A DNA stretch of 64,000 bases from Glycera tridactyla. Taxonomy: Eukaryota. Both the position numbers and the translations under genes were made by a program. The number at the start of each line of letters is the position of its first letter. Position 1 is the stretch's first letter. Positions 1 through 64,000 of the stretch are shown here, piece after piece. The stretch is taken from assembly GCA_965644265.1 (NCBI GenBank), contig OZ286475.1, positions 76,632,001 through 76,696,000 on the forward strand. The letters run 5' to 3'. The notes under the pieces are model-generated. The model worked only from the letters and a program-made list of their open reading frames with translations. It did not search any database and was not told the DNA's origin.

Positions 1-249
1 TTGGAATTATGTCACATGAATATATATAGGTAGATATAGTTGTAGTTGAAAAATGGGTATATCGATGGGAGTAGACAAAATAGTAATAGATAGGTATGTG
101 AATAATTTCGGTGCGAGTAAAAGTGGTGGATGGCACATACGTAGTCTGGTACTGGGAATTCAGATAAATAGACGTATATAGGGGGTAAGATGGTGTATAG
201 GCCTAACAGAGGTTGTATATGTATATAGGGATATAATAAAGTATGGACA

Positions 250-1284
250 TTATCGTCTGCCTAGGCTACCTTGAGGTGGGAATAGGATGCTTCTTCTCTC
301 CATAAACATTTCTTCTAATGATTTGCCGAAGATTGTGATATTATTAGGCAGTCCGAAGAACTTTATCTTTTGGTAGTCATCCATGTCCTCGAAATTGTCC
401 GGGAGGGTCATCTTGTCCAGAAGCTTTCGTCGTTGCGGCGCAAATTTTGAGCATTTTAGGACAAAGTGGACCTCATCTTCGATTTCACCGGAGTTGCATA
501 AGACACATATCCTTTCTTCTGGCCTTTTTCCTGCATATCTCCCTGTCTCTATCTCTGGTGGCATGATTCCGCAAAGTAGTTTAGCCATAATGGAGCGTTG
601 GTTTCTTGTAAGACTGGATCTAGCAAGCGTGAGAGGCCGGTCAAATTCTTTAAATTTGATGTATGTGCGTAACTTAGGCTTGTTCTTTGCTTCCTCAATC
701 CTATCAGCTCGTGCCTTTTCATATAGGCGGTTATTGATATCTTTAAGGCATATTTGTGAGTACGGGTCATACTCTAGGTCCAGTTCTTGGTGTATAGCCA
801 GAACATCAGACAGCCAGCCTATCGATCCCTGATCTTGGTCCCACTTGTGGACTTTCTTAGGGATTTTGTTGCTTTTCATTTGTGTCAACCTGTTGTGATA
901 CCTGAGAGTATCCAGCCATCTGTGGAAAGCCATGGGTATTGCATCCATCTCTGTGTGAGTGGCTGCTAAAGGGGCGAATCTATGCAATCCTAGATATAAT
1001 CTTATGATCCTGTTTTGTAATACCTGGGGGCCTGGGTAGTCCCTGAGTCCCCACAACGCCGCCCCATAGTTGGCCATCGGGAGAACATATGTTTCAAATA
1101 AAGTATTGTATGTGTCATACCCCATATCTTTGAGGGTCTTGAACATATTGATTATTCTCCCAAATGACCTTCCAGCGGCGGCGGTGAGGGCATCCAACGT
1201 TTTATTGTAGTTTAAAAACTCGTTGACCCAGCACCCCAGGTATTTGTAATTTTCAACAAATTCAAGTTCATTGTGCCCTAGCAT
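250..1284 (-). pseudogene. LINE ORF2 C-terminal region (thumb plus CCHC zinc knuckle)
   Basis: YKYLG, IETGRY and RICVLC...EDEVHFVLKC motifs typical of LINE ORF2 C-termini. Out of frame with the upstream RT piece. Confidence 0.9.
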
Positions 1285-1305
1285 GAAATTCTGTCCTATA
1301 CGAGG

Positions 1306-2220
1306 TCAATGTTTGTTTCTTACGTGCACCACCTGGCTTTTTTTCACATTGATTTTCATTCCCCAGGTGGTGCACCAAGAGTCTAGTATATTCAGCATAC
1401 ATTGCATATCAGCCGTAGACCCACCTATCAGCACAATATCGTCTGCATAGAGTAAGATACTAAGCTGTTCATCTCCAACCTGGACACCATAACCTGCTTC
1501 TATTACTTCCTCTGCCGGATCATTGATGTATAGTGCAAATAAGGTAGGGGAGAGAGAGTCCCCTTGTCTCACTCCTGACTGGACGGGAAACCAGCCTGAT
1601 AGCATGCCGTTCAGCCTTACACAACTAGATGGTGACATATATGTAGCCCTGATTGCATCATAAATTCTCCCCTCAATACCATATTTCAGTAACTTATGAA
1701 ACATGAGCTCGTGGTTTACATAGTCGAAGGCCTTCTGGAAATCTATAAAAGCACAAAAGGTTTCTTCATTCCTACTCTTCCTGATTCTTAGGATGTTGTC
1801 TAAGGGATATATATGATCCAGACAAGAGCGATCTGGACGAAAACCGTTTTGTTTATTGACTAAGATGTTATCTTTTTCCAGAAAGCCTCCGACTCTGCTC
1901 GCCACGAGCCCTGTGAACAGTTTACTTGCTACAGAGAGAAGACTAATCCCTCTGTAGTTGAGGGGTACTCTGGGGTAGCTGCTGGCACTTTTTGGAATTT
2001 GGTTCATGATCCCTTTCGACCACATGCTTGGGATTGTACCGGTACTTCGACATTGGTTGAACAGAGCAGTAAGAACTTCAATTACACTGTCATTCTTGAA
2101 CACCTCGTAGAACAAACCATCGATACCAGCTGCCTTATTGTTATTGGATTTGCTCACGAGTTTCTTTACTTCCTGAACGCCAACGTCTCTATCATAGTGG
2201 CGTTTGGGTGAGATTAGCAA
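1306..2220 (-). pseudogene. LINE reverse transcriptase domain
   Basis: KAAGIDG, NYRGISLL, QNGFR, FIDFQKAFD, GVRQGDSLSP and LLYADD motifs. Confidence 0.96.
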
Positions 2221-3150
2221 TTGATGCTCTTTTGCTCTTTCACCAAGAACTCAAAATACCGCTACTTGAAGAACTAAGACGTGACAGCACAACTTTAGAG
2301 GTTTATAAGGCTATCCAGAGTGATATTAGTAAAAGATCTCCCCTAGCACACATGTTTAAACAAGAAAGGGATACCCAAAGTGCATACATTACCAGAGCTA
2401 GAGTGACAGGCACCAAAAGTAATACACTGGTCAGACCTTTTAATAAGCTGCACTTCGCGGATAGAAATTTTCGTCACCGAGGTGTCACAACATGGAATAC
2501 CATCAGTACAGAACTGAGACTATCGAGAAGCACACAGGCGCTAAAGAATGGACTGAAGAAACGTAGAAAACAGCAATTTGATGCTCGTTGACGACCTTTG
2601 TACTGCCATAGCTGATATATCTCGGAATTATTACCATTCATCTACTGGAGGAACCTCCACCATCCCCATCCTATGGACATCCCAAACACACTACGAACAC
2701 CAAATTACAACTTGCCACCACTCTCCTACTACAAGCCAACATCAAACCATGATAGAAATACCTTGAACACACTGCCTCTACACGCTGAAATTAGGTATTA
2801 TATAACTTCCATCCTATCTATCTTATTACTCAGACTGCACTACCATGATAAACTGTACTACTTGTAGTCATAACTGTTAATTGTACTCTACCAACTCAGC
2901 TAATGTTTATATTGTATCATTCACTCGGCAATTGTATTGATTGAATCACTTGTAAATAACTGAATTTGCTTGATTCGCCCTGTGTTAATTGTATTACCCG
3001 TATAAATAATTGTACCTTTTTTTACTGTACATTACCAACCATGTCATTATATTTATGTTTGCATAAGCGTATTATACGACCCTTGAGGTCCCTATGTAAA
3101 TATGTTGAACTTATGCATTAAACGTTTTCTTATCTTATCTTATCTTATCT
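2208..3150 (+). mobile_element. 5'-truncated second LINE (CR1/L2-group-like 3' end) nested antisense in ORF2 of the first
   Basis: ORF 2208-2591 ends ...RNFRHRGVTTWNTISTELRLSRSTQALKNGLK, resembling CR1/L2 ORF2 C-termini. It is followed by an AT-rich 3' UTR and a (TATCT)n tail at ~3130-3150. No target-site duplication found. Confidence 0.72.
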
Positions 3151-3700
3151 AATGTTGTTCAAATTGCTCTGCTCGTCCGGGTCCAAAGTGGGTGGTGTCA
3201 GCAGTGACCCAAAGTCCCTCTCCCAAACCCTCAGTACATCATCAATGTTGGATAAAATCGTGCCATCTGGTCCATAGACCTCGTTGGGGATGGGTTTTTG
3301 TGGCTTACGACCCATTTTCTTAACATCTTCCCAGAATTGGGTCGGGTCATCAACACAGGCTTTGTCCAATGTAAGGACCTGCTTTCTGCGCCAATGTTTT
3401 TTGGCTTTTTTTGCTGCTTTGTCAAATGTGTTTTGAGCCAATTTCAGTTCAAAACGCGCATTTCTGGTAATCTTGCCCTTCTTTTTGTTTTCCTTCAAAT
3501 TTTTCTCAGCAGATCGCAGGTCCTTACATAGATCATTGAGATTGTCGTTCCACCACACCTGATGTACACACTTGCGATTTTTTCAACCTTGGGTATTGGT
3601 TACCTGTTTGTATACCTTGCTTAGCTCATTATGAAGGGTGATAGAGATCCGTTCGTAGGCCATGTTGAGTTCCTCTTGTTGGAGCTTCTGACTGTGAAGA
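3145..3700 (-). pseudogene. LINE ORF2 linker between APE and RT
   Basis: Frame reads QEELNMAYERISITLHNEL...TQG*KNRKCVHQVWWNDNL...FWEDVKK, with one in-frame stop. WWN and FW motifs are typical of this linker. Confidence 0.8.
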
Positions 3701-4079
3701 ATACGTCCGAGTCTCTTCCATGTTGGGTAATCTCAGGAGGCAGGTAGACACTGATGATGGCTATACTGTATTTGCTACACTTGTTCACCAACCTCAGCGA
3801 TAGAATACCTTCATGGGAACAGTCGACAGATGACACAGTGAAATCTTTCAGTAATTCCTTACTTTTTAGAACCGCCACACCTCCGGATCCTACTCTCGAG
3901 TTCTTATGTATCAGCTTTCTGTTGTTTATATAACTGGTAAAACCTTCCACATGGATGGTGTTGTCGTTCACAAGCCACGTCTCAGATAGGCATACAATGT
4001 CTGGGTTCAGGGCCAGGAGGATGGATGTTTTCGTTTCTTCATTGTATTTGCCCCAGCCGTTGACATTCCACGAGGCCAC
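3700..4079 (-). pseudogene. LINE apurinic-like endonuclease, N-terminal half only
   Basis: SWNVNG, CLSETWL, GGVAV and SVYLPP motifs present. The GDFN and SDH motifs are missing, implying an internal deletion near 3700. Confidence 0.88.
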
Positions 4080-4244
4080 TTTTAGTCGTTGACTACTTTC
4101 CCTATCCTAGTTCTTTTTGGGTTGATTGGTGCGTGGAGTGTTTCGCCTACCTTCTCCGTTGCTAGAGAAGTCGTCGTCTAAGCCCATATTAGAACCGCCC
4201 CCTAGCAGCCCTGGTTCACGTCGTTGGTTAGCGCCTCTGCCGCC

Positions 4245-5171
4245 TCATGCGTCGCCACTTCTTCCCCTGCCTCTGCCACCTCTCGTATTGTCCGTGAGTC
4301 TCTGGTTTCTGCTTCCGTCGCTTGAGGCGCTCGGCTGCGCTTGGTTTATTGTTGTGTCGCTATTATCGCCCTCCCGGGGCGTTGGCCTATCTCCCGGGCC
4401 GCTACTGCGGCCGCCTGACTGCCTCGCGATAGTACGGTCAATTTGCGCTCTCACGGCACGCTGTTCTCTCATCTCCTTCTTCGTTTCCATGCGATTGATT
4501 CTCACTAATGCATAATCTGCAGAGTCCTTCAACTTCATTTTTGAACGTAGCATTGTGATTTTATGCTCAACCGAGCTGAGTTCAACAACAAGCCTGGGAG
4601 TGGGATTGTTTTGGCGAGAGGGAAGTGGGGCAACATTTACTATATCAACATCTATATCTAGCGTGTTTGTGGTGATGTCCTGGATGAAAGTGATCGGGTC
4701 TGTTTCAACTGGTAGTTGTATATTAGACAGCACCACCGATCCCTCAACACGCTCGTCTTCTAACAGACTGGGACTGAGGATATCCATTGTTTTTGTGAGA
4801 GAAGACAGTTCAGTGCTCACATCAGCCATGTCTTTTTTCATTTCTACCACGCTCTGTGCATTCGATGATACATCGGCTTTTATTTCTGCTGTGACAGTAC
4901 TCACTTCTTTGCGAACCGTATCTGGGATTGAGTCAATCGCTGACCTGACCATGTCCTCGAGCGATTTCATCCGGCTATCGACACCGGCGATCGTCGACTT
5001 GAACTCGTCGATCGCCGATTTGACTTCGTTAACTGTCGTGGCAATGTCCGCTATGTTTCTCGCCATGTCGATTAAGCGTACGTCGTTCACCATTTCTTCA
5101 TCCGACTCATCCTCTTTCATATCACCTTCCTTCTGATCTTTCACTGCACCATGGCGTCGAGACATCTCCAA
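4245..5171 (-). CDS. LINE ORF1 protein (coiled coil plus RRM-like C-terminus)
   Basis: 308-aa open frame directly upstream of the APE. Heptad-like helical N-terminus and RLVVELSSVEHK...LK motif as in CR1/L2-type ORF1. Confidence 0.8.
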   Translation of the reverse strand: MEMSRRHGAVKDQKEGDMKEDESDEEMVNDVRLIDMARNIADIATTVNEVKSAIDEFKSTIAGVDSRMKSLEDMVRSAIDSIPDTVRKEVSTVTAEIKADVSSNAQSVVEMKKDMADVSTELSSLTKTMDILSPSLLEDERVEGSVVLSNIQLPVETDPITFIQDITTNTLDIDVDIVNVAPLPSRQNNPTPRLVVELSSVEHKITMLRSKMKLKDSADYALVRINRMETKKEMREQRAVRAQIDRTIARQSGGRSSGPGDRPTPREGDNSDTTINQAQPSASSDGSRNQRLTDNTRGGRGRGRSGDA

Positions 5172-5276
5172 TGTATCCAGACGTTCCTTTATCGTTGGTT
5201 ATATACAGTTCTGTAGCGTTATTTTCGGGTTTAAAAACTGTGTTAATGCGGACCGTGGTCACCCCCCGATGACCCA

Positions 5277-5390
5277 TATATACATCCATATATATATATA
5301 TATATTTATATATATAATATATCTATATACATATACACACACATTTACATATATACATTCACATGTATATATACATAAACATATATGTAT
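5277..5390. repeat. (TA)n/(CA)n microsatellite
   Basis: Imperfect dinucleotide tract just beyond the LINE 5' end. Confidence 0.9.
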
Positions 5391-7529
5391 GTCCACACTC
5401 ATGGGATTTCATCTAGATTGCTATTCTCCTCAAGCGTGATGGATTAGATATCAGGTGAGAGCAAAATGCATACTAGAATGGAATGGGCTATGCTCAAATT
5501 ACTGCCAACAGGTATGATGCGGTTTGTTGTGAACAGGTAGATGTGTATGAGCTGCATGAATGATTGTACTGCTGATATCGAAACAAAATGTCACCTGAAT
5601 CAATGTTATCTTTGAGATCAACTTTTTAGGAGAAATAGACAATCATGTAGATATTGACCACTGTCAAACAAACATTCCCTCTTCATATTCCTATCATGCA
5701 ATTTCTTCTCTACCTGTTTGTGGTGTTGCTGAGTGGCTTGTTGCATGTCTTAGAGAGATGATGGTCGGAAGCGATAGTGTGACGGCCGGACGAACATAAT
5801 GGACGAACGAACCAATGAATGTATGAACGGACAAACATACAGACAGAGGGGTAGACAGATTGACAGACATATGGAGGGCATTCCGATAGTCATTCGCCAT
5901 ATCCATGGCGTGGGAAAACAATCATATGATAAGTTTCAGAATTGAACATTGCAAGGATACATCTACGGGTGGGATGCTTTTTGAATCAAACTTCACCCAT
6001 TCTACACATTCAACTGGATGACTGGAGATGTGTGAATGTGTTCATGTTTTATGCAGATCGGTTTCTCGGTGCTGAATCATGGCATGGTTATCCTCCTATC
6101 TCTTTCAAGCTTACACCTCTCAACAGAGCTTGCACTTTGAGCACTTGTTGTGATCATGTTTTCATATCATCCTGAATGTTTACAGATAGACCATTTCCAT
6201 TATCGTTCTTCTGTTCCATTTTTTTTCTTCCACATATTCTTCAGAGGGTAATTTATGAACTTAAGCTAACGTCATCTCAATATTATTGGACAGAAAATGA
6301 GTATCTTTCATGCGATACTATTCGCTCCTTCAAACATGTATGCTTATTTTTTGTGAATACCAATAGTGAAGCATGTGAATATAAATCTGAATAGATGTTG
6401 TTTTTGGTGGTATTGGTGGTTGGACTTGGAGGTGAGGCTCGATTAATTGCTTGGCCAGAGTTTGAGGTTTTTTGTTTTGGTTTTTTGTGCTTGTACAAAC
6501 ATATCTCTCACATGAGCGTCTCATAACAGATGAGAAAAAAACAAAATGGACTCAATTATTGTGATAATACCCTGAACCGCATTCTAGAGGTGAAAGTTAG
6601 GAACTATAAGATAGGTGCCTAATAGACAATATCTGCCGGTTTTGTTACATCACATATACATTTTTATTATTATTATATATATTTTATCTGACGTCGCATT
6701 AGAGTTTGCTTATTTTCAAGCGTCCCATCACTGCTCTATATTCAATGATGGTAACTTCTGTCTGACAACTAATCCTTTTCTGGTAATTAGAAACATGCAT
6801 ATTTCTACTCTTTAGAGTCACATCAGGCTTCAAATGGGTGACGTTTATTTGTTTGTTTTTGTTCGAGGTTTAACGGTATGTATCAACATTGGGGTTATGT
6901 GTGCCGCTTGTTCCTAGTCAATAAAAGCTGGATGTTCTCTCCTCTGCAGACATAAATCTCACAAACCCTGAACACAAGATGTTGCAGGCAAGATGATACA
7001 GGTAATCTATGGGCTGCCATCTAGATCATTTCTCTTCTTCTTGTCTAACAAAAAACATATGTCCTCCCTGGCCGTGCATTCAATTGCTCGAAAATGATGA
7101 TGATCAATGAGGACCCATAGATCAGGCTAGATATCACATTTCCACTTATAGCTGTAAGATCAATCCCGATACAGCCACCAAAGAAAATAGAAAAAAATGA
7201 AATGGTATTGCAGCAAAAATACTAATCAATTTCTATGATTTTCTTTGTCTTTTTGCAACATCCGTGCATGATTGAGGCAAGCGAGACTGCTGTCCTTCTC
7301 TCTGTGTCATCCCACTTTACCCTGCAGTGCCCCACGATGTCCATGAGGAAGTATTGAGCGACTGAATGATCGCCACATTGTTCCACTCAACGTCCGTGTA
7401 TCCCTACCTCCAAATGCATAGCTGGTTGCTTTCAATAAAGCGCTGTTTGATTCCACATTTTACAATGTTTGGTGATTTTTTGATGAATTTTTGTTCAACA
7501 AGAAAGGGGCATTGATATAATTCATTGTC

Positions 7530-10500
7530 GCTATGAATACAGCCTTCGTTCACAGGTGAGGCGATTGGATATAATCATGTCTGCAGAGTTTTTGACATTG
7601 ATTACATCGCAGACGAACGACCCCATAATTTCATGTCACAATCGCTGGTCACATGTCTGTGGCGGCACGCTTCTCCGATGGTGACATCGCTTGGTTTTAT
7701 GAGTACAGACTGCATTCATTCAAATGACATCTGCCTCTTGCATCAGTTGTGTGGGTTGGAAATAGAGCAAATATTTATGGCCCACATATTTCACGCTGAT
7801 GAAAGCTCCTATTCATCCTTCGCAGAGGTAATCTGTAGAGGATCGCACTCATCCTGAATAAGTCCTGAGCTGAATGAACGAACAATATAGCAAGAATATA
7901 TGGCCGTGAAGTAAGACGCAATACCAAACAACGTGTCAATTTTGCCGAATGACACGAGGCCAAAGGTTTGGTATTTCATGTTCACCTCACAGCCATATAT
8001 ATTCCTGCTTTTATGACATGGATTTGGGAAAGAATTCATCGAACAGCAGTTCTCAACCAGCTGTGAAGTATCACATGTGATACTCAACACCTGTCACTTC
8101 ACTGAAAATGTCACATCCCTGTGATAGACAGCCAAACAGCCTACCAAACAAAATAGTCTTGCATGAACAATACACATGCCAAACACATTTGAATGCTGGA
8201 AATAGGCTGACATTTGCATAGTTCGAGTAATATACTGAGGCAATGTAGTAGAATTGTTTATACATAACACAGCCCATAGCCATGATTGTGAGATATGGTG
8301 AGACTTTGCTCGAGAATCATTCTTCAGGCTTGGAACTGTGAATGATATACAATATAAAGGAGGCAGGCAGCCCTCATTCCCTCCAACTAAACACACTCAC
8401 ACACGCACACCCACACACACGAGCATATACAAACACACACAAGCATACACATACACATGTACAAACACATATGAAGTGTTGTTCGTGTACAGATCATCCA
8501 ATGCATCCTTCCTCATGGCATGATGTAGTTCTGAGCAAAATACTAAGTGGTAGAAATCACCTCCGATACGAATACAGAAAAAAGAGCGAAATACTGAGTG
8601 ATGGAAATGGCCTCCGATACAGATATCAGCCTCAATTTGAAAATTCTAACCACTTCTTCAACTTTCGGTCTATGAAATAATTCATACAGCTTCTATTCAA
8701 TTTCATCTTCAAAAGCCAGCTGCCTACAAAAGCAGGATATATCATGAACAACCTTCACAATTCTTCATGCGACCCCTTGGTGGTATTTCTGAACATATTT
8801 GACCATGTGTGAGCTTTAAATGCGAACCATCTGTTGTATGTCCCTTTTGTCGTTCATCTGATGTGGCAGTAATTTGGTGAATGGGCCGGAAATTCATGTG
8901 CTGTATTTTCTGAATGTCTGTCAGTGATATTGATGTATTTGTGATGTGGACTACGTGATATTTGGAACGTATAGCTAACAGCTTGGTAGCATGTGACGGA
9001 TGCATATGAGTACAGTCGAACCTGTTGGAAGAGGCAGCCTCAAGTTGCATCAGAAAGCAGCTCCATAGCTCATCCAATGTGGAAAAGGCTACCATAGCCA
9101 CAGCTCAGGGTGGCCCTTGGTGTGGAAATGAAGCAGGAGTGTCATGCACTATGGAGTGATTTTCACGCTTTATTCATGCCGATTTCTTTAAAGAGGTCAT
9201 CAGTGATGACTGTGGAGTGACATCAAACGGAGAAGTCCTTAAAATAGCAGGTCATAGAAATGCATACTCATGGGATATCTGAGGCCACCAGAAGAAATTA
9301 TTGAATTGACAACTCACATTTGAATATGAATGGTATTGGCCGAAGGCTCCTCTCAAAGTCAATGTGAAGAATTTTTTTTTTATTTAATTCCATTTTTTGA
9401 TCAAATTTTCAGCTGAGATACTCCATTGATTCTCAACATATTTCTGCAATTATTCTACCAATCGTATTCATTGATGTATTTTTTTATTGAAGCCAGAATG
9501 CAACTGCAACCGCATTACCATACTAGGAATTAAGATGGAATTCAAATGGTCAATGCGATTCTATGATGGGAGGCATGCTAGTCACATACATTATGCATCA
9601 GATGTGATTTGAACTTTCATTATACACAGGCGGTGATTTGTCATCCACCACAACCCTCTTATGCCCGCATGTGATCATTTGTTTGTTTGTTTGTTTGGGT
9701 GTGACGTCCTTTCAACCACCATTGGTTAGATCGGTCTAAAAAACTGAGAATGTTGAGAAAAGAGGCACCGCTACCTGGGACTGTCTCTACTCTTTGTGAA
9801 GGACAGCGACATGCACTCACCTTCAATCGGAAACCGAGTAGGAGGAATCGTTCATTGAATGGATGTCCTAATACGGCCCAGTCTGTGCTCATTTGATGTA
9901 GCAGGAAGTAACGACCAAGCCATATGAAAACTGGTGAAATGCATTCATGAAAGTTAAGAAATGATCCACTTGGGCAACATGAATGCTATAACAAGCTCCT
10001 CAATTTCATTGGGATGGTCTACGTCAAATATCAGTGGTGCACACTCTCTGTGAAAGGCGTGATATTGATCGGGGAACATTTTCAATTCATCTGCCAACAG
10101 CTGTGGTTGCGTGTAATTGTATGATAGAATCCAAATTGTCAAAGATAAAATCATGAATGTATATGCTGTGTACCCTGAATTATGATCCCCCCTTCCCGTG
10201 CCACAATAATGCTATACCAAGCCCATCAATCAGATTGGGATGGTTTACGTCAAATATGAGTGGAGCACAATCTCTCCTTGTGAAAGGGACAATATTGATT
10301 GGGAGCCGGTTTCAATTCATCCGCCAACAGCTGTGGCTGCATGTTATCGTATGATAGAATCAGAATTAGCGGAGGTAGAATGATGTATGTACATGATGTG
10401 TACCTTGCTTTGACACGTGTTCGAACTCATGTGATGTGGCTTTGTGTATGAAAGAGGAGTGTCCATTATATGGGAGGTGTATATAATCCATGGGGGCATC

Positions 10501-10752
10501 CATTGTGGTATGTAATGATGAGCAGAAGCTGACTGCAAGCTGATGCTGGAGGTAGGATGTATTGTAACCAGGCACGATCCCCCGGATGTTCAGCCTCATG
10601 TGTACAAGGATCATCAGATGCTCCCGCTAACAGCTGTAGTCATTCCATGAGAGGATTCCAGGGCACGATCCCCTGGACGTTCAGCCTCATGTGTACAAGG
10701 ATCATCAGATGCTCCCGCTAACAGCTGTAGTCATTCCATGAGAGGATTCCAG
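7530..10752 (+). repeat. Segmental duplication copy A (paralog of ~23830-27519)
   Basis: Long alignable blocks, e.g. 7531~24131, 8340~24596, 8742~25086, 9500~26015, 10344~26930. Many substitutions and indels, and some reordering in the first 800 bp. Confidence 0.9.
10571..10752 (+). repeat. 91-bp tandem repeat, 2 copies
   Basis: GGCACGATCCCC...GAGGATTCCAG units start at 10571 and 10662. Confidence 0.93.
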
Positions 10753-11759
10753 CATGGGTTCAGTGATGAGTATGAATGGTTCATTGGTAATATACTATTC
10801 ATCGAGACATCTATTTTTGAAGATTTACTTGGAAATACTCATACGCAACATCATCAAATCTGTTCTTGGTGTAAATGCAACTTTCTCTGCAGTGTCATGA
10901 TTATCATATCGATCCGAAATCATCTCTGTGGTATCTGCTTCTGGTTTGATGTGTTGAAAAATTTCTATCCATCATGATGATAGTGTAGATCAGCAATTGA
11001 GACAATTCAGTCCTCTGATCATCTTGTATTTCGGACCAATCACTGAATACCATAATTTCTTCAAATAATGTCATTACTTGCTCAAAATTTGAAGATGTCA
11101 GTGACCTGAATGAAGTTTGTGTCTGAATCCATCACGCTGAGGACAAATCACCGTTCAGTTTATATATATTCATTTCCATGATGTGCCATGCTAGTACTTG
11201 CTGGGCAAATGCATCATGACAATGACATTGAGGTCAAACTTTGGGTGAAAATGATTGGCAATTACTAATCATTGCAGTGAATCCTCTCATCTGACACAGC
11301 TCATTGTGTTACCAAGGGCGGCACTTTTGACAAATGTTTTTTGCGATCATATTATACACATTCACAACCATACACACACAAAGACAAAATGCACACACAC
11401 ACATACCTATGGAGGCCCAACTTTATGCACACAGCCTCTCACGCAGATAGCTTATCGCTGTTGGGACACGGGTGGTACATAATATCGAGTAATACAGCTT
11501 CTATGAATGGTTACTACTTTATGAGTTTCATCAAACAAGAAATGGAGAATATCATCGTCAAATCATGGGCACGTTTTGGGCACATTTGCTCTCATTCCAG
11601 GGAATATATTCAGTGCAAAAGTTGTTGGACTGCATGCCATTCGTTGTGTCAGGAGCCGCGAATCATCTCCCGAGCCAGAAGTTTTGTCATCCTTACATCA
11701 GATACACAGTAATGAGGTGAGTCAGGAGCTTCTATTACTGCATACATAGAAAAACACAT

Positions 11760-12072
11760 ATCTCTGTCTGTCTGTCCGTCTGTCTGTCATCATCCCTTTC
11801 TTTATATATTCAATCATCCATCCTTCCATCCACCCACTACTCACACACTCCTCCATTCACCCATTCACCCACTCTCCCACTGTCTGTCTGTCTGTTTGTC
11901 TGTTTGTCTGTCTGTCTGTCAGTCATTATCCCTTTGTTCATACATTCAATTATCCATCATTCCATCCATCCATCAGTCCACCAAACCATCCATCCATCCA
12001 GCAGCCAACAGCCAGCCAGACAGACAGACAGACAAACAGACAGCTATTCATTCATCCAGCCATTCAATCATT
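11760..12072. repeat. (GTCT)n/(ATCC)n compound microsatellite
   Basis: Visible tetranucleotide tracts running into the assembly gap. Confidence 0.85.
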
Positions 12073-12226
12073 NNNNNNNNNNNNNNNNNNNNNNNNNNNN
12101 NNNNNNNNNNNNNNNNNNNNNNNNNNNNNNNNNNNNNNNNNNNNNNNNNNNNNNNNNNNNNNNNNNNNNNNNNNNNNNNNNNNNNNNNNNNNNNNNNNNN
12201 NNNNNNNNNNNNNNNNNNNNNNNNNT
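12073..12226. other. Assembly gap (N run)
   Basis: 154 N. Confidence 0.99.
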
Positions 12227-13330
12227 TCAAGCCATCCAGCCATCCATCTGTAATACCATTATTATGCTAAATGGAATGAGCCTAAATAAGAGTGAACTCC
12301 GCTCGGTCATTATAAGGTTAATTCACATGTGATGAGTGTCCCCGCATCTAGAATGGCCCAGTACTGAGTATTGAGCAGGCGTGAAAATACAACACTTTCT
12401 GGTAAAAATCAAGACTTGTCTCGGAGAGGACATTTTTCGGTATATATGTAACAGAGAGCAAGAATTTGATGACTGACAAGAATCCGCACTGTGAAGCTGG
12501 AGGTATCCATAGAATTGAAAAGGCTCGACAATTGGCATCAAGGACAGACGCTTTTCAATATGTGGATTTGTGTGTTTGTTTTTGTGTATCTGAGTGTGTG
12601 TTTGTGTGTATGTTTGTTTGTGTATAAACCTGCAGGAGACCAACTAGCAGGTTGGTCCATATTGACAATGTTGTCAGCTGATATAGTGGACCATACTCAG
12701 TAGGCAGTTAGTTGAACACGTAGTTGTTGGATGAATGTACTGCAGATACTGGATAAAGCTGCGGGAGGCCAACATGCTCAGTCCATGTTGACAATTTTGT
12801 CAGCATTGTATGGTGGGCCATTTTCTGTAGCCAGGTAGGTGAGCACGTATGTGCTGAATGAATAAACTAACTTAAGATACTGTATAAACCTACAGGAGAC
12901 CAACAAGTATATTGACAGGTGAGTCCATATGAGTGCAAGCTTGGGTGGTGAGCCATTCATTGTAGATAAGTGGACGTGTATGTGTTGAATGGATGGATGT
13001 ACTGCTGATATTGAAACACAATCTCAACTAAATCATCCTGAAGATTCGGGATCAACTATTCAAGAAGAATCGTGTAACCATGTAGATATTGACCCCTGTC
13101 AATCAATCGTTCCTCCCCAATTTCTATATCATACATTCATTTCCCCCCCCCCCTCCAAATATTTCACTCTTGTTATTGTTTTTGTTGGTGGTGTTGGTGG
13201 TGTTGGTGGTGTTGGTGGTGTTGGTAGCATGGGTCACAATCCCTTCAGTGGATGCATTTGACTTCTCTCCGGGAAAAGCTGACAGACATTCATGTTTTTC
13301 CACAAGGCCCCGATAAGGTTTACTAGGCAC

Positions 13331-13490
13331 NNNNNNNNNNNNNNNNNNNNNNNNNNNNNNNNNNNNNNNNNNNNNNNNNNNNNNNNNNNNNNNNNNNNNN
13401 NNNNNNNNNNNNNNNNNNNNNNNNNNNNNNNNNNNNNNNNNNNNNNNNNNNNNNNNNNNNNNNNNNNNNNNNNNNNNNNNNNNNNNNNNN
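13331..13490. other. Assembly gap (N run)
   Basis: 160 N. Confidence 0.99.
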
Positions 13491-15283
13491 ATAAATACTC
13501 GTGACTCTTGATGAATATCTCATTTCAGCTTGTGGAATCCTCTCGACATAGCCTCTGAAGAGTTGTGAAAAATAAGAATAATACCGCAGCAAAATCGCTA
13601 ATCCATTCTCATGTTTCTGTTCATCGGCGACATCCACCCATGTCCGATGCGAAGAAGACTGCTGTCTGCCTGTTTCATCCTACTCCACCCTACAGTATCA
13701 CAGGATGCCCACCAGGAAGTGTTCGGAGACAGGATGGTCGTGCCAATGGATGCTATGTTCTACTCAGCTGCTGTGTATCCATCCTTTGAAATGCGTTGAA
13801 GATGACTTTAAATAAAGTGCTGTCTATCCATCATACAATTTTCAGTGATTTCTCGTGACATTTGTTCATGAAATTTGAAGATGCATCCAATTCGTTCATG
13901 TTGAATTCGATCACGCTGCTTCAGATGACCCATGACCCTACATCACTACTTTTTCAATCAATCAATCCCTCCACTATCAGTTCTTGAGTCCATTCATCCA
14001 TCCAACCACCTCCCACCCATCAAACCAAGTATCCATACATCTGAATCCATTACACACCCACTCACTCATTCATCCACTCATCCACTCATCTTCTCAACCA
14101 CACACTCACCCACCAATCCACCAATCCATCCATCAATCAATTGATCTATCTCTCAATCTATCCAAATTCGTTCCCAATGTCATTTTATTTTGTAAAATGA
14201 TCCCAGAATGAAGTTTAGTCCAGCCATTCATCTATTCATCCATCAATCCTCAGATCCATTCGGCCGTGACCCTTGACTGTTTCAATACACATGATGCTTT
14301 GTGGGTGGAGATAATTGGGTTGATAGTAGGGTTGATGTAGGAACAGAGCATAATAACTTAAGCCATTGGTTTGACAGAACCTTCCAATACTTTCATTGAG
14401 GAACCAGATCTTTTCGACCTCCTCATTTGCCATTCAACACCTTTACTTGCAGCACTAAACTCTGTCAAATCCAAATTTTGCGGGTACGTTTCAGAAGCCA
14501 ATTTTTGTCCAATCTCAGTTTCAATGGCACAGATGTATTGAGGAGGTCCCTCGACGATTAGGTTTCAGGGACTCTGTATGCTTTTAAAGAGGAAAACACC
14601 ATCATTTCATTGCATTTAATCGGCAAATCCACAGGTACTATAGCCCGGTTTTCTTATGTGAAACAACGTAGATACGGCCGCTGAACCTGCAGCAAAACCA
14701 GCATGAAAATCGATAAATTTTGCATTCTGAACTTCGCCCAGATTGCATTTGTAGTCATCAGAGATGTACCCAAAGCCTGCCATTTCAATTAGAATCGAAC
14801 TCGCGACGCTCGGGCGAGACACGGACCCGGCACGACATAGCTTGACAGAGTTCACTAGTCAAAGTTGGCGAAGAAGTGACAGATGACCAATTTGAAGACA
14901 AGGAACAATGAATATGTCCGGTACCACCCCAACAGAACCACCATTCACTGACTTCTTTACAACCAGGACAATTATCACCGCCATCATCCTAACCACCTCC
15001 AAGATTATGAAGATCACATCGCAAATAGTAGCAGAGCTGCCACCAATATTATTGTCATCATGTCCAACAGCAAGATCACCACCAACGACACCACTACTAT
15101 TGCAAATGATACCTCAGCAACTGCCACAACCCTGAACTCGAAACGATTTCCTAATAACAAACATTAGCAAAGGTATGCTATCATCACTGTCACCAACATC
15201 ATTCATAGCCTGACAACTCATTTTGGCCTGAGATCATGTTGGTTCTACATTCGAACTCTCCCCAAACTCTCATGCCTATGATT

Positions 15284-16757
15284 TGAAGTGGATAAAACAC
15301 ACTTCTGAATATTCTATTCAATGTACTTCTCTAAGATATGATGATGGCGTGATTCAGCAATTCAACAGATCAATCATGTGAGTCAACATTCAGATAAGTA
15401 AATACAAACGAGATCAGTTCCAATATAAATGTCCAGGTTTATTGACCAACAACAAAATAGTGAGGTTGTGGTCAATAATTGAGTAATGGTTGCTAAACTA
15501 AGTGGTGCTGGAGTGCAAAGGTGATGATGAAGATGATGATGACTGATGTGACCGGTGTAGAAGGTGGAAGCAGAATGACCCTGAATACCACTGACTTTCT
15601 GGGTTTGTCACATGCATAGCATCATCGGTGGCATCATACACACCTCCCTACATCCCTGATACAACATGTTCAACCAATGACTCATTATTGAGCGCACATG
15701 CAGACCAAATCATACCACATATAATTTATGAATAAAACACATAAAACATTATGTAAAAACCATAAATATGATAACCAACATATGTAATATGACTATTATA
15801 TTTTTAATGTATATTTCAGGAAGAGGAGATCTTCATCTGTCCAGCCATTCAGTGGAAATACTGACATGACTGGAAACAATTAAAAGTGATGCAGGCTAGA
15901 AAGAGTGCATGGTCAGTCTTGCATGACAACTGCATGTAGGAGGGGTGTATGCATACACTACAAGTGATGCTGGGGTAGCTAAGGCCCCTCTCCAAAATGA
16001 CCAGTTGTCTGTACATGCATTTAACCTTTTAATGATGAGATATCATTTAGACTACATTACTGACATCTTTTAATAGTTGTCTGTTTCAGACACTGGGAAA
16101 ATGGCTGTTTCCAGACCAACCTGTCCACAGGGAAAAGGACTTCATACTAGGATGGGGGAGACTGAAAATAATAAATATCTTACATGATATATTGAAAGAC
16201 AGGACATCTAGGAGTAATTGGCTAACTTCATCATTGAAGTGTGGACTGCTGGCTTCCTAAATCAGATTGTCACTGTATTGACAATGAGTTTCCTGTTCCT
16301 GCCTGGTGTGTGTATAGTAGAAAGTGGGGGGAAAGATGCTTGCATAGGTAATTTCCCCCACACAGGACTGACTGAAACCAAACATGTTTATAGGACATTC
16401 TGTCAATTGGCAATATATTGATACTAAGAAATCTAAAGATTTCTCCTGGACATTTTCAACTGATATGAATTTCAAGACTACATGACTATAATAAAACTAC
16501 ATGTGATTAAATGGGGATTATGCATTAATATCTAGGAATACATATATGAATATATGTATATGATGACTAGGCATCAAATAAGAATAACACAATCAATACA
16601 AGTTATAATCTACAATAATAGGTAATCTGTGCAATGCACAACTCTATCAATCAATCAATCAGTGTCATAGACCTGGTCATTTCCTGACACAACACTCTGG
16701 AGAGATTCCATGCTCTCCAGTCAAACCTGTGTTGCAGGCCTCAAAATCAGACCTACA
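15284..16757 (-). repeat. 3' LTR
   Basis: TGAAGTGG...GACCTACA on the plus strand. Offset 6773 from the other copy; only two substitutions noticed by eye. Confidence 0.9.
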
Positions 16758-16761
16758 ACTA

Positions 16762-16772
16762 CTCCCCCCCTC
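16762..16772 (-). promoter_or_regulatory. Polypurine tract (PPT)
   Basis: Minus strand GAGGGGGGGAG followed by TAGT and then the LTR start TGTAGG. Confidence 0.82.
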
Positions 16773-18230
16773 AAAAGCAGACACTCGTGTCTGACCGCCA
16801 GCGTCCTCGCTGGACAACACAAGATGAGGCAAATGGTAACTGTGTGTAGGGCTGATTGCGCGTGTAGTTGTGACATGATGGCGAGATTGTGTGTGCGTGC
16901 AAATGTTCGAGAAGTTGTGGACTGACAGGTGCATGTGTGTGCGCGCATGGCATAACATGGAAGGGAATAAAGGGTACAAAAAAAATCTCAAGTGCATTGG
17001 TGTTGGTAAGGGAGGTGTAGTCGACATTTTGGTTAGGTAGGTTGATTATTAACCATGGCGCATGTGTGCGAATGCAGCGTGTGGCTGTGTGTGATGTGTG
17101 TATCATGCGTATGCTGCTGGCGTGACGCTGTTTCGATGTATGATTGATGCCCGGTATGTGTGCATCGTGGTCGGGTAGGTGTGTGTGTGTGTTTGTGTGT
17201 TTGTATGCTGGTGGATGCAGTAATCTGGATGAGTGCAAGTGTGAGCAAGTGGAAATGGTAATGTGTGTGTGTGAGCATATGTATGTGAATGTAGGTGTGT
17301 GCGTCAGTGGCGAACATGAACTGAGACGGCTGTGTGGACATGCCATGAGCATTCCCCAAACGCAATATCATGTGATGAATGTATCGCGCGCCGATTTTCC
17401 AGCAGGTAAGGCATGGTGCGTGCAAACAGTACATCAACAAACAAAACAACAGAACAAACATAAGAAACAAACAAGACCTTTCGTGAGAATGATGTGGAGG
17501 CAGATGGTGGTGTAAGGTGGAAGGTGGTGGGTAGCAGCAAGGCTGTGTGAGTCTATGTGTGTAGCACCGAGTTTCGTGCAGGTTGTGATTGCGTGTGGGC
17601 ATGTGTGTGAGGAATGTTTGTGATGTGTGTGAGTGATGAAAGGTTGAACTGCAGATAAACACTCTTGGCGGTCTGTAACCTGACCGGGCCATGGATGGCA
17701 TGAGACGTGAGACTGGCAGTGCTTGTATGCACAAATGTGAGTTCATTATGAATTTGCTGCTGGTTTCACCCTCCCACAAGATTTCAGTGCGCAACTTGCA
17801 CATGCGTCCAAGACGCATCCTAGACAGTCCATCCCAACCCCTAAAAAGCAGCATGTGGCTGACCCCAAAGTTTGCACCCTGAATGGTGCAGCAGCTGCAC
17901 TCAGGCGAACTGCTTTTGGTGTGTGCGTGTCAGCGGGGCATGCGGCCAATGCCCCGCAAGTCGTGCGTGTGATGGATCATCGTGTCGTGCGTGCGGTATA
18001 GGTGCTCCTCATGGAGAGTGGCGCCGGCTGGGACGCTTCACATCGTGTGTGTAGATGTAGCCACGGTAGAAAAAACAGTTCCGGCCGCATGTGAGATGGC
18101 TGCGTGTGCTCCGCGCCCTGTTAGCAGCTTTTCTCACATCGGCATAAGAATGATGAAAAGTAAAAAAAAAAATTGACAGCGCTGGTGCGCGACAAGAGCT
18201 TATAAATCAGCGTCTCTTGTTCCGTTCAGT

Positions 18231-18770
18231 TCAGCGAATAGTGCACTGTGCCATGATTTGATCAGAATATTTGCTGGCTAGCTGGAGATACGTGCTGGCG
18301 GGTGGTGGTGGTAGCTCTCCCTGGTGGCTGGCGGTGGCAGTAGACTGACTCTGACTTGGTGGCAGACTCTGGCTCGGTGGGGGCACGTATTCACGCATAA
18401 CTTGCATTTCAGTACCACCCGTTTGCTCAGCAGATTCCCGCCGTTGTCGCTTAGTGCGTCTCACACATGGAATAGTCAAACAACGAATGTTGCTGACGTG
18501 TGGACATTCCCTAAGCTTACTTCTGAATCTCCAAGCAAACACACACAGAAACACACAAACAACACACAAAATGCAGAAAACTAACAATAATGCATAGAAT
18601 GTGAACTCTCCTGATCCTTCTTTCGTGGGATACCTTCTACTATCTAAGTCATCTAACACCTTTCGTAAGCAATTTTGGAGTATGGGAATGGTGGGTGAAC
18701 CATTCAGAAGATGATCCAGCTGGTCTGGGATCAGATCAATAGTGCGATCAAGATCAAAGGCCAGCAGGGT
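18231..18770 (-). pseudogene. Type I membrane protein C-terminal remnant, possibly a decayed env
   Basis: Frame open from ~18770 (TLLAFDLDRTIDLIPDQLDHLL...) through a hydrophobic TM (FYALLLVFCILCVVCVFLCVFAW), basic residues and a cytoplasmic tail. It sits at the 3' end of the LTR element interior, where env normally lies. Confidence 0.45.
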
Positions 18771-20114
18771 CTAAATTCTGTCTGGAATGGGTAGATGAAT
18801 ATTTACAGATGAAGATGAGTGCAAATCTAAACTAATGAGAATAATATAGGGGTAACTACAGTGTATCACACTGAGCAGAAAATGCAATAGGGAGTATTCT
18901 GTCTAAAGGTGGGAGTACATGGGGGCATCTGTACAAACAGGTGAGAACATTTCATTTGTATGGGTGACTCGCCACAGACCATTGTTAAACAGTAAATTCT
19001 GTCTAGTAGACAGCAGTGAAATGAGTTGTAGTTGGGTATACCTGCACAGGTAGGAACTGGTATACTCAAACAGGATCACTGCATAGGTGAACTGGCTTTG
19101 AGATATTTTAGAGTTGTAAACACAGCTTGTGCGGATGTGAATTATAATTCCAAATGCCCTTTTTTTTGTTTTAAATTGGGATGATTTATCCAACTTTATG
19201 AGTCAATCTGATCATCATAAAATGTTTAATGAATTATGAACATTCTATTCAACACCTTGCATGCTTCAAGTGCAGTTAGTACAGGATCAGCTATTTGATC
19301 CTCTGATTTACTGAGAAATCATCATCATGACATGATGACATGGCACAATACCTCTAGAATGTGTATTGAAGATTGCTTTGTTGAGCAATGGTGATTCAAA
19401 ACGAGAGCCTAAAGAGTCTCTACAAGTGATAGACTAACATTTTAAGGATTATGTCTCAAAACAAAGAAATCCACCAAAATGAAGGTCATGCTTGATCAGG
19501 GTCATAGATTTGATTAAATAGTGTATGAGTTATATTTTGAGAGAAAAGGATGAGGAAAGGTACAGACTTAGATATGTGAATGCAGCAATCTGACACATCA
19601 CATGATTATTAAGGGTAAGCATATCAAAGGTGGTGAGCAAGGATTACTTGTTGCACTTATACATGTATACCTTTCCATTGTGATAATACAGGGTGTACAC
19701 CATGTTCAGGGATAATTTTGCACAGTGCCCTGTGGCAAATGGCACATAAAGTTGTGAAAAGGAACATTGAACCATATATTCTGTGCCCAGAAGGCACATG
19801 GGAATTTGCATACCTTGATATGATTACATGGTTTGAGCCACATACAAATCCGAAATGGCACATGAAATCTGCATCAATGTGCCCGAAAGACCCATAGATA
19901 TTCCCGAGCAAGAAAATCCCTGCATGTTGCTGCAGAATGTGATCTAAGCACTCACACAGAAGTGTGTGTGTTTTTTTTTTTGTTATATTAAAGATTTATG
20001 AGGTGATTTTGGTGAAAAGGGAAGATTCAAGGACAATTGACACAAAAGTCATGGATAATACATGTGTGATCAGATGTGCTTGTCATGACCAAGATATTCT
20101 CATGATAATTGTTG

Positions 20115-20540
20115 AGATGAGTGGATGATTGTGTAAGATGAGTGAATGATTGAGTGAGATGAGCGAATGACTGAGTAAGATGAGTGAATGATTGAGTGAG
20201 ATGAGTGAATGACTGAGTGAATGACCGAGTGAGATGAGTGAATGATTGAGTGAGATGAGTGAATGATTGAGTGAGATGAGTGAATGACTGAGTGAGATGA
20301 GTGAATGACTGAGTGAGATGAGTGAATGACTGAGCGGGATGAGTGAATGACTGAGTGAGATGAGTGAATGATTGAGTGAGATGAGTGAATGATTGTGTGA
20401 GATGAGTGAATGACTGAGTGAGATGAGTGAATGACTGAGTGAGATGAGTTAATGATTGAGTGAGATGAGTGAATGACTGATTGAGATGAGTGAATGACTG
20501 AGTGAGACGAGTGAATGACTGAGTGAATGATTGAGTGATT
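20115..20540. repeat. 21-bp minisatellite (GATGAGTGAATGACTGAGTGA)n, about 20 units
   Basis: Directly visible; gives the LTQSFTH-repeat pseudo-ORF. Confidence 0.93.
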
Positions 20541-22028
20541 GAGATGTTTTTGGGCCACAACAGAAGGTGTGGGTTCATGAGTACAGACAAAGGTGTCATT
20601 TCAGAGCAAATAATGTTGTGATTTACATGTTAAATTTAATCAATTATTGATTTTCCTGAGTGAAATTGGTCATTGATATCATCATGAGTGACTCAAGATA
20701 ATAAGTGGGTCACTAAGTGAATACCAGATCAGACAGGTAACGTGTCCATTCAGTTTGCAACTGATCATTTGTTCAGTTAAGGAATGAACTGAGGTAGCAT
20801 ATGTAGTCATACAATTTCTTTGGATCTGGGTGAGTCATGAATGAATGTGCACCTGAATGTTTTTGGATCGATGGGTTTATGTACAGGGATATGGGTCAAT
20901 TGTGCACTAATGGGGGATGTATTCCTATAGTTCAAAACAATACAAATATGAAGAAACCTGAGAACCATTACTGCCTATTGATGACAAACTGTGTACACAT
21001 ATGGATGGGAACACATCTCTGACAGTCAAAACTGCAGTCAAAGCTTTTCCAAGCAAAATCACATCAATATTTCTTCACAACATGGAAATCTTTACATGTA
21101 GAAGGAAAAAGAAATGGTGAGAAGCATGAGAACCATTACTGCCTATTGGTTGAAATCTATGCTGAGAGCACATATCCAACATTCAAAACTGCAGTCAAAG
21201 CTTTCCAAGTGAACCCACATCAATCTCTCCAGAACATGTACATTGTTAATCAAGGTAGGGCTAGGATCCTTGAAAAGAAATGCTAAGTTCTATAACATAG
21301 TCTCCATTAGCCTGGTTGGCCTCTACAGTTTGTCTGATGAGTGGAATAGTTCTCCAGTTGTAGTACCTGCTGATTCATGATGAAACTTGTATTTGATCTA
21401 GTGACTTTTAAAATGTGACTCCATAATGAATGACTAGCACTGAACTATAAAGCTTTTCACATACATGCCTAAAGTCAATATTTCTGCATTCCAAAATACA
21501 TTCTCCATACATACATCACACAAATTTCTCATACACTCAGATTCAGATAGTTGAATAAAGGTGCTTTCACCAGCCGCATCTACTTGTCAGTCAAACATGA
21601 CACAGGTACGTACCGATCTGTGTGACTGGCAAAGTGTGTGCATTGGGTGCGCAGATTGAGAAATTCAGGCGACATGGAGGAAAACGCATTACATAGAGTG
21701 GCACTTACCATGCGTAGTGGGAGGCGTGTTGCTCTGCTTTAGGTGTCGTCATCTTCCTCGGAGTGGTAGCCATTGTCTGGTTGAGTCAGTCTAACTAGCT
21801 TTTCAAATTCTATGTGAAAGGCGATGCAAACTGGACAATGTGTGCATGCACATGCATTATTTTGTGAGTCACAGCTGGTACACAGCAAACAGGACTTTCG
21901 TCATGAATAGCGATCAAGATATTCAGCAAATTTGGCGAATCTTGTGTCAAAGTGTGAAGAAATTCACGAACAGTTTTTGAGCGATATAGAAGCACTAATG
22001 CTGACCATTTCCGTTGTGATTATGAGAC

Positions 22029-22054
22029 GGTTCGATGCTGGCTCGACGGCTCCA
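22029..22054 (-). promoter_or_regulatory. Primer binding site-like motif
   Basis: Minus strand TGGAGCCGTCGAGCCAGCATCGAACC, complementary to a tRNA-like 3' end (GGTTCGA...CCA), 2 nt from the LTR end. It resembles tRNA-Tyr/His 3' ends but is not a perfect match to either as I recall them. Confidence 0.72.
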
Positions 22055-22056
22055 GA

Positions 22057-23530
22057 TGAAGTGGATAAAACACACTTCTGAATATTCTATTCAATGTACT
22101 TCTCTAAGATATGATGATGGCGTGATTCAGCAATTCAACAGATCAATCATGTGAGTCAACATTCAGATAAGTAAATACAAACGAGATCAGTTCCAATATA
22201 AATGTCCAGGTTTATTGACCAACAACAAAATAGTGAGGTTGTGGTCAATAATTGAGTAATGGTTGCTAAACTAAGTGGTGCTGGAGTGCAAAGGTGATGA
22301 TGAAGATGATGATGACTGATGTGACCGGTGTAGAAGGTGGAAGCAGAATGACCCTGAATACCACTGACTTTCTGGGTTTGTCACATGCATAGCATCATCG
22401 GTGGCATCATACACACCTCCCTACATCCCTGATACAACATGTTCAACCAATGACTCATTATTGAGCGCACATGCAGACCAAATCATACCACATATAATTT
22501 ATGAATAAAACACATAAAACATTATGTAAAAACCATAAATATGATAACCAACATATGTAATATGACTATTATATTTTTAATGTATATTTCAGGAAGAGGA
22601 GATCTTCATCTGTCCAGCCATTCAGTGGAAATACTGACATGACTGGAAACAATTAAAAGTGATGCAGGCTAGAAAGAGTGCATGGTCAGTCTTGCATGAC
22701 AACTGCATGTAGGAGGGGTGTATGCATACACTACAAGTGATGCTGGGGTAGCTAAGGCCCCTCTCCAAAATGACCAGTTGTCTGTACATGCATTTAACCT
22801 TTTAATGATGAGATATCATTTAGACTACATTACTGACATCTTTTAATAGTTGTCTGTTTCAGACACTGGGAAAATGGCTGTTTCCAGACCAACCTGTCCA
22901 CAGGGAAAAGGACTTCATACTAGGATGGGGGAGACTGAAAATAATAAATATCTTACATGATATATTGAAAGACAGGACATCTAGGAGTAATTGGCTAACT
23001 TCATCATTGAAGTGTGGACTGCTGGCTTCCTAAATCAGATTGTCACTGTATTGACAATGAGTTCCCTGTTCCTGCCTGGTGTGTGTATAGTAGAAAGTGG
23101 GGGGAAAGATGCTTGCATAGGTAATTTCCCCCACACAGGACTGACTGAAACCAAACATGTTTATAGGACATTCTGTCAATTGGCAATATATTGATACTAA
23201 GAAATCTAAAGATTTCTCCTGGACATTTTCAACTGATATGAATTTCAAGACTACATGACTATAATAAAACTACATGTGATTAAATGGGGATTATGCATCA
23301 ATATCTAGGAATACATATATGAATATATGTATATGATGACTAGGCATCAAATAAGAATAACACAATCAATACAAGTTATAATCTACAATAATAGGTAATC
23401 TGTGCAATGCACAACTCTATCAATCAATCAATCAGTGTCATAGACCTGGTCATTTCCTGACACAACACTCTGGAGAGATTCCATGCTCTCCAGTCAAACC
23501 TGTGTTGCAGGCCTCAAAATCAGACCTACA
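22057..23530 (-). repeat. 5' LTR
   Basis: Near-identical to 15284-16757. Confidence 0.9.
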
Positions 23531-23829
23531 ACTTGTACATCTCACGATGATCGTTTGATGGATTTTTGTTCAGGTTGAACCATACCATTTGAAGAGGATA
23601 GGATTTGAAGAGGGACACACCAACTACGTGTCATAAGCAGGTGGAATATTAGCAACCACACGGGAATGATGATTCACGAGGCAATGGTCAGCTCGTTGCT
23701 GCATTTAAGCTATTCAGCTACATCGGAGAAATGCTACAAATTGTTATTCCCATATGCTGACCAACTATTACAAGTCAAGGACCAATTTTCACAGCTTGTG
23801 ATATAGCAAGACTATATGGCCCTGAAGTA

Positions 23830-26800
23830 AATACGCAATACCAAACAAGGTGTGAATTTCACAGGATGTCTCGAGGCTGAAGCCCGAGTGACCTCCAGAG
23901 AAATTCACACTGAGTTTGGTATTGCATTTTTACCTAACGGTCATATATTCTTGCTTTCATCACATGGATTAGGAGAGAAATCATCTAAAAGTAATTCTCA
24001 ATACTCAACACCTGATACTTCGATTAAAATGGCACATCCATGTGATAGCAATCGATACAACCCACAGCAAGAGATAGGGAATGGATGGATACCTGGCAAG
24101 AAGAAATGGACAACAATAGAATTCATTGTTGCTATGAATACAGCCTTCGTTCACAGGTGAGGCGATTGGATATAATCATGTCTGCAGAGTTTCTGACATT
24201 GATTACATTGCAGACAAACGACCCCATAATTCTATGTCACAATCGCTTGTCACATGTCTGTGGCGGCACGCTTCTCCGATGATGACATCGCTTGGTTCTA
24301 TGAGTACAGACTGCATTTATTCACAGTTCTTTTTATAGATGACATCAGTTTTGTTTATCATTTGTGTACTCACGAACGAGAGCAAAAGTTGATGGCGCAC
24401 ATTTTTCTCACTGGGAATAATCCATCTCACATTTTTGCCGAGAAAGTACTGAGCTGAATGAACGAACGAACAGACAAACAGCTCACCAAACAAAGTAGTC
24501 TCGCATGAATAATACACATGCAAAACATTTATGAACGCTGGAAATAGGCTGACATTTGCATAGTTCGACTGATGTACTGAGGCAAGCCTGAAACTGTGAA
24601 TAATATACAATATAAAGGAGGCAGGGAGCCCTCATTCCCTCAAACTAAACACACACGCAAACACACACACAAACACACACACACACGAGCATATACAAAC
24701 ACACACAAGCATAGATATACACACACAGGCGTGCTCGCACAAGAGCATATACAAACACACACAAGCATACAGATACACATGTACAAACACATATGAAGTG
24801 TTGTTTGTGTACAGATTATCCCATGCATCCTTCCTCATGGCATGATTCAGTTCTGAGCAAATACTAAGTGGTAGAAATCACCTACGATACGAATACCGAA
24901 AAACGAGCAAAATGCTAAGTGGTGGAAATCACCTCCGATACAGATTACGGCCTCAATTTGAAAATTCTGACTACTAGTTCAACTTTCAGTCTATGAAATA
25001 ATTCATACAGCTTCAATTCATTTTCTGATCTTCAGACACTGACCACTCATCTTCAGAAGCCAGCTGCTTATAAAAGCAGGATGTATCATGTCCAACCTCT
25101 CCAATTCTTCATGCGACCACTTGGTGGTATTTCTGAACATATTTGATCATGTGTGAGCTTTAAATGCAAACCATCTGTTGCATGCCCCTTTTGTCGTTCA
25201 TCAGATGTGGCAGTAATTTGGTGAATGGGCCGGACGTTCATGTGCTGTATTTTCTGAATGTCTGTCAGTGATATTGATGTATTTGTGATGTGGACTACGT
25301 GATATTCAGAACGTATGGCTATCAGCTTGGTAGCATGTGACAGATGCATATGGGCACAGTCGAACCTGTTGAAAGAGGCAGCCTCAAGTTGCATCAGAAA
25401 GCAGCTCCATAGCTCATTCAATGTGAAAAAGGCTATCATAGCCACAGCTCAGGGTGGCCCTTGGTACAGAAATGAAGCTGGAGTGTCATGCACTATGAAG
25501 TAATTTTCACGCTTCATTCATGCCAGTTTCTTTAGTGAGATCATCAGTGATGACCGCGGAGAGACATCAAAAGGAGAAGTCCTTAGAATAGCAGGTCATA
25601 AAAATGCACACTTATGGGATATCTGAGACCACCAGAAGAAATTTTTGAATCGAACGACTGACATTTGAATATGAATGGTATTGGCCGAAGGCCCCTATTG
25701 GAGTCAATGTGAAGAATTATTTTCTTTTTCTTAATTTCATTTTTCGATTAAATCTTCAGCTAAAATACTCCATTGATTCTCAACATATTCCTGCAATTAT
25801 TCTACCGATCGTATTCATTGATGTTCCTCATATAGTTATCATCAAAGGGTAATGCTTCCAGGAAATAAAAACTGCAAGAAGATTCTATACAGATATGAAC
25901 TTGCCATATCATCTTCTTGGTTGTCATAATTTTTTTTTGTTATATGTTGAATATATGTTAAAACTCACGTTGCTTGAATTCAGGCACCCAAGATCAAGAC
26001 TGCATTGGACTGCAGAAGCCAGATTGCAACTGCAACTGCCTTGCCATACTGGGAATTAAGATGGAATTCAAATGGTCAATGCAATTCAATGATGGGAGGC
26101 AAGCTAGTCACATGCGGTATGCACCAGATGTGATTTGAACTTTCATTATACACAGGCAGTTGTTTGTCGTCCATCGCAACCCTCTTATGCCTGCATGTGA
26201 TTATTTGTTCCTTTGTTTGGGTTTGACGTCCTTTCAACCATCATTGGTTAGATCAGTCTGAAATTAAGAATGTTGAAGAAAGAGGCACCGCTACCTGGGA
26301 GTGTTTCTACTCTTTGTGAAGGACAGCGGTGCTTCTTTTACGTGCTCACAGGAAGAGACTCCCACAGACATGGTTGGCCTTCTATATCCCAGTCGATATG
26401 CACTCCCCTTCAATTAGAAACCAAAAAGGAGGAATCTTTCATTGAATAGATGTCCAAATACGTTGATGTTGCAGGAAGTAACAACCAAGTCATATGAAAA
26501 CTGGTAAAATGCATTCATGCGAGTTAAGACATGATCCACCAGGGCAACATGAATGCTATAACAAGCTCCTCAATTTTATTGGGATGGTCTACGTCAAATA
26601 TCGGTTGTGCACACTCTCTGTGAAAGGTGTGATATTGATAAGGGAACATTTTCAATTCATCCACCAACAGCTGTGGTTGCGTGTAATTGTATGATAGAAT
26701 CCAAATTGTCAAAGATAAAATGATGAATGTATATGCTGTGTACCCTGAATTATGATTCCCCCCCCCCCCCCCCCGTGCCACAATAATGCTATACCAAGCT

Positions 26801-27516
26801 CATCAATCAAATCGGGATGGTTTACGTCAAATATGAGTGGTGCACAATCTCTCCTTGTGAAAGGGACAATATTGATTGGGAGCCGGTTTTAATTCATCTG
26901 CCAACAGCTGTGGCTGCATGTTATCCTATGATAGAATCAGAATCAGCAGAGGTGGAATGATGTATGTACATGATGTGTACCATGCTTTGACACGTGTTTG
27001 AACTCATGTGATGTGGCTTTGTGTATGAAAGAGGAGTGTCCATTATATGGGAGGTGTATATAATCCATGGGGGCATCCATTGTGGTATGTAATGATGAGC
27101 GGAAGCTGACTGCAAGCTGATGCTGGAGAAAGGATGTATCATAACCAGGCAGGATCCCCCGGACGTTCAGCCTCATGTGTACGAGGATCATCAGATGCTC
27201 CCGCTAACAGCTGTAGTCATTCCATGAGAGGATTCCAGGGCACGATCCCCCGGACGTTCAGCCTCATGTGTACGCGGATCATCAGATGCTCCCGCTAACA
27301 GCTGTAGTCATTCCATGAGAGGATTCCAGGGCACGATCCCCCGGACGTTCAGCCTCATGTGTACGAGGATCATCAGATGCTCCCGCTAACAGCTGTAGTC
27401 ATTCCATGAGAGAATTCCAGGGCACAATCCCCCGGACGTTCAGCCTCATGTGTACTAGGATCATCAGATGCTCCCGCTAACAGCTGTAGTCATTCCATGA
27501 GAGGATTCCAGGGCAC

Positions 27517-27519
<3 letters not shown>
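23830..27519 (+). repeat. Segmental duplication copy B (paralog of 7530-10752)
   Basis: See copy A. Ends in the 91-bp array where the virus-like DNA begins. Confidence 0.88.
27148..27519 (+). repeat. 91-bp tandem repeat, 4 full copies plus a truncated fifth
   Basis: Units start at 27148, 27239, 27330 and 27421. The fifth (27512) stops after GGCACGAT. Confidence 0.93.

Positions 27520-27588
<69 letters not shown>
27517..27588 (+). repeat. (GAT)24 microsatellite at the host/virus junction
   Basis: Perfect 72-bp tract, absent at the paralogous position (10752). Confidence 0.96.
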
Positions 27589-27589
<1 letters not shown>

Positions 27590-27694
27590 ATTAGAAGCAA
27601 ACTCTAACCAACATCCCCTTTTCTCTGTGTGTTTATATAGGGAGCGAAAAAGTATCTCAATAAGCCTCCCGATACTAGACAAGAGCTGTACGAC

Positions 27695-28745
27695 ATGGAG
27701 AAACTCCGAAAGGTTGCCGAGTCTATCGTCGGTCTCTCGTTAACCGCTTTCGCCGAACAGGATCCACAGCGTCACGTTGGAGAACGATTGCGACTTTGGA
27801 ACAATGCAGGGGAACCTATTCACGGACATCCTTGCGAACCCGCTATCGCTGAATGTGAGTTCAATTATAGATGCAATTGTTAACAAGCCCAGGGATGATG
27901 TTGCGGAACTGTGTGAGAAGTATTTCCCGGGCATCCAGATCGGGGATTTGATAGAGACAATAATGAAGGCCGATAAGTGGTACCTGTTAGTCCTGATGTG
28001 CGCCCCGACGGACTCTGATCTGCGGAAAGACGCGGGCCCTCAACATGAGGTGAATCTAGTGAACTCGTTCGAGAATTACTGAATTCACGCCCTGTGGAAC
28101 GGCTATATTCTTCCGCACATCATTGGGGCACTAGACTATCGGCGACCCCGAGGCAATGTTGGCAGAGTGGCGTTCTGGGATGATCGGAACGTCGATGAGG
28201 CCGGTTCGTCCGGCGAGGCCATTTGGCAGCGCGCCAAGAATGACGTGATTGATTCGGAAGAGGGTGTTCAAACTTTGCTTAGTCTATGCGAGGGCATGTT
28301 TTATTGTCTTACGAGTCTGAGGTGTGCCCACGAGGGGAAGGAGGTGCTCACAAAACTCACGATGGACTTGATCTACAGCTTAGAAAAAGTTATTCTCTTC
28401 GCTTCATGTATTGTAGAAACGGCCCCACAGTTCTATTCCCGATATGTGTATAATCTACCCCCTCAGATGAAATGTATGCTGGGTTCGTTACCTAAACAGA
28501 GTTACAGCCATGTGTTAGAGACGTGCAATGACTTACTGATGACGATGGAGGATGACGAGACGGCGAAACGGACCTGGTCTCAGATTATTAACAGTGAACT
28601 GCGGACAGATATGACCCCACAGGTGAAGGAGAGCAACAATAACGGACGAGACTTTACATTTACCCTAGACACGACAGACAGCCCACTCTTCAAGTCGGAC
28701 AGGTTCCTCGCAATGATGATGACGGTCGAAGAGGAAGCTGTTTAA
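27695..28745 (+). pseudogene. Disrupted orphan viral gene (~350 aa)
   Basis: ORFs 27777-28082 and 28167-28745 are one reading frame broken by a single TGA at 28080-28082. The ATG at 27695 is in another frame, suggesting a frameshift near 27745-27780. Confidence 0.62.
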
Positions 28746-28767
28746 CGTCACGAGCGGCAGCTTCCGG

Positions 28768-29940
28768 TTGATGACGGAGGCGCTACACTATTACATTGCA
28801 ACACAACAGTTGAATCGGGCCATGGACCTGGTCGCCGAGGCCCTTTCAGAACCCCGGAGAGGAAAGATTTGCGGGAGCGATAAAGTGTCGCCCCAAAGGA
28901 GGGAGATGGAGATCGGGCTCTCGGCACAGTTAAAGAACTACGTCCCGATCAATCTCAACGACTTCGAGCGAGACGACAGTGAAGACGACAGCGCCTCCGC
29001 GGAGGACGGCAATCCCATAGACCACCTCACGAGATGGATGTGGGAGATGAGATACGAGTTTCTCATGGTATTCGTCTATCATCTCCTGAGCCACGGGCCG
29101 CTGCCGGGCTATATTTGTTGGGAGCACGTCGCCAACCTGGTCACGATGGCAAGGGAATTCCCTAAAAACATGCACTGGACAACCAGATGTTGGTGCGAGG
29201 TAGAGCACGACCTCGAGAAATACCCAACACTGAACGAAGCCATCTGTTCAAAAATGACGACGGATTCGGAAATTTGGCGGGAGAAACGTGAGCGCTGTGG
29301 ATGCGCCACCCTAAAGGGCCCGCTTCGAAATGACATTCTGGAAGACGCTCTCACATATCTCGTAAAGGAGAGAAAGGAGTACAGCGAGGCGCCAGAACAA
29401 CTGGTGATGAACATGGCTTTTGGCCTGTATCAGTACTTCACCAAGTTGAACCGGGAGACCAAAGTTAACAGGCTGGCCATCAACGAACTGGCGGCACTCT
29501 CTATAGAGCAGACACTGGCCCTCTGCATTCCAAACCCGCTACGCGCGGAGGAACACACGGTCAAGTCGACTCGGCGATGGACTCCCGCCGGCGACCTCCT
29601 GGGAATGGAATGGAAACTGTACCCAAAAGCATGGTGTAGCCTCATGACGGAGCTACAAACAAACCGCCTGCTAATGACTCAGGAGGACGCGAACGGGGGG
29701 TTTCTCGGACTTGGAAAACACCTTCACGCCCACCTCATTCTGACAGAGATCCCGTTCCAATGTAGAATGCAAGATGGACACGTGACTGACGACAGCGACG
29801 ATGACGACAGCGACGACGACGACGACGACATACCGATGAAACCAGACGTGTACTCCGCCAAGAGATTGGCGTGTGCAGAGACCCGACTCAATAAGAAATC
29901 TGTTATAAATAGTTCGGAGTCGGCGCTCCACCGTTCGTAA
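28768..29940 (+). CDS. Orphan viral protein, 390 aa
   Basis: Long ORF with normal composition and an acidic tail; ATG at 28771. No family recognised. Confidence 0.75.
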   Translation: MMTEALHYYIATQQLNRAMDLVAEALSEPRRGKICGSDKVSPQRREMEIGLSAQLKNYVPINLNDFERDDSEDDSASAEDGNPIDHLTRWMWEMRYEFLMVFVYHLLSHGPLPGYICWEHVANLVTMAREFPKNMHWTTRCWCEVEHDLEKYPTLNEAICSKMTTDSEIWREKRERCGCATLKGPLRNDILEDALTYLVKERKEYSEAPEQLVMNMAFGLYQYFTKLNRETKVNRLAINELAALSIEQTLALCIPNPLRAEEHTVKSTRRWTPAGDLLGMEWKLYPKAWCSLMTELQTNRLLMTQEDANGGFLGLGKHLHAHLILTEIPFQCRMQDGHVTDDSDDDDSDDDDDDIPMKPDVYSAKRLACAETRLNKKSVINSSESALHRS

Positions 29941-31484
29941 TTTTCTTGACTCTCGACATCGAAGGGGTCTTCGTTTGTGTCTTCGTGAACGTTCTCGTTA
30001 TTCTCCCCAGCTTCCTCTTCCTCTTTCACCGCTTTTCGAAGCGTTTCTTGAAATCTGTCTATGGCCTGTAGAGTTAGGGAAGATAGAACCACTAACGTCT
30101 TGTTAGCCCCCAGACCAATATTCACCCGCTCCCTCAAGGTCTTCTTAACTTTGTGATTGAGAAGACGTCGTCGCCTGGAAGCGTCGTTGGAACAAAGAAC
30201 GGTTTCGCGACTTAGAGGGGGGCCCCACAGGTGATGGTGATTTAAACGCCGATCGCAGAGCACCCACTGATCGGTTGAATCGAGCGGACGCCAGTTGGCG
30301 TACTGGTCTTTGTGCAACTCCGTGAGTATCGTGAGTCGATTTAAAATCCCGCAATGTTCGGAGGTTGTGATCGGCTTTCGTTTCGAGTTGAAGAGGGAAA
30401 GTTCGAAAACGGAGTTGGTTAAGAAAACTTCGAGAGCCTCCACGTCGTTCGGGTCTTCGTCCTCGTAAACTGTTACGGGTCCATCTACTCCCTCTTTCCA
30501 TTCGCCGAAAAACTTTAGGCTTGTGGCGAGACTGTTGGTCGGCTTGCTACTCGGAGTCGATCCCTGCGGCAACCACGTGTTCTTCAGCGTGGTGTGTCTA
30601 TAGGGGTTGTTCGGCAGCGTGGCCTGCTCGGCGGCTCCGTCGTTATTCGTGGTCTTTGGGCCGCCGCCGCGACCGAGCCTGGAACTGTTTTGAGCGGGGG
30701 CTCTGAGACATCCCAGTGGGGAATTCGGGTTGCATATTTCGTCGACGATGTTCCGATGACTTTGAGAATCTTCGTGAACGGCCATGAGTTTCAGGAGAAG
30801 TCTCATGCTCAGACGCCCGTTGTCCACGTAGACCCTGTTGATCGGGTTCGTTTGGGATATGCGCCAATAATAATGCATCATGTCTCGTATGAGAAACACC
30901 TGGTTGGGGCGCGTGCAGTTAGAATAGCTGTTGAAAAGACAGATCTCGAAACATCGCTTATCGACAAGCGCGTTAAGATAGAACGGAAACATGCTGTTCT
31001 CCCAGACGTTCTTTTTTTCGTCGGGCGTCTGCGATTGACGCGCGTAGAGTTCCAGGGCTTGCGTTTGGTCGATGTTCGTGTCGGCGAGGAGCTCGGAGAG
31101 AAATTCTAACCGCTGACTCTTTGCATTCACGTCCACTCCTAGAAAGATCGCCGCGCAGTTTAAGACGCGGAGTTTCACCAAATCGAGTGTTTCGATTTCG
31201 ACAACGTCCTCCAGATCTTTGAAGCAGCGGAGGAGATTTTTTAAAAGGGTCTTTATCTCGTCTAGTTCCTCTTTGTCGGGAAAGCCGTTTAGAGTAGAGG
31301 GTAGAATAAGATCGAGAACGAATCGCTCTAAACTCATCAGGTTGTAGTGCTTGGACGACTGGATGTAAGATATCTCCTCCTGTTCCATCTTCACGGCAAC
31401 GCAGAGCATGGTCTTTAGCACGGTGTTTAAAACCGGTAGGAGAAAATCATCGTGGGCGATCTGCGGGTATCTGAGCGCGTCCAT
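29724..31484 (-). CDS. Orphan viral protein, 586 aa, Leu-rich helical N-terminus
   Basis: Long ATG-initiated ORF with an upstream TATATA at ~31580. The 3' end overlaps the 390-aa gene by 217 bp. Confidence 0.8.
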   Translation of the reverse strand: MDALRYPQIAHDDFLLPVLNTVLKTMLCVAVKMEQEEISYIQSSKHYNLMSLERFVLDLILPSTLNGFPDKEELDEIKTLLKNLLRCFKDLEDVVEIETLDLVKLRVLNCAAIFLGVDVNAKSQRLEFLSELLADTNIDQTQALELYARQSQTPDEKKNVWENSMFPFYLNALVDKRCFEICLFNSYSNCTRPNQVFLIRDMMHYYWRISQTNPINRVYVDNGRLSMRLLLKLMAVHEDSQSHRNIVDEICNPNSPLGCLRAPAQNSSRLGRGGGPKTTNNDGAAEQATLPNNPYRHTTLKNTWLPQGSTPSSKPTNSLATSLKFFGEWKEGVDGPVTVYEDEDPNDVEALEVFLTNSVFELSLFNSKRKPITTSEHCGILNRLTILTELHKDQYANWRPLDSTDQWVLCDRRLNHHHLWGPPLSRETVLCSNDASRRRRLLNHKVKKTLRERVNIGLGANKTLVVLSSLTLQAIDRFQETLRKAVKEEEEAGENNENVHEDTNEDPFDVESQENYERWSADSELFITDFLLSRVSAHANLLAEYTSGFIGMSSSSSSLSSSSLSSVTCPSCILHWNGISVRMRWA

Positions 31485-31671
31485 GGTTGAGAGAGATTAG
31501 AGAGAATTCTGGTTCTTACCCTTAGGTTCTATCGACTATTAGGCACAGAGGACACAAATAAATGGGTCATCGTTATCATCATATATAGATTTATTTTTAA
31601 ATGTACACGGTTACAAGAGACACACATATTAATAAAATAGTTAGAGTCCAGATGAGGATTTGAACCATCTC

Positions 31672-33555
31672 CTATTCTGAATAGCTGCCCTCGCTTTCGC
31701 TATCACTCGTGGACTCGCTATCACTCGCGGATTCGCTTTCGTATTCGCTCTCGTATTCGCTCTTGTTCGTGGTGGTGGTGCTGCTGTCCTTCCCCTTGGT
31801 ATTGCTTTTGTTCTTATTCTGGTCCTCCTTTTTATGTAAGGGAGATCTCGCGCGTACCTGAACCCTGGAGTCGATGGAAGTTTCCTTCTTTATGATATTG
31901 AGGTCTGTCCTATCAACGACTTGTTGGTCGGGTTTGAATGGAGCGGCGTTTAGATCCTGAGTAAACTCGACTGCATTATTGGAGGTCACCGCCATCTTTG
32001 TTTTAATTCGGGGATCCATGTTCATCCCGGCGTCGCCATTCAACCTCATTTTTTTGCTTGAAGTCGCCTCTTCTTCTTCTTTTTGTTGTTTTAGTTTCCT
32101 CTTCGATGATGATGATGCCGCTGACGCAGGTTGGGCCTCGACCCCATTTGTCTTTTCAGTATCGAGGGTAACCATACCGGTGTTCACCCACTCGTCTCTT
32201 CTACGTTTTAGTTCCTCCGTCACATGGTCCGTGACCTTCTGGAAATCGGGGAAAAGTGAGGGATCGCAGCGTCCTCGATGGAGCGCGGATCCAATGGTCC
32301 TCGGGACCAACTTGAAAGTCTGGCCGTTGTGGTGTATCGGTTTGGACAGATAGGGAGTTGTCTCCATGAATTGTTGAGTCCAATACAAACAGGGTGGCAT
32401 ATTCCCATGATACATGGAGCCCTTGCCGTCCTCCTTGGTCACACATTTTGGTAGATGGTAGAATAGGTTGCCGATTACTCGCACGAGGTCATACTTGATG
32501 TTTTTGAACGTAGAGGGGGAGGAGGCGTAGACATTTATCGATGCGTGTTCCCGGTGAATCTCGGGGTCGTAAACGTAATCGGTATTATCGGTTTGATGGA
32601 AACAGAAGATACTCTTCTTCGTCTGTTTCTTTTTTGTAGCTGTCTCGTTGACGGAGCTCTCCTTACTGGATCCCTCTCCCTTCTCCTCCTCCTTCTCCTT
32701 TTTCATTTTTTTAAACTTTGAAGATTGCTCCGACTTGATTTTCCACTCCGGCGCTTTCAGTTCGGCAATAACGGGGGATTTCGAGTTCCTCCCTTCCACC
32801 CCTCTCTTTTCATAGGTGTAGGTGAACAAGAGATTGTAGTTTGCACCCTGAGCGTAAATTTTACCTTGTAGGTTATGCTCTATCGCCGGAATGTATATCT
32901 TCGCGGAGATTTTTACATTTGTTTCGGGTTTTTCGTTTTTCAGGATCTCCTCGTATTTGGAGATCTCGTCCGTCAGACTCTTAAAACTCGTGGCCTTGTC
33001 TCGCTCTTTAATGCAGATGTAGACAATGTAGTTGGGAGCGTTCTCTTCTTCTTTTTTAACACTCTTCGGTTTTAGGAGAATCAACATGTTGACCTTGGAC
33101 TGCCCCATGTTTTTCCAGGGTATGGTTGCGGCGAGTGTTTTACGGAGGTGCTCCTCAAACTCAGCCTCGGTTGTTTTATCGGCATTCTTGATCCTGATGT
33201 GGAGAACAAATCGTTTCCTGTCAGAACCGTTCGTCGATATGCCCCGGGCGGCAAATTCATATCCGATGAACTTTTCCACAAACTGTTGAATGGCGAGGTT
33301 CGGAGCGATCTCCGATATCTGAATGGGTTTGTACTTCTCGGCCATTTTGTTCTTTTCTGCGACTTCCTCTGTCTCCTTTGGTTCTTTTTCAGCGGGCTCC
33401 GAGTCTGTAATACTGGAAACTATATTCGCCATGTCCTGAGAAACTGATGAATCGGCGCTTAATTTATCTTCACTAGCTGTAACGTCACCGCTACTGCCGT
33501 CGCTGCTGACATCGTCGTTGCTGTTGTTGTTGTTGCTGTCACCGAAAGGCCACAT
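31672..33555 (-). CDS. Orphan viral protein, 627 aa, Lys-rich with acidic Ser/Glu repeat tail
   Basis: Long ATG-initiated ORF; AATAAA on the minus strand at ~31588 downstream of the stop. Confidence 0.82.
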   Translation of the reverse strand: MWPFGDSNNNNSNDDVSSDGSSGDVTASEDKLSADSSVSQDMANIVSSITDSEPAEKEPKETEEVAEKNKMAEKYKPIQISEIAPNLAIQQFVEKFIGYEFAARGISTNGSDRKRFVLHIRIKNADKTTEAEFEEHLRKTLAATIPWKNMGQSKVNMLILLKPKSVKKEEENAPNYIVYICIKERDKATSFKSLTDEISKYEEILKNEKPETNVKISAKIYIPAIEHNLQGKIYAQGANYNLLFTYTYEKRGVEGRNSKSPVIAELKAPEWKIKSEQSSKFKKMKKEKEEEKGEGSSKESSVNETATKKKQTKKSIFCFHQTDNTDYVYDPEIHREHASINVYASSPSTFKNIKYDLVRVIGNLFYHLPKCVTKEDGKGSMYHGNMPPCLYWTQQFMETTPYLSKPIHHNGQTFKLVPRTIGSALHRGRCDPSLFPDFQKVTDHVTEELKRRRDEWVNTGMVTLDTEKTNGVEAQPASAASSSSKRKLKQQKEEEEATSSKKMRLNGDAGMNMDPRIKTKMAVTSNNAVEFTQDLNAAPFKPDQQVVDRTDLNIIKKETSIDSRVQVRARSPLHKKEDQNKNKSNTKGKDSSTTTTNKSEYESEYESESASDSESTSDSESEGSYSE

Positions 33556-34621
33556 TTTTAAAATTGTCTTCTATGTGACTAATTACGGCATTTTGCGATA
33601 AATGCGGTTCCCAAATAACACAAGAAAAAGTCCCAGTGTTGTTGATCGAGCTATATTTAGAAATATCGCATGGAAACACGCCGTCTCCCCAATCATGGAA
33701 GGGCATCTTTCCTGTAATCTCGCCCCCTCCCGCCTCATCCTCCGATAAGATCCGACCCCACGCGGAAACATGGTAATTTTCCGCTACGACTTTCCCACAG
33801 AAGATCGGAGCCCCGGTGAAGAGAAATCGGTCACTGTTATCCGGGTCAAGCATCACGTGCGTTCTGGTCTCGCCCACTTGTATGGTTTCGAACTCTAACA
33901 GGATCCTCTCGACATCAAGGTCGTCTAGGACACTGGATATGTCAAGTCTATCGAGATCATCCGATAAGATTAGGCCACTTGTCTCGTTAATAATTCTCTT
34001 AATTAAACTTTCTGTCGAATGAAACAACATTGGTAAATCCGACAGCTCCAATTCGAGGTTCTCCCACTCGTATTCTAGACCGGGCAAGTGAAGTCGAGGA
34101 AAAAGTGACTCTTTCAAGTCGGCTCGTTTTCCGAGTTGGTTGATGATTTTGAGAACATCGCCAGCCTGATTCGAAACATATTTAATCTCACCGCCGCTCT
34201 TTCGCATTTGGATATTTTGAAGACGGTAGTACGCGTTGAAGGCATGTTCTAATTCTTTCTTGAGGATGCGAAGACGCGAATTTCGTCGCTCGGGGGATCC
34301 TTTGGGCACGGGTTTTTTTAATTGATGAATCTGAATAAAAATCTTGATGACGAGATAGATGAACTTTTGCACCTCCCTCCCCCAATTTAAATATGCGGCG
34401 AAGGAGTCGGACGTGCAGTTCCTCAGGATCGAAGATGATATCTTTGAAGTGGCGGGCGGATTCCTTGTCTCTATCCTCTTGACCTCGATATCGAGACATG
34501 CCGACACACTAATATGTGCCGCGTGATCAGCGAATCCTCGCTCATGTATAAAGTCCACATGGTCGGACATTCCGATTCTCGCGTCCGATAATTGGTTAGA
34601 GGGGGGCGATAAGGCCGTCAC
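33539..34621 (-). CDS. Orphan viral protein, up to 360 aa
   Basis: Long ORF whose stop overlaps the 627-aa start by 17 bp. The true start is probably the internal ATG (MSDHVDF). Confidence 0.75.
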   Translation of the reverse strand: MTALSPPSNQLSDARIGMSDHVDFIHERGFADHAAHISVSACLDIEVKRIETRNPPATSKISSSILRNCTSDSFAAYLNWGREVQKFIYLVIKIFIQIHQLKKPVPKGSPERRNSRLRILKKELEHAFNAYYRLQNIQMRKSGGEIKYVSNQAGDVLKIINQLGKRADLKESLFPRLHLPGLEYEWENLELELSDLPMLFHSTESLIKRIINETSGLILSDDLDRLDISSVLDDLDVERILLEFETIQVGETRTHVMLDPDNSDRFLFTGAPIFCGKVVAENYHVSAWGRILSEDEAGGGEITGKMPFHDWGDGVFPCDISKYSSINNTGTFSCVIWEPHLSQNAVISHIEDNFKNVAFR

Positions 34622-34659
34622 GTGATGAGGCCACGTGGGTTTTATGGTGTCCTATATAA
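34619..34659 (+). promoter_or_regulatory. Pol II promoter: two CACGTG E-boxes plus TATATAA
   Basis: CACGTG at 34619-34624 and 34632-34637; TATATAA at 34653-34659. Followed by an ATG-free leader ending in a strong AG|GTGAGT donor. Confidence 0.68.
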
Positions 34660-36348
34660 CTTCAGTCGGGGATCCTCTGCGGAATCGATCCATTCGGGAC
34701 TGGACGACTAACAAGCTTCACCGCCACTAATCACCAGCACTTCGCGGAGCTCTCTGTCTCTGATTTCTTTGTCAGTGGAGCCTCATCCGAGAATCAAACA
34801 AGGGAAGATCCAATCGCGAGGAAAGCGGGATCGCCGATCGATACTTCTTAACAGAGAGATCCATATATAAGGTGAGTTATCGTTTATAAAAACACTTCAA
34901 AGGACCTGGGCAAACATGCGGCCACCTGATTGTTCACACAGGGGGGCTCGATCCCCGATAAAGGGGTTTCTCGGTTCTCACCGTTATCGTCGCCGCCGCC
35001 GCTTCTCACGATCATCATTGTCCTTGTCGCCATGATTGTCCTTGTCGCCGTCGCTCCCGTTCCCCGTTTTGAAGATGGAGGAATATTCAACGGGGTCGAA
35101 TTTGGCTTTACATATGATATCCAATGTGGCTCTCATTATGAAAACCAGAGTATTACACTCTCATGTCGGCGATAACTATAGCGATATCGAGGATTCTTTG
35201 ACTACTAGTAGTGGTGGTGACTCTGGTACTACCGAAAGTAACGGGAGCAATAGCAACGGAGGCCATTTTTATGAACCGGAGAGCGGAAAATTATGCGAGG
35301 ATCACTTTAACTGTAGAGAGTCTCGACTGGTTTTTCTTCGGGGATTCTTTAACGGAGGAAAACATGGTTCCCAAAACACGGATGCGTGAGAGTGCTTATA
35401 TTTACTCCGATTAGTCTATGTATTCGGAAGCTCTTATCTATCTATCTGTCTATCTATCTTTTTGTTTATGTTGCTCTTTATCTGTCTATCTATCCTATCT
35501 ATTTACCTGTCTATTTATCCATCTATCCGCCCATCTACCTACCCATCCATCCATCCATCCATCCATCCATCTACCATCTGTCCATATATTCGTGCCCCCC
35601 TGATCTAATTTTCCTCGTTTCTTTTTCTAATCTTATAGTTGTGGCTGTGTTATTGACGAATATCGGGGAAAGGAGGAAGTAGAAGAGAACGAAGAGGCGA
35701 ACGAGTGGTCCCGCGTTCTACAGTATTTGCGGATAAGCTCCACCTCCATAAAACTTCATCGCCGAGGACTTCGTTCCGGAGAGAAAGTTTTGGCCGGGTC
35801 CGTTGACGGTCTTTATCCGCCCAAAGGATCAGCGGACTTCATCTCGCTAGTTCGACTCCAGACGGTCAACTTACCTTCTGCTCAATCATCGAGGCCGTCG
35901 CCCCCGCCGTCACCCTTCGTTCATGTGCCGACCCCTTTTAGCGCCGCCCGGCGCCCAGTGGAGCGACACGTGGAGAGAATGCAAAACGGTCACGTCACAC
36001 TGAGTCCAAGGAAATCGGATATCTTGATATCTACAGCAATACAGGCTGTTACAGGTAGTGTCAATCACGGGTCTGAAAATACCAGGACGACTAGTCAGAA
36101 CTACGCAGTTATTAGATCTATACTTAATGGGAAATCGCTCAACGATAAAACAACAACACATAAGAGTACCACCCCTAATAATAGTGTCGGTGCTCTCAAC
36201 GGAACTTTTGTCGGGGACGAGGATCTAAGAAGAAGTATTTTTTTTGGTCTTGGTGGCTCCCCTATCGACTTTATTACAGGCGATCTGGAACTTTCGGGGA
36301 GCGCGCTGTCATCATCGGTCTCAAACGATAGGCTGTATTATCATTGTC

Positions 36349-36383
<35 letters not shown>

Positions 36384-36675
36384 GCAATTTATTCAACAAC
36401 GAACCAACTAACAGAAATATATCCAACACAGGTAGAGACAATACCCACACAGGTAGAAGACATATTGCGTAGCGCGATGGATGGTGCAGGTATTGGTGCA
36501 GGAGAGACCATGTTACCTGCGGAGACATTAAGTAATCAAACAATCAATCAATCGGAACTGGATAGTATTTTATCAAATGTGTCTTTTCCAGAGTTCCTCG
36601 ACTTCGCATCACTTCAACCTCTTGGCGACAATAATCTTACTCAAACAATAATACCGCCACCACCACCACAACCAC

Positions 36676-36709
<34 letters not shown>

Positions 36710-39302
36710 CAGTTGGCCAGTGGGAACTCAACCCACAATGGCTCCAAGGAAAGACATTGAGAAATCAGTAGCGGGCAACCAAACACCACCCACAGAAACA
36801 CCACAGAGACCAATATCAAACAAACAAATAGCGAGCAAAACAAAACCCAAATCACCAACACCGCCATCATCTCCAAACAAAACCATACCAAGAAACACTA
36901 AAGAGGGGGATTCTGATAACTTTTCTGACGACGTGCTAACCCTACATCCAGAAGGGGATTGGGATGCGAGTGGTGGTGGTGGTGGTGCTGGTGGTGATGA
37001 CGACCACAATGATAGTGTTGTCGTTTCTGGTTCTGTTCATATCGGGGACAAGTTCTCGGGTGTCGAACCACATCGGTCGAAGAAATCGGGGGGGAAGAAG
37101 AAACGGGGTGTCTCCAAACCAAAGGGGGGTGGGGAATCATCATCATCCTCCTCCAAACCAGACTCGACTTCGAAGAAGGACTCGGGTAGGAAAAGGACTA
37201 GCGAGTCCGCTTCCTCTCCGTCCGAATCGCCTATTAAAGTGTCGTCACCGAGAGGGTTAGAAACCCCACCGGGGAGCGGAAAAACCACGCGGCGAGAAAA
37301 AAAAGAAAATCGAATTCTTCTTCCGAAGATAGACCGGAGGATAAAACGAAGGCCCCTAAAAGAAAAAGGAACCAGAAGGAAGTGTGCGAAAATAGCTTCC
37401 TAGAGAACACTCCCGCGTCAGGAATATCTCGACTATACCTAAGATACCAAAGAAGACGTCGGGTACGTCATCGTCTTCTACTTCTACCCAACAGGCCTCT
37501 ATCACTTCACTGATCTATAAATCTCCTTTGACCCCACAAGAGGAAGTTTCCGAAAATTGTTTCGAATCCCCCACGACGATGAGGCCACGTGGGTTTTATG
37601 GTGTCCTATATAACTTCAGTCGGGGATCCTCTGCGGAATCGATCCATTCGGGACTGGACGACTAACAAGCTTCACCGCCACTAATCACCAGCACTTCGCG
37701 GAGCTCTCTGTCTCTGATTTCTTTGTCAGTGGAGCCTCATCCGAGAATCAAACAAGGGAAGATCCAATCGCGAGGAAAGCGGGATCGCCGATCGATACTT
37801 CTTAACAGAGAGATCCATATATAAGGTGAGTTATCGTTTATAAAAACACTTCAAAGGACCTGGGCAAACATGCGGCCACCTGATTGTTCACACAGGGGGG
37901 CTCGATCCCCGATAAAGGGGTTTCTCGGTTCTCACCGTTATCGTCGCCGCCGCCGCTTCTCACGATCATCATTGTCCTTGTCGCCATGATTGTCCTTGTC
38001 GCCGTCGCTCCCGTTCCCCGTTTTGAAGATGGAGGAATATTCAACGGGGTCGAATTTGGCTTTACATATGATATCCAATGTGGCTCTCATTATGAAAACC
38101 AGAGTATTACACTCTCATGTCGGCGATAACTATAGCGATATCGAGGATTCTTTGACTACTAGTAGTGGTGGTGACTCTGGTACTACCGAAAGTAACGGGA
38201 GCAATAGCAACGGAGGCCATTTTTATGAACCGGAGAGCGGAAAATTATGCGAGGATCACTTTAACTGTAGAGAGTCTCGACTGGTTTTTCTTCGGGGATT
38301 CTTTAACGGAGGAAAACATGGTTCCCAAAACACGGATGCGTGAGAGTGCTTATATTTACTCCGATTAGTCTATGTATTCGGAAGCTCTTATCTATCTATC
38401 TGTCTATCTATCTTTTTGTTTATGTTGCTCTTTATCTGTCTATCTATCCTATCTATTTACCTGTCTATTTATCCATCTATCCGCCCATCTACCTACCCAT
38501 CCATCCATCCATCCATCCATCCATCTACCATCTGTCCATATATTCGTGCCCCCCTGATCTAATTTTCCTCGTTTCTTTTTCTAATCTTATAGTTGTGGCT
38601 GTGTTATTGACGAATATCGGGGAAAGGAGGAAGTAGAAGAGAACGAAGAGGCGAACGAGTGGTCCCGCGTTCTACAGTATTTGCGGATAAGCTCCACCTC
38701 CATAAAACTTCATCGCCGAGGACTTCGTTCCGGAGAGAAAGTTTTGGCCGGGTCCGTTGACGGTCTTTATCCGCCCAAAGGATCAGCGGACTTCATCTCG
38801 CTAGTTCGACTCCAGACGGTCAACTTACCTTCTGCTCAATCATCGAGGCCGTCGCCCCCGCCGTCACCCTTCGTTCATGTGCCGACCCCTTTTAGCGCCG
38901 CCCGGCGCCCAGTGGAGCGACACGTGGAGAGAATGCAAAACGGTCACGTCACACTGAGTCCAAGGAAATCGGATATCTTGATATCTACAGCAATACAGGC
39001 TGTTACAGGTAGTGTCAATCACGGGTCTGAAAATACCAGGACGACTAGTCAGAACTACGCAGTTATTAGATCTATACTTAATGGGAAATCGCTCAACGAT
39101 AAAACAACAACACATAAGAGTACCACCCCTAATAATAGTGTCGGTGCTCTCAACGGAACTTTTGTCGGGGACGAGGATCTAAGAAGAAGTATTTTTTTTG
39201 GTCTTGGTGGCTCCCCTATCGACTTTATTACAGGCGATCTGGAACTTTCGGGGAGCGCGCTGTCATCATCGGTCTCAAACGATAGGCTGTATTATCATTG
39301 TC

Positions 39303-39337
<35 letters not shown>

Positions 39338-39629
39338 GCAATTTATTCAACAACGAACCAACTAACAGAAATATATCCAACACAGGTAGAGACAATACCC
39401 ACACAGGTAGAAGACATATTGCGTAGCGCGATGGATGGTGCAGGTATTGGTGCAGGAGAGACCATGTTACCTGCGGAGACATTAAGTAATCAAACAATCA
39501 ATCAATCGGAACTGGATAGTATTTTATCAAATGTGTCTTTTCCAGAGTTCCTCGACTTCGCATCACTTCAACCTCTTGGCGACAATAATCTTACTCAAAC
39601 AATAATACCGCCACCACCACCACAACCAC

Positions 39630-39663
<34 letters not shown>

Positions 39664-40533
39664 CAGTTGGCCAGTGGGAACTCAACCCACAATGGCTCCA
39701 AGGAAAGACATTGAGAAATCAGTAGCGGGCAACCAAACACCACCCACAGAAACACCACAGAGACCAATATCAAACAAACAAATAGCGAGCAAAACAAAAC
39801 CCAAATCACCAACACCGCCATCATCTCCAAACAAAACCATACCAAGAAACACTAAAGAGGGGGATTCTGATAACTTTTCTGACGACGTGCTAACCCTACA
39901 TCCAGAAGGGGATTGGGATGCGAGTGGTGGTGGTGGTGGTGCTGGTGGTGATGACGACCACAATGATAGTGTTGTCGTTTCTGGTTCTGTTCATATCGGG
40001 GACAAGTTCTCGGGTGTCGAACCACATCGGTCGAAGAAATCGGGGGGGAAGAAGAAACGGGGTGTCTCCAAACCAAAGGGGGGTGGGGAATCATCATCAT
40101 CCTCCTCCAAACCAGACTCGACTTCGAAGAAGGACTCGGGTAGGAAAAGGACTAGCGAGTCCGCTTCCTCTCCGTCCGAATCGCCTATTAAAGTGTCGTC
40201 ACCGAGAGGGTTAGAAACCCCACCGGGGAGCGGAAAAAACCACGCGGCGAGAAAAAAAAGAAAATCGAATTCTTCTTCCGAAGATAGACCGGAGGATAAA
40301 ACGAAGGCCCCTAAAAGAAAAAGGAACCAGAAGGAAGTGTGCGAAAATAGCTTCCTAGAGAACACTCCCCGCGTCAGGAATATCTCGACTATACCTAAGA
40401 TACCAAAGAAGACGTCGGGTACGTCATCGTCTTCTACTTCTACCCAACAGGCCTCTATCACTTCACTGATCTATAAATCTCCTTTGACCCCACAAGAGGA
40501 AGTTTCCGAAAATTGTTTCGAATCCCCCACGAC
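34624..40533 (+). repeat. Head-to-tail tandem duplication (34624-37577 and 37578-40533)
   Basis: Offset 2954 throughout. Junction ...CCCCCACGAC|GATGAGGCC. Copy 1 lacks one A (37280-37284) and one C (37412-37414). Confidence 0.96.
35075..37577 (+). pseudogene. Truncated and frameshifted copy of the spliced IE-like gene
   Basis: Same exons and introns as 38029-41725 (introns 34872-35074 and 35386-35638), but with two 1-nt homopolymer deletions and cut by the duplication junction. Confidence 0.82.
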
Positions 40534-41725
40534 AATAGAAAACGTTACGCACTCTATTCTCAAATCAAGGTCCAAGTCTAGCGCCCATTCTCCACCTCGG
40601 TCTCGTTCTCCTTCCCCTTGTTCTTCCCACTCCTCCTCCTCTTGTTCTCCGAGCCGAAGCCACGATCGAAGCCGAGGTAAAAGCCGAGCTAGAAGCCGAG
40701 CTAGAAGCCGAAGCCAAGATAGAAGTCGAGGTAAAAGCCGAGCTAGAAGCCGAAGCCAAGATAGAACCCAAGATAGAAGCCGAGGTAGAAGCCAAGGTAG
40801 AGCCCGAGGTAAAAGCCGAGCTAGAAGCCGAGATAGAAGTCCAAGCCGAAGCCGAGGACGAAGCATGGGGCCGGAAAGTCGTTCGAATCGCTCTAAGAGT
40901 ATGAGTCGCCATACCGACTCTCATGAGGAGAGAAACCATCATCATCGCCGTGATTGTCGCCGTCGTTATGACGATAATGATGATCGCCGGTATCGCGGTC
41001 GTCGTGATGCTGGTGATAGTTGGCATCGTTCGGATCGTGGGGGGCGCCGGTGTCCTGAAATCGATCAATTTCGAAGTCACATGCGGTCTTTCTGGCAAAG
41101 GGATGGGGGGCGAAGCCACAGTTTTGTAGATTGGAATAGAAGAGGGGAGCGTTCCTTTAGAGAAGGACCAAGTCAAGCACGTTCGGACCACGAATACGAC
41201 TTCGACGATCAGAGCTACGATTGGAGAAACAGATACGGTTTATCTCTTAGTTACGAAGACTATTTAGCCTGGTATCGTTTTCAATCCCAATCTCAGAGTC
41301 ATCATCAGGTGTTGGGGTCGAGACAAGATTCCTCAGTTTGTTACTCCCCACATTCGTCTCTAGATTCGCATCGTCGGCGTTCCCAACAGTCAGACAATTA
41401 TTTTCACGGACAGTCTCACGAATATCCACGACCTTCAGAATTTTCACAATGGCAACCAGAACATCACCACCACCACCCCCTCACTCAGTATCCAAATCAG
41501 GCTCCACAGCCACAGCCACAACTACAACCACCGCCACCGCTACAACCACAATCCCGTGTACATTACAATCCCAATTTCATTCCACAGGAGAACCATGCCC
41601 AGAGAGAGAATCAAAATCAGACCCCAGATCAGTGGTTACGCGGGCCGAACGGTAGAGATGAGGTGGAATCATCGGAGATACCGAGATATTATACGCATAA
41701 ACAAGAGGCACGGGAGACAACATAG
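38029..41725 (+). CDS. Spliced immediate-early-like regulatory protein, ~1147 aa (poly-Q/P/S, basic NLS-like stretches, RS-repeat domain)
   Basis: Exon 38029-38339 joined via GT-AG intron 38340-38592 (polypyrimidine tract, CTAAT-like branch site) in frame to 38593-41725; 3444 nt = 1148 codons. A leader intron 37826-38028 ends immediately before the ATG. The regulatory function is inferred. Confidence 0.8.
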
Positions 41726-42218
41726 TCGCCTGTATAATCCTTCCCGTGGTATCGATGTTATGTGTGTATGTATGTATATACTATTTTGTGATCGCATGTA
41801 TCGAATGTTACGTCATGTTGTGTTATAACCTCTGTAGAGCTTCTCGGGTAGTCTCATTCACACATATGTAGAGAGACGTTTATATAAACTACTAAAACAA
41901 CTCTTTTCTCTTGTGTTTTTATTTTACCGGTATTTGTTCATAGATATTATTATCATCATCATCGCCATCCCTCTGCACCTATTTGATGACCCCCCTCCTC
42001 TTAATTTGTTTTGGGCCTAGAGAGTTAACCTACACTCCGTGACCCACTTGCCTCGTTCCAGAAGGAGGTGTAGACCTGACACAGATTGAGATGGAAGGCG
42101 TATAAGAACTAAACATTCGCCTTTGGGGATTTAGATGAGGATAGAAGAACGGGGAATCGAGTCTTAACAACAACAACTCCCTTCTCAGTATCATTATTTT
42201 AGACGGAGGAACGGGCTT

Positions 42219-44573
42219 GTGATGGCAGCAACCACACATAATGACCCTAACGGGGACATGGCGTGTATCTGGTTGTACCCGGCAGAGTTCTTAACGAAAG
42301 ACGAGCGAATGTTAGGTCAGCAGACAATCTTCCCGTACATGATCAAAAAGATCTTGAAGTTCGGCCCGGTATCCGAATTTTTCACCGATGCTTACAAAAC
42401 CCGACAACTGGTTCGCGTCGATCTTCGGGCCACCAGTAAACTAGCCGAGGATGAAGAGGCTTTGAGAAGAACGACGTTGAACTCGGTCCTACTGGACAAC
42501 AATCCCAAACACGGGAAACCGAACATGGTCGTACTTTGCGATAAGTATCTGCGCCGGCTCCTGAGTATTCTCCTGACTGTGTTTAAATGGAATCAGAGGC
42601 ACATCCACGACAAGGAAATCTATGAAGACATGTTAAAAGTTAAAAGGAACGTGCCGGGGGAAGAATTCGAAAACCTCTCCTTGCTTTCTAAACACAGTTA
42701 TGTGTTTCACGCCCGTTCCAAAGACTTCTTCCACATATCCGGAAACATTTCGGATTCTTATTCGATCTTGGAGCGCCTCGTGGGCAACAAGCTGGTCCCC
42801 TGGTGGTCTACCGCATTTTGGACCAATCTAGATATCGAGGGCATATCCGAGAGCAAAATCTTAAATAAACTGAGGTCGGAGTTTTCAGATTTAGTGAGGC
42901 TCTTTGAGAACTATAACCCTATCCCCGAGGGTTCTTACAGCGCCAACAATGAGCGGGTTTCCATGCCCCTGCAGATTGGTATGCACGTGCACGAAAACCT
43001 CGCACTCCAGCTGATTTCCGACGCTCACATTTACACGAAAGAGGACTGCGCTGGCGGAAAGACCAGAGTGGTGTTTAAGAAACCCGGGCGAACCATTCTT
43101 CCCGGCGGGCTCGTGGGAGCGACCCCAGACGTGGTGGTTTATTTCGCCGATAAACACACCGAAGAAACGGCGATGAATATCGAAAGAGAGGAGGAGGACG
43201 ATCACAGTTGCTTTGATAACTGGGACTGGTCGAACGATCACGAATTCGAACAGGAGGAAGCACCCGCGCCTAACCCGAACGAACATAAACCCTCCAGAAT
43301 ACCCCAATACATATACGAGTTGAAAACACTGACTAGGCGCAGGCTTTCTACCGAATCCATTAAAACCAAGCTCGACGAGTACTACATTGAACACACGTTA
43401 TGCAATGAGGGCGATTCGTCCAGTTTTATTTGGGTAGAAAGCCAAGGAGAGGCGCCCTACTATCACATAACATTGAACGAAGCCGAATCGCTAGGAATCT
43501 ACAACAAAGAGTTGAAGCAGAAAAAGGAGGAGGAGGAAGGGACTGACGCGGATCGTTGTTTTTCGTCGGCCATGAGGGCTGCGTCTCTGGTCATTCACTA
43601 TTTGGACGAGCCCCTACTCCTCCGACCCCCTATGCTAAAACTGAGTTCTGCTCCGCCGAACGCCAAACTCAACGACAAGTATGTCTTCAACCCAGAGAGC
43701 AGAGAAAAAATCTACGATAGAAAAATGAAGACAATGAAAACCGAGGGAGCCCAAAAGGGCTGTTCCTGTGGAGCGATCACAAATCCCTTTTTCCGGGGAT
43801 CCGACTTCCTATCGGCGCGTGTGACAAAAGAAGAAAACGCGAGGATCCAGGGACACCCCTCGCCCATCTGGAAGAAGCTTGAGGCCGGAGGCGATGTTGG
43901 AGATCGGGTCGATTTGAGTAAACATCAACACGGAGCGAACAGACAGCCGACCGAATACAGTAAATTTGACGATCCCCACGTTCTTCTTGCTCACATGGGG
44001 GAACACCGATACATTCTCCCCTGGGATAGTGTCGATGTTGGACATCACGGCTTCATCGGGGACACTCTCAACCCGAGGGCAAAATCTCGATGTGTGCTGT
44101 ACTCTTACGCCGAACCTCTTCAAAAATACGCCGTTATCGATTACGAGGTAGCCCCCTACGTCCTATCGCCAACGTCCGATTACTTCAAACAGATTCTACA
44201 GGAGGTTAACGCGTATCAACAGCTCAACGAGGAAATCCGAGCCTTCATAACGATCGTCTTCTTGTATCGAACCGAATCGGATGATGTCAGTGTAGAGTCG
44301 AATAGAGTGGCGGCAACTTACACGACGGAGGTTCGGATCACAAAAGCAATGATGGCGGTTTACACGGCGAACGTGATTTCTCAGGTTTTTCGAGAACACC
44401 AAGCGATCATTCGTTACTGCAAACAAGACCTCTATCCGGACTCCTGGTCGCACTCTGAGAAGAAAGAGCAGCGGAACCGCGAGCGAAAAACCGTCCAAAT
44501 GTACAAGCCTTTTCTGGACGAACTCGTCGAGGCCCTCCACAACACTAGGACGGAAACGTTTATAATGGGATAG
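42219..44573 (+). CDS. Alkaline exonuclease-like PD-(D/E)xK nuclease, herpesvirus UL12/BGLF5-type, 784 aa
   Basis: Ordered motifs LQIGMHVHENLA, GLVGATPDVVV, YIYELKT and SPTSDYFKQILQE, the last resembling the herpes NPRHPNFKQIL motif as I recall it. ATG at 42222. Confidence 0.8.
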   Translation: MMAATTHNDPNGDMACIWLYPAEFLTKDERMLGQQTIFPYMIKKILKFGPVSEFFTDAYKTRQLVRVDLRATSKLAEDEEALRRTTLNSVLLDNNPKHGKPNMVVLCDKYLRRLLSILLTVFKWNQRHIHDKEIYEDMLKVKRNVPGEEFENLSLLSKHSYVFHARSKDFFHISGNISDSYSILERLVGNKLVPWWSTAFWTNLDIEGISESKILNKLRSEFSDLVRLFENYNPIPEGSYSANNERVSMPLQIGMHVHENLALQLISDAHIYTKEDCAGGKTRVVFKKPGRTILPGGLVGATPDVVVYFADKHTEETAMNIEREEEDDHSCFDNWDWSNDHEFEQEEAPAPNPNEHKPSRIPQYIYELKTLTRRRLSTESIKTKLDEYYIEHTLCNEGDSSSFIWVESQGEAPYYHITLNEAESLGIYNKELKQKKEEEEGTDADRCFSSAMRAASLVIHYLDEPLLLRPPMLKLSSAPPNAKLNDKYVFNPESREKIYDRKMKTMKTEGAQKGCSCGAITNPFFRGSDFLSARVTKEENARIQGHPSPIWKKLEAGGDVGDRVDLSKHQHGANRQPTEYSKFDDPHVLLAHMGEHRYILPWDSVDVGHHGFIGDTLNPRAKSRCVLYSYAEPLQKYAVIDYEVAPYVLSPTSDYFKQILQEVNAYQQLNEEIRAFITIVFLYRTESDDVSVESNRVAATYTTEVRITKAMMAVYTANVISQVFREHQAIIRYCKQDLYPDSWSHSEKKEQRNRERKTVQMYKPFLDELVEALHNTRTETFIMG

Positions 44574-44601
44574 AGGCTTAAGGAGGCGGTTTTTAATATA
44601 T

Positions 44602-45270
44602 TTGTGTATCTATTTGTGTATCCATTCTCGCAAAGCTCTATCGGACCCGCTGTACACGTGGTCCCTCTCCTGTCCGCTGAGCGTATCTAAGATCATCAGA
44701 ACCGTGACCCCGTGCAACAGGTGCATAATAAAGGTGGACTGCGGGTGTCTTCTCCAGGCGCCCGGCGAATTCTACATTCCGCTTCAGGTAGCCGACTGCG
44801 ACCTGTCCACGACGCCGGCCGAGCCAACGATCGTCCCCGCCTACCCGGTAAACTTACCGGTCCTGCACTCTCTGTACAGCGCGGATCAACTCGACGATAT
44901 TCGCGGCAGCTCCGTCAAGGACGACTGGAACAACATAGACATTCCAGAATTTGAGCCGTTCGGGTACGAGTGGAATCAAACGGCGCAGGTTAGCGAAAAA
45001 TATTCTTCCGATCTAAAGAAACTAGCGGAGGAGAGCAGCAAACGAGCGGAGGTCTACCACACAAAGGCGGACGCGATGTTAAAAGAGGCAACGGATTTCA
45101 CTGACTTGAGTCTCAGCCACGCCAAAGATCTGGAGGAAAAGTTTGGCGATCTCAGTTGGTTGGGCACTCTGAATTTCGACACGGCCCAGGCCGGCGGTAT
45201 CATCGGCATAATCATAGTAACTCTGACCTTCATAATGGGCATATATAACTGTTGGCGGGTCACCAGATAG
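44602..45270 (+). CDS. C-terminal part of a class I viral fusion glycoprotein (baculovirus F/env-like); 3' exon or remnant
   Basis: PCNRCIIKVDCGC...FYIPLQVADC...YPVNLPVLHSL Cys pattern, helical stem and C-terminal TM (GGIIGIIIVTLTFIMGIY). No N-terminal ATG; possible splice acceptor at 44634-44635. Confidence 0.62.
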   Translation: MCIYLCIHSRKALSDPLYTWSLSCPLSVSKIIRTVTPCNRCIIKVDCGCLLQAPGEFYIPLQVADCDLSTTPAEPTIVPAYPVNLPVLHSLYSADQLDDIRGSSVKDDWNNIDIPEFEPFGYEWNQTAQVSEKYSSDLKKLAEESSKRAEVYHTKADAMLKEATDFTDLSLSHAKDLEEKFGDLSWLGTLNFDTAQAGGIIGIIIVTLTFIMGIYNCWRVTR

Positions 45271-45307
45271 TAGATTGTCGTCGTCGGATTGCTGAAGGCG
45301 CGTCGAA

Positions 45308-46957
45308 ATGGCCTCTCCGCGGCGCTCCGAAAATGACACTCAGATAGACTACGATACCTACGTGGATTTCATTCTAGAAAACAAAATAGACATAATCTCG
45401 GCGTTTGGAAACACGAGGTACCCGTTCATCCCAAACGAACTCACCGTTTTAGATCCCCTCTCTCAAGGCAACATTCACTTCCAGATAAAGAAGATTTTCG
45501 AGGAGTACCAACGAAAAGGCTGGATCGGCAAGAATCTCCGATACGTTTCCTCGGGACTGATTTCTAAAAAGGGGCTGATCCTGCCGTGTTCAGAGAAAGT
45601 AATCACGGGGCCCGGCGGAGGCCTGACTCTAACGTTCACCAGAGCCCCCGAGGTGGTCATGGGGAAACTGGCCAACCTCTTTTATTTTAAAGACCAAGTA
45701 AACGTCTCGACGGGTAAACGGACCCGCTACGTCAAAGATAGACTCCAAGATCCAACTCTTTATTACGCCATCCTTCAATTGTGTTTTCTACTACAGAGGG
45801 CTTGGAATCCGCCGAATCCGGGCACCGCTCACCCCTTTCGTAAAATCATCTCCGCTCTAGACTTTTTATTCAAGAAGCACACCTCCGCCGATCGCCTGGA
45901 GGAAAAAGAACATCTGCATTACATCCTAGAGAACATTCGGTTCAGCTCCGGCAAGATACTGCGCCGCTTCAACACGTTTCCGTTCAAGAGTCGCTATTCC
46001 TTCATTCACAAGTTCAACACGGAGACCAAACGTTTAAGTCTGGAATTCATAAACGAAGGAGCTCTGCTCCAGATAGCGGACGGGATCAAGCTGACCGAAA
46101 TTCTCCACGCCGAGGAACCCGACATCAACTTCGCGCGTCGCCAAAGCGTCATGGAAGACATCTTAAACACCTCCACGGGACTATCCAGCGAGAACTTGAT
46201 GCAATTGATACAGACCATTCTCCTGATGATGACCAGCGGTCGGGGGGAGACAAACTATCGGGAGTGGGGGGACCTCTCGAAGATTACCGCAAGAACAAAA
46301 GACTACGTGGATCAGGACATGCAGCTGCTGATCGTCAAACTCTCTGCGGCTCTTCGCTCTCGGATCAAAAATAAAATGATACAGTTGAATCACGAGAAGT
46401 GCACCTGCATGGCCAAGTGCGTCGGTCAGGAAATGGGAGCCCATCCGGAACTGACGAATCACTTCATCGACACGATTCACCCAACCTACCATTCGACCCT
46501 CAAGTGCGGCTTCTGCAATCTCTCCAACAGTTTGGAAAACACCACCTCGCAGAGGCCGCGAAAAGTGATCACGCAAGAACAACCCCAGTACCTTTCCTGC
46601 TCGTTGGACGGTTCCACAACGATCTACGCGGAACCCCTCTATTCGTTTAACTACAAACGAGACCCCCACAATCCGTCGGCGCCGATAACAAATGTCTCTG
46701 CTCCGTTTTTCCTTTACCTCACGAGCGTCTGTAACGTCTACGAGGAAACGAAAAAATCCCCGCGGAGTTCTTCCACAGGACGTTTTCTAACCGCCTGTTA
46801 CGGAAATAGACTCTGCGCTCAACGAGTGACGAATAAACTGGCTTCCTTCCTCAACAGCACGAAAGAAAACTCCTCGTCGAACTTCATGCAGAGTCCGCAG
46901 TGGTGGCAGTGTATATCGTGCGAAAACCTTTTAAAGGAGAAGCCCTCTCTGGGTTGA
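45308..46957 (+). CDS. Cys-rich (putative Zn-binding) viral protein, 549 aa, C-terminus cut by the inversion junction
   Basis: Good-context ATG; CTCMAKC, CGFC, CYGNRLC and CISC clusters. The last residues and the stop come from the inverted block starting at 46945. Confidence 0.78.
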   Translation: MASPRRSENDTQIDYDTYVDFILENKIDIISAFGNTRYPFIPNELTVLDPLSQGNIHFQIKKIFEEYQRKGWIGKNLRYVSSGLISKKGLILPCSEKVITGPGGGLTLTFTRAPEVVMGKLANLFYFKDQVNVSTGKRTRYVKDRLQDPTLYYAILQLCFLLQRAWNPPNPGTAHPFRKIISALDFLFKKHTSADRLEEKEHLHYILENIRFSSGKILRRFNTFPFKSRYSFIHKFNTETKRLSLEFINEGALLQIADGIKLTEILHAEEPDINFARRQSVMEDILNTSTGLSSENLMQLIQTILLMMTSGRGETNYREWGDLSKITARTKDYVDQDMQLLIVKLSAALRSRIKNKMIQLNHEKCTCMAKCVGQEMGAHPELTNHFIDTIHPTYHSTLKCGFCNLSNSLENTTSQRPRKVITQEQPQYLSCSLDGSTTIYAEPLYSFNYKRDPHNPSAPITNVSAPFFLYLTSVCNVYEETKKSPRSSSTGRFLTACYGNRLCAQRVTNKLASFLNSTKENSSSNFMQSPQWWQCISCENLLKEKPSLG

Positions 46958-48425
46958 AGACATACTTGTCGTTGAGTTTGGCGTTCGGCGGAGCAGAACT
47001 CAGTTTTAGCATAGGGGGTCGGAGGAGTAGGGGCTCGTCCAAATAGTGAATGACCAGAGACGCAGCCCTCATGGCCGACGAAAAACAACGATCCGCGTCA
47101 GTCCCTTCCTCCTCCTCCTTTTTCTGCTTCAACTCTTTGTTGTAGATTCCTAGCGATTCGGCTTCGTTCAATGTTATGTGATAGTAGGGCGCCTCTCCTT
47201 GGCTTTCTACCCAAATAAAACTGGACGAATCGCCCTCATTGCATAACGTGTGTTCAATGTAGTACTCGTCGAGCTTGGTTTTAATGGATTCGGTAGAAAG
47301 CCTGCGCCTAGTCAGTGTTTTCAACTCGTATATGTATTGGGGTATTCTGGAGGGTTTATTTTCGTTCGGGTTAGGCGCGGGTGCTTCCTCCTGTTCGAAT
47401 TCGTGATCGTTCGACCAGTCCCAGTTATCAAAGCAACTGTGATCGTCCTCCTCCTCTCTTTCGATATTCATCGCCGTTTCTTCGGTGTGTTTATCGGCGA
47501 AATAAACCACCACGTCTGGGGTCGCTCCCACGAGCCCGCCGGGAAGAATGGTTCGCCCGGGTTTCTTAAACACCACTCTGGTCTTTCCGCCAGCGCAGTC
47601 CTCTTTCGTGTAAATGTGAGCGTCGGAAATCAGCTGGAGTGCGAGGTTTTCGTGCACGTGCATACCAATCTGCAGGGGCATGGAAACCCGCTCATTGTTG
47701 GCGCTGTAAGAACCCTCGGGGATAGGGTTATAGTTCTCAAAGAGCCTCACTAAATCTGAAAACTCCGACCTCAGTTTATTTAAGATTTTGCTCTCGGATA
47801 TGCCCTCGATATCTAGATTGGTCCAAAATGCGGTAGACCACCAGGGGACCAGCTTGTTGCCCACGAGGCGCTCCAAGATCGAATAAGAATCCGAAATGTT
47901 TCCGGATATGTGGAAGAAGTCTTTGGAACGGGCGTGAAACACATAACTGTGTTTAGAAAGCAAGGAGAGGTTTTCGAATTCTTCCCCCGGCACGTTCCTT
48001 TTAACTTTTAACATGTCTTCATAGATTTCCTTGTCGTGGATGTGCCTCTGATTCCATTTAAACACAGTCAGGAGAATACTCAGGAGCCGGCGCAGATACT
48101 TATCGCAAAGTACGACCATGTTCGGTTTCCCGTGTTTGGGATTGTTGTCCAGTAGGACCGAGTTCAACGTCGTTCTTCTCAAAGCCTCTTCATCCTCGGC
48201 TAGTTTACTGGTGGCCCGAAGATCGACGCGAACCAGTTGTCGGGTTTTGTAAGCATCGGTGAAAAATTCGGATACCGGGCCGAACTTCAAGATCTTTTTG
48301 ATCATGTACGGGAAGATTGTCTGCTGACCTAACATTCGCTCGTCTTTCGTTAAGAACTCTGCCGGGTACAACCAGATACACGCCATGTCCCCGTTAGGGT
48401 CATTATGTGTGGTTGCTGCCATCAC
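46884..48425 (-). pseudogene. Inverted, C-terminally truncated nuclease copy 1 (513 aa)
   Basis: Identical N-terminus through ...KYVFNPE, then an antisense-derived tail. Keeps the TPD and ELK motifs and lacks the FKQIL motif. Confidence 0.88.
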
Positions 48426-48988
48426 AAGCCCGTTCCTCCGTCTAAAATAATGATACTGAGAAGGGAGTTGTTGTTGTTAAGACTCGATTCCCCGTTCTTC
48501 TATCCTCATCTAAATCCCCAAAGGCGAATGTTTAGTTCTTATACGCCTTCCATCTCAATCTGTGTCAGGTCTACACCTCCTTCTGGAACGAGGCAAGTGG
48601 GTCACGGAGTGTAGGTTAACTCTCTAGGCCCAAAACAAATTAAGAGGAGGGGGGTCATCAAATAGGTGCAGAGGGATGGCGATGATGATGATAATAATAT
48701 CTATGAACAAATACCGGTAAAATAAAAACACAAGAGAAAAGAGTTGTTTTAGTAGTTCTTCTTTATATAAACGTCTCTCTACATATGTGTGAATGAGACT
48801 ACCCGAGAAGCTCTACAGAGGTTATAACACAACATGACGTAACATTCGATACATGCGATCACAAAATAGTATATACATACATAGATAGAACCCAAGATAG
48901 AAGCCGAGGTAGAAGCCAAGGTAGAGCCCGAGGTAAAAGCCGAGCTAGAAGCCGAGATAGAAGTCCAAGCCGAAGCCGAGGACGAAGC

Positions 48989-49855
48989 ATGGGGCCGGAA
49001 AGTCGTTCGAATCGCTCTAAGAGTATGAGTCGCCATACCGACTCTCATGAGGAGAGAAACCATCATCATCGCCGTGATTGTCGCCGTCGTTATGACGATA
49101 ATGATGATCGCCGGTATCGCGGTCGTCGTGATGCTGGTGATAGTTGGCATCGTTCGGATCGTGGGGGGCGCCGGTGTCCTGAAATCGATCAATTTCGAAG
49201 TCACATGCGGTCTTTCTGGCAAAGGGATGGGGGGCGAAGCCACAGTTTTGTAGATTGGAATAGAAGAGGGGAGCGTTCCTTTAGAGAAGGACCAAGTCAA
49301 GCACGTTCGGACCACGAATACGACTTCGACGATCAGAGCTACGATTGGAGAAACAGATACGGTTTATCTCTTAGTTACGAAGACTATTTAGCCTGGTATC
49401 GTTTTCAATCCCAATCTCAGAGTCATCATCAGGTGTTGGGGTCGAGACAAGATTCCTCAGTTTGTTACTCCCCACATTCGTCTCTAGATTCGCATCGTCG
49501 GCGTTCCCAACAGTCAGACAATTATTTTCACGGACAGTCTCACGAATATCCACGACCTTCAGAATTTTCACAATGGCAACCAGAACATCACCACCACCAC
49601 CCCCTCACTCAGTATCCAAATCAGGCTCCACAGCCACAGCCACAGCCACAACTACAACCACCGCCACCGCTACAACCACAATCCCGTGTACATTACAATC
49701 CCAATTTCATTCCACAGGAGAACCATGCCCAGAGAGAGAATCAGAATCAGACCCCAGATCAGTGGTTACGCGGGCCGAACGGTAGAGATGAGGTGGAATC
49801 ATCGGAGATACCGAGATATTATACGCATAAACAAGAGGCACGGGAGACAACATAG
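48989..49855 (+). pseudogene. 3' fragment of the IE-like gene (288 aa from an internal Met), repeat unit 2
   Basis: Matches the C-terminus of the 38029-41725 protein with one extra PQ. Confidence 0.82.
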
Positions 49856-50354
49856 TCGCCTGTATAATCCTTCCCGTGGTATCGATGTTATGTGTGTATG
49901 TATGTATATACTATTTTGTGATCGCATGTATCGAATGTTACGTCATGTTGTGTTATAACCTCTGTAGAGCTTCTCGGGTAGTCTCATTCACACATATGTA
50001 GAGAGACGTTTATATAAAGAAGAACTACTAAAACAACTCTTTTCTCTTGTGTTTTTATTTTACCGGTATTTGTTCATAGATATTATTATCATCATCATCG
50101 CCATCCCTCTGCACCTATTTGATGACCCCCCTCCTCTTAATTTGTTTTGGGCCTAGAGAGTTAACCTACACTCCGTGACCCACTTGCCTCGTTCCAGAAG
50201 GAGGTGTAGACCTGACACAGATTGAGATGGAAGGCGTATAAGAACTAAACATTCGCCTTTGGGGATTTAGATGAGGATAGAAGAACGGGGAATCGAGTCT
50301 TAACAACAACAACTCCCTTCTCAGTATCATTATTTTAGACGGAGGAACGGGCTT

Positions 50355-52709
50355 GTGATGGCAGCAACCACACATAATGACCCTAACGGGGACATGGCGT
50401 GTATCTGGTTGTACCCGGCAGAGTTCTTAACGAAAGACGAGCGAATGTTAGGTCAGCAGACAATCTTCCCGTACATGATCAAAAAGATCTTGAAGTTCGG
50501 CCCGGTATCCGAATTTTTCACCGATGCTTACAAAACCCGACAACTGGTTCGCGTCGATCTTCGGGCCACCAGTAAACTAGCCGAGGATGAAGAGGCTTTG
50601 AGAAGAACGACGTTGAACTCGGTCCTACTGGACAACAATCCCAAACACGGGAAACCGAACATGGTCGTACTTTGCGATAAGTATCTGCGCCGGCTCCTGA
50701 GTATTCTCCTGACTGTGTTTAAATGGAATCAGAGGCACATCCACGACAAGGAAATCTATGAAGACATGTTAAAAGTTAAAAGGAACGTGCCGGGGGAAGA
50801 ATTCGAAAACCTCTCCTTGCTTTCTAAACACAGTTATGTGTTTCACGCCCGTTCCAAAGACTTCTTCCACATATCCGGAAACATTTCGGATTCTTATTCG
50901 ATCTTGGAGCGCCTCGTGGGCAACAAGCTGGTCCCCTGGTGGTCTACCGCATTTTGGACCAATCTAGATATCGAGGGCATATCCGAGAGCAAAATCTTAA
51001 ATAAACTGAGGTCGGAGTTTTCAGATTTAGTGAGGCTCTTTGAGAACTATAACCCTATCCCCGAGGGTTCTTACAGCGCCAACAATGAGCGGGTTTCCAT
51101 GCCCCTGCAGATTGGTATGCACGTGCACGAAAACCTCGCACTCCAGCTGATTTCCGACGCTCACATTTACACGAAAGAGGACTGCGCTGGCGGAAAGACC
51201 AGAGTGGTGTTTAAGAAACCCGGGCGAACCATTCTTCCCGGCGGGCTCGTGGGAGCGACCCCAGACGTGGTGGTTTATTTCGCCGATAAACACACCGAAG
51301 AAACGGCGATGAATATCGAAAGAGAGGAGGAGGACGATCACAGTTGCTTTGATAACTGGGACTGGTCGAACGATCACGAATTCGAACAGGAGGAAGCACC
51401 CGCGCCTAACCCGAACGAAAATAAACCCTCCAGAATACCCCAATACATATACGAGTTGAAAACACTGACTAGGCGCAGGCTTTCTACCGAATCCATTAAA
51501 ACCAAGCTCGACGAGTACTACATTGAACACACGTTATGCAATGAGGGCGATTCGTCCAGTTTTATTTGGGTAGAAAGCCAAGGAGAGGCGCCCTACTATC
51601 ACATAACATTGAACGAAGCCGAATCGCTAGGAATCTACAACAAAGAGTTGAAGCAGAAAAAGGAGGAGGAGGAAGGGACTGACGCGGATCGTTGTTTTTC
51701 GTCGGCCATGAGGGCTGCGTCTCTGGTCATTCACTATTTGGACGAGCCCCTACTCCTCCGACCCCCTATGCTAAAACTGAGTTCTGCTCCGCCGAACGCC
51801 AAACTCAACGACAAGTATGTCTTCAACCCAGAGAGCAGAGAAAAAATCTACGATAGAAAAATGAAGACAATGAAAACCGAGGGAGCCCAAAAGGGCTGTT
51901 CCTGTGGAGCGATCACAAATCCCTTTTTCCGGGGATCCGACTTCCTATCGGCGCGTGTGACAAAAGAAGAAAACGCGAGGATCCAGGGACACCCCTCGCC
52001 CATCTGGAAGAAGCTTGAGGCCGGAGGCGATGTTGGAGATCGGGTCGATTTGAGTAAACATCAACACGGAGCGAACAGACAGCCGACCGAATACAGTAAA
52101 TTTGACGATCCCCACGTTCTTCTTGCTCACATGGGGGAACACCGATACATTCTCCCCTGGGATAGTGTCGATGTTGGACATCACGGCTTCATCGGGGACA
52201 CTCTCAACCCGAGGGCAAAATCTCGATGTGTGCTGTACTCTTACGCCGAACCTCTTCAAAAATACGCCGTTATCGATTACGAGGTAGCCCCCTACGTCCT
52301 ATCGCCAACGTCCGATTACTTCAAACAGATTCTACAGGAGGTTAACGCGTATCAACAGCTCAACGAGGAAATCCGAGCCTTCATAACGATCGTCTTCTTG
52401 TATCGAACCGAATCGGATGATGTCAGTGTAGAGTCGAATAGAGTGGCGGCAACTTACACGACGGAGGTTCGGATCACAAAAGCAATGATGGCGGTTTACA
52501 CGGCGAACGTGATTTCTCAGGTTTTTCGAGAACACCAAGCGATCATTCGTTACTGCAAACAAGACCTCTATCCGGACTCCTGGTCGCACTCTGAGAAGAA
52601 AGAGCAGCGGAACCGCGAGCGAAAAACCGTCCAAATGTACAAGCCTTTTCTGGACGAACTCGTCGAGGCCCTCCACAACACTAGGACGGAAACGTTTATA
52701 ATGGGATAG
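50355..52709 (+). CDS. Alkaline exonuclease-like nuclease, full-length copy 2
   Basis: Same as 42219-44573 except H>N (base 51420). Confidence 0.8.
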   Translation: MMAATTHNDPNGDMACIWLYPAEFLTKDERMLGQQTIFPYMIKKILKFGPVSEFFTDAYKTRQLVRVDLRATSKLAEDEEALRRTTLNSVLLDNNPKHGKPNMVVLCDKYLRRLLSILLTVFKWNQRHIHDKEIYEDMLKVKRNVPGEEFENLSLLSKHSYVFHARSKDFFHISGNISDSYSILERLVGNKLVPWWSTAFWTNLDIEGISESKILNKLRSEFSDLVRLFENYNPIPEGSYSANNERVSMPLQIGMHVHENLALQLISDAHIYTKEDCAGGKTRVVFKKPGRTILPGGLVGATPDVVVYFADKHTEETAMNIEREEEDDHSCFDNWDWSNDHEFEQEEAPAPNPNENKPSRIPQYIYELKTLTRRRLSTESIKTKLDEYYIEHTLCNEGDSSSFIWVESQGEAPYYHITLNEAESLGIYNKELKQKKEEEEGTDADRCFSSAMRAASLVIHYLDEPLLLRPPMLKLSSAPPNAKLNDKYVFNPESREKIYDRKMKTMKTEGAQKGCSCGAITNPFFRGSDFLSARVTKEENARIQGHPSPIWKKLEAGGDVGDRVDLSKHQHGANRQPTEYSKFDDPHVLLAHMGEHRYILPWDSVDVGHHGFIGDTLNPRAKSRCVLYSYAEPLQKYAVIDYEVAPYVLSPTSDYFKQILQEVNAYQQLNEEIRAFITIVFLYRTESDDVSVESNRVAATYTTEVRITKAMMAVYTANVISQVFREHQAIIRYCKQDLYPDSWSHSEKKEQRNRERKTVQMYKPFLDELVEALHNTRTETFIMG

Positions 52710-52737
52710 AGGCTTAAGGAGGCGGTTTTTAATATAT

Positions 52738-53406
52738 TTGTGTATCTATTTGTGTATCCATTCTCGCAAAGCTCTATCGGACCCGCTGTACACGTGGTCC
52801 CTCTCCTGTCCGCTGAGCGTATCTAAGATCATCAGAACCGTGACCCCGTGCAACGGGTGCATAATAAAGGTGGACTGCGGGTGTCTTCTCCAGGCGCCCG
52901 GCGAATTCTACATTCCGCTTCAGGTAGCCGACTGCGACCTGTCCACGACGCCGGCCGAGCCAACGATCGTCCCCGCCTACCCGGTAAACTTACCGGTCCT
53001 GCACTCTCTGTACAGCGCGGATCAACTCGACGATATTCGCGGCAGCTCCGTCAAGGACGACTGGAACAACATAGACATTCCAGAATTTGAGCCGTTCGGG
53101 TACGAGTGGAATCAAACGGCGCAGGTTAGCGAAAAATATTCTTCCGATCTAAAGAAACTAGCGGAGGAGAGCAGCAAACGAGCGGAGGTCTACCACACAA
53201 AGGCGGACGCGATGTTAAAAGAGGCAACGGATTTCACTGACTTGAGTCTCAGCCACGCCAAAGATCTGGAGGAAAAGTTTGGCGATCTCAGTTGGTTGGG
53301 CACTCTGAATTTCGACACGGCCCAGGCCGGCGGTATCATCGGCATAATCATAGTAACTCTGACCTTCATAATGGGCATATATAACTGTTGGCGGGTCACC
53401 AGATAG
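52738..53406 (+). CDS. Fusion glycoprotein C-terminal fragment, copy 2
   Basis: Same as 44602-45270 except R>G (base 52855). Confidence 0.62.
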   Translation: MCIYLCIHSRKALSDPLYTWSLSCPLSVSKIIRTVTPCNGCIIKVDCGCLLQAPGEFYIPLQVADCDLSTTPAEPTIVPAYPVNLPVLHSLYSADQLDDIRGSSVKDDWNNIDIPEFEPFGYEWNQTAQVSEKYSSDLKKLAEESSKRAEVYHTKADAMLKEATDFTDLSLSHAKDLEEKFGDLSWLGTLNFDTAQAGGIIGIIIVTLTFIMGIYNCWRVTR

Positions 53407-53443
53407 TAGATTGTCGTCGTCGGATTGCTGAAGGCGCGTCGAA

Positions 53444-55093
53444 ATGGCCTCTCCGCGGCGCTCCGAAAATGACACTCAGATAGACTACGATACCTACGTG
53501 GATTTCATTCTAGAAAACAAAATAGACATAATCTCGGCGTTTGGAAACACGAGGTACCCGTTCATCCCAAACGAACTCACCGTTTTAGATCCCCTCTCTC
53601 AAGGCAACATTCACTTCCAGATAAAGAAGATTTTCGAGGAGTACCAACGAAAAGGCTGGATCGGCAAGAATCTCCGATACGTTTCCTCGGGACTGATTTC
53701 TAAAAAGGGGCTGATCCTGCCGTGTTCAGAGAAAGTAATCACGGGGCCCGGCGGAGGCCTGACTCTAACGTTCACCAGAGCCCCCGAGGTGGTCATGGGG
53801 AAACTGGCCAACCTCTTTTATTTTAAAGACCAAGTAAACGTCTCGACGGGTAAACGGACCCGCTACGTCAAAGATAGACTCCAAGATCCAACTCTTTATT
53901 ACGCCATCCTTCAATTGTGTTTTCTACTACAGAGGGCTTGGAATCCGCCGAATCCGGGCACCGCTCACCCCTTTCGTAAAATCATCTCCGCTCTAGACTT
54001 TTTATTCAAGAAGCACACCTCCGCCGATCGCCTGGAGGAAAAAGAACATCTGCATTACATCCTAGAGAACATTCGGTTCAGCTCCGGCAAGATACTGCGC
54101 CGCTTCAACACGTTTCCGTTCAAGAGTCGCTATTCCTTCATTCACAAGTTCAACACGGAGACCAAACGTTTAAGTCTGGAATTCATAAACGAAGGAGCTC
54201 TGCTCCAGATAGCGGACGGGATCAAGCTGACCGAAATTCTCCACGCCGAGGAACCCGACATCAACTTCGCGCGTCGCCAAAGCGTCATGGAAGACATCTT
54301 AAACACCTCCACGGGACTATCCAGCGAGAACTTGATGCAATTGATACAGACCATTCTCCTGATGATGACCAGCGGTCGGGGGGAGACAAACTATCGGGAG
54401 TGGGGGGACCTCTCGAAGATTACCGCAAGAACAAAAGACTACGTGGATCAGGACATGCAGCTGCTGATCGTCAAACTCTCTGCGGCTCTTCGCTCTCGGA
54501 TCAAAAATAAAATGATACAGTTGAATCACGAGAAGTGCACCTGCATGGCCAAGTGCGTCGGTCAGGAAATGGGAGCCCATCCGGAACTGACGAATCACTT
54601 CATCGACACGATTCACCCAACCTACCATTCGACCCTCAAGTGCGGCTTCTGCAATCTCTCCAACAGTTTGGAAAACACCACCTCGCAGAGGCCGCGAAAA
54701 GTGATCACGCAAGAACAACCCCAGTACCTTTCCTGCTCGTTGGACGGTTCCACAACGATCTACGCGGAACCCCTCTATTCGTTTAACTACAAACGAGACC
54801 CCCACAATCCGTCGGCGCCGATAACAAATGTCTCTGCTCCGTTTTTCCTTTACCTCACGAGCGTCTGTAACGTCTACGAGGAAACGAAAAAATCCCCGCG
54901 GAGTTCTTCCACAGGACGTTTTCTAACCGCCTGTTACGGAAATAGACTCTGCGCTCAACGAGTGACGAATAAACTGGCTTCCTTCCTCAACAGCACGAAA
55001 GAAAACTCCTCGTCGAACTTCATGCAGAGTCCGCAGTGGTGGCAGTGTATATCGTGCGAAAACCTTTTAAAGGAGAAGCCCTCTCTGGGTTGA
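53444..55093 (+). CDS. Cys-rich 549-aa protein, copy 2
   Basis: Identical translation to 45308-46957. Confidence 0.78.
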   Translation: MASPRRSENDTQIDYDTYVDFILENKIDIISAFGNTRYPFIPNELTVLDPLSQGNIHFQIKKIFEEYQRKGWIGKNLRYVSSGLISKKGLILPCSEKVITGPGGGLTLTFTRAPEVVMGKLANLFYFKDQVNVSTGKRTRYVKDRLQDPTLYYAILQLCFLLQRAWNPPNPGTAHPFRKIISALDFLFKKHTSADRLEEKEHLHYILENIRFSSGKILRRFNTFPFKSRYSFIHKFNTETKRLSLEFINEGALLQIADGIKLTEILHAEEPDINFARRQSVMEDILNTSTGLSSENLMQLIQTILLMMTSGRGETNYREWGDLSKITARTKDYVDQDMQLLIVKLSAALRSRIKNKMIQLNHEKCTCMAKCVGQEMGAHPELTNHFIDTIHPTYHSTLKCGFCNLSNSLENTTSQRPRKVITQEQPQYLSCSLDGSTTIYAEPLYSFNYKRDPHNPSAPITNVSAPFFLYLTSVCNVYEETKKSPRSSSTGRFLTACYGNRLCAQRVTNKLASFLNSTKENSSSNFMQSPQWWQCISCENLLKEKPSLG

Positions 55094-56561
55094 AGACATA
55101 CTTGTCGTTGTGTTTGGCGTTCGGCGGAGCAGAACTCAGTTTTAGCATAGGGGGTCGGAGGAGTAGGGGCTCGTCCAAATAGTGAATGACCAGAGACGCA
55201 GCCCTCATGGCCGACGAAAAACAACGATCCGCGTCAGTCCCTTCCTCCTCCTCCTTTTTCTGCTTCAACTCTTTGTTGTAGATTCCTAGCGATTCGGCTT
55301 CGTTCAATGTTATGTGATAGTAGGGCGCCTCTCCTTGGCTTTCTACCCAAATAAAACTGGACGAATCGCCCTCATTGCATAACGTGTGTTCAATGTAGTA
55401 CTCGTCGAGCTTGGTTTTAATGGATTCGGTAGAAAGCCTGCGCCTAGTCAGTGTTTTCAACTCGTATATGTATTGGGGTATTCTGGAGGGTTTATGTTCG
55501 TTCGGGTTAGGCGCGGGTGCTTCCTCCTGTTCGAATTCGTGATCGTTCGACCAGTCCCAGTTATCAAAGCAACTGTGATCGTCCTCCTCCTCTCTTTCGA
55601 TATTCATCGCCGTTTCTTCGGTGTGTTTATCGGCGAAATAAACCACCACGTCTGGGGTCGCTCCCACGAGCCCGCCGGGAAGAATGGTTCGCCCGGGTTT
55701 CTTAAACACCACTCTGGTCTTTCCGCCAGCGCAGTCCTCTTTCGTGTAAATGTGAGCGTCGGAAATCAGCTGGAGTGCGAGGTTTTCGTGCACGTGCATA
55801 CCAATCTGCAGGGGCATGGAAACCCGCTCATTGTTGGCGCTGTAAGAACCCTCGGGGATAGGGTTATAGTTCTCAAAGAGCCTCACTAAATCTGAAAACT
55901 CCGACCTCAGTTTATTTAAGATTTTGCTCTCGGATATGCCCTCGATATCTAGATTGGTCCAAAATGCGGTAGACCACCAGGGGACCAGCTTGTTGCCCAC
56001 GAGGCGCTCCAAGATCGAATAAGAATCCGAAATGTTTCCGGATATGTGGAAGAAGTCTTTGGAACGGGCGTGAAACACATAACTGTGTTTAGAAAGCAAG
56101 GAGAGGTTTTCGAATTCTTCCCCCGGCACGTTCCTTTTAACTTTTAACATGTCTTCATAGATTTCCTTGTCGTGGATGTGCCTCTGATTCCATTTAAACA
56201 CAGTCAGGAGAATACTCAGGAGCCGGCGCAGATACTTATCGCAAAGTACGACCATGTTCGGTTTCCCGTGTTTGGGATTGTTGTCCAGTAGGACCGAGTT
56301 CAACGTCGTTCTTCTCAAAGCCTCTTCATCCTCGGCTAGTTTACTGGTGGCCCGAAGATCGACGCGAACCAGTTGTCGGGTTTTGTAAGCATCGGTGAAA
56401 AATTCGGATACCGGGCCGAACTTCAAGATCTTTTTGATCATGTACGGGAAGATTGTCTGCTGACCTAACATTCGCTCGTCTTTCGTTAAGAACTCTGCCG
56501 GGTACAACCAGATACACGCCATGTCCCCGTTAGGGTCATTATGTGTGGTTGCTGCCATCAC
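55020..56561 (-). pseudogene. Inverted truncated nuclease copy 2
   Basis: As 46884-48425 with the H allele and an L>H change. Confidence 0.88.
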
Positions 56562-57124
56562 AAGCCCGTTCCTCCGTCTAAAATAATGATACTGAGAAGG
56601 GAGTTGTTGTTGTTAAGACTCGATTCCCCGTTCTTCTATCCTCATCTAAATCCCCAAAGGCGAATGTTTAGTTCTTATACGCCTTCCATCTCAATCTGTG
56701 TCAGGTCTACACCTCCTTCTGGAACGAGGCAAGTGGGTCACGGAGTGTAGGTTAACTCTCTAGGCCCAAAACAAATTAAGAGGAGGGGGGTCATCAAATA
56801 GGTGCAGAGGGATGGCGATGATGATGATAATAATATCTATGAACAAATACCGGTAAAATAAAAACACAAGAGAAAAGAGTTGTTTTAGTAGTTCTTCTTT
56901 ATATAAACGTCTCTCTACATATGTGTGAATGAGACTACCCGAGAAGCTCTACAGAGGTTATAACACAACATGACGTAACATTCGATACATGCGATCACAA
57001 AATAGTATATACATACATAGATAGAACCCAAGATAGAAGCCGAGGTAGAAGCCAAGGTAGAGCCCGAGGTAAAAGCCGAGCTAGAAGCCGAGATAGAAGT
57101 CCAAGCCGAAGCCGAGGACGAAGC

Positions 57125-57991
57125 ATGGGGCCGGAAAGTCGTTCGAATCGCTCTAAGAGTATGAGTCGCCATACCGACTCTCATGAGGAGAGAAACCATC
57201 ATCATCGCCGTGATTGTCGCCGTCGTTATGACGATAATGATGATCGCCGGTATCGCGGTCGTCGTGATGCTGGTGATAGTTGGCATCGTTCGGATCGTGG
57301 GGGGCGCCGGTGTCCTGAAATCGATCAATTTCGAAGTCACATGCGGTCTTTCTGGCAAAGGGATGGGGGGCGAAGCCACAGTTTTGTAGATTGGAATAGA
57401 AGAGGGGAGCGTTCCTTTAGAGAAGGACCAAGTCAAGCACGTTCGGACCACGAATACGACTTCGACGATCAGAGCTACGATTGGAGAAACAGATACGGTT
57501 TATCTCTTAGTTACGAAGACTATTTAGCCTGGTATCGTTTTCAATCCCAATCTCAGAGTCATCATCAGGTGTTGGGGTCGAGACAAGATTCCTCAGTTTG
57601 TTACTCCCCACATTCGTCTCTAGATTCGCATCGTCGGCGTTCCCAACAGTCAGACAATTATTTTCACGGACAGTCTCACGAATATCCACGACCTTCAGAA
57701 TTTTCACAATGGCAACCAGAACATCACCACCACCACCCCCTCACTCAGTATCCAAATCAGGCTCCACAGCCACAGCCACAGCCACAACTACAACCACCGC
57801 CACCGCTACAACCACAATCCCGTGTACATTACAATCCCAATTTCATTCCACAGGAGAACCATGCCCAGAGAGAGAATCAGAATCAGACCCCAGATCAGTG
57901 GTTACGCGGGCCGAACGGTAGAGATGAGGTGGAATCATCGGAGATACCGAGATATTATACGCATAAACAAGAGGCACGGGAGACAACATAG
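57125..57991 (+). pseudogene. 3' fragment of the IE-like gene, repeat unit 3
   Basis: Identical translation to 48989-49855. Confidence 0.82.
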
Positions 57992-58490
57992 TCGCCTGTA
58001 TAATCCTTCCCGTGGTATCGATGTTATGTGTGTATGTATGTATATACTATTTTGTGATCGCATGTATCGAATGTTACGTCATGTTGTGTTATAACCTCTG
58101 TAGAGCTTCTCGGGTAGTCTCATTCACACATATGTAGAGAGACGTTTATATAAAGAAGAACTACTAAAACAACTCTTTTCTCTTGTGTTTTTATTTTACC
58201 GGTATTTGTTCATAGATATTATTATCATCATCATCGCCATCCCTCTGCACCTATTTGATGACCCCCCTCCTCTTAATTTGTTTTGGGCCTAGAGAGTTAA
58301 CCTACACTCCGTGACCCACTTGCCTCGTTCCAGAAGGAGGTGTAGACCTGACACAGATTGAGATGGAAGGCGTATAAGAACTAAACATTCGCCTTTGGGG
58401 ATTTAGATGAGGATAGAAGAACGGGGAATCGAGTCTTAACAACAACAACTCCCTTCTCAGTATCATTATTTTAGACGGAGGAACGGGCTT

Positions 58491-60845
58491 GTGATGGCAG
58501 CAACCACACATAATGACCCTAACGGGGACATGGCGTGTATCTGGTTGTACCCGGCAGAGTTCTTAACGAAAGACGAGCGAATGTTAGGTCAGCAGACAAT
58601 CTTCCCGTACATGATCAAAAAGATCTTGAAGTTCGGCCCGGTATCCGAATTTTTCACCGATGCTTACAAAACCCGACAACTGGTTCGCGTCGATCTTCGG
58701 GCCACCAGTAAACTAGCCGAGGATGAAGAGGCTTTGAGAAGAACGACGTTGAACTCGGTCCTACTGGACAACAATCCCAAACACGGGAAACCGAACATGG
58801 TCGTACTTTGCGATAAGTATCTGCGCCGGCTCCTGAGTATTCTCCTGACTGTGTTTAAATGGAATCAGAGGCACATCCACGACAAGGAAATCTATGAAGA
58901 CATGTTAAAAGTTAAAAGGAACGTGCCGGGGGAAGAATTCGAAAACCTCTCCTTGCTTTCTAAACACAGTTATGTGTTTCACGCCCGTTCCAAAGACTTC
59001 TTCCACATATCCGGAAACATTTCGGATTCTTATTCGATCTTGGAGCGCCTCGTGGGCAACAAGCTGGTCCCCTGGTGGTCTACCGCATTTTGGACCAATC
59101 TAGATATCGAGGGCATATCCGAGAGCAAAATCTTAAATAAACTGAGGTCGGAGTTTTCAGATTTAGTGAGGCTCTTTGAGAACTATAACCCTATCCCCGA
59201 GGGTTCTTACAGCGCCAACAATGAGCGGGTTTCCATGCCCCTGCAGATTGGTATGCACGTGCACGAAAACCTCGCACTCCAGCTGATTTCCGACGCTCAC
59301 ATTTACACGAAAGAGGACTGCGCTGGCGGAAAGACCAGAGTGGTGTTTAAGAAACCCGGGCGAACCATTCTTCCCGGCGGGCTCGTGGGAGCGACCCCAG
59401 ACGTGGTGGTTTATTTCGCCGATAAACACACCGAAGAAACGGCGATGAATATCGAAAGAGAGGAGGAGGACGATCACAGTTGCTTTGATAACTGGGACTG
59501 GTCGAACGATCACGAATTCGAACAGGAGGAAGCACCCGCGCCTAACCCGAACGAAAATAAACCCTCCAGAATACCCCAATACATATACGAGTTGAAAACA
59601 CTGACTAGGCGCAGGCTTTCTACCGAATCCATTAAAACCAAGCTCGACGAGTACTACATTGAACACACGTTATGCAATGAGGGCGATTCGTCCAGTTTTA
59701 TTTGGGTAGAAAGCCAAGGAGAGGCGCCCTACTATCACATAACATTGAACGAAGCCGAATCGCTAGGAATCTACAACAAAGAGTTGAAGCAGAAAAAGGA
59801 GGAGGAGGAAGGGACTGACGCGGATCGTTGTTTTTCGTCGGCCATGAGGGCTGCGTCTCTGGTCATTCACTATTTGGACGAGCCCCTACTCCTCCGACCC
59901 CCTATGCTAAAACTGAGTTCTGCTCCGCCGAACGCCAAACTCAACGACAAGTATGTCTTCAACCCAGAGAGCAGAGAAAAAATCTACGATAGAAAAATGA
60001 AGACAATGAAAACCGAGGGAGCCCAAAAGGGCTGTTCCTGTGGAGCGATCACAAATCCCTTTTTCCGGGGATCCGACTTCCTATCGGCGCGTGTGACAAA
60101 AGAAGAAAACGCGAGGATCCAGGGACACCCCTCGCCCATCTGGAAGAAGCTTGAGGCCGGAGGCGATGTTGGAGATCGGGTCGATTTGAGTAAACATCAA
60201 CACGGAGCGAACAGACAGCCGACCGAATACAGTAAATTTGACGATCCCCACGTTCTTCTTGCTCACATGGGGGAACACCGATACATTCTCCCCTGGGATA
60301 GTGTCGATGTTGGACATCACGGCTTCATCGGGGACACTCTCAACCCGAGGGCAAAATCTCGATGTGTGCTGTACTCTTACGCCGAACCTCTTCAAAAATA
60401 CGCCGTTATCGATTACGAGGTAGCCCCCTACGTCCTATCGCCAACGTCCGATTACTTCAAACAGATTCTACAGGAGGTTAACGCGTATCAACAGCTCAAC
60501 GAGGAAATCCGAGCCTTCATAACGATCGTCTTCTTGTATCGAACCGAATCGGATGATGTCAGTGTAGAGTCGAATAGAGTGGCGGCAACTTACACGACGG
60601 AGGTTCGGATCACAAAAGCAATGATGGCGGTTTACACGGCGAACGTGATTTCTCAGGTTTTTCGAGAACACCAAGCGATCATTCGTTACTGCAAACAAGA
60701 CCTCTATCCGGACTCCTGGTCGCACTCTGAGAAGAAAGAGCAGCGGAACCGCGAGCGAAAAACCGTCCAAATGTACAAGCCTTTTCTGGACGAACTCGTC
60801 GAGGCCCTCCACAACACTAGGACGGAAACGTTTATAATGGGATAG
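58491..60845 (+). CDS. Alkaline exonuclease-like nuclease, full-length copy 3
   Basis: Identical translation to copy 2. Confidence 0.8.
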   Translation: MMAATTHNDPNGDMACIWLYPAEFLTKDERMLGQQTIFPYMIKKILKFGPVSEFFTDAYKTRQLVRVDLRATSKLAEDEEALRRTTLNSVLLDNNPKHGKPNMVVLCDKYLRRLLSILLTVFKWNQRHIHDKEIYEDMLKVKRNVPGEEFENLSLLSKHSYVFHARSKDFFHISGNISDSYSILERLVGNKLVPWWSTAFWTNLDIEGISESKILNKLRSEFSDLVRLFENYNPIPEGSYSANNERVSMPLQIGMHVHENLALQLISDAHIYTKEDCAGGKTRVVFKKPGRTILPGGLVGATPDVVVYFADKHTEETAMNIEREEEDDHSCFDNWDWSNDHEFEQEEAPAPNPNENKPSRIPQYIYELKTLTRRRLSTESIKTKLDEYYIEHTLCNEGDSSSFIWVESQGEAPYYHITLNEAESLGIYNKELKQKKEEEEGTDADRCFSSAMRAASLVIHYLDEPLLLRPPMLKLSSAPPNAKLNDKYVFNPESREKIYDRKMKTMKTEGAQKGCSCGAITNPFFRGSDFLSARVTKEENARIQGHPSPIWKKLEAGGDVGDRVDLSKHQHGANRQPTEYSKFDDPHVLLAHMGEHRYILPWDSVDVGHHGFIGDTLNPRAKSRCVLYSYAEPLQKYAVIDYEVAPYVLSPTSDYFKQILQEVNAYQQLNEEIRAFITIVFLYRTESDDVSVESNRVAATYTTEVRITKAMMAVYTANVISQVFREHQAIIRYCKQDLYPDSWSHSEKKEQRNRERKTVQMYKPFLDELVEALHNTRTETFIMG

Positions 60846-60873
60846 AGGCTTAAGGAGGCGGTTTTTAATATAT

Positions 60874-61542
60874 TTGTGTATCTATTTGTGTATCCATTCT
60901 CGCAAAGCTCTATCGGACCCGCTGTACACGTGGTCCCTCTCCTGTCCGCTGAGCGTATCTAAGATCATCAGAACCGTGACCCCGTGCAACGGGTGCATAA
61001 TAAAGGTGGACTGCGGGTGTCTTCTCCAGGCGCCCGGCGAATTCTACATTCCGCTTCAGGTAGCCGACTGCGACCTGTCCACGACGCCGGCCGAGCCAAC
61101 GATCGTCCCCGCCTACCCGGTAAACTTACCGGTCCTGCACTCTCTGTACAGCGCGGATCAACTCGACGATATTCGCGGCAGCTCCGTCAAGGACGACTGG
61201 AACAACATAGACATTCCAGAATTTGAGCCGTTCGGGTACGAGTGGAATCAAACGGCGCAGGTTAGCGAAAAATATTCTTCCGATCTAAAGAAACTAGCGG
61301 AGGAGAGCAGCAAACGAGCGGAGGTCTACCACACAAAGGCGGACGCGATGTTAAAAGAGGCAACGGATTTCACTGACTTGAGTCTCAGCCACGCCAAAGA
61401 TCTGGAGGAAAAGTTTGGCGATCTCAGTTGGTTGGGCACTCTGAATTTCGACACGGCCCAGGCCGGCGGTATCATCGGCATAATCATAGTAACTCTGACC
61501 TTCATAATGGGCATATATAACTGTTGGCGGGTCACCAGATAG
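60874..61542 (+). CDS. Fusion glycoprotein C-terminal fragment, copy 3
   Basis: Identical translation to copy 2. Confidence 0.62.
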   Translation: MCIYLCIHSRKALSDPLYTWSLSCPLSVSKIIRTVTPCNGCIIKVDCGCLLQAPGEFYIPLQVADCDLSTTPAEPTIVPAYPVNLPVLHSLYSADQLDDIRGSSVKDDWNNIDIPEFEPFGYEWNQTAQVSEKYSSDLKKLAEESSKRAEVYHTKADAMLKEATDFTDLSLSHAKDLEEKFGDLSWLGTLNFDTAQAGGIIGIIIVTLTFIMGIYNCWRVTR

Positions 61543-61579
61543 TAGATTGTCGTCGTCGGATTGCTGAAGGCGCGTCGAA

Positions 61580-63229
61580 ATGGCCTCTCCGCGGCGCTCC
61601 GAAAATGACACTCAGATAGACTACGATACCTACGTGGATTTCATTCTAGAAAACAAAATAGACATAATCTCGGCGTTTGGAAACACGAGGTACCCGTTCA
61701 TCCCAAACGAACTCACCGTTTTAGATCCCCTCTCTCAAGGCAACATTCACTTCCAGATAAAGAAGATTTTCGAGGAGTACCAACGAAAAGGCTGGATCGG
61801 CAAGAATCTCCGATACGTTTCCTCGGGACTGATTTCTAAAAAGGGGCTGATCCTGCCGTGTTCAGAGAAAGTAATCACGGGGCCCGGCGGAGGCCTGACT
61901 CTAACGTTCACCAGAGCCCCCGAGGTGGTCATGGGGAAACTGGCCAACCTCTTTTATTTTAAAGACCAAGTAAACGTCTCGACGGGTAAACGGACCCGCT
62001 ACGTCAAAGATAGACTCCAAGATCCAACTCTTTATTACGCCATCCTTCAATTGTGTTTTCTACTACAGAGGGCTTGGAATCCGCCGAATCCGGGCACCGC
62101 TCACCCCTTTCGTAAAATCATCTCCGCTCTAGACTTTTTATTCAAGAAGCACACCTCCGCCGATCGCCTGGAGGAAAAAGAACATCTGCATTACATCCTA
62201 GAGAACATTCGGTTCAGCTCCGGCAAGATACTGCGCCGCTTCAACACGTTTCCGTTCAAGAGTCGCTATTCCTTCATTCACAAGTTCAACACGGAGACCA
62301 AACGTTTAAGTCTGGAATTCATAAACGAAGGAGCTCTGCTCCAGATAGCGGACGGGATCAAGCTGACCGAAATTCTCCACGCCGAGGAACCCGACATCAA
62401 CTTCGCGCGTCGCCAAAGCGTCATGGAAGACATCTTAAACACCTCCACGGGACTATCCAGCGAGAACTTGATGCAATTGATACAGACCATTCTCCTGATG
62501 ATGACCAGCGGTCGGGGGGAGACAAACTATCGGGAGTGGGGGGACCTCTCGAAGATTACCGCAAGAACAAAAGACTACGTGGATCAGGACATGCAGCTGC
62601 TGATCGTCAAACTCTCTGCGGCTCTTCGCTCTCGGATCAAAAATAAAATGATACAGTTGAATCACGAGAAGTGCACCTGCATGGCCAAGTGCGTCGGTCA
62701 GGAAATGGGAGCCCATCCGGAACTGACGAATCACTTCATCGACACGATTCACCCAACCTACCATTCGACCCTCAAGTGCGGCTTCTGCAATCTCTCCAAC
62801 AGTTTGGAAAACACCACCTCGCAGAGGCCGCGAAAAGTGATCACGCAAGAACAACCCCAGTACCTTTCCTGCTCGTTGGACGGTTCCACAACGATCTACG
62901 CGGAACCCCTCTATTCGTTTAACTACAAACGAGACCCCCACAATCCGTCGGCGCCGATAACAAATGTCTCTGCTCCGTTTTTCCTTTACCTCACGAGCGT
63001 CTGTAACGTCTACGAGGAAACGAAAAAATCCCCGCGGAGTTCTTCCACAGGACGTTTTCTAACCGCCTGTTACGGAAATAGACTCTGCGCTCAACGAGTG
63101 ACGAATAAACTGGCTTCCTTCCTCAACAGCACGAAAGAAAACTCCTCGTCGAACTTCATGCAGAGTCCGCAGTGGTGGCAGTGTATATCGTGCGAAAACC
63201 TTTTAAAGGAGAAGCCCTCTCTGGGTTGA
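61580..63229 (+). CDS. Cys-rich 549-aa protein, copy 3
   Basis: Identical translation to copies 1 and 2. Confidence 0.78.
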   Translation: MASPRRSENDTQIDYDTYVDFILENKIDIISAFGNTRYPFIPNELTVLDPLSQGNIHFQIKKIFEEYQRKGWIGKNLRYVSSGLISKKGLILPCSEKVITGPGGGLTLTFTRAPEVVMGKLANLFYFKDQVNVSTGKRTRYVKDRLQDPTLYYAILQLCFLLQRAWNPPNPGTAHPFRKIISALDFLFKKHTSADRLEEKEHLHYILENIRFSSGKILRRFNTFPFKSRYSFIHKFNTETKRLSLEFINEGALLQIADGIKLTEILHAEEPDINFARRQSVMEDILNTSTGLSSENLMQLIQTILLMMTSGRGETNYREWGDLSKITARTKDYVDQDMQLLIVKLSAALRSRIKNKMIQLNHEKCTCMAKCVGQEMGAHPELTNHFIDTIHPTYHSTLKCGFCNLSNSLENTTSQRPRKVITQEQPQYLSCSLDGSTTIYAEPLYSFNYKRDPHNPSAPITNVSAPFFLYLTSVCNVYEETKKSPRSSSTGRFLTACYGNRLCAQRVTNKLASFLNSTKENSSSNFMQSPQWWQCISCENLLKEKPSLG

Positions 63230-64000
63230 AGACATACTTGTCGTTGTGTTTGGCGTTCGGCGGAGCAGAACTCAGTTTTAGCATAGGGGGTCGGAGGAGT
63301 AGGGGCTCGTCCAAATAGTGAATGACCAGAGACGCAGCCCTCATGGCCGACGAAAAACAACGATCCGCGTCAGTCCCTTCCTCCTCCTCCTTTTTCTGCT
63401 TCAACTCTTTGTTGTAGATTCCTAGCGATTCGGCTTCGTTCAATGTTATGTGATAGTAGGGCGCCTCTCCTTGGCTTTCTACCCAAATAAAACTGGACGA
63501 ATCGCCCTCATTGCATAACGTGTGTTCAATGTAGTACTCGTCGAGCTTGGTTTTAATGGATTCGGTAGAAAGCCTGCGCCTAGTCAGTGTTTTCAACTCG
63601 TATATGTATTGGGGTATTCTGGAGGGTTTATGTTCGTTCGGGTTAGGCGCGGGTGCTTCCTCCTGTTCGAATTCGTGATCGTTCGACCAGTCCCAGTTAT
63701 CAAAGCAACTGTGATCGTCCTCCTCCTCTCTTTCGATATTCATCGCCGTTTCTTCGGTGTGTTTATCGGCGAAATAAACCACCACGTCCGGGGTCGCTCC
63801 CACGAGCCCGCCGGGAAGAATGGTTCGCCCGGGTTTCTTAAACACCACTCTGGTCTTTCCGCCAGCGCAGTCCTCTTTCGTGTAAATGTGAGCGTCGGAA
63901 ATCAGCTGGAGTGCGAGGTTTTCGTGCACGTGCATACCAATCTGCAGGGGCATGGAAACCCGCTCATTGTTGGCGCTGTAAGAACCCTCGGGGATAGGGT
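63156..64000 (-). pseudogene. Inverted truncated nuclease copy 3 (runs off the window edge)
   Basis: Matches inverted copy 2 in translation; one extra synonymous change at ~63789. Confidence 0.85.

Follow-up and report, generated by a model that had tools for sequence, protein, structure and literature searches.

A perfect trinucleotide repeat separates animal DNA from herpesvirus-like DNA in the 64,000-nucleotide stretch analyzed here (the window), which raises the question of whether this repeat is a signal for viral integration or a scar left by the repair of a break. On the host side, four complete 91-bp tandem units at 27148–27511 (locus B, plus strand, 97% matches) are followed by a fifth unit that is cut after 8 nt (GGCACGAT, 27512–27519, plus strand). 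GAT forms the last three bases of this 8-nt remnant and is the sole sequence visibly common to the unit and the tract. The perfect (GAT)24 tract occupies 27517–27588 (plus strand) and gives way to TAT TAG on the element side. The original prediction had described a fifth unit running into 24 GAT copies. This arrangement was confirmed, but the count includes the unit's own GAT, leaving 23 extra triplets. The tract is uninterrupted, in phase with the host GAT, and has the highest copy number among the 32 perfect 2–5-nt repeats listed for positions 1–46944, the runner-up having 12 copies.

A third-order Markov classifier whose training DNA came from distant parts of host and element placed the host/element change point at 27636, about 50 nt from the tract. 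Left of position 28000, the CpG observed/expected ratio was 0.28–0.63 in 13 of 14 2-kb bins and 0.97 in the remaining bin; right of it, all 18 bins gave 0.94–1.24. Because the repeat with the top copy number adjoins the change point and CpG shifts there too, the location of the tract is not a matter of chance, and the tract marks a real host/virus boundary. The host is probably an invertebrate whose DNA is methylated. Assembly misjoins typically arise where a short pure repeat lies between unrelated sequences, and the host part contains two sized N gaps (12073–12225 and 13331–13490). However, near-identical 8-kb copies were resolved in the same assembly, suggesting long reads, and even a misjoin through the 72-bp repeat presupposes that the unit-to-GAT join of the host is real. 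We consider a misjoin the least probable account of the junction.

The host segment left of the tract (23801–27516, plus strand) is paralogous to 7496–10752, at 85–93% in most blocks and 65% in one block, and ends abruptly at the tract. At the end of that duplicated segment, the paralogous host array (10571–10752, plus strand) holds two units without the tract and terminates exactly on a unit end. The locus at 10752 had been proposed to approximate the pre-insertion state. The tract is indeed absent there, but the array has only two units and offers no empty allele. With 53 substitutions and 24 gap columns across 953 compared with locus B, the paralog is a diverged duplicate and not an empty site. 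It is also too diverged to exclude a younger host tract, so that the repeat might have come first, having arisen as a microsatellite within the array, as a piece of a HINE-type element, or as the tail of a retroposon, with the virus joining beside it. A tandem array plus a microsatellite is the mollusc HINE layout in the accessible text of one report (PMC7492417). This order of events nevertheless appears very unlikely: all six complete 91-bp units have at most one GAT at the tract position, and GAT runs of four copies are absent from the host part. No stable hairpin was found. For the 52-nt segment that follows the tract, the best match in the rest of the window had E 0.08 and was not significant, and no 11-mer (at most one mismatch, either orientation) is common to 27589–27700 and the 198 nt left of the array. 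HINE and retroposon-tail origins were both rejected on these results; the subterminal inverted repeats and 3' palindrome of a HINE/Helentron non-autonomous element were not found around the array and microsatellite. Two further host features stand apart from the junction. A direct repeat of 1477 bp (15284–16760 and 22057–23533) differs by only 2 substitutions and is much younger than the surrounding duplication, and a MITE-like 66-bp inverted repeat (80%, 19-nt loop) lies at 23805–23955, near the start of the duplicated host segment.

The identity of the element was addressed through a 549-aa ORF at 45308–46957 (plus strand), which falls into the herpesvirus UL49/ORF66/BFRF2 fold family and whose C-terminus is cut by an inversion join at 46945. 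A search of 1.84 billion representatives gave 58 relatives of this ORF at E ≤ 0.001, and modeling the ORF together with these relatives gave a pLDDT of 80.9. The best fold match of the model was an abalone herpesvirus protein (E 4.8e-20, TM 0.55), followed by OsHV-1 ORF61, cytomegalovirus UL49, and gammaherpesvirus ORF66. Ten fold matches reached E ≤ 0.001; two are unnamed, and the eight named ones are all herpesvirus proteins. Judged from this model, the element is herpesvirus-like and closest to the malacoherpesviruses; the gene behind this assignment is a single one, located 18 kb away from the join. Pfam returned no match for the 25 relatives scanned (25 of the 58) and nothing above its cut-off for the element frames. 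No terminase, DNA polymerase, or major capsid protein was recognized by Pfam among 11 element frames, the unique element DNA in view amounting to about 16 kb. The same 11 frames held no tyrosine recombinase, DDE, or piggyBac integrase or transposase; the element is only partly in the window and continues past its end at 64000. A homolog search with the 59-sequence alignment of the 549-aa ORF family was empty, and PHROGs gave only two rows, at E about 0.09. Searches of the PDB by sequence and by Foldseek were uninformative, as was VIA-align, whose best Z of 6.8 was to helical bundles. Leads from Atlas were weak or absent, Rfam gave 0 hits, and the phage collection no match.

The element is also scrambled. 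Four densely packed open ORFs at 28771–34570 (389 aa on the plus strand; 586, 627, and 343 aa on the minus strand) have no Pfam match. A long ORF rich in Gln, Ser, and Arg is preceded by two apparent spliceosomal introns (34872–34941 and 35386–35638). A tandem duplication of about 2.95 kb spans 34624–40533 (plus strand) with 0 substitutions and 2 gap columns, and its join at 37577/37578 has 0 bp of exact microhomology. From 40759 to 64000, units of about 8.1 kb run head to tail (starts at 40759, 48883, and 57019), each with an inverted 1.94-kb piece. These copies, about three in number, differ by 1–5 substitutions (over 99.7% identity), and the join at 48883 shares 1 bp. The amplification is either a very recent event or an assembly effect. 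Each unit contains a nuclease-like ORF, a small membrane-protein-like ORF, the truncated UL49-like ORF, and an inverted partial copy of the nuclease-like ORF. The inversion cuts the UL49-like gene in all three copies, so that profile positions 4–436 of 534 are covered, and 48 of the 58 relatives extend 81 or more residues beyond the cut.

The nuclease-like ORF encodes 783 aa (42222–44573, plus strand) and is present in three full copies plus inverted partial copies. It carries a motif that we take to be PD-(D/E)xK-like, and its predicted product is possibly alkaline-nuclease-like. Sequence search found no relatives of it, the Atlas lead was weak, and a single-sequence model reached a pLDDT of 33.5. 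Herpes alkaline nucleases are able to promote strand annealing, and strand annealing by this product might bear on the scrambling. Of the three internal rearrangement joins, all recent, the two that could be scored share 0 and 1 bp, and one cuts a core-like gene; such joins speak for end joining as the origin of the tract junction as well. Given three such joins in a scrambled element, the join under study may itself be a secondary rearrangement and not the original integration end. The duplication join (37570–37590) resembles the host join (27512–27525) in that CAC(G) precedes and GATGA follows each of them, probably by chance.

The viral side of the join bears on whether the tract lies at a genome end. 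Between the tract and the first open frame is a 52-nt non-coding segment (27589–27640, plus strand). From its motifs, it looks like either the end of an intron or a two-way promoter of a decayed viral gene. As an intron end, it has a branch-like CTAAC, a pyrimidine run, and TAG/G. The acceptor at 27640 ranks first of 1969 AG sites under a simple score that was built after the site was seen; under 2000 random weightings, its median rank is 1 and its worst 7. Rank 2 of 1969 belongs to the probable element intron at 35386–35638 (plus strand, GT..AG, phases fit), and another presumed acceptor, at 34941, ranks only about 108th on the same score. As a promoter, the segment has a TATA box, TATATAGG on the plus strand and TATATAAA on the minus strand. 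TATATA occurs at six sites in unique element DNA; the junction copy lies 62 nt ahead of the ATG, and the other five lie upstream of gene starts. The best TATA, the full TATATAAA on the minus strand, faces left to the tract, where no viral gene is present now. Upstream of the first ATG, the coding signal is weakly diagnostic (5.9% of 170 coding versus 3.3% of 184 non-coding windows). Since the segment fits the gene that follows it, as acceptor or as promoter, the join is probably internal to the virus and not a genome end. If the segment is an intron end, the break must have been internal; if it is a promoter, an internal break is suggested, but a natural genome end beside the tract would also be compatible.

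The gene that follows (27641–28745, plus strand) is decayed, with a frame change near 27740–27790 and an in-frame stop at 28080–28082. Past it, open ORFs span 89% of the next 15.2 kb of unique DNA. The concentration of both lesions in this gene while its neighbors are open corresponds to a rough p of 0.006, a value that is partly circular. The junction gene gave nothing above the Pfam cut-off and had no relatives in a homolog search among longer proteins only.

The homology at the join is slight. Host and tract visibly overlap by 3 bp. Of random joins to a GAT tract, 9.5% of those made within the unit and 8.1% of those made in host DNA reach at least 3 bp. The 91-bp unit holds two 4-bp anchors, both unused. 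Polymerase theta joining uses 2–6 bp of microhomology in the available text of PMC7165422; the 3-bp overlap falls inside this range, yet near chance, and by itself does not prove microhomology repair. No copy of the 8–15 bases left of the tract was found to its right, and neither the rest of the unit nor post-array host sequence was found there. The original prediction had drawn an analogy to HHV-6, which is not supported at this join, where the host gives a single GAT (3 bp) and no array, where 8–10% of random joins reach the same overlap, and where the viral side does not resemble a genome end. Both sources that the prediction proposed for the tract, slippage in the course of repair and a viral-side tract annealed through GAT microhomology, are still the two best options.

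Synthesis of the tract during repair, with a GAT-bearing host end priming repeated, slipped synthesis before joining the viral end, would agree with a perfect tract that keeps the phase of the host GAT. According to the accessible part of PMC7165422, templated insertions arise through repeated cycles of polymerase theta, and two lesions in the junction gene beside open neighbors would fit error-prone synthesis near the join. However, templated insertions in that source are mostly 3–30 bp, and 69 extra bases would need many cycles. The degenerate TAT TAG edge on the viral side and the GAT/ATC seeds that the element already has also argue against new synthesis, which we regard as unlikely.

The content of the element points instead to a viral seed. 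The element (16.4 kb) has 16 perfect trinucleotide runs of at least 4 copies, and the host (27.5 kb) has 2 (p 1e-5). None of the 16 is longer than 12 copies, and because most lie in coding DNA, the enrichment makes the argument for a non-coding source look stronger than it is. Three GAT/ATC runs of 4 copies occur in the element, one of them intergenic at 41952, and none in the host. The second element intron (35386–35638) likewise contains a simple repeat, TATC/CCAT. OsHV-1 offers a parallel, a length-variable non-coding trinucleotide repeat upstream of ORF4, described in the available text of PMC3897894. Taken together, the GAT/ATC runs of the element and the OsHV-1 parallel make a viral seed, perhaps lengthened by slippage, the most economical source of the tract. 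A second copy of the viral side of the join was not seen in the window.

We infer a viral origin of the tract, an internal break, and a repair pathway, and we lean modestly toward reading the tract as an end-joining scar at a viral non-coding GAT microsatellite and not as a targeting site. A herpesvirus-like genome would have broken internally at its own (GAT)n microsatellite, within an intron or a divergent promoter region. The viral end would then have joined a host break in the fifth 91-bp unit, with the 3-bp GAT serving as primer or the join being near-blunt, and the tract may have grown by slippage, either as the break was repaired or afterwards. The join could date from the initial insertion or from a subsequent deletion in which the original end was lost. 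Scars of polymerase theta resemble such a join in their 2–6 bp of microhomology and possible templated insertion, as far as the accessible text of PMC7165422 goes, but the tract, if it is an insert, exceeds the usual length and purity.

Repeat-targeted integration would have the virus ending in (GAT/ATC)n, or encoding a repeat-targeting integrase, with the tract as its true end. The longest perfect repeat of the region does sit exactly at the boundary, and the second join at 37578 likewise has GATGA on its right side. Published systems add plausibility: in the available portions of the respective reports, nimaviruses target repeats through integrases (PMC10871703), one AciHV-3 junction lies beside a single TTAGGG (PMC12031113), and mobility genes are enriched in deep-branching herpesvirus elements (bioRxiv 10.1101/2025.04.19.649669). 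However, the host supplies one GAT, while 17 longer GAT-phase runs of 8–11 nt in the host part were left unused, and Pfam revealed no integrase or transposase in the 11 element frames of an element partly in the window. Only 52 nt separate the tract from coding DNA, and the element is scrambled, whereas nimavirus and HHV-6 integrants are intact. Targeting is thus distinctly unlikely. A more specific version, in which (GAT/ATC)n is the terminus or the target of a deep-branching lineage of invertebrate herpesviruses, a single host triplet suffices as anchor, and the tract is the true left end, is a slim prospect. GAT/ATC-linked herpesvirus integration would be new if true, since the literature consulted (titles and abstract openings, with few subscription papers) contained no herpesvirus integration through GAT/ATC repeats; one junction with a 3-bp overlap does not carry that claim.

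Known herpesvirus integration systems differ from this junction. HHV-6, MDV, and AciHV-3 also have a simple repeat at the herpesvirus–host junction, but they carry large terminal TTAGGG arrays, which in AciHV-3 run from 1087 to 39,907 bp in the accessible text of PMC12031113. Here there is no telomeric array, only a 72-bp tract with a 3-bp overlap. Extended homology between viral end and host repeat is the hallmark of telomere-integrating herpesviruses, and 3 bp are visible at this join. Two or more copies of TTAGGG or TTAGG are absent from both strands of the window, which places the element outside the telomere-integrating group. Teratorn is likewise herpesvirus-derived DNA in an animal chromosome (PMC10175614, available text), but it targets TTAA and has an inverted repeat end starting with CCYT, whereas the element side here begins TATTAG with no TTAA at the join. 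No piggyBac transposase was present among the frames scanned, and the best match here is malacoherpes-like. Lacking a TTAA end, the element is not a Teratorn member. The only TTAA in 27400–27800 sits about 150 nt inside the element. Telomeric and TTAA integration routes were both rejected, for want of a telomeric array in the window and of TTAA at the join.

A repeat-guided route through a non-telomeric repeat had been thought new, but the available text of PMC10871703 already describes sesarmid nimaviruses inserted in (AT/TA)n and two whispoviruses in 28S rDNA. Endogenous nimaviruses are comparable in that they, too, are large DNA viruses next to simple repeats, some of them non-telomeric such as (AT/TA)n. 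They insert into existing host tracts, at both ends, by means of tyrosine recombinases or a Ginger2 transposase, none of which was seen for the part of the element in the window, and they are unrelated to the virus here. Closer relatives may be the herpesvirus-like endogenous elements of Branchiostoma and Capitella and the starfish and ribbon-worm regions mentioned in the accessible parts of PMC5552708 and bioRxiv 10.1101/2025.04.19.649669. Like those malacoherpesvirus-like elements, ours has herpesvirus-like genes in animal DNA, and its fold matches include an abalone herpesvirus protein (the best) and OsHV-1 ORF61, but the element here is scrambled and amplified and its junction is resolved to the base, whereas the accessible text gives no junction sequences for the others.

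The cited papers, in the parts available, describe no integration mechanism for invertebrate herpesviruses. Most likely, this locus is a base-resolved example of a large DNA virus entering or rearranging in an animal genome via ordinary break repair, and as such it illustrates that repeats found at junctions are not always targeting signals. Were GAT/ATC tracts also present at the far end and in further copies of the element, a testable integration route for invertebrate herpesviruses would follow; if targeting is true, it would be the herpesvirus counterpart of the repeat-specific nimaviruses. The element itself appears to be a spliced, divergent herpesvirus relative, of modest value in itself.

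Elsewhere in the host part, a 21/42/63-bp minisatellite occupies 20113–20543, and a non-LTR retrotransposon remnant on the minus strand (250–2025 and 4245–5165) retains a reverse transcriptase (Pfam RVT_1, E 5.6e-35) and a coiled-coil ORF1-like frame.

What the first reader, a model, noticed from the sequence alone, without database searches (positions are those of the whole stretch)
27589..64000. Endogenous herpesvirus-like large DNA virus of mostly orphan genes in an invertebrate-type genome
Seen: after repeat-rich AT-rich host DNA, at least 36 kb of densely packed, mostly intact ORFs with abundant CpG. Established: PD-(D/E)xK alkaline exonucleases, spliced immediate-early genes and class I fusion proteins are hallmarks of nuclear large DNA viruses. 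Inference: a germline-integrated member of a poorly sampled, herpes-like lineage. At least six genes match nothing I recognise, and the hallmark genes (polymerase, terminase, capsid) are not in this window.
Basis: partly seen in the sequence, partly recalled or inferred. Interest (0 to 1): 0.92.

Follow-up and report, generated by a model that had tools for sequence, protein, structure and literature searches.

The report
Scrambled herpesvirus relic in invertebrate chromosome
An invertebrate chromosome carries a recently duplicated and folded-back piece of an undescribed virus related to the shellfish herpesviruses, most likely a heritable insertion, with further pieces on a second chromosome; such insertions are already known, but this lineage has no close relative in the databases searched.

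Summary
Real, but smaller and more scrambled than first read. From base 27,589 the DNA turns CpG-rich and gene-dense, yet 20.0 of the 36.4 kb are internal copies (a 2.95-kb tandem, an 8.14-kb unit three times, inverted arms): only 16.4 kb and eight genes are unique. The element runs on downstream, folds back on itself, and is split by a 52-kb host mobile element that inserts at (GAT)n; a 90-99% identical, equally rearranged copy lies on a second chromosome. That copy holds a herpesvirus terminase piece (PF02499 over cut-off; named relatives abalone herpesvirus and the lancelet provirus). The window's fusion-like fragment and its full-length paralogue match an abalone herpesvirus protein (E 2e-15, 2e-121). 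No gene found a close relative; the terminase is at most 34% identical to any hit. Chromosomal residence is supported by nested host insertions and CpG-type decay, not by reads (none listed). Capsid fold, nuclease fold and integration route remain untested or inferred. Verdict: a new, divergent member of a known kind (endogenous invertebrate Herpesvirales). The scan's earlier notes held nothing like it.

The parts
27517..27588 (+). (GAT)24 tract at the left host-virus junction; it belongs to the viral sequence (same 24 units in the inverted internal copy) and shares only the 3 bases GAT with the truncated 91-bp host minisatellite unit to its left
27697..29940 (+). orphan gene 1, here in three frames (small indels); about 750 codons in the inverted downstream copy
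   Evidence: no Pfam/PHROG hit
29724..31484 (-). orphan gene, 586 aa
   Evidence: no Pfam/PHROG hit of weight
31672..33555 (-). orphan gene, 627 aa
   Evidence: no hit
33539..34570 (-). orphan gene, 343 aa here, shortened by internal and 3' deletions relative to the downstream copy
34624..40536 (+). 2,954-bp head-to-tail duplication, 2 one-base indels between copies
35075..37403 (+). first, truncated copy of a spliced regulatory-like gene (exon 35,075-35,385, GT-AG intron 35,386-35,638, Cys/His cluster across the joint)
   Evidence: 'immediate-early' is inference only
38029..41725 (+). second copy of the spliced gene with long Gln/Pro/Ser/Arg low-complexity body
40759..64000 (+). 8,136-bp unit repeated three times (third runs past the window), each holding a 1,939-bp inverted arm; units differ by 1-6 substitutions
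42222..44573 (+). 783-aa protein with PD-(D/E)xK-like motifs (residues 299-308, 363-370, 654-662); likely alkaline-exonuclease-like; three full and three truncated inverted copies
   Evidence: Atlas neighbours are PD-(D/E)xK families at 0.82-0.86, a lead only; no sequence homologue
44566..45270 (+). C-terminal 234-codon frame of a membrane-anchored fusion-like glycoprotein, no own start codon, preceded by a possible splice acceptor
   Evidence: 30% identical to an 826-aa paralogue on C11; abalone herpesvirus protein E 1.6e-15; TM segment 206-230
45308..46957 (+). 549-aa orphan with Cys-rich C-terminal third
   Evidence: no Pfam, PHROG or Atlas hit

Best explanation
The stretch is a duplicated and folded-back fragment of a divergent herpesvirus-order virus related to the shellfish herpesviruses, likely fixed in the germline of a non-arthropod invertebrate by repair-type joining of rearranged viral DNA rather than by a viral integrase. 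Shown: the viral composition and gene density, the tandem and inverted copies, the herpes terminase and abalone-virus homologies in sister pieces, and the host elements nested inside the viral DNA. Inferred: that the scrambled pieces come from concatemeric or defective replication intermediates (or from template switching after insertion; the order cannot be told), that joins with 0-3 shared bases mean end-joining, that C42 and C11 record two related strains or two ages, and that the relic can no longer make virus because the polymerase and terminase were found only in pieces.
For: One virus across loci: C11:20.286-20.349 Mb carries the window's left end (95%), both ends flanking the 52-kb spacer (89-94%) and a gene of the second C42 island (99%). 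Herpes identity: L035 frame hits PF02499 at E 9.5e-8, 31.8 bits over a 22.8 cut-off; HMMER over 1.84 billion proteins gave 60 hits at E<=1e-3, 26-40% identical; 19 of 22 of those scanned carry PF02499 and/or PF02500; of 20 looked up, the two with an informative name are abalone herpesvirus terminase and a Branchiostoma floridae protein. Against 21 frames from 22.6 kb of abalone herpesvirus, 198 frames gave hits for the fusion-like pair, the terminase pieces, a primase/UL9-like helicase (E 6.5e-27) and a C59 P-loop protein, and shuffled controls none; UL9 family PF02399 weakly (E 0.004, below cut-off). Chromosomal residence: two 81- and 118-Mb contigs; a 52-kb host element, 98-99.9% identical to a copy on C10, sits inside the viral GAT tract whose empty form is seen on C11; a second, 1.1-kb host repeat sits in the second island and is absent from C11; 16 of 34 C11-versus-window transitions are of CpG type against 26% expected (P 0.007). 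Youth: inverted arms differ at 13 of 5,972 and 5 of 3,561 bases.
Against: No reads could be laid, so junctions and copy number rest on the assembly; units 2 and 3 differ at 1 of 6,982 bases and could be over-expanded. Seven of the window's eight genes have no detectable homologue, so their herpes identity is by linkage only. The capsid candidate (1,251 aa, L011) found no homologue and was not folded. The whole-genome family scans scored the terminase piece below cut-off (PF02499 E 0.43; PF02500 no real hit). The terminase branch is long (2.01) and its place unsure; the tree is the quick one and lacks named allo- and orthoherpes rows. An integrase could lie in parts of the virus that were lost or not found: the six-frame searches are a floor (the primase search, missed the C59 relative seen).
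Confidence: 0.72

Rival explanations
1. An actively integrating herpesvirus (Teratorn- or nimavirus-like) that inserts by its own recombinase, with later decay and rearrangement.
For: Viral DNA at two chromosomal loci plus an older relative on C59 suggests a lineage prone to endogenise; a preprint reports mobility genes enriched in integrated deep-branching Herpesvirales (10.1101/2025.04.19.649669, section 11); a 591-aa C11 protein has a faint recombinase-like string by eye; two Rep-like P-loop genes recall HHV-6 U94 (recalled).
Against: No transposase or recombinase family hit in any viral frame scanned. The (GAT)n runs first read as viral target sites belong, at two of three joints, to a host element: 10 of 10 left ends and 10 of 10 right ends examined sit in (GAT)n elsewhere in the genome. 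No defined termini or target duplication at the outer joints.
Confidence: 0.15
2. Assembly artefact: DNA of a free virus in the sequenced animal was stitched into scaffolds, the fold-backs being chimeric reads or amplification products.
For: Fold-back inversions and near-identical tandem units are typical of amplification chimeras (own knowledge); several joints abut satellites or microsatellites; long ORFs are still open.
Against: A 52-kb host element with its target-site signature and a 1.1-kb host repeat lie inside viral DNA at sites that are empty in the other copy; the two loci differ by 1-10% and show CpG-type decay; no N gaps in any viral stretch; about 400 kb of further flanks show no other islands.
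Confidence: 0.08
3. Another class of large DNA virus (mirusvirus, Naldaviricetes or nucleocytovirus) that picked up herpes-like genes.
For: Most genes are orphans; the capsid fold is untested; PrimPol-helicase, F-type fusogen, caspase and RING genes occur across several virus groups (own knowledge).
Against: Terminase family and its named relatives are Herpesvirales; three unrelated genes match one 22.6-kb stretch of abalone herpesvirus; a protease-plus-scaffold layout lies next to the window (motif reading).
Confidence: 0.05

Closest known systems
BelcheriHV-1 and the Branchiostoma floridae provirus (PMC12373286, passages seen; PMC5552708, passages seen)
   Same: Malacoherpes-related genome inside an invertebrate chromosome, in discontinuous blocks between repeats, with few substitutions; the B. 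floridae protein is among the terminase hits (E 5e-23).
   Different: That provirus is near-complete (149,856 bp, 27 of 62 ORFs with malacoherpes homology); this one is split over two chromosomes, amplified and folded back, its host reads the standard invertebrate mitochondrial code, and its terminase falls outside the starred clade that holds the lancelet and abalone rows.
Malacoherpesviridae, abalone herpesvirus (Aurivirus haliotidmalaco1)
   Same: Homologous terminase (33%), fusion-like glycoprotein (30% over 730 aa) and UL9-like helicase part (30%).
   Different: Identities are near the twilight zone; only 22.6 kb of its genome could be compared; it is an exogenous pathogen.
Worm, starfish and ribbon-worm herpes-like sequences (Peanut worm and Sandworm herpesvirus, PMC6950620, passages; Capitella, PMC5552708, passages; embedded regions of 10.1101/2025.04.19.649669, sections 10-11)
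   Same: Deep-branching invertebrate Herpesvirales, some embedded in host genomes.
Teratorn (PMC5601938, PMC5822658; search listing only) and microsatellite-targeting endogenous nimaviruses (PMC10871703, passages)
   Same: Large DNA viruses resident in animal chromosomes, the latter flanked by simple repeats.
   Different: Both carry their own transposase or recombinase and defined ends; none was found here, and the simple-repeat flanks at two joints are due to a host element.

Membership tests
Herpesvirales | terminase ATPase/nuclease subunit of herpes type | tested here: met
   C-terminal part on C11 only: PF02499 over cut-off, 60 relatives, abalone herpesvirus E 3.5e-26; a likely 5' piece matches weakly (E 0.004); gene is in pieces
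Herpesvirales | HK97-fold major capsid protein with tower | tested here: inconclusive
   1,251-aa candidate in the second C42 island chosen by size; no hit in PDB sequences or 5.8 billion proteins; not folded
Herpesvirales | capsid maturation protease fused to scaffold | tested here: inconclusive
   motif reading by eye of L122/L001 frame; no Pfam hit; fold not obtained
Herpesvirales | family B DNA polymerase | tested here: inconclusive
   only a 232-aa C-terminal piece with a KKxYxG-like motif on C11, no Pfam or PDB hit; a frameshifted polB lies in the older C59 relative
Herpesvirales | helicase-primase and origin-binding helicase | tested here: inconclusive
   UL9-like: PF02399 E 0.004 below cut-off and abalone virus E 6.5e-27; 1,539-aa primase candidate by motifs only
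Herpesvirales | enveloped T=16 icosahedral virion, nuclear replication | not testable with these tools
   no particle data
Malacoherpesviridae | falls inside the malacoherpes clade in a conserved-gene tree | tested here: inconclusive
   quick tree of 41 of 61 terminase rows: query on a 2.01 branch outside the 100* abalone clade and the 96* abalone+lancelet clade; long-branch placement unsure
Malacoherpesviridae | shared accessory/structural gene set | tested here: inconclusive
   3 genes of this virus match in the 22.6 kb compared; the rest of that genome was not held
PD-(D/E)xK alkaline exonuclease (783-aa protein) | PD, (D/E)xK and Y..Q..Q motifs in a lambda-exonuclease fold | tested here: inconclusive
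   motifs present (motif identity recalled); Atlas leads under 0.9; no Pfam hit; fold job did not finish
Germline endogenous viral element | host-virus joints supported by reads and inherited | not testable with these tools
   no run listed; indirect support from nested host elements and CpG-type decay
Self-integrating large DNA viruses (Teratorn, endogenous nimaviruses) | own transposase/recombinase and defined ends with target site | tested here: not met
   none in the viral frames scanned; GAT flanks explained by a host element; lost parts cannot be judged

The most novel reading that the evidence does not exclude
A family-level new lineage of Herpesvirales, infecting a worm-type (probably annelid) host, has entered this germline repeatedly (C42, C11 and an older relative on C59) without an integrase, as amplified fold-back replication intermediates; about 100 kb of its genes, most without any known relative, including two fusion-protein paralogues and Rep-like helicases, are preserved almost unmutated.
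Probability: 0.35. Interest if true: 0.75.

Novelty: new member of a known kind. Interest (0 to 1): 0.55.

Why it matters
Invertebrate herpesviruses outside molluscs are known mostly from short fragments. This genome holds roughly 100 kb of nearly unmutated genes of a very divergent one, useful for placing the root of Herpesvirales and for structural annotation of orphan genes. Its scrambled form offers a record of how large DNA viruses without a visible integrase end up in chromosomes. The nested giant (GAT)n-seeking host element is a separate lead.

Tried and rejected
Rejected: (1) viral targeting of (GAT)n microsatellites, my first reading (3 of 8 joints in long GAT runs, P 2e-7 by host density): two of the three are the ends of a host element whose other copies all sit in (GAT)n, the third is the virus's own tract. 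(2) 36 kb of distinct genes. (3) Pure neutral decay between C42 and C11: gene 1 gives dN/dS 0.5-1.7 but another gene 0.21 (4 synonymous, 3 non-synonymous changes, P 0.047) and frames of 1,000-1,955 codons are open; unresolved. Led nowhere: word-indexed homologue searches for the 783-aa protein, the capsid candidate and the terminase piece; Pfam and PHROG on window genes; Atlas on the 549-aa protein; PDB sequence searches (one search gave only a weak pol delta match); pattern scans of viral and metagenome contigs; sequencing runs: none was listed, so no reads were laid and expression is unknown; the structure prediction of the 783-aa protein did not finish, so no fold search was run. Literature: no paper held all of 'endogenous herpesvirus, microsatellite, integration, terminase' or the OsHV fusion-protein terms; two key papers were not held; eight searches in all showed no description of this locus, but the library is partial and one preprint's supplement is closed. 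Earlier scan notes: nothing relevant.
Full report
Observation. The window lies at C42:76,632,001-76,696,000 of a 2.04-Gb assembly in 207 contigs. CpG observed/expected is 0.28-0.63 in 13 of 14 bins before 28 kb and 0.94-1.24 in all 18 bins after; GC rises from about 0.40 to 0.46-0.52. The switch follows a (GAT)24 run at 27,517-27,588. Listed ORFs cover 86% of the rest and are far longer than in shuffles. But self-comparison shows a 2,954-bp tandem duplication and an 8,136-bp unit repeated three times, each with a 1,939-bp inverted arm, all 99.6-100% identical: 20,015 of 36,412 bases are copies and eight genes are distinct. Several are broken or truncated in this copy.

Window genes. None of ten frames had a meaningful Pfam or PHROG hit. 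The 783-aa protein has PD-, ExK- and Y..Q..Q-like motifs (motif identity recalled) and Atlas neighbours from PD-(D/E)xK families below the trusted score; no sequence homologue. The long low-complexity gene has an in-frame GT-AG intron; 'immediate-early' is a guess. The 234-codon frame at 44,566-45,270 ends in a membrane anchor, is 30% identical to the C-terminus of an 826-aa glycoprotein on C11 and matches an abalone herpesvirus frame at E 1.6e-15; the C11 paralogue matches the same frame at E 2e-121. Class I is recalled from motif likeness and untested.

Beyond the window. Downstream the element turns back: about 12 kb of the window's left part recur inverted, around 6 kb of new genes that include a likely protease-scaffold. 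After 2.3 kb more it ends in (GAT)29; 52 kb later a second CpG-rich island of about 32 kb starts at (GAT)14 and carries a primase/UL9-like helicase, two Rep-like P-loop genes, a caspase (PF00656 over cut-off) and a 1,251-aa capsid candidate. The terminal 1.6 kb has one other copy, on C11, where a 63-kb island and a 7-kb island hold parts of both C42 islands at 89-99% identity plus new genes, again with tandem and inverted repeats. Across loci 156,671 viral bases hold 110,735 distinct 31-mers, so roughly 100 kb is unique. About 400 kb of further flanks held no more islands.

Identity. A C11 frame hits herpes terminase PF02499 over cut-off. HMMER over 1.84 billion proteins returned 60 relatives at 26-40% identity; 19 of 22 scanned carry herpes terminase families; of 20 looked up, the informative names are abalone herpesvirus terminase and a Branchiostoma floridae protein. 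In a quick tree of 41 rows (query and 40 of the 60 hits) the query sits on a long branch outside the supported abalone-lancelet clade, best identity 34%, placement unsure. Three genes match within 22.6 kb of abalone herpesvirus, shuffled controls none. The polymerase was found only as a 232-aa C-terminal piece; the capsid candidate has no homologue. The host's COX1 reads with mitochondrial table 5 and a contig end reads as TTAGGG repeats: a non-arthropod invertebrate; annelid is my recalled impression of the COX1 sequence, not a test.

The GAT runs. I first took them for viral target sites. On C11 the two viral ends that flank the 52-kb spacer are joined through a short degenerate GAT tract. 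The spacer's ends each have at least 40 genomic copies at 94-100%; 22 of 40 left ends pair with a right end 29-105 kb away; 10 of 10 left and 10 of 10 right ends examined, the C42 ones included, lie in (GAT)n; a C10 copy is 98-99.9% identical along its length. So the spacer is a young giant host element that jumped into the virus's own GAT tract, and the two C42 islands are one piece. The window's left joint uses a second viral GAT tract and shares three bases with a cut host minisatellite.

Residence and age. The nested 52-kb element, a second 1.1-kb host repeat absent from C11 and an excess of CpG-type transitions (16 of 34, P 0.007) point to life in a methylated chromosome. Inverted arms differ by 0.14-0.22%, so the rearrangement is recent. 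C42 and C11 differ by 2.6-7.7% at synonymous sites, with mixed selection signals: two strains or two ages. No sequencing run was listed, so joints and copy number are unverified.

Mechanism. Best reading (0.72): rearranged viral DNA was joined into chromosomes by break repair (joints share 0-3 bases where both sides can be read) and amplified before or after; no integrase was seen. Rivals: a self-integrating virus that lost its enzyme (0.15), an assembly artefact (0.08), another virus class (0.05).

Known context. [quoted passage not shown]

Verdict. A real endogenous herpes-like relic of a divergent, undescribed lineage; the kind is known. Interest 0.55.

Noticed in passing
G000:C42:76,718,044-76,770,519 (L003:2044 to L008:4519) and at least 40 sites genome-wide: Giant (mostly 29-68 kb) young host mobile element with unlike ends, subterminal inverted GGGTCYTTTGGTMAC motifs and satellite cargo, inserting in (GAT)n; no shared coding region found in four copies read (long ORFs in the C1 copy are nested retroelements). 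No matching description in one literature search.
   Followed up: partly
G000:C59 about 265-276 kb (L021, L022): Older, frameshifted herpes-like element near a telomere: polB pieces, primase pieces matching the C11 primase (E 1.6e-6), a dUTPase-like frame (by eye) and a P-loop protein matching abalone herpesvirus (E 4e-19).
   Followed up: partly
L010:677 to L009:9700 (minus) and L010:750-1424 (plus): Two divergently arranged genes resembling the helicase half of CRESS-virus Rep proteins (motif reading; no Pfam hit; weak abalone-virus match E 0.004), next to a caspase gene.
   Followed up: partly
L008:5041-6129: 1.1-kb host repeat, with an end shared by dozens of genomic copies, inserted in viral DNA and absent from the C11 copy.
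   Followed up: yes
window 15,284-16,760 and 22,057-23,533: 1,477-bp direct repeat at 99.9% identity about 6.8 kb apart on the host side, possibly a young LTR pair or duplication.
   Followed up: no
window 250-5,198 (minus): LINE-like element: reverse-transcriptase frames (PF00078 E 1e-34) and a coiled-coil ORF1-like frame.
   Followed up: no
L030/L039 (C11) and L004-L006 (C42): The C11 islands abut a 185-bp satellite; the 52-kb insert carries about 30 kb of a roughly 510-bp satellite.
   Followed up: partly

What the first reader, a model, noticed from the sequence alone, without database searches (positions are those of the whole stretch)
34619..41725. Hidden spliced immediate-early-like gene that the ORF track splits in two
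Seen: E-box, E-box, TATA, then an ATG-free leader and intron 1 (AAG|GTGAGT...TTTTGAAG|ATG). A 311-nt exon follows, then intron 2 (GC|GTGAGA...TCTTATAG|T), which joins it in frame to the 1014-aa ORF and gives ~1147 aa. The product has a Cys/His-containing N-terminus (CEDHFNC...ACGC), poly-Q/P, Ser-rich and basic tracts and an RS domain. Established: herpes IE regulators are often spliced with non-coding leaders, and GGCCACGTG upstream of TATA recalls the USF site of the adenovirus major late promoter. Inference: a host Pol II-driven master regulator or splicing modulator.
Basis: partly seen in the sequence, partly recalled or inferred. Interest (0 to 1): 0.78.

Follow-up and report, generated by a model that had tools for sequence, protein, structure and literature searches.

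The report
Duplicated orphan spliced RS-protein gene

Summary
The model (non-coding leader, 203-nt intron, 311-nt exon with the ATG, 253-nt intron, 3,133-nt exon, 1,147 codons) is the best ab initio reading.

The two-E-box promoter exists only in copy 1. The quoted introns are in copy 2. The 558-aa and 1014-aa ORFs are the same sequence twice, not two halves of one gene. The last 322 codons are repeated twice more, inside an 8.1-kb unit present three times.

The gene lies in a block from about 27590 to 64000. This block is CpG-replete (o/e 1.12), dense in ORFs, and abuts CpG-depleted, LINE-bearing host DNA.

Neither the product nor its neighbours has a detectable relative in Pfam, PDB, IMG/VR, metagenomes, a 5.8-billion-cluster word search or a 1.84-billion-protein HMMER search. 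The only hits are compositional, to the RS tract.

Best reading: an orphan, Pol II-transcribed, spliced gene of an unclassified, probably viral insert. It encodes an SR-related nuclear protein. "Immediate-early" and "herpes" are untested analogies. Moderate interest.

The parts
27590..64000 (.). Foreign-looking block that holds the gene: GC 0.487, CpG o/e 1.12, 84-93% covered by stop-free stretches of at least 150 codons. To its left lies host-like DNA: GC 0.416, CpG o/e 0.52, 22% covered, LINE-bearing. The boundary falls just after a host 91-nt array and (GAT)24.
34619..34637 (+). Two CACGTG E-boxes, 13 nt start to start. The second sits in GGCCACGTG. Both are present only in copy 1.
34653..34659 (+). 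TATATAA of copy 1, 15 nt after the second E-box.
34624..37577 (+). Copy 1 of the tandem duplication: promoter, leader (about 34686-34871), intron 1 (34872-35074), exon 2 (35075-35385), intron 2 (35386-35638) and the first 1,939 nt of exon 3. Its frame is broken by a one-base homopolymer difference at 37279, and the ORF ends at 37403. A second difference lies at 37411.
37586..37613 (+). Copy-2 promoter: one E-box (37586-37591) and TATATAA (37607-37613). It directly follows truncated exon-3 coding sequence of copy 1.
37640..37825 (+). Non-coding leader exon of copy 2. The start site is inferred to lie about 30 nt after the TATA box. No ATG between the TATA box and the donor.
37826..38028 (+). 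Intron 1. Its donor AAG|GTGAGT is the best of 1,148 GT sites on the + strand of 28-49 kb. Its acceptor ranks 68 of 1,253. It holds two upstream ATGs (37870, 37986) that open short ORFs.
37818..37824 (+). Second TATATAA, overlapping the end of the leader exon and abutting the intron-1 donor. It could be an alternative internal promoter.
38029..38339 (+). Exon 2, 311 nt. The ATG sits in an A(-3)/G(+4) context and opens 103 codons plus 2 nt. It contains CEDHFNC.
38340..38592 (+). Intron 2. The donor GC|GTGAGA is mediocre (rank 150 of 1,148). The acceptor TCTTATAG| is the 2nd/3rd best of 1,253. The interior is (TATC)n/(CATC)n microsatellite.
38593..41725 (+). Exon 3 with the stop codon, 1,043 full codons. 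The frame opens only 8 nt before the acceptor (TAA at 38582-38584). The first ATG in this frame is codon 114 (38933).
40049..40324 (+). Basic clusters KKKR, RKKRK and KRKR (residues 486-577 of exon 3), which resemble nuclear localisation signals.
40544..40993 (+). RS tract: 36 RS/SR dipeptides in residues 651-800 of exon 3, encoded by 12/42-nt tandem repeats. The start of the 8.1-kb unit (40759) falls inside it.
41883..41888 (+). TATAAA followed by a T-rich stretch, the only poly(A)-signal-like site soon after the stop. The next AATAAA on this strand is at 42864.
40759..48882 (+). First of three 8.1-kb units (the others are 48883-57018 and 57019-64000, the last cut by the window end). Each holds the last 322 codons of the gene, the 784-, 222- and 549-aa ORFs, and an inverted copy (46945-48883) of 41767-43699.
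48989..49855 (+). Detached copy of the gene's 3' end (288-codon ORF). A second one lies at 57125-57991.

Best explanation
The locus is an orphan protein-coding gene transcribed by host RNA polymerase II. It lies inside a block of foreign, most likely viral, DNA that is joined to host sequence and has been rearranged into tandem and inverted copies.

Proposed mechanism, all inferred from sequence:
- A TATA box, preceded by one or two CACGTG sites for a host bHLH-zipper factor of the USF/MYC type, sets a start site about 30 nt downstream.
- A leader exon of about 186 nt with no ATG is spliced to a 311-nt exon. This removes 203 nt that hold two upstream ATGs.
- The first AUG of the spliced RNA has a strong context.
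- A second splice removes a 253-nt microsatellite-filled intron and joins the reading frame to a 3.1-kb exon.

The 1,147-residue product is almost entirely low-complexity. It has Q/P-rich and acidic stretches, three basic clusters and a 150-residue RS tract, then an R/D/W/Y/H-rich tail. I infer that it enters the nucleus, is phosphorylated on the RS tract by SRPK/CLK-type kinases, and acts at nuclear speckles or on the transcription and splicing machinery. That makes it an SR-related protein without an RNA-recognition motif.

Only copy 2 carries the full reading frame. Transcripts from the stronger-looking copy-1 promoter could still reach it by splicing from copy-1 donors to copy-2 acceptors.
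For: - All motifs are at the stated positions.
- The E-box/E-box/TATA cluster is unique, found in 0 of 100 shuffles.
- The leader has no ATG, while intron 1 has two ATGs with ORFs of 39 and 47 codons.
- The intron-1 donor is the top-scoring donor of 1,148, and the intron-2 acceptor is 2nd/3rd of 1,253.
- The exon-3 frame is open for 116 codons upstream of its first ATG and closes 8 nt before the acceptor. The chance of that is about 0.004.
- The exon-2 frame hits a stop 3 nt after the donor.
- The model frame is the best of six by codon usage for exon 2 and for the start of exon 3. No frame stands out in the leader or the introns.
- Composition, basic clusters and RS density support the nuclear reading.
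- The block is foreign-looking by GC content, CpG o/e and ORF density.
- TATATAA also precedes neighbouring ORFs, for example 45242 before the ATG at 45308.
Against: - There is no RNA evidence.
- The intron-2 donor is mediocre (rank 150) and the intron-1 acceptor has A at -3.
- A second TATATAA at 37818 could start transcripts inside the model.
- Codon usage resembles the neighbours only weakly: LLR about 0 against 0.16-0.36.
- There is no AATAAA for 1.1 kb after the stop.
- No viral hallmark gene lies in the window, and no ORF of the block has any relative. The viral origin therefore rests on composition and gene density alone.
- Intron 2 carries the same kind of tetranucleotide microsatellite as the host half.
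- Function is inferred from composition only. The AlphaFold2 model of exon-3 residues 1-234 was uninformative, with pLDDT 30.7.
Confidence: 0.5

Rival explanations
1. The block is not viral. It is an unmethylated, gene-dense island of the host genome, and the gene is a lineage-specific cellular SR-related gene that has been tandemly amplified.
For: - No viral hallmark and no viral relative for any ORF.
- Canonical spliceosomal introns.
- A host-type microsatellite in intron 2.
- RS-domain proteins are typically cellular.
Against: - The change in GC (0.416 to 0.487), CpG o/e (0.52 to 1.12) and ORF coverage (0.22 to 0.84-0.93) is abrupt, within a few hundred bases at about 27590.
- ORFs of 360-784 codons are packed on both strands with short spacers and TATA boxes.
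- There are no repeats or transposons inside the block.
- No cellular homologue exists for three proteins among billions of sequences.
Confidence: 0.2
2. The 2.95-kb tandem duplication is an assembly artefact. The real genome then has a single copy of the gene with the two-E-box promoter, and copy 1's 'frameshift' is a sequencing error.
For: The two copies differ only at two homopolymer runs (A5/A6 and C3/C4), the typical residual error of long-read assemblies.
Against: - The neighbouring 8.1-kb units differ by substitutions and 6-nt indels, so real repeated copies do exist at this locus.
- The junction at 37577/37578 is a clean novel join of coding sequence to promoter.
- Neither point settles whether the 2.95-kb copy itself is real.
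Confidence: 0.35
3. The RNA is not spliced as proposed. Either transcription starts at the second TATA box (37818) and intron 1 is part of the leader, or exon 3 is translated on its own from its first ATG (38933) to give about 930 aa, with the exon-2 ORF a separate small product or noise.
For: - TATATAA at 37818-37824.
- A mediocre intron-2 donor.
- HCMV uses intronic promoters in its major immediate-early locus (PMC7690695).
Against: - Such RNAs would carry two upstream ATGs before the exon-2 ATG.
- 116 open codons upstream of the first ATG of exon 3, ending at a near-best acceptor, would be left unexplained.
Confidence: 0.2
4. The gene is a relic. The block is a dead, scrambled insert (truncated genes, inverted pieces) and nothing here is expressed or functional any longer.
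For: - Truncated gene copies: copy 1, the 513-aa inverted fragment of the 784-aa ORF, and the detached 288-codon 3' ends.
- Concatemer-like architecture next to host DNA.
Against: - Copy 2 and all neighbouring ORFs are intact over hundreds of codons.
- CpG is not depleted, although the host half is.
- The copies are 99.6-100% identical. If it is an insert, it is very young, and the gene model still describes the parent element.
Confidence: 0.3

Closest known systems
Human cytomegalovirus major immediate-early locus (UL123/UL122)
   Same: The gene architecture is alike: a non-coding exon 1, a common AUG in a short exon 2, a large 3' coding exon, and additional promoters inside the first intron (PMC7690695). 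Here the layout is leader, 311-nt ATG exon and 3.1-kb exon, with a second TATA box at the intron-1 border.
   Different: There is no sequence similarity. No herpesvirus immediate-early Pfam family matches, and no herpesvirus core gene lies nearby. No enhancer array was seen, and the kinetic class is unknown.
Cellular SR-related proteins (an RS domain without an RNA-recognition motif)
   Same: A long RS tract (36 RS/SR dipeptides in 150 residues), basic clusters, and a product that is otherwise low-complexity. The only database matches are to RS tracts of such proteins.
   Different: There is no RRM, PWI or other recognised domain. There is no homology outside the RS tract. The gene sits in foreign-looking DNA.
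Adenovirus L4-33K, and HSV-1 ICP27 as an SRPK1 and SR-protein antagonist
   Same: Both are viral nuclear proteins that act on host splicing through RS-type chemistry. L4-33K has a tiny RS repeat that is essential for its splicing-enhancer activity and nuclear targeting (PMC4346872). ICP27 binds and inhibits SRPK1 (PMC6805999).
   Different: The L4-33K repeat is stated to be too short to count as an RS domain, whereas this tract is full length. There is no sequence similarity to either protein. The functional analogy is an inference.
Adenovirus major late promoter upstream element (USF site GGCCACGTGACC)
   Same: GGCCACGTG lies 15 nt upstream of a TATA box, matching 9 of the 12 bases.
   Different: The flank differs (GGT instead of ACC). 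A second E-box lies 13 nt upstream in copy 1 only. CACGTG is not enriched in the window as a whole: 19 found against 12.8 +/- 3.9 expected. Binding was not tested.

Membership tests
Herpesvirus immediate-early regulators (ICP4, ICP0, ICP27/UL69, IE1/IE2 families) | Sequence membership in one of the curated families | tested here: not met
   Pfam scan of exon 2 and of exon 3, whole and in three pieces: no family at E <= 1 other than two chance-level hits. PDB: no hit.
Herpesvirus immediate-early regulators (ICP4, ICP0, ICP27/UL69, IE1/IE2 families) | Lies in a herpesvirus genome (core genes such as terminase, capsid or polymerase in the same element) | tested here: inconclusive
   None of ten neighbouring ORFs matches any Pfam family. 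However, only about 20 kb of unique sequence of the block is inside the window.
Herpesvirus immediate-early regulators (ICP4, ICP0, ICP27/UL69, IE1/IE2 families) | Transcribed without prior viral protein synthesis | not testable with these tools
   Needs infected cells and a protein-synthesis block.
Classical SR proteins | At least one N-terminal RNA-recognition motif | tested here: not met
   No RRM or other RNA-binding family in Pfam.
Classical SR proteins | C-terminal RS domain of at least about 50 residues, rich in RS/SR dipeptides | tested here: met
   36 RS/SR dipeptides in residues 651-800 of the exon-3 product.
SR-related proteins (RS domain, no RRM required) | An RS domain, nuclear targeting, and speckle localisation or spliceosome contact | tested here: inconclusive
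   The RS tract and basic clusters are present. Localisation and interactions cannot be tested here.
RING / zinc-finger regulators (ICP0-like) | A C3HC4 or comparable spaced Cys/His ligand pattern recognised by a family model | tested here: not met
   Exon 2 has only two Cys (74, 80) and exon 3 begins C-G-C. No zinc-finger family matches.
USF-dependent TATA promoters (adenovirus major late promoter type) | A CACGTG core with GGCCACGTGACC-like flanks upstream of a TATA box, bound and activated by USF | tested here: inconclusive
   The sequence matches 9 of 12 bases, 15 nt from the TATA box. Binding and activation cannot be tested here.

The most novel reading that the evidence does not exclude
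The block from about 27590 onward is a fragment of an unsampled lineage of nuclear, intron-using large DNA virus, captured as a freshly integrated and rearranged concatemer. This gene would be its early regulator. It would be the first virus-encoded protein with a full-length RS domain, made to take over or mimic host SR-protein and SRPK signalling.
Probability: 0.25. Interest if true: 0.7.

Novelty: new member of a known kind. Interest (0 to 1): 0.42.

Why it matters
If the block is viral, it samples a lineage that has no detectable protein relatives among billions of sequences. The gene would then be a viral SR-like factor with a full RS domain, a direct handle on how a virus interferes with host splicing. 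The tandem and inverted copies next to host DNA would also record how foreign DNA was inserted and amplified.

If the block is cellular, or the duplication is an artefact, this is one more lineage-specific low-complexity gene. The main lesson is then practical: duplicated ORFs in an ORF track can be mistaken for the halves of one gene.

Tried and rejected
Homology searches that found nothing:
- Pfam on both exons, on exon-3 pieces and on ten neighbouring ORFs, down to E = 5: nothing credible. The weak PriCT_2, KAP_NTPase and IML1_N hits (E 0.05-0.14) are far below their cut-offs.
- Word search of the 5.8-billion-cluster collection with the 784-aa ORF, with exon-3 residues 1-240 and with the 549-aa ORF: none.
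- Full HMMER search of the exon-3 product against 1.84 billion representatives: six hits at E 1e-4 to 6e-4, all inside the RS tract and all RS-repeat proteins. I rejected them as compositional.
- Exact look-up of four neighbouring proteins: absent.
- IMG/VR scans with seven queries and metagenome scans with two: none.
- PDB sequence search with seven queries: nothing below E 0.09.
- Rfam on the whole window: nothing.

Other attempts:
- AlphaFold2 without an alignment gave unusable models for exon-3 residues 1-234 and for the 784-aa ORF (pLDDT 30.7 and 33.5). I therefore ran no fold search.
- The bacterial promoter/terminator scan is irrelevant to a eukaryotic-type gene.
- Codon-usage scoring supports the frame only weakly.
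- By eye the 784-aa ORF has a PD...ELK pattern, but nothing supports a nuclease assignment.
- The joined spliced product was neither built nor searched.

Full report
**What is in the sequence.**
- CACGTG lies at 34619-34624 and 34632-34637. The second is in GGCCACGTG. TATATAA lies at 34653-34659.
- Copy 2 shows the donor AAG|GTGAGT at 37826 and the acceptor TTTTGAAG|ATG ending at 38028. A 311-nt exon runs 38029-38339. The second donor GC|GTGAGA is at 38340 and the acceptor TCTTATAG|T ends at 38592.
- Exon 2 translates to 103 residues, including CEDHFNC, and leaves GC over. With the first T of exon 3 this makes one Ala codon. From 38594 the frame reads CGCVIDEY... straight into the 1014-aa ORF. 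That gives 103 + 1 + 1043 = 1147 residues.
- I checked the join by arithmetic and by translating each exon by reference. The joined product was neither built nor sent to any search or fold tool; exons were searched apart.

The ORF list shows every ORF between 34.9 and 37.4 kb recurring 2,954 nt further on.
- Self-comparison shows that 34624-37577 equals 37578-40533 over 2,956 aligned columns. The only differences are two one-base homopolymer lengths, at 37279 and 37411. The first breaks copy 1's frame, and its ORF ends at 37403.
- The duplication starts inside the first E-box. Copy 2 therefore has one E-box plus the TATA box, and its "upstream region" is the truncated exon-3 coding sequence of copy 1.
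- The two long ORFs of the ORF track are duplicates, not halves.
- The E-box/E-box/TATA cluster is unique in the window and absent from 100 shuffles. CACGTG as such is not enriched.

**Further rearrangement.** From 40759, inside the RS-coding repeats, an 8.1-kb unit occurs three times, the last cut by the window end.
- Each unit holds the last 322 codons of the gene, ORFs of 784, 222 and 549 aa, and a 1,939-nt inverted copy of the unit's own 41767-43699.
- The units differ by substitutions and by two 6-nt indels, so they are real, distinct copies and not a simple assembly echo.
- Whether the 2.95-kb duplication is real cannot be settled here. Its only differences are of the kind long-read errors make.

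**Is the gene model good?**
- The 211 nt from the TATA box to the first donor hold no ATG. Intron 1 holds two, opening ORFs of 39 and 47 codons. Splicing therefore yields a clean leader and a first AUG with A at -3 and G at +4.
- I scored sites with a rough donor matrix written from memory of published consensus tables and a simple pyrimidine-tract score. The intron-1 donor is the best of 1,148 GT sites on the + strand of 28-49 kb. The intron-2 acceptor is 2nd/3rd of 1,253 AG sites. The intron-1 acceptor ranks 68 and the intron-2 donor only 150.
- The exon-3 frame is open for 116 codons before its first ATG (38933) and closes at TAA 38582-38584, 8 nt before the acceptor. The chance of that is about 0.004.
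- The exon-2 frame stops 3 nt past its donor.
- Intron 2 is filled with (TATC)n/(CATC)n.
- Codon usage trained on six neighbouring ORFs makes the model frame the best of six for exon 2 and for the start of exon 3. The margin is small.
- Weak points: a second TATATAA at 37818-37824 abuts the intron-1 donor. No AATAAA follows the stop for 1.1 kb; only TATAAA at 41883, with a T-rich stretch after it.
- I rate the model as stated at about 0.6.

**The product.** It is low-complexity nearly throughout.
- Residues 1-235 of exon 3 are S/T/P-rich.
- Q12 and P5QPPQ8 runs follow, then G/S/K/D-rich stretches with KKKR, RKKRK and KRKR.
- An RS tract carries 36 RS/SR dipeptides in residues 651-800.
- The tail is R/D/W/Y-rich and then H/Q/P-rich.
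- No Pfam family matches either exon or any piece, and PDB gives nothing.
- AlphaFold2 on exon-3 residues 1-234 alone gave pLDDT 30.7. Without an alignment this is uninformative, though compatible with disorder.
- The Cys/His stretch is two Cys in exon 2 plus C-G-C across the junction. It matches no zinc-binding family.

**Relatives.** None were found.
- The word search with exon-3 residues 1-240 was blank.
- The full HMMER search of the 1,043-residue exon-3 product against 1.84 billion representatives gave six hits at E about 1e-4. All are confined to residues 630-828 and all are RS-repeat proteins.
- Exon 2 was checked against Pfam, PDB, IMG/VR and metagenome contigs only.

**Context.**
- The left 27.6 kb is host-like. 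It has GC 0.416 and CpG o/e 0.52. It carries a LINE with reverse transcriptase and endonuclease domains on the minus strand, dispersed repeats and two N runs, which I left untouched.
- At about 27590, just after a host 91-nt array and (GAT)24, the sequence changes. GC becomes 0.487 and CpG o/e 1.12. Stop-free stretches of at least 150 codons cover 84-93% instead of 22%.
- TATATAA boxes precede other ORFs in the block.
- None of the block's ORFs has a Pfam family or a PDB relative. None has a relative in IMG/VR. The 784-aa ORF also has none in metagenome contigs.
- The 784- and 549-aa ORFs have no relative in the 5.8-billion-cluster word search. Four neighbouring proteins are absent by exact look-up.
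- I read the block as recently acquired foreign DNA, most likely from a nuclear DNA virus that uses host Pol II and splicing, inserted or co-assembled as a scrambled concatemer. This rests on composition and gene density, not on any hallmark gene. I put it at about 0.7.
- No locus from any collection was fetched, and no contig that I would take for human was met.

**Mechanism (inferred).**
- A host bHLH-zipper factor binds the CACGTG site(s) next to a TATA box.
- Pol II transcription and two splices produce the mRNA.
- The basic clusters drive nuclear import.
- The RS tract is phosphorylated by SRPK/CLK-type kinases and mediates speckle or spliceosome contacts.
- The Q/P-rich and acidic stretches resemble activation regions.
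- Because the copies share splice sites, RNA from the two-E-box promoter of copy 1 could still encode the full protein by splicing into copy 2.

**Comparison with known systems.**
- The exon layout parallels the HCMV major immediate-early locus: a non-coding exon 1, an AUG in exon 2, and intronic promoters (PMC7690695).
- The E-box matches 9 of 12 bases of the adenovirus major late promoter USF site (PMC10570711).
- The RS tract recalls cellular SR-related proteins and, functionally, adenovirus L4-33K. That protein's RS repeat is explicitly too short to count as an RS domain (PMC4346872). It also recalls the ICP27-SRPK1 axis (PMC6805999).
- These are analogies. Membership in a herpesvirus immediate-early family, in the classical SR family (no RRM) and in RING or zinc-finger families was tested and not met.

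**Verdict.**
- The new facts are the tandem duplication, the 8.1-kb array, the host/foreign boundary and the complete absence of relatives.
- Interest is moderate.

Noticed in passing
window 40759-64000: An 8.1-kb unit is present three times head to tail, the last cut by the window end. Each unit holds a 1,939-nt inverted copy (for example 46945-48883) of its own 41767-43699. This produces a truncated 513-aa inverted copy of the 784-aa ORF. The units differ by a few substitutions and two 6-nt indels.
   Followed up: partly
window 27148-27640: Sharp host/foreign boundary: a 91-nt x 4 array (also found at 10571-10752), then (GAT)24, then CpG-replete ORF-dense sequence.
   Followed up: partly
window 250-5171 (minus strand): A LINE-type retroelement: reverse transcriptase (1306-2220), an endonuclease/exonuclease/phosphatase domain (3621-4079) and a coiled-coil ORF (4245-5171).
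   Followed up: partly
window 15284-16760 and 22057-23533: 1,477-nt direct repeats, 99.9% identical and 6.8 kb apart. They look like an LTR pair. The 21/42-nt minisatellite at 20113-20543 lies between them.
   Followed up: no
window 8416-10752 and 24738-27329: A dispersed host repeat at 88-92% identity, with an internal 230-237-nt tandem unit.
   Followed up: no
window 28768-29940 and 45308-46957: The 390-aa and 549-aa ORFs share 36% identity over 87 residues at matching positions (pairwise E 1e-4). This may be a small paralogous family inside the block.
   Followed up: partly
window 27695-29940 (+): A gene-like run is broken into four ORFs in different frames (27695-27883, 27777-28082, 28167-28745, 28768-29940). 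The cause could be introns or one-base sequencing errors. Likewise, 33539-34621 and 31672-33555 on the minus strand overlap by 17 nt in different frames.
   Followed up: no
window 44602-45270 and 42219-44573: The 222-aa ORF ends in a hydrophobic C-terminal anchor after a helical, charged stretch. The 784-aa ORF shows ATPD...(acidic insert)...YELK, which looks PD-(D/E)xK-like by eye, but no family match supports that.
   Followed up: no
window 12073-12225 and 13331-13490: Two N runs flanked by tetranucleotide microsatellites. I left them as they are. The coverage count used a placeholder letter for N. It was repeated with N left unchanged and treated as a break; only the host-side figure moved (0.24 to 0.22) and the conclusion is unchanged.
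   Followed up: no
window 34568-34660: The TATATA core is palindromic. The divergent 360-aa ORF (33539-34621, minus strand; first ATG at 34570) starts about 85 nt to its left, so the E-box/TATA region may be a bidirectional promoter.
   Followed up: no

Follow-up and report, generated by a model that had tools for sequence, protein, structure and literature searches.

A viral fold-back with an array of forward and inverted repeats at its hub in a Glycera tridactyla chromosome

The window, a stretch of 64,000 nucleotides of Glycera tridactyla DNA (contig OZ286475.1, positions 76,632,001 to 76,696,000), contains part of a viral insertion in an invertebrate chromosome, gene-dense and CpG-rich. 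The repeat array within it is probably the 8136-bp centre of a head-to-head fold-back of herpes-type viral DNA, which would have been multiplied in the host through recombination between direct repeats of 1.25 kb created by a small inversion.

Structure of the array

Self-BLAST and junction searches place the switch from forward 46944 to the reverse complement of 43699 (J1) at 46944, 55080 and 63216, and the switch from the reverse complement of 41767 back to forward 40759 (J2) at 48883, 57019 and, outside the window, window-relative 65155. These results confirm a preliminary description of the locus, which had proposed two fixed junctions recurring every 8136 bp with 1 nt of microhomology at J2. 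The alternating inverted repeats of about 1.94 kb and the spacers of 3.25 and about 1.0 kb that it had also reported measure 1933-1939, 3245 and 1013 bp. Its iterated 8136-bp array stands as far as the repeats are concerned, but the first forward copy lacks 12 bp, giving a first period of 8124 bp, and the array is short in the assembly, with J1 and J2 present three times each before a third junction, beyond the window, ends it. The features of this region are as follows.

40652-40857, forward strand: minisatellite with a 12-bp period, containing the J2 (40759) and J3 (40750) breakpoints
40759-42008, forward strand: 1.25-kb segment, inverted in the right arm
41767-43699, forward strand: segment B, the first forward copy of the 1.93-kb inverted repeat (six to seven copies in the assembly)
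43700-46944, forward strand: segment C, the 3245-bp fold-back spacer, present in three copies
46945-48883, reverse strand: inverted B copy 1, from J1 (46944) to J2 (48883)
48883-57018, forward strand: inner unit 2 (A-B-C-inverted B), 8136 bp
57019-64000, forward strand: inner unit 3, one base different from unit 2

Unit 3 continues to the third J2 and is followed by a fourth 1.25-kb repeat, by J3 and by the inverted right arm. J3 joins 42008 to the reverse complement of 40750 at window-relative 66411, 2.4 kb beyond the window end. The DNA past it runs inverted through 40750-27517 and never regains the forward strand, which makes the array the hub of a giant fold-back; there are seven strand switches in total, and the locus leaves the array on the opposite strand. 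Because the segment 40759-42008 is inverted in the right arm, it forms a direct repeat every 8.1 kb, with four copies that start at 40759, 48883, 57019 and window-relative 65155, and the array begins and finishes exactly with this repeat. The repeats of the locus (1.9-15 kb at 99.6-100% identity) are far above chance.

The junctions have 0-2 nt of microhomology overall, with 1 nt at J3 and none at J1 on its sole testable side. Microhomologies of 0-1 nt support junctions of the template-switch type, as suggested previously, or of the end-joining type. A DNA search of the genome at J1 returned six local matches only and no copy that extends past 46944. No notable palindrome was found in 40500-46944, and local inverted similarity at J2 and J3 is at the random level (equalled or bettered by 68% of 2000 random pairs).

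Fold-back arms and host setting

The left arm lies within the window and includes the following features.

27517-27588, forward strand: (GAT)24 tract at the left host/virus junction
27589-40758, forward strand: left fold-back arm, gene-dense viral DNA that is not depleted in CpG
34624-40536, forward strand: 2954-bp tandem duplication, found in the left arm only, with 0-nt microhomology
38933-41725, forward strand: 930-aa Q/S/R-rich ORF, continuous over 40750-40759 in the left arm only

Its inverted twin, the right arm, lies outside the window (L007:2411-L008:9656). The left arm has the uninverted orientation, since only there is the 930-aa ORF unbroken across 40750-40759. It is missing a 6.85-kb and an 80-bp segment, its first ORF region carries a premature stop and frameshifts, and the two copies of its 2954-bp duplication differ by two 1-nt indels. 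The (GAT)24 tract is internal to the viral DNA and recurs in the inverted arm and also on contig C11, where the same virus has inserted a second time. Between the arms there are 19 substitutions in 10,210 bp (0.19%) and seven indel sites that range from 1 bp to 6.85 kb. Eleven of 15 classified substitutions are non-synonymous, which matches the neutral prediction; one gene has 41 non-synonymous to 8 synonymous codons between the C11 copy and the right arm, so a non-synonymous excess does not discriminate well between readings. Six of 11 transitions are of the CpG-decay type against 24% expected (p = 0.03, in a test that rests on these 11 transitions). The C11 copy agrees with the right arm at four of five sites, so the damage is lopsided, and this could reflect two viral templates with different histories.

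Host DNA is found on both sides of the viral insertion, beyond which the left-flank host repeat reappears in unchanged orientation. The insertion has a CpG observed/expected ratio of 1.11 against 0.52 and 0.41, and ORFs cover 71-89% against 0-16%. A 52.5-kb host element bounded by (GAT)n sits inside the viral DNA, which resumes beyond the element. On sequence grounds the locus can be classed as an endogenous viral element, joined to the host on both sides and ageing with it. Two candidate interpretations were discarded: the right (GAT)29 tract is not a virus end or an integration repeat, because viral DNA restarts 52.5 kb further on, and the two arms are not mis-joined alleles, because their flanks differ.

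Origin of the array

J2 and J3 seem to bound a single inversion of 1.25 kb. At one end their breakpoints are separated by 9 bp and at the other by 241 bp, a closeness with a chance of about 2e-5 over 19.4 kb, or of about 0.09 for the first pair if the breaks are confined to the minisatellite. The earlier proposal that a single template-switch event (J1 and J2) was iterated is not supported, as J2 is the partner of J3 rather than J1 and the locus makes seven switches with an inverted exit. The favored series would begin with germ-line capture of viral DNA by end-joining or microhomology-mediated repair. A single fold-back join, J1, with its 3245-bp spacer would then tie two copies head to head, and one two-switch event in the right arm would invert 40759-42008 at J2 and J3, losing 8 bp, doubling 242 bp and leaving the piece as a direct repeat of its left-arm counterpart; these two steps could have occurred in either order. 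Unequal exchange between the repeats, or pop-out and re-entry of a circle, would add one unit and later a second, and at least one gene conversion would make the first inverted arm match its forward neighbor.

Variation among the copies is consistent with this series. There are eight variable sites among seven copies; units 2 and 3 differ at one site (1 base in 8136) and units 1 and 2 at seven. A 6-bp indel is common to both inner forward copies and missing from both outer ones, and at two sites inverted copy 1 has the forward type while inverted copies 2 and 3 share an allele. These shared variants fit stepwise recombination between direct repeats. Rolling-circle or unequal recombination, before or after integration, had been put forward at the outset, and the variant pattern favors unequal recombination after integration. 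It also counts against the proposed series in one respect: the simplest crossover must be confined to some 120 bp (41887-42008), unless the first forward copy acquired three private changes afterwards.

Several other origins have to be weighed against these data. It is rather unlikely that a single replicative catastrophe, combining MMBIR with a rolling circle during or after integration, produced J1, J2, the repeats and J3 together. The 0-2 nt microhomology at all junctions and the near identity of units 2 and 3 speak for it, and the cited part of PMC4352052 interprets a repeated junction as rolling circle. However, it expects the same alleles in forward copies 2-4 and in inverted copies 1-3, an expectation that forward copy 4 and inverted copy 1 violate at three sites, and it leaves the reciprocal fit of J2 and J3 as coincidence. 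We regard as quite unlikely an integration of a whole defective viral genome that had been rearranged and amplified in an infected cell. The DNA is viral, and the rearrangements on C11 indicate that the virus may be prone to such shuffling, but divergence is nested (0.19% between arms, then seven sites and one site between successive units) and the 40500-46944 interval lacks a notable palindrome. The nested sharing of variants also departs from the equal-age single burst expected of herpes defective-interfering DNA, a pattern that later conversion could blur.

An assembly error in the number of units, from chained haplotypes or a doubled unit across real junctions, or at the extreme an entirely artefactual array, is doubtful to about the same degree. 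The single difference between units 2 and 3 would be explained, as would the 2954-bp duplication, whose copies differ merely by indels of the sequencing-error type. Against this, the inner copies have alleles absent from both outer copies, and the 19 substitutions, large indels and distinct flanks that separate the arms are impossible for a one-molecule fold-back chimera. The arm divergence with its large indels, together with the host element within the viral DNA, makes a pure artefact unlikely. An ODIRA inverted triplication with palindromic junctions that later eroded into kilobase spacers is highly improbable. Spacers of 40-80 bp can grow to 1.1-34.9 kb through secondary junctions, according to the cited part of PMC10766186, but the exit is inverted after seven switches, sequence past 46944 never resumes, and inverted similarity at J2 and J3 does not rise above random.

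Known rearrangements include fold-back inversions or inverted duplications with deletion, as well as inversions flanked by short duplications. The locus shares with them the head-to-head join, the asymmetric spacer, and the 8 bp lost and 242 bp doubled; it differs in that foreign viral DNA is involved and that the inversion would then have seeded a tandem array. A likeness to ODIRA or DUP-TRP/INV-DUP, suggested in the preliminary description, failed on defining features of both, with spacers of kilobase size and neither J2 nor J3 bordered by a local inverted repeat. One unit does read A-B-C-inverted B-A-B-C, an inverted triplicated segment between duplicated segments. The human PLP1 DUP-TRP/INV-DUP with rolling-circle quadruplication, as the cited part of PMC4352052 describes it, likewise has a 1-nt microhomology junction and a repeated junction, and it spans hundreds of kilobases as opposed to about 6 kb here. 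DUP-TRP/INV-DUP has two junctions and then continues into distal sequence, whereas here a third junction follows and nothing past 46944 was found in the genome. No inverted low-copy repeat of the PLP1 kind was found in 40500-46944; the sequence beyond J1 is missing. ODIRA, in the cited part of PMC10766186, also alternates direct and inverted copies through strand switches. It carries a replication origin within the amplicon, places an inverted center between two direct copies and regains the original orientation, the last in contrast to the odd number of switches and opposite-strand exit seen here, where the spacers are 1.0 and 3.2 kb and J2 and J3 lack short inverted repeats.

Viral genes and affinity

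Two further ORFs lie in the array.

42222-44573, forward strand: 783-aa candidate exonuclease-like ORF
45308-46957, forward strand: 549-aa ORF, no family assigned, with its end crossing J1

The 783-aa ORF contains, in order, what we take by eye to be lambda/herpes alkaline-exonuclease-like motifs, including D-(D/E)xK. Profile and sequence searches, including a full HMMER search, gave no match to it, and its single-sequence model has a pLDDT of 33.5, too low to be of use. Read-through may end ahead of J1 at poly(A)-like hexamers, which lie at 44727, 46370 and 46832. A 992-aa ORF has the layout of a maturational protease joined to a disordered scaffold that has an internal start, an arrangement that occurs in Herpesvirales (PMC13030845). 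Its sole PHROGs match is a head maturation protease (weak, E = 0.023, on a motif chosen beforehand); there is no Pfam, PDB or homolog match, and the single-sequence model has a pLDDT of 40.0, again too low to be of use. A fold search with the single-sequence model returned no match at E<=0.001. Residues 740-1150 of a C11 ORF have an Atlas feature score of 0.95 to viral AEP clusters, which points to an AEP-type primase and identifies the fold class only, since the matched clusters are not herpesviral. A 1251-aa ORF resembles an HK97-fold major capsid protein in size only and had no match in family, structure or viral-contig searches.

Genome-wide searches with PF02500 (whose control was silent), PF03237 and PF00136 found no terminase ATPase or family B DNA polymerase of the virus, and a motif scan of 18 stretches found none. 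These absences carry little weight because the insertions are fragments. An intronless polymerase match on contig C59 was rejected as part of the virus, being fragmented and without a DNA match to it. Protein relatives were absent among 1.84 billion representative proteins (one query), from three word-based searches, and from viral contigs, metagenome contigs and solved structures; no ORF searched against Pfam matched a herpes family. The AEP primase, the protease-scaffold-like ORF and the exonuclease motifs suggest, at the level of sequence, a deep herpes-like lineage, and the virus is likely to be herpes-type and undescribed.

A herpes defective-interfering unit has an origin and a cleavage-packaging signal. 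Herpes simplex defective genomes and amplicons (PMC548291) are similarly head-to-tail repeats of a rearranged herpes-like piece; the present array differs in being chromosomal, with three units and copies of different ages. Endogenous Herpesvirales-like regions are described from lancelet and Capitella in the cited part of PMC5552708, and from starfish and ribbon worm in that of 10.1101/2025.04.19.649669. According to these excerpts they too are large, intron-poor chromosomal viral DNA with herpes-type gene candidates, but they were placed by DNA polymerase, and here no polymerase and no protein relatives were detected. Tomato endogenous pararetroviruses in inverted repeats give siRNAs, in the cited part of PMC9868043, and resemble this locus as integrated viral DNA in inverted and tandem repeats; that case concerns a plant with expression shown, and this one an animal and a large DNA virus known from DNA alone.

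Our literature search returned no account of the locus, which may be included in the supplementary region list of a bioRxiv survey. The locus documents, base by base, how a tandem array can arise from a fold-back and a small inversion, a route that is simpler than ODIRA or a rolling circle and is visible only once the junction beyond the window is included. Of greater importance than the array is the virus itself, whose long ORFs, amounting to tens of kilobases and without detected relatives, point to an unsampled lineage of large DNA viruses with a lophotrochozoan-type host. It is very doubtful, although conceivable, that an undescribed deep herpes-type lineage of annelid-like animals was captured recently and that the host keeps and multiplies its fold-backs as a heritable antiviral locus, in which read-through of J1 would yield long hairpin or antisense transcripts that target the viral nuclease gene and which would have arisen twice in one genome. 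Both insertions of the virus carry arrays with inversions; the one on C11 consists of shuffled viral pieces, with 2.0-kb and 6.1-6.25-kb repeats and a 1.0-kb inversion.

Map of the array and its fold-back

The window covers positions 76,632,001-76,696,000 of an 81-Mb contig in a 2.04-Gb genome, and the array is real in the assembly. Self-comparison bears out the segment map of the preliminary description, including two junctions that each recur every 8136 bp and 1 nt of microhomology at J2. Three segments are reiterated in the order A-B-C-inverted B, with spacers of 3245 and 1013 bp between inverted copies, and a DNA search of the whole genome returned six matches per query, all of them here.

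Segments and junctions of the array (window-relative positions)
Segment A: 40759-41766
Segment B: 41767-43699
Segment C: 43700-46944
J1 (46944 to the reverse complement of 43699): 46944, 55080 and 63216, every 8136 bp
J2 (reverse complement of 41767 to 40759): 48883, 57019 and 65155 (beyond the right end), every 8136 bp

Past the third J2, the forward strand reaches only 42008 and then flips to the reverse complement of 40750 (J3, window-relative 66411), again with 1 nt of microhomology. Because an inverted run back through 40750-27517 continues after J3, the array forms the centre of a fold-back in which the strand switches seven times, joining a left arm (27589-40758) to its inverted twin. 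This right arm carries 6.85-kb and 80-bp segments that the left arm lacks, and a 2954-bp unit is present twice in the left arm and once in the right.

A fold-back chimera formed in the library would yield identical arms, but these are set apart by 19 substitutions over 10,210 bp (0.19%) and by seven indel sites. Eleven of 15 classified substitutions are non-synonymous (p = 1.0 versus neutral 0.75), a test weakened because, in a second insertion of the virus on contig C11, a single gene shows 41 non-synonymous against 8 synonymous codon differences from the right arm, many of the changes being conservative (754-aa ORF; L008:7214-9478 versus L042). Diversifying selection in the virus is a possible cause of this codon excess. 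CpG-decay changes account for 6 of 11 arm transitions (p = 0.03; four in the left arm, two in the right), and C11 agrees with the right arm at four of five sites. If 1-5e-9 changes per site and year are assumed, the fold-back would date back about 0.2-1 million years.

Proposed origin and growth of the array

J2 and J3 enter at 40759 and 40750, with partner breakpoints at 41767 and 42008, respectively. Along the right arm they can be read as a single inversion of 40759-42008 in which 8 bp would have been lost and 242 bp doubled. Such agreement has a chance probability of ~2e-5 over the element, although that of the first pair rises to ~0.09 if breaks favour the local minisatellite. The right arm has the derived orientation, since a 930-aa ORF is unbroken across the 40750/40759 point in the left arm. 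If the inversion occurred within a head-to-head dimer, it would have set up a 1.25-kb direct repeat with the left-arm copy, at a distance of 8.1 kb. The array starts and stops exactly with this repeat (the 40759-42008 piece), and recombination between the repeats could add A-B-C-inverted B units without a new junction. The structure behaves as a fold-back inversion that later underwent unequal recombination. Most of the feature is accounted for by established steps of repair and recombination, in a sequence that differs from the preliminary description's one template-switch event followed by amplification.

Eight variant sites across seven assembled copies suggest how units accumulated. The first forward copy is distinct from all others at three sites, a 6-bp indel common to the two inner forward copies is missing in both outer ones, and units 2 and 3 are one base apart. 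At two sites inverted copies 2 and 3 are alike, whereas inverted copy 1 has the state of the inner forward copies, the outcome expected of gene conversion. The pattern fits stepwise growth, even though the simplest crossover would be confined to ~120 bp unless the first copy was altered later. A single rolling circle fits less well, since the pattern it predicts fails at three sites in the fourth forward copy and the first inverted copy.

The suggested resemblance to ODIRA is not supported. ODIRA, as described in PMC10766186, depends on short inverted repeats lying near each other and on a switch back to the original strand; neither applies here, though products of eroded ODIRA can show spacers of kilobases. 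DUP-TRP/INV-DUP (PMC4352052) has two junctions and then resumes distal sequence; its geometry is present in one unit but not in the locus as a whole.

Viral DNA and its host setting

From 27589 onward, CpG observed/expected is 1.11 and long ORFs cover 71-89%, versus 0.52 and 0.41 and 0-16% in the flanks. A 52.5-kb host element (window-relative ~86,044-138,519; L009:2044-L073:4519), non-coding and satellite-filled with (GAT)n at each end, splits the viral DNA after the right arm, and viral sequence picks up again beyond it for ~32 kb. At least 40 genomic copies match its left end at 95-100% identity, preceded by a (GAT)n tract in all 10 inspected; in one of four copies tested, the right end lies ~53 kb away at a (GAT)n tract. 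It is possibly a giant microsatellite-targeting mobile element. The left-flank host repeat recurs beyond the insertion in unchanged orientation.

Host repeat and second insertion
Window 7231-15283 and 23570-27519, again at L080-L081 beyond the insertion: host segmental repeat, copies 85-97% identical, with 91-bp and ~230-bp tandem units
C11 20286100 to ~20375000 (L041-L045, L084-L088): further insertion of this virus

The C11 insertion is 89-99% identical to the window virus in the overlap. Its long ORFs include the primase, an 826-aa membrane glycoprotein, the RING protein and an ORF region of ~2000 aa, and shuffled pieces form an array there too, made up of a duplication of 2017 bp and of units of 6.1-6.25 kb with an inversion of 1.0 kb. 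In the left flank, 1477-bp direct repeats (15284-16760 and 22057-23533; 99.9% identical) surround 5.3 kb with a 21-bp minisatellite and look LTR-like and young. The host mitochondrial code is invertebrate, not vertebrate, ascidian or echinoderm, and TTAGGG-type repeats occur at one contig end. Both features suggest a lophotrochozoan host, and its COX1 sequence appears annelid-like.

Identity of the virus

The virus is more surprising than the array. It is probably of herpes type, although none of the proteins searched has a detectable relative. A 1516-aa ORF contains an AEP primase domain (Atlas 0.95; the matched viral AEP clusters are non-herpes). Inside the array, a 783-aa ORF carries what we take, by eye, to be exonuclease motifs. 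A 992-aa ORF with an ordered N-terminus, Q-rich tail and internal start has a single PHROGs match, to head maturation protease (E = 0.023), on a motif noted beforehand; herpes protease-scaffold proteins have this layout in the excerpt of PMC13030845. Other ORFs encode an AEP and superfamily-2 helicase fusion (DEAD, E = 0.0019), a RING protein (E = 3.7e-4) and a caspase-like protein (E = 6.7e-6) in which the usual histidine motif is absent by eye. Genome profile searches and a motif scan found neither terminase nor polymerase of this virus.

Adjoining the caspase-like ORF are back-to-back ORFs (L082:2204-3178 and 3251-3922), without a profile match, that we take to resemble the superfamily-3 helicase half of a circular ssDNA virus Rep. 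Elsewhere, close to a telomere, a fragmented region that resembles a virus (C59:264000-277000; L058, L059) has a family B polymerase and, by eye, dUTPase-like and helicase-like ORFs, with zero DNA matches to the virus studied here.

Tomato inverted-repeat viral insertions produce siRNAs (PMC9868043). By a bold and improbable analogy, transcription crossing J1 would make RNA, either antisense or hairpin, directed at the exonuclease-like gene, although poly(A)-like hexamers precede J1.

Follow-up and report, generated by a model that had tools for sequence, protein, structure and literature searches.

What does the open reading frame at positions 42219-44573 encode, and why is it present several times over at a single locus? 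The window, the whole stretch of DNA analysed here, comprises 64,000 nucleotides of contig C42 of the Glycera tridactyla genome. On its plus strand, the frame stays open over 784 codons, with GTG as the first codon and an ATG at 42222. The reading that we favor, at a probability of roughly two in three, is that this intact frame, with three whole and three truncated inverted copies in a rearranged viral insert, likely encodes a 5′-to-3′ alkaline exonuclease of a virus that is deeply divergent and probably of herpes type, and that the extra copies were probably carried along passively.

Comparison of frames and copies in the window agreed with a genome-wide search (2.04 Gb, 207 contigs), in which the 784-aa gene gave six matches from nine candidates, all at the C42 locus. 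The predicted count of three full and three truncated copies was thereby borne out, and the truncated ones proved to be inverted and cut after residue 493. The other copies differ from copy 1 by 1-2 nt. The full copies follow one another every 8,136 bp, and the third truncated copy starts 697 bases past the right window edge (Table 1). Each repeat unit consists of a 6.2-kb direct segment followed by an inverted 1.9-kb piece that holds the region upstream of the gene and its first 1,481 nt. Units 2 and 3 follow unit 1, and neighbours differ by four bases (1 versus 2) and one base (2 versus 3).

The numbers of units and of gene copies are those of the genome assembly, and the threefold repeat could in part be an assembly artefact, a reading compatible with every other one considered here. 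We regard this as unlikely: the single difference in 5,510 bases between units 2 and 3 would suit it, but units 1 and 2 are distinguished by their four differences, the junctions at the ends of the array are distinct, and a second insert on contig C11 (see below) has a different repeat pattern of its own. At window positions 43284, 46975 and 47360, the full and inverted copies in unit 1 have exchanged base variants when compared with units 2 and 3; this reflects either exchange between repeats or an assembly error. A low-complexity frame of 1,046 aa, containing Arg-Ser repeats, runs from 38585 to 41725, and the junctions at 40750 and 40759 lie less than 10 bp apart in its repeat.

Table 1. Features of the window (strand given as a point where none applies).
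Feature	Coordinates	Strand	Basis
Full copy 1, likely alkaline exonuclease (784 aa from GTG)	42219..44573	+	frame list, copy comparison
Full copy 2; 1 nt different from copy 1	50355..52709	+	copy comparison
Full copy 3; identical to copy 2	58491..60845	+	copy comparison
Inverted truncated copy 1: residues 1-493 + 20 unrelated residues; Y655..Q658 motif missing	46884..48425	-	
Inverted truncated copy 2: residues 1-493 + 20 unrelated residues	55020..56561	-	
Inverted truncated copy 3: residues 1-493 + 20 unrelated residues; start outside the window at C42:76696697	63156..64000	-	
Repeat unit 1: direct segment 40759-46945 + inverted copy of 41767-43699	40759..48883	.	copy comparison
C-terminal part of membrane glycoprotein; paralog of 851-aa frame in C11 insert (E 3e-17)	44566..45270	+	
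549-aa frame without database match; stop codon inside fold-back junction	45296..46957	+	
Putative motif I (W201..S212)	42816..42860	+	MAFFT alignment, pattern search
Putative E259 helix motif + T302-P-D304 motif; collinear with YqaJ/lambda family	42975..43139	+	MAFFT, hhalign
Putative E367-x-K369 motif, 3′ of 62-aa acidic spacer	43311..43328	+	pattern search
Putative Y655..Q658 motif; 285 aa beyond ExK	44178..44204	+	pattern search
Left arm of viral insert: inverted copy (99.3-99.8%) of DNA outside the window; two deletions, 2,954-bp tandem duplication	27517..40750	.	
(GAT)24 tract, left insert end; joined to host 91-bp tandem repeat	27517..27588	+	

We then considered the protein itself. The four motifs on which the original prediction was based, IGMHVHENLA, VGATPDVVV, YELKT and DYFKQILQE, are all found in that order, at residues 253-262, 299-307, 365-370 and 654-662. 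The protein contains a motif chain of the lambda-exonuclease type: W201..S212, E259, T302-P-D304, E367-x-K369 and Y655..Q658. The last motif may resemble the alphaherpes form. The motifs had also been described as separated by long acidic insertions. This description fits the spacer between D304 and ExK (62 aa, 27% D+E) and does not fit the other three of the four spacers; the 285-aa spacer before the last motif has 15% D+E, the average of the protein.

How easily could such a chain arise by chance? The protein has the catalytic residues in their proper sequence (E ... PD ... ExK), yet this bare pattern was also found in 554 of 10,000 shuffles, whereas each of two fuller motif patterns was found in none of 10,000. 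The five-motif pattern occurs in 103 of 120 homologs of the YqaJ type and in lambda exonuclease, and among the 75 frames of at least 250 aa it is confined to three, namely the full copies. As these patterns were composed after viewing the protein, their chance rates are optimistic. A chain of five blocks was reached by 3 of 1,000 shuffles on order alone and by none of 1,000 when spacing limits were applied, and the protein ranked first among 65 frames; the PD block contributed 15.6 of the 32.8 bits, and the E and ExK blocks were placed elsewhere than proposed.

The set of YqaJ-type proteins used here was the best 120 of 229 collected with one host frame that matches PF01771; this host frame matches lambda exonuclease and LHK exonuclease in the PDB. 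When residues 170-400 were aligned by MAFFT with 21 YqaJ-type proteins, motif I, the E motif and the PD motif were collinear over ~ 135 residues. When residues 170-740 were aligned with 28 homologs, the homologs were instead placed on the C-terminal half. Unguided hhalign against the YqaJ-type family picked residues 250-308, with an E-value of 0.024 for the whole protein and a probability of 2-5%. Feature neighbours in the ESM Atlas were HSDR_N and VRR-NUC clusters at 0.77-0.85, which serve as leads only; we take both clusters to belong to the PD-(D/E)xK clan.

Searches by overall similarity were negative. We detected no homolog of the 784-aa protein in Pfam (Exo5 and PDDEXK_1 included), PHROGs or the PDB (solved UL12, BGLF5 and SOX chains included), in the phage, IMG/VR and metagenome scans, among 7,992 scored candidates of a set of 5.8 billion or among 1.84 billion representatives. 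The two profile comparisons gave no support either: the herpes profile PF01771 has 56 matching places in the genome, none of them at this gene, and the YqaJ profile (121 sequences, the 120 proteins plus lambda exonuclease) scored the protein at −1.4 bits, a value equally high in 200 of 456 scored shuffles. The 56 places are in host DNA, and the loci that we read are YqaJ-type nucleases, some of them adjoining transposase-like frames. Fold prediction from the single sequence was unusable (pLDDT 33.4). With the YqaJ alignment, the prediction reached a pLDDT of 53.6 and placed strands at the PD and ExK segments, although that alignment misplaced the ExK column; a Foldseek search with this fold returned no PDB or BFVD match at E ≤ 0.001.

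Given these results, the protein might not be an active nuclease at all, the motifs being a chance set or the remnant of a fold now used otherwise. The missing profile and fold matches, the frequency of the bare catalytic pattern in shuffles and the Asp in place of the pocket Arg (see below) would agree with this, as would the spacer from the catalytic D to the E of ExK, which is 63 here compared with 10 in lambda exonuclease and 24 in UL12 according to the available part of PMC13521474. Against it, all five motifs are in order and three are collinear with the family, the motif pattern is unique to this gene among the 75 frames, and the Atlas neighbours, found without any alignment, fall in the PD-(D/E)xK group. 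We therefore consider a non-nuclease quite improbable. The order and spacing of the motifs, together with the weak language-model leads to PD-(D/E)xK clusters, argue that the 784-aa protein is probably, as judged from its sequence, a nuclease of the lambda-exonuclease type. If the motifs are read rightly, it is likely an unusually distant, new member of the lambda-exonuclease/UL12 kind.

Whether it belongs with UL12 itself is a separate matter. Motif I has Asp at position 205, a place taken by Arg in 117 of the 121 aligned family sequences. In a tentative alignment, the places of the 5′-phosphate pocket WRSS are occupied by W, D, S and T, and the WRSS set is thus unmatched. UL12 membership fails both the profile and the pocket tests and is not supported by the sequence, and we do not file the protein as UL12. 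Of the predicted UL12-like alkaline nuclease, the order and spacing of lambda-exonuclease-type motifs stood, while membership in the UL12/BGLF5/SOX group, for which there was no Pfam, PDB or PF01771 match and no confirmed fold, found no support. The gene had further been called the best taxonomic anchor in the window; since its motifs are common to phage and animal YqaJ-type proteins and no UL12 match was found, it is no such anchor.

The surrounding DNA bears on the origin of the gene. Genes are densely packed in the right part of the window, which has a higher G+C content than the left part. Viral DNA on C42 extends over ~ 58 kb and, on the far side of a 52-kb host element that interrupts it, continues for ~ 32 kb more. 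Beyond the host element (C42:76776001-76802500) lie a 1,023-aa frame with both primase-like and SF2 helicase-like motifs (DEAD E 0.022), a multi-pass membrane protein, a caspase domain (E 6.7e-6), two short frames with P-loop-like motifs and a 1,271-aa capsid-sized frame that occurs once in the genome and has no Pfam or PDB match.

On the host side of the window (1306-2220, 8416-10752 and 15284-16760), we found a reverse transcriptase piece (E 1.2e-34), and there are local duplications at 24738-27329 and 22057-23533. The interrupting host element (C42:76718044-76770519) contains a long 512-bp tandem array, and we saw no coding frame in the element. Its first 2 kb have ~ 20 near-full matches (92-100%), and it is 99.5-99.9% like a 37-kb copy on contig C10. 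The element starts directly after a (GAT)n tract in six of six copies examined and ends at one in two of two, and it may target GAT microsatellites. Integration of the virus through (GAT)n tracts at both of its ends, in the manner of telomere-repeat integration, was considered and dropped, because viral genes resume past the right tract, which is that of the host element, and only the left end lies at such a tract. The viral GAT/ATC tract (window 27517-27588, L008:9583-9657, L030:550-580) has 24-25 pure units on C42, whereas on C11 it is short and impure; after it come a pyrimidine-rich stretch that ends in AG and an open frame, an arrangement that looks like an intron end. TTAGGG arrays are present at the end of one contig of the genome.

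A sister insert of ~ 62 kb lies at C11:20286000-20348800, and the stretches common to it and C42 are 90-99% identical (92-99% in most). It contains a PF02499 herpes terminase C-terminal domain (E 9.5e-8, 31.8 bits against a cut-off of 22.8), and no other herpes family match came up among 46 insert frames and part-frames, in scans that also took in some host frames; the window itself has none. This terminase piece had no homolog by word search or in the PDB. The C11 insert further carries a primase-like frame of 1,539 aa, a membrane glycoprotein of 851 aa, a RING-finger protein and several long frames that match nothing, and it includes a 6,249-bp tandem unit and an inverted 834-bp terminase piece. 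The whole-genome search placed no copy of the nuclease gene in it. Family B DNA polymerase and herpes helicase had 17 and 19 matches in the genome, none of them in either insert, both of which are partial, and we saw no transposase families among the insert frames scanned.

As labelled by inspection, the 1,271-aa capsid-sized frame, the long membrane glycoproteins and the primase-like frame would fit a herpes-type gene set. The source of the inserts was probably, on sequence grounds, a very divergent herpes-type virus, the lineage being assigned from one terminase domain outside the window. Could the inserts stem instead from a large DNA virus of some other lineage, such as a mirusvirus-like one, whose terminase is related, so that the enzyme would be lambda-exonuclease-like and no UL12 ortholog? 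A single herpes family match among 46 frames and part-frames, a terminase piece without recognized relatives and a PD motif of YqaJ style would be compatible with such a source. We nevertheless find it distinctly improbable, as PF02499 exceeds its cut-off and the capsid-sized frame, glycoproteins and primase-like frame, which presumably suit a herpes-type set though they have no database match, point the other way.

Comparison of the C42 and C11 inserts gave mixed dN/dS values of 1.82 (425 codons), 0.42 (198) and 0.28 (217), and purifying selection on insert genes is not supported by them. In the N-terminal part of a shared 772-aa frame (L008:7214-9532 versus L030:631-1908), 44 nonsynonymous differences stand against 7 synonymous ones (dN/dS 1.82). 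Near a telomere, at C59:264900-276400, there is a distinct, broken large-virus-like element with a split family B polymerase and with frames that by inspection we take to be ATPase-like and dUTPase-like. Its intronless polymerase was considered as a part of the C42/C11 virus and rejected; it is broken and shares no viral DNA with the inserts.

We next asked what multiplied the gene. For the five junctions of which both parents are known, a count that leaves aside the fold-back junction at 46945, the parents share 1, 1, 0, 0 and 2 bp of sequence. Overlaps this short are more in keeping with end joining or template switching than with homology-directed annealing. As a recombinase-type nuclease, the enzyme had been proposed to be linked to the rearrangements; it might have driven them or been selected in them, acting as the exonuclease half of an exonuclease/annealase pair that caused the fold-backs and its own amplification. 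UL12 with ICP8 does promote single-strand annealing (PMC9324378, in the part available), all three full copies are intact, and a base that has changed places between full and inverted copies in unit 1, compared with units 2 and 3, suggests exchange between repeats. But annealing is homology-directed, and all five scorable junctions share no more than 2 bp; the C11 insert is scrambled alike at other genes without having a copy of the nuclease gene; and the insert frames yielded no annealing partner. A driving role for the enzyme is thus very improbable, and the proposed link was not supported. Because the same tandem and inverted scrambling affects other genes on C11 and the junctions share 0-2 bp, the doubling of the gene was probably incidental, the gene having been carried along by the scrambling without causing it. 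A fold-back would have joined the inverted 1.9-kb piece to the unit, which would then have been tripled.

How might the enzyme have worked in the virus? By analogy with the family, E259, D304 and E367 would bind two Mg2+ ions and K369 would position the attacking water, with W201, S212 and T302 lining the pocket for the 5′ end and Y655/Q658 gripping the DNA strand. The 62-aa and 285-aa spacers may loop out of the core, and Asp205 in place of the pocket Arg could weaken the dependence on a 5′ phosphate. With the catalytic residues retained but Y655..Q658 lost, the truncated copies are probably inactive. In the accessible parts of PMC9324378 and PMC13030845, alkaline exonucleases are given roles in end resection for annealing-based replication and in genome processing for packaging. 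The present enzyme may likewise have resected DNA ends to leave 3′ tails for annealing during virus replication and trimmed branched viral genomes ahead of packaging.

We found no published account of the C42 insert in a search of the literature outside subscription journals, and the supplements of the bioRxiv survey may list the genome. To our knowledge, the herpesviruses of invertebrates amount to two mollusc groups and a few inserts. Near-identical copies, long open frames and almost no relatives point to an unsampled, recently active lineage, whereas the copy number itself has little meaning. Tentatively, and with less than even odds, the two inserts could be recent, independent germline integrations of a herpesvirus lineage, maybe a fourth family, with a nuclease variant that lacks the 5′-phosphate arginine, has ~ 300 additional core residues and follows other end rules than UL12, SOX and lambda exonuclease. 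Should the protein prove to be an alkaline exonuclease, the role of the phosphate-pocket arginine could be studied in it as a natural test case, and it would extend the claim, made in the part of PMC13030845 at hand, that this enzyme is in the core set of the herpes order.

Among known enzymes, the protein resembles orthoherpesvirus UL12, BGLF5 and SOX (PF01771) in that motif I is followed by E, D and ExK and, late in the chain, by Y..Q, and in its herpes-like context. The available text of PMC13521474 lists E280, D340, E364, K366 and the WRSS pocket for UL12, and that of PMC3141240 lists a serine cluster, E184, K246 and Y373 for SOX. By these positions, the E-to-D spacing of 45 in the 784-aa protein is comparable with the 60 of UL12 (E280, D340), but D-to-E is 63 versus 24 in UL12, and K-to-Y is 286 versus 127 in SOX (K246, Y373). 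The protein also differs from this group in having Asp for the Arg and Thr for one Ser of WRSS, in its lack of a PF01771 or PDB match and in its length of 784 aa. With lambda exonuclease and the YqaJ-type proteins (PF09588, animal ones included), it shares G..HE, GA[ST]PD, the motif I spacing and Y..Q; it differs from them in a profile score that is not significant, in two long insertions, in being about three times as long and in the absence of CP after ExK.

The alkaline exonuclease of the alloherpesvirus SalHV-1, ORF45, is described in the accessible part of PMC13030845 as recognized by structure alone, and the present protein is like it, by that description, in not being recognizable at the sequence level. 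In malacoherpesviruses, as far as the available part of PMC5552708 describes them, the clan is represented by nucleases of the Exo5 or PDDEXK_1 family, and the 784-aa protein, which matches neither family, is set apart from these by description.

With regard to the inserts, Teratorn, an endogenous herpes-like virus of fish, is reportedly also chromosomal. Like the BelcheriHV-1, Capitella, starfish and ribbon-worm inserts in the available parts of PMC12373286, PMC5552708 and bioRxiv 10.1101/2025.04.19.649669, those on C42 and C11 are chromosomal, gene-dense and recent-looking. The known inserts, as these same parts have it, were found through similarity to known viruses, often of the DNA polymerase, whereas on C42 and C11 no polymerase was found and almost no gene has a homolog. 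Also unlike the known inserts, both are fragmented by tandem and inverted duplications.
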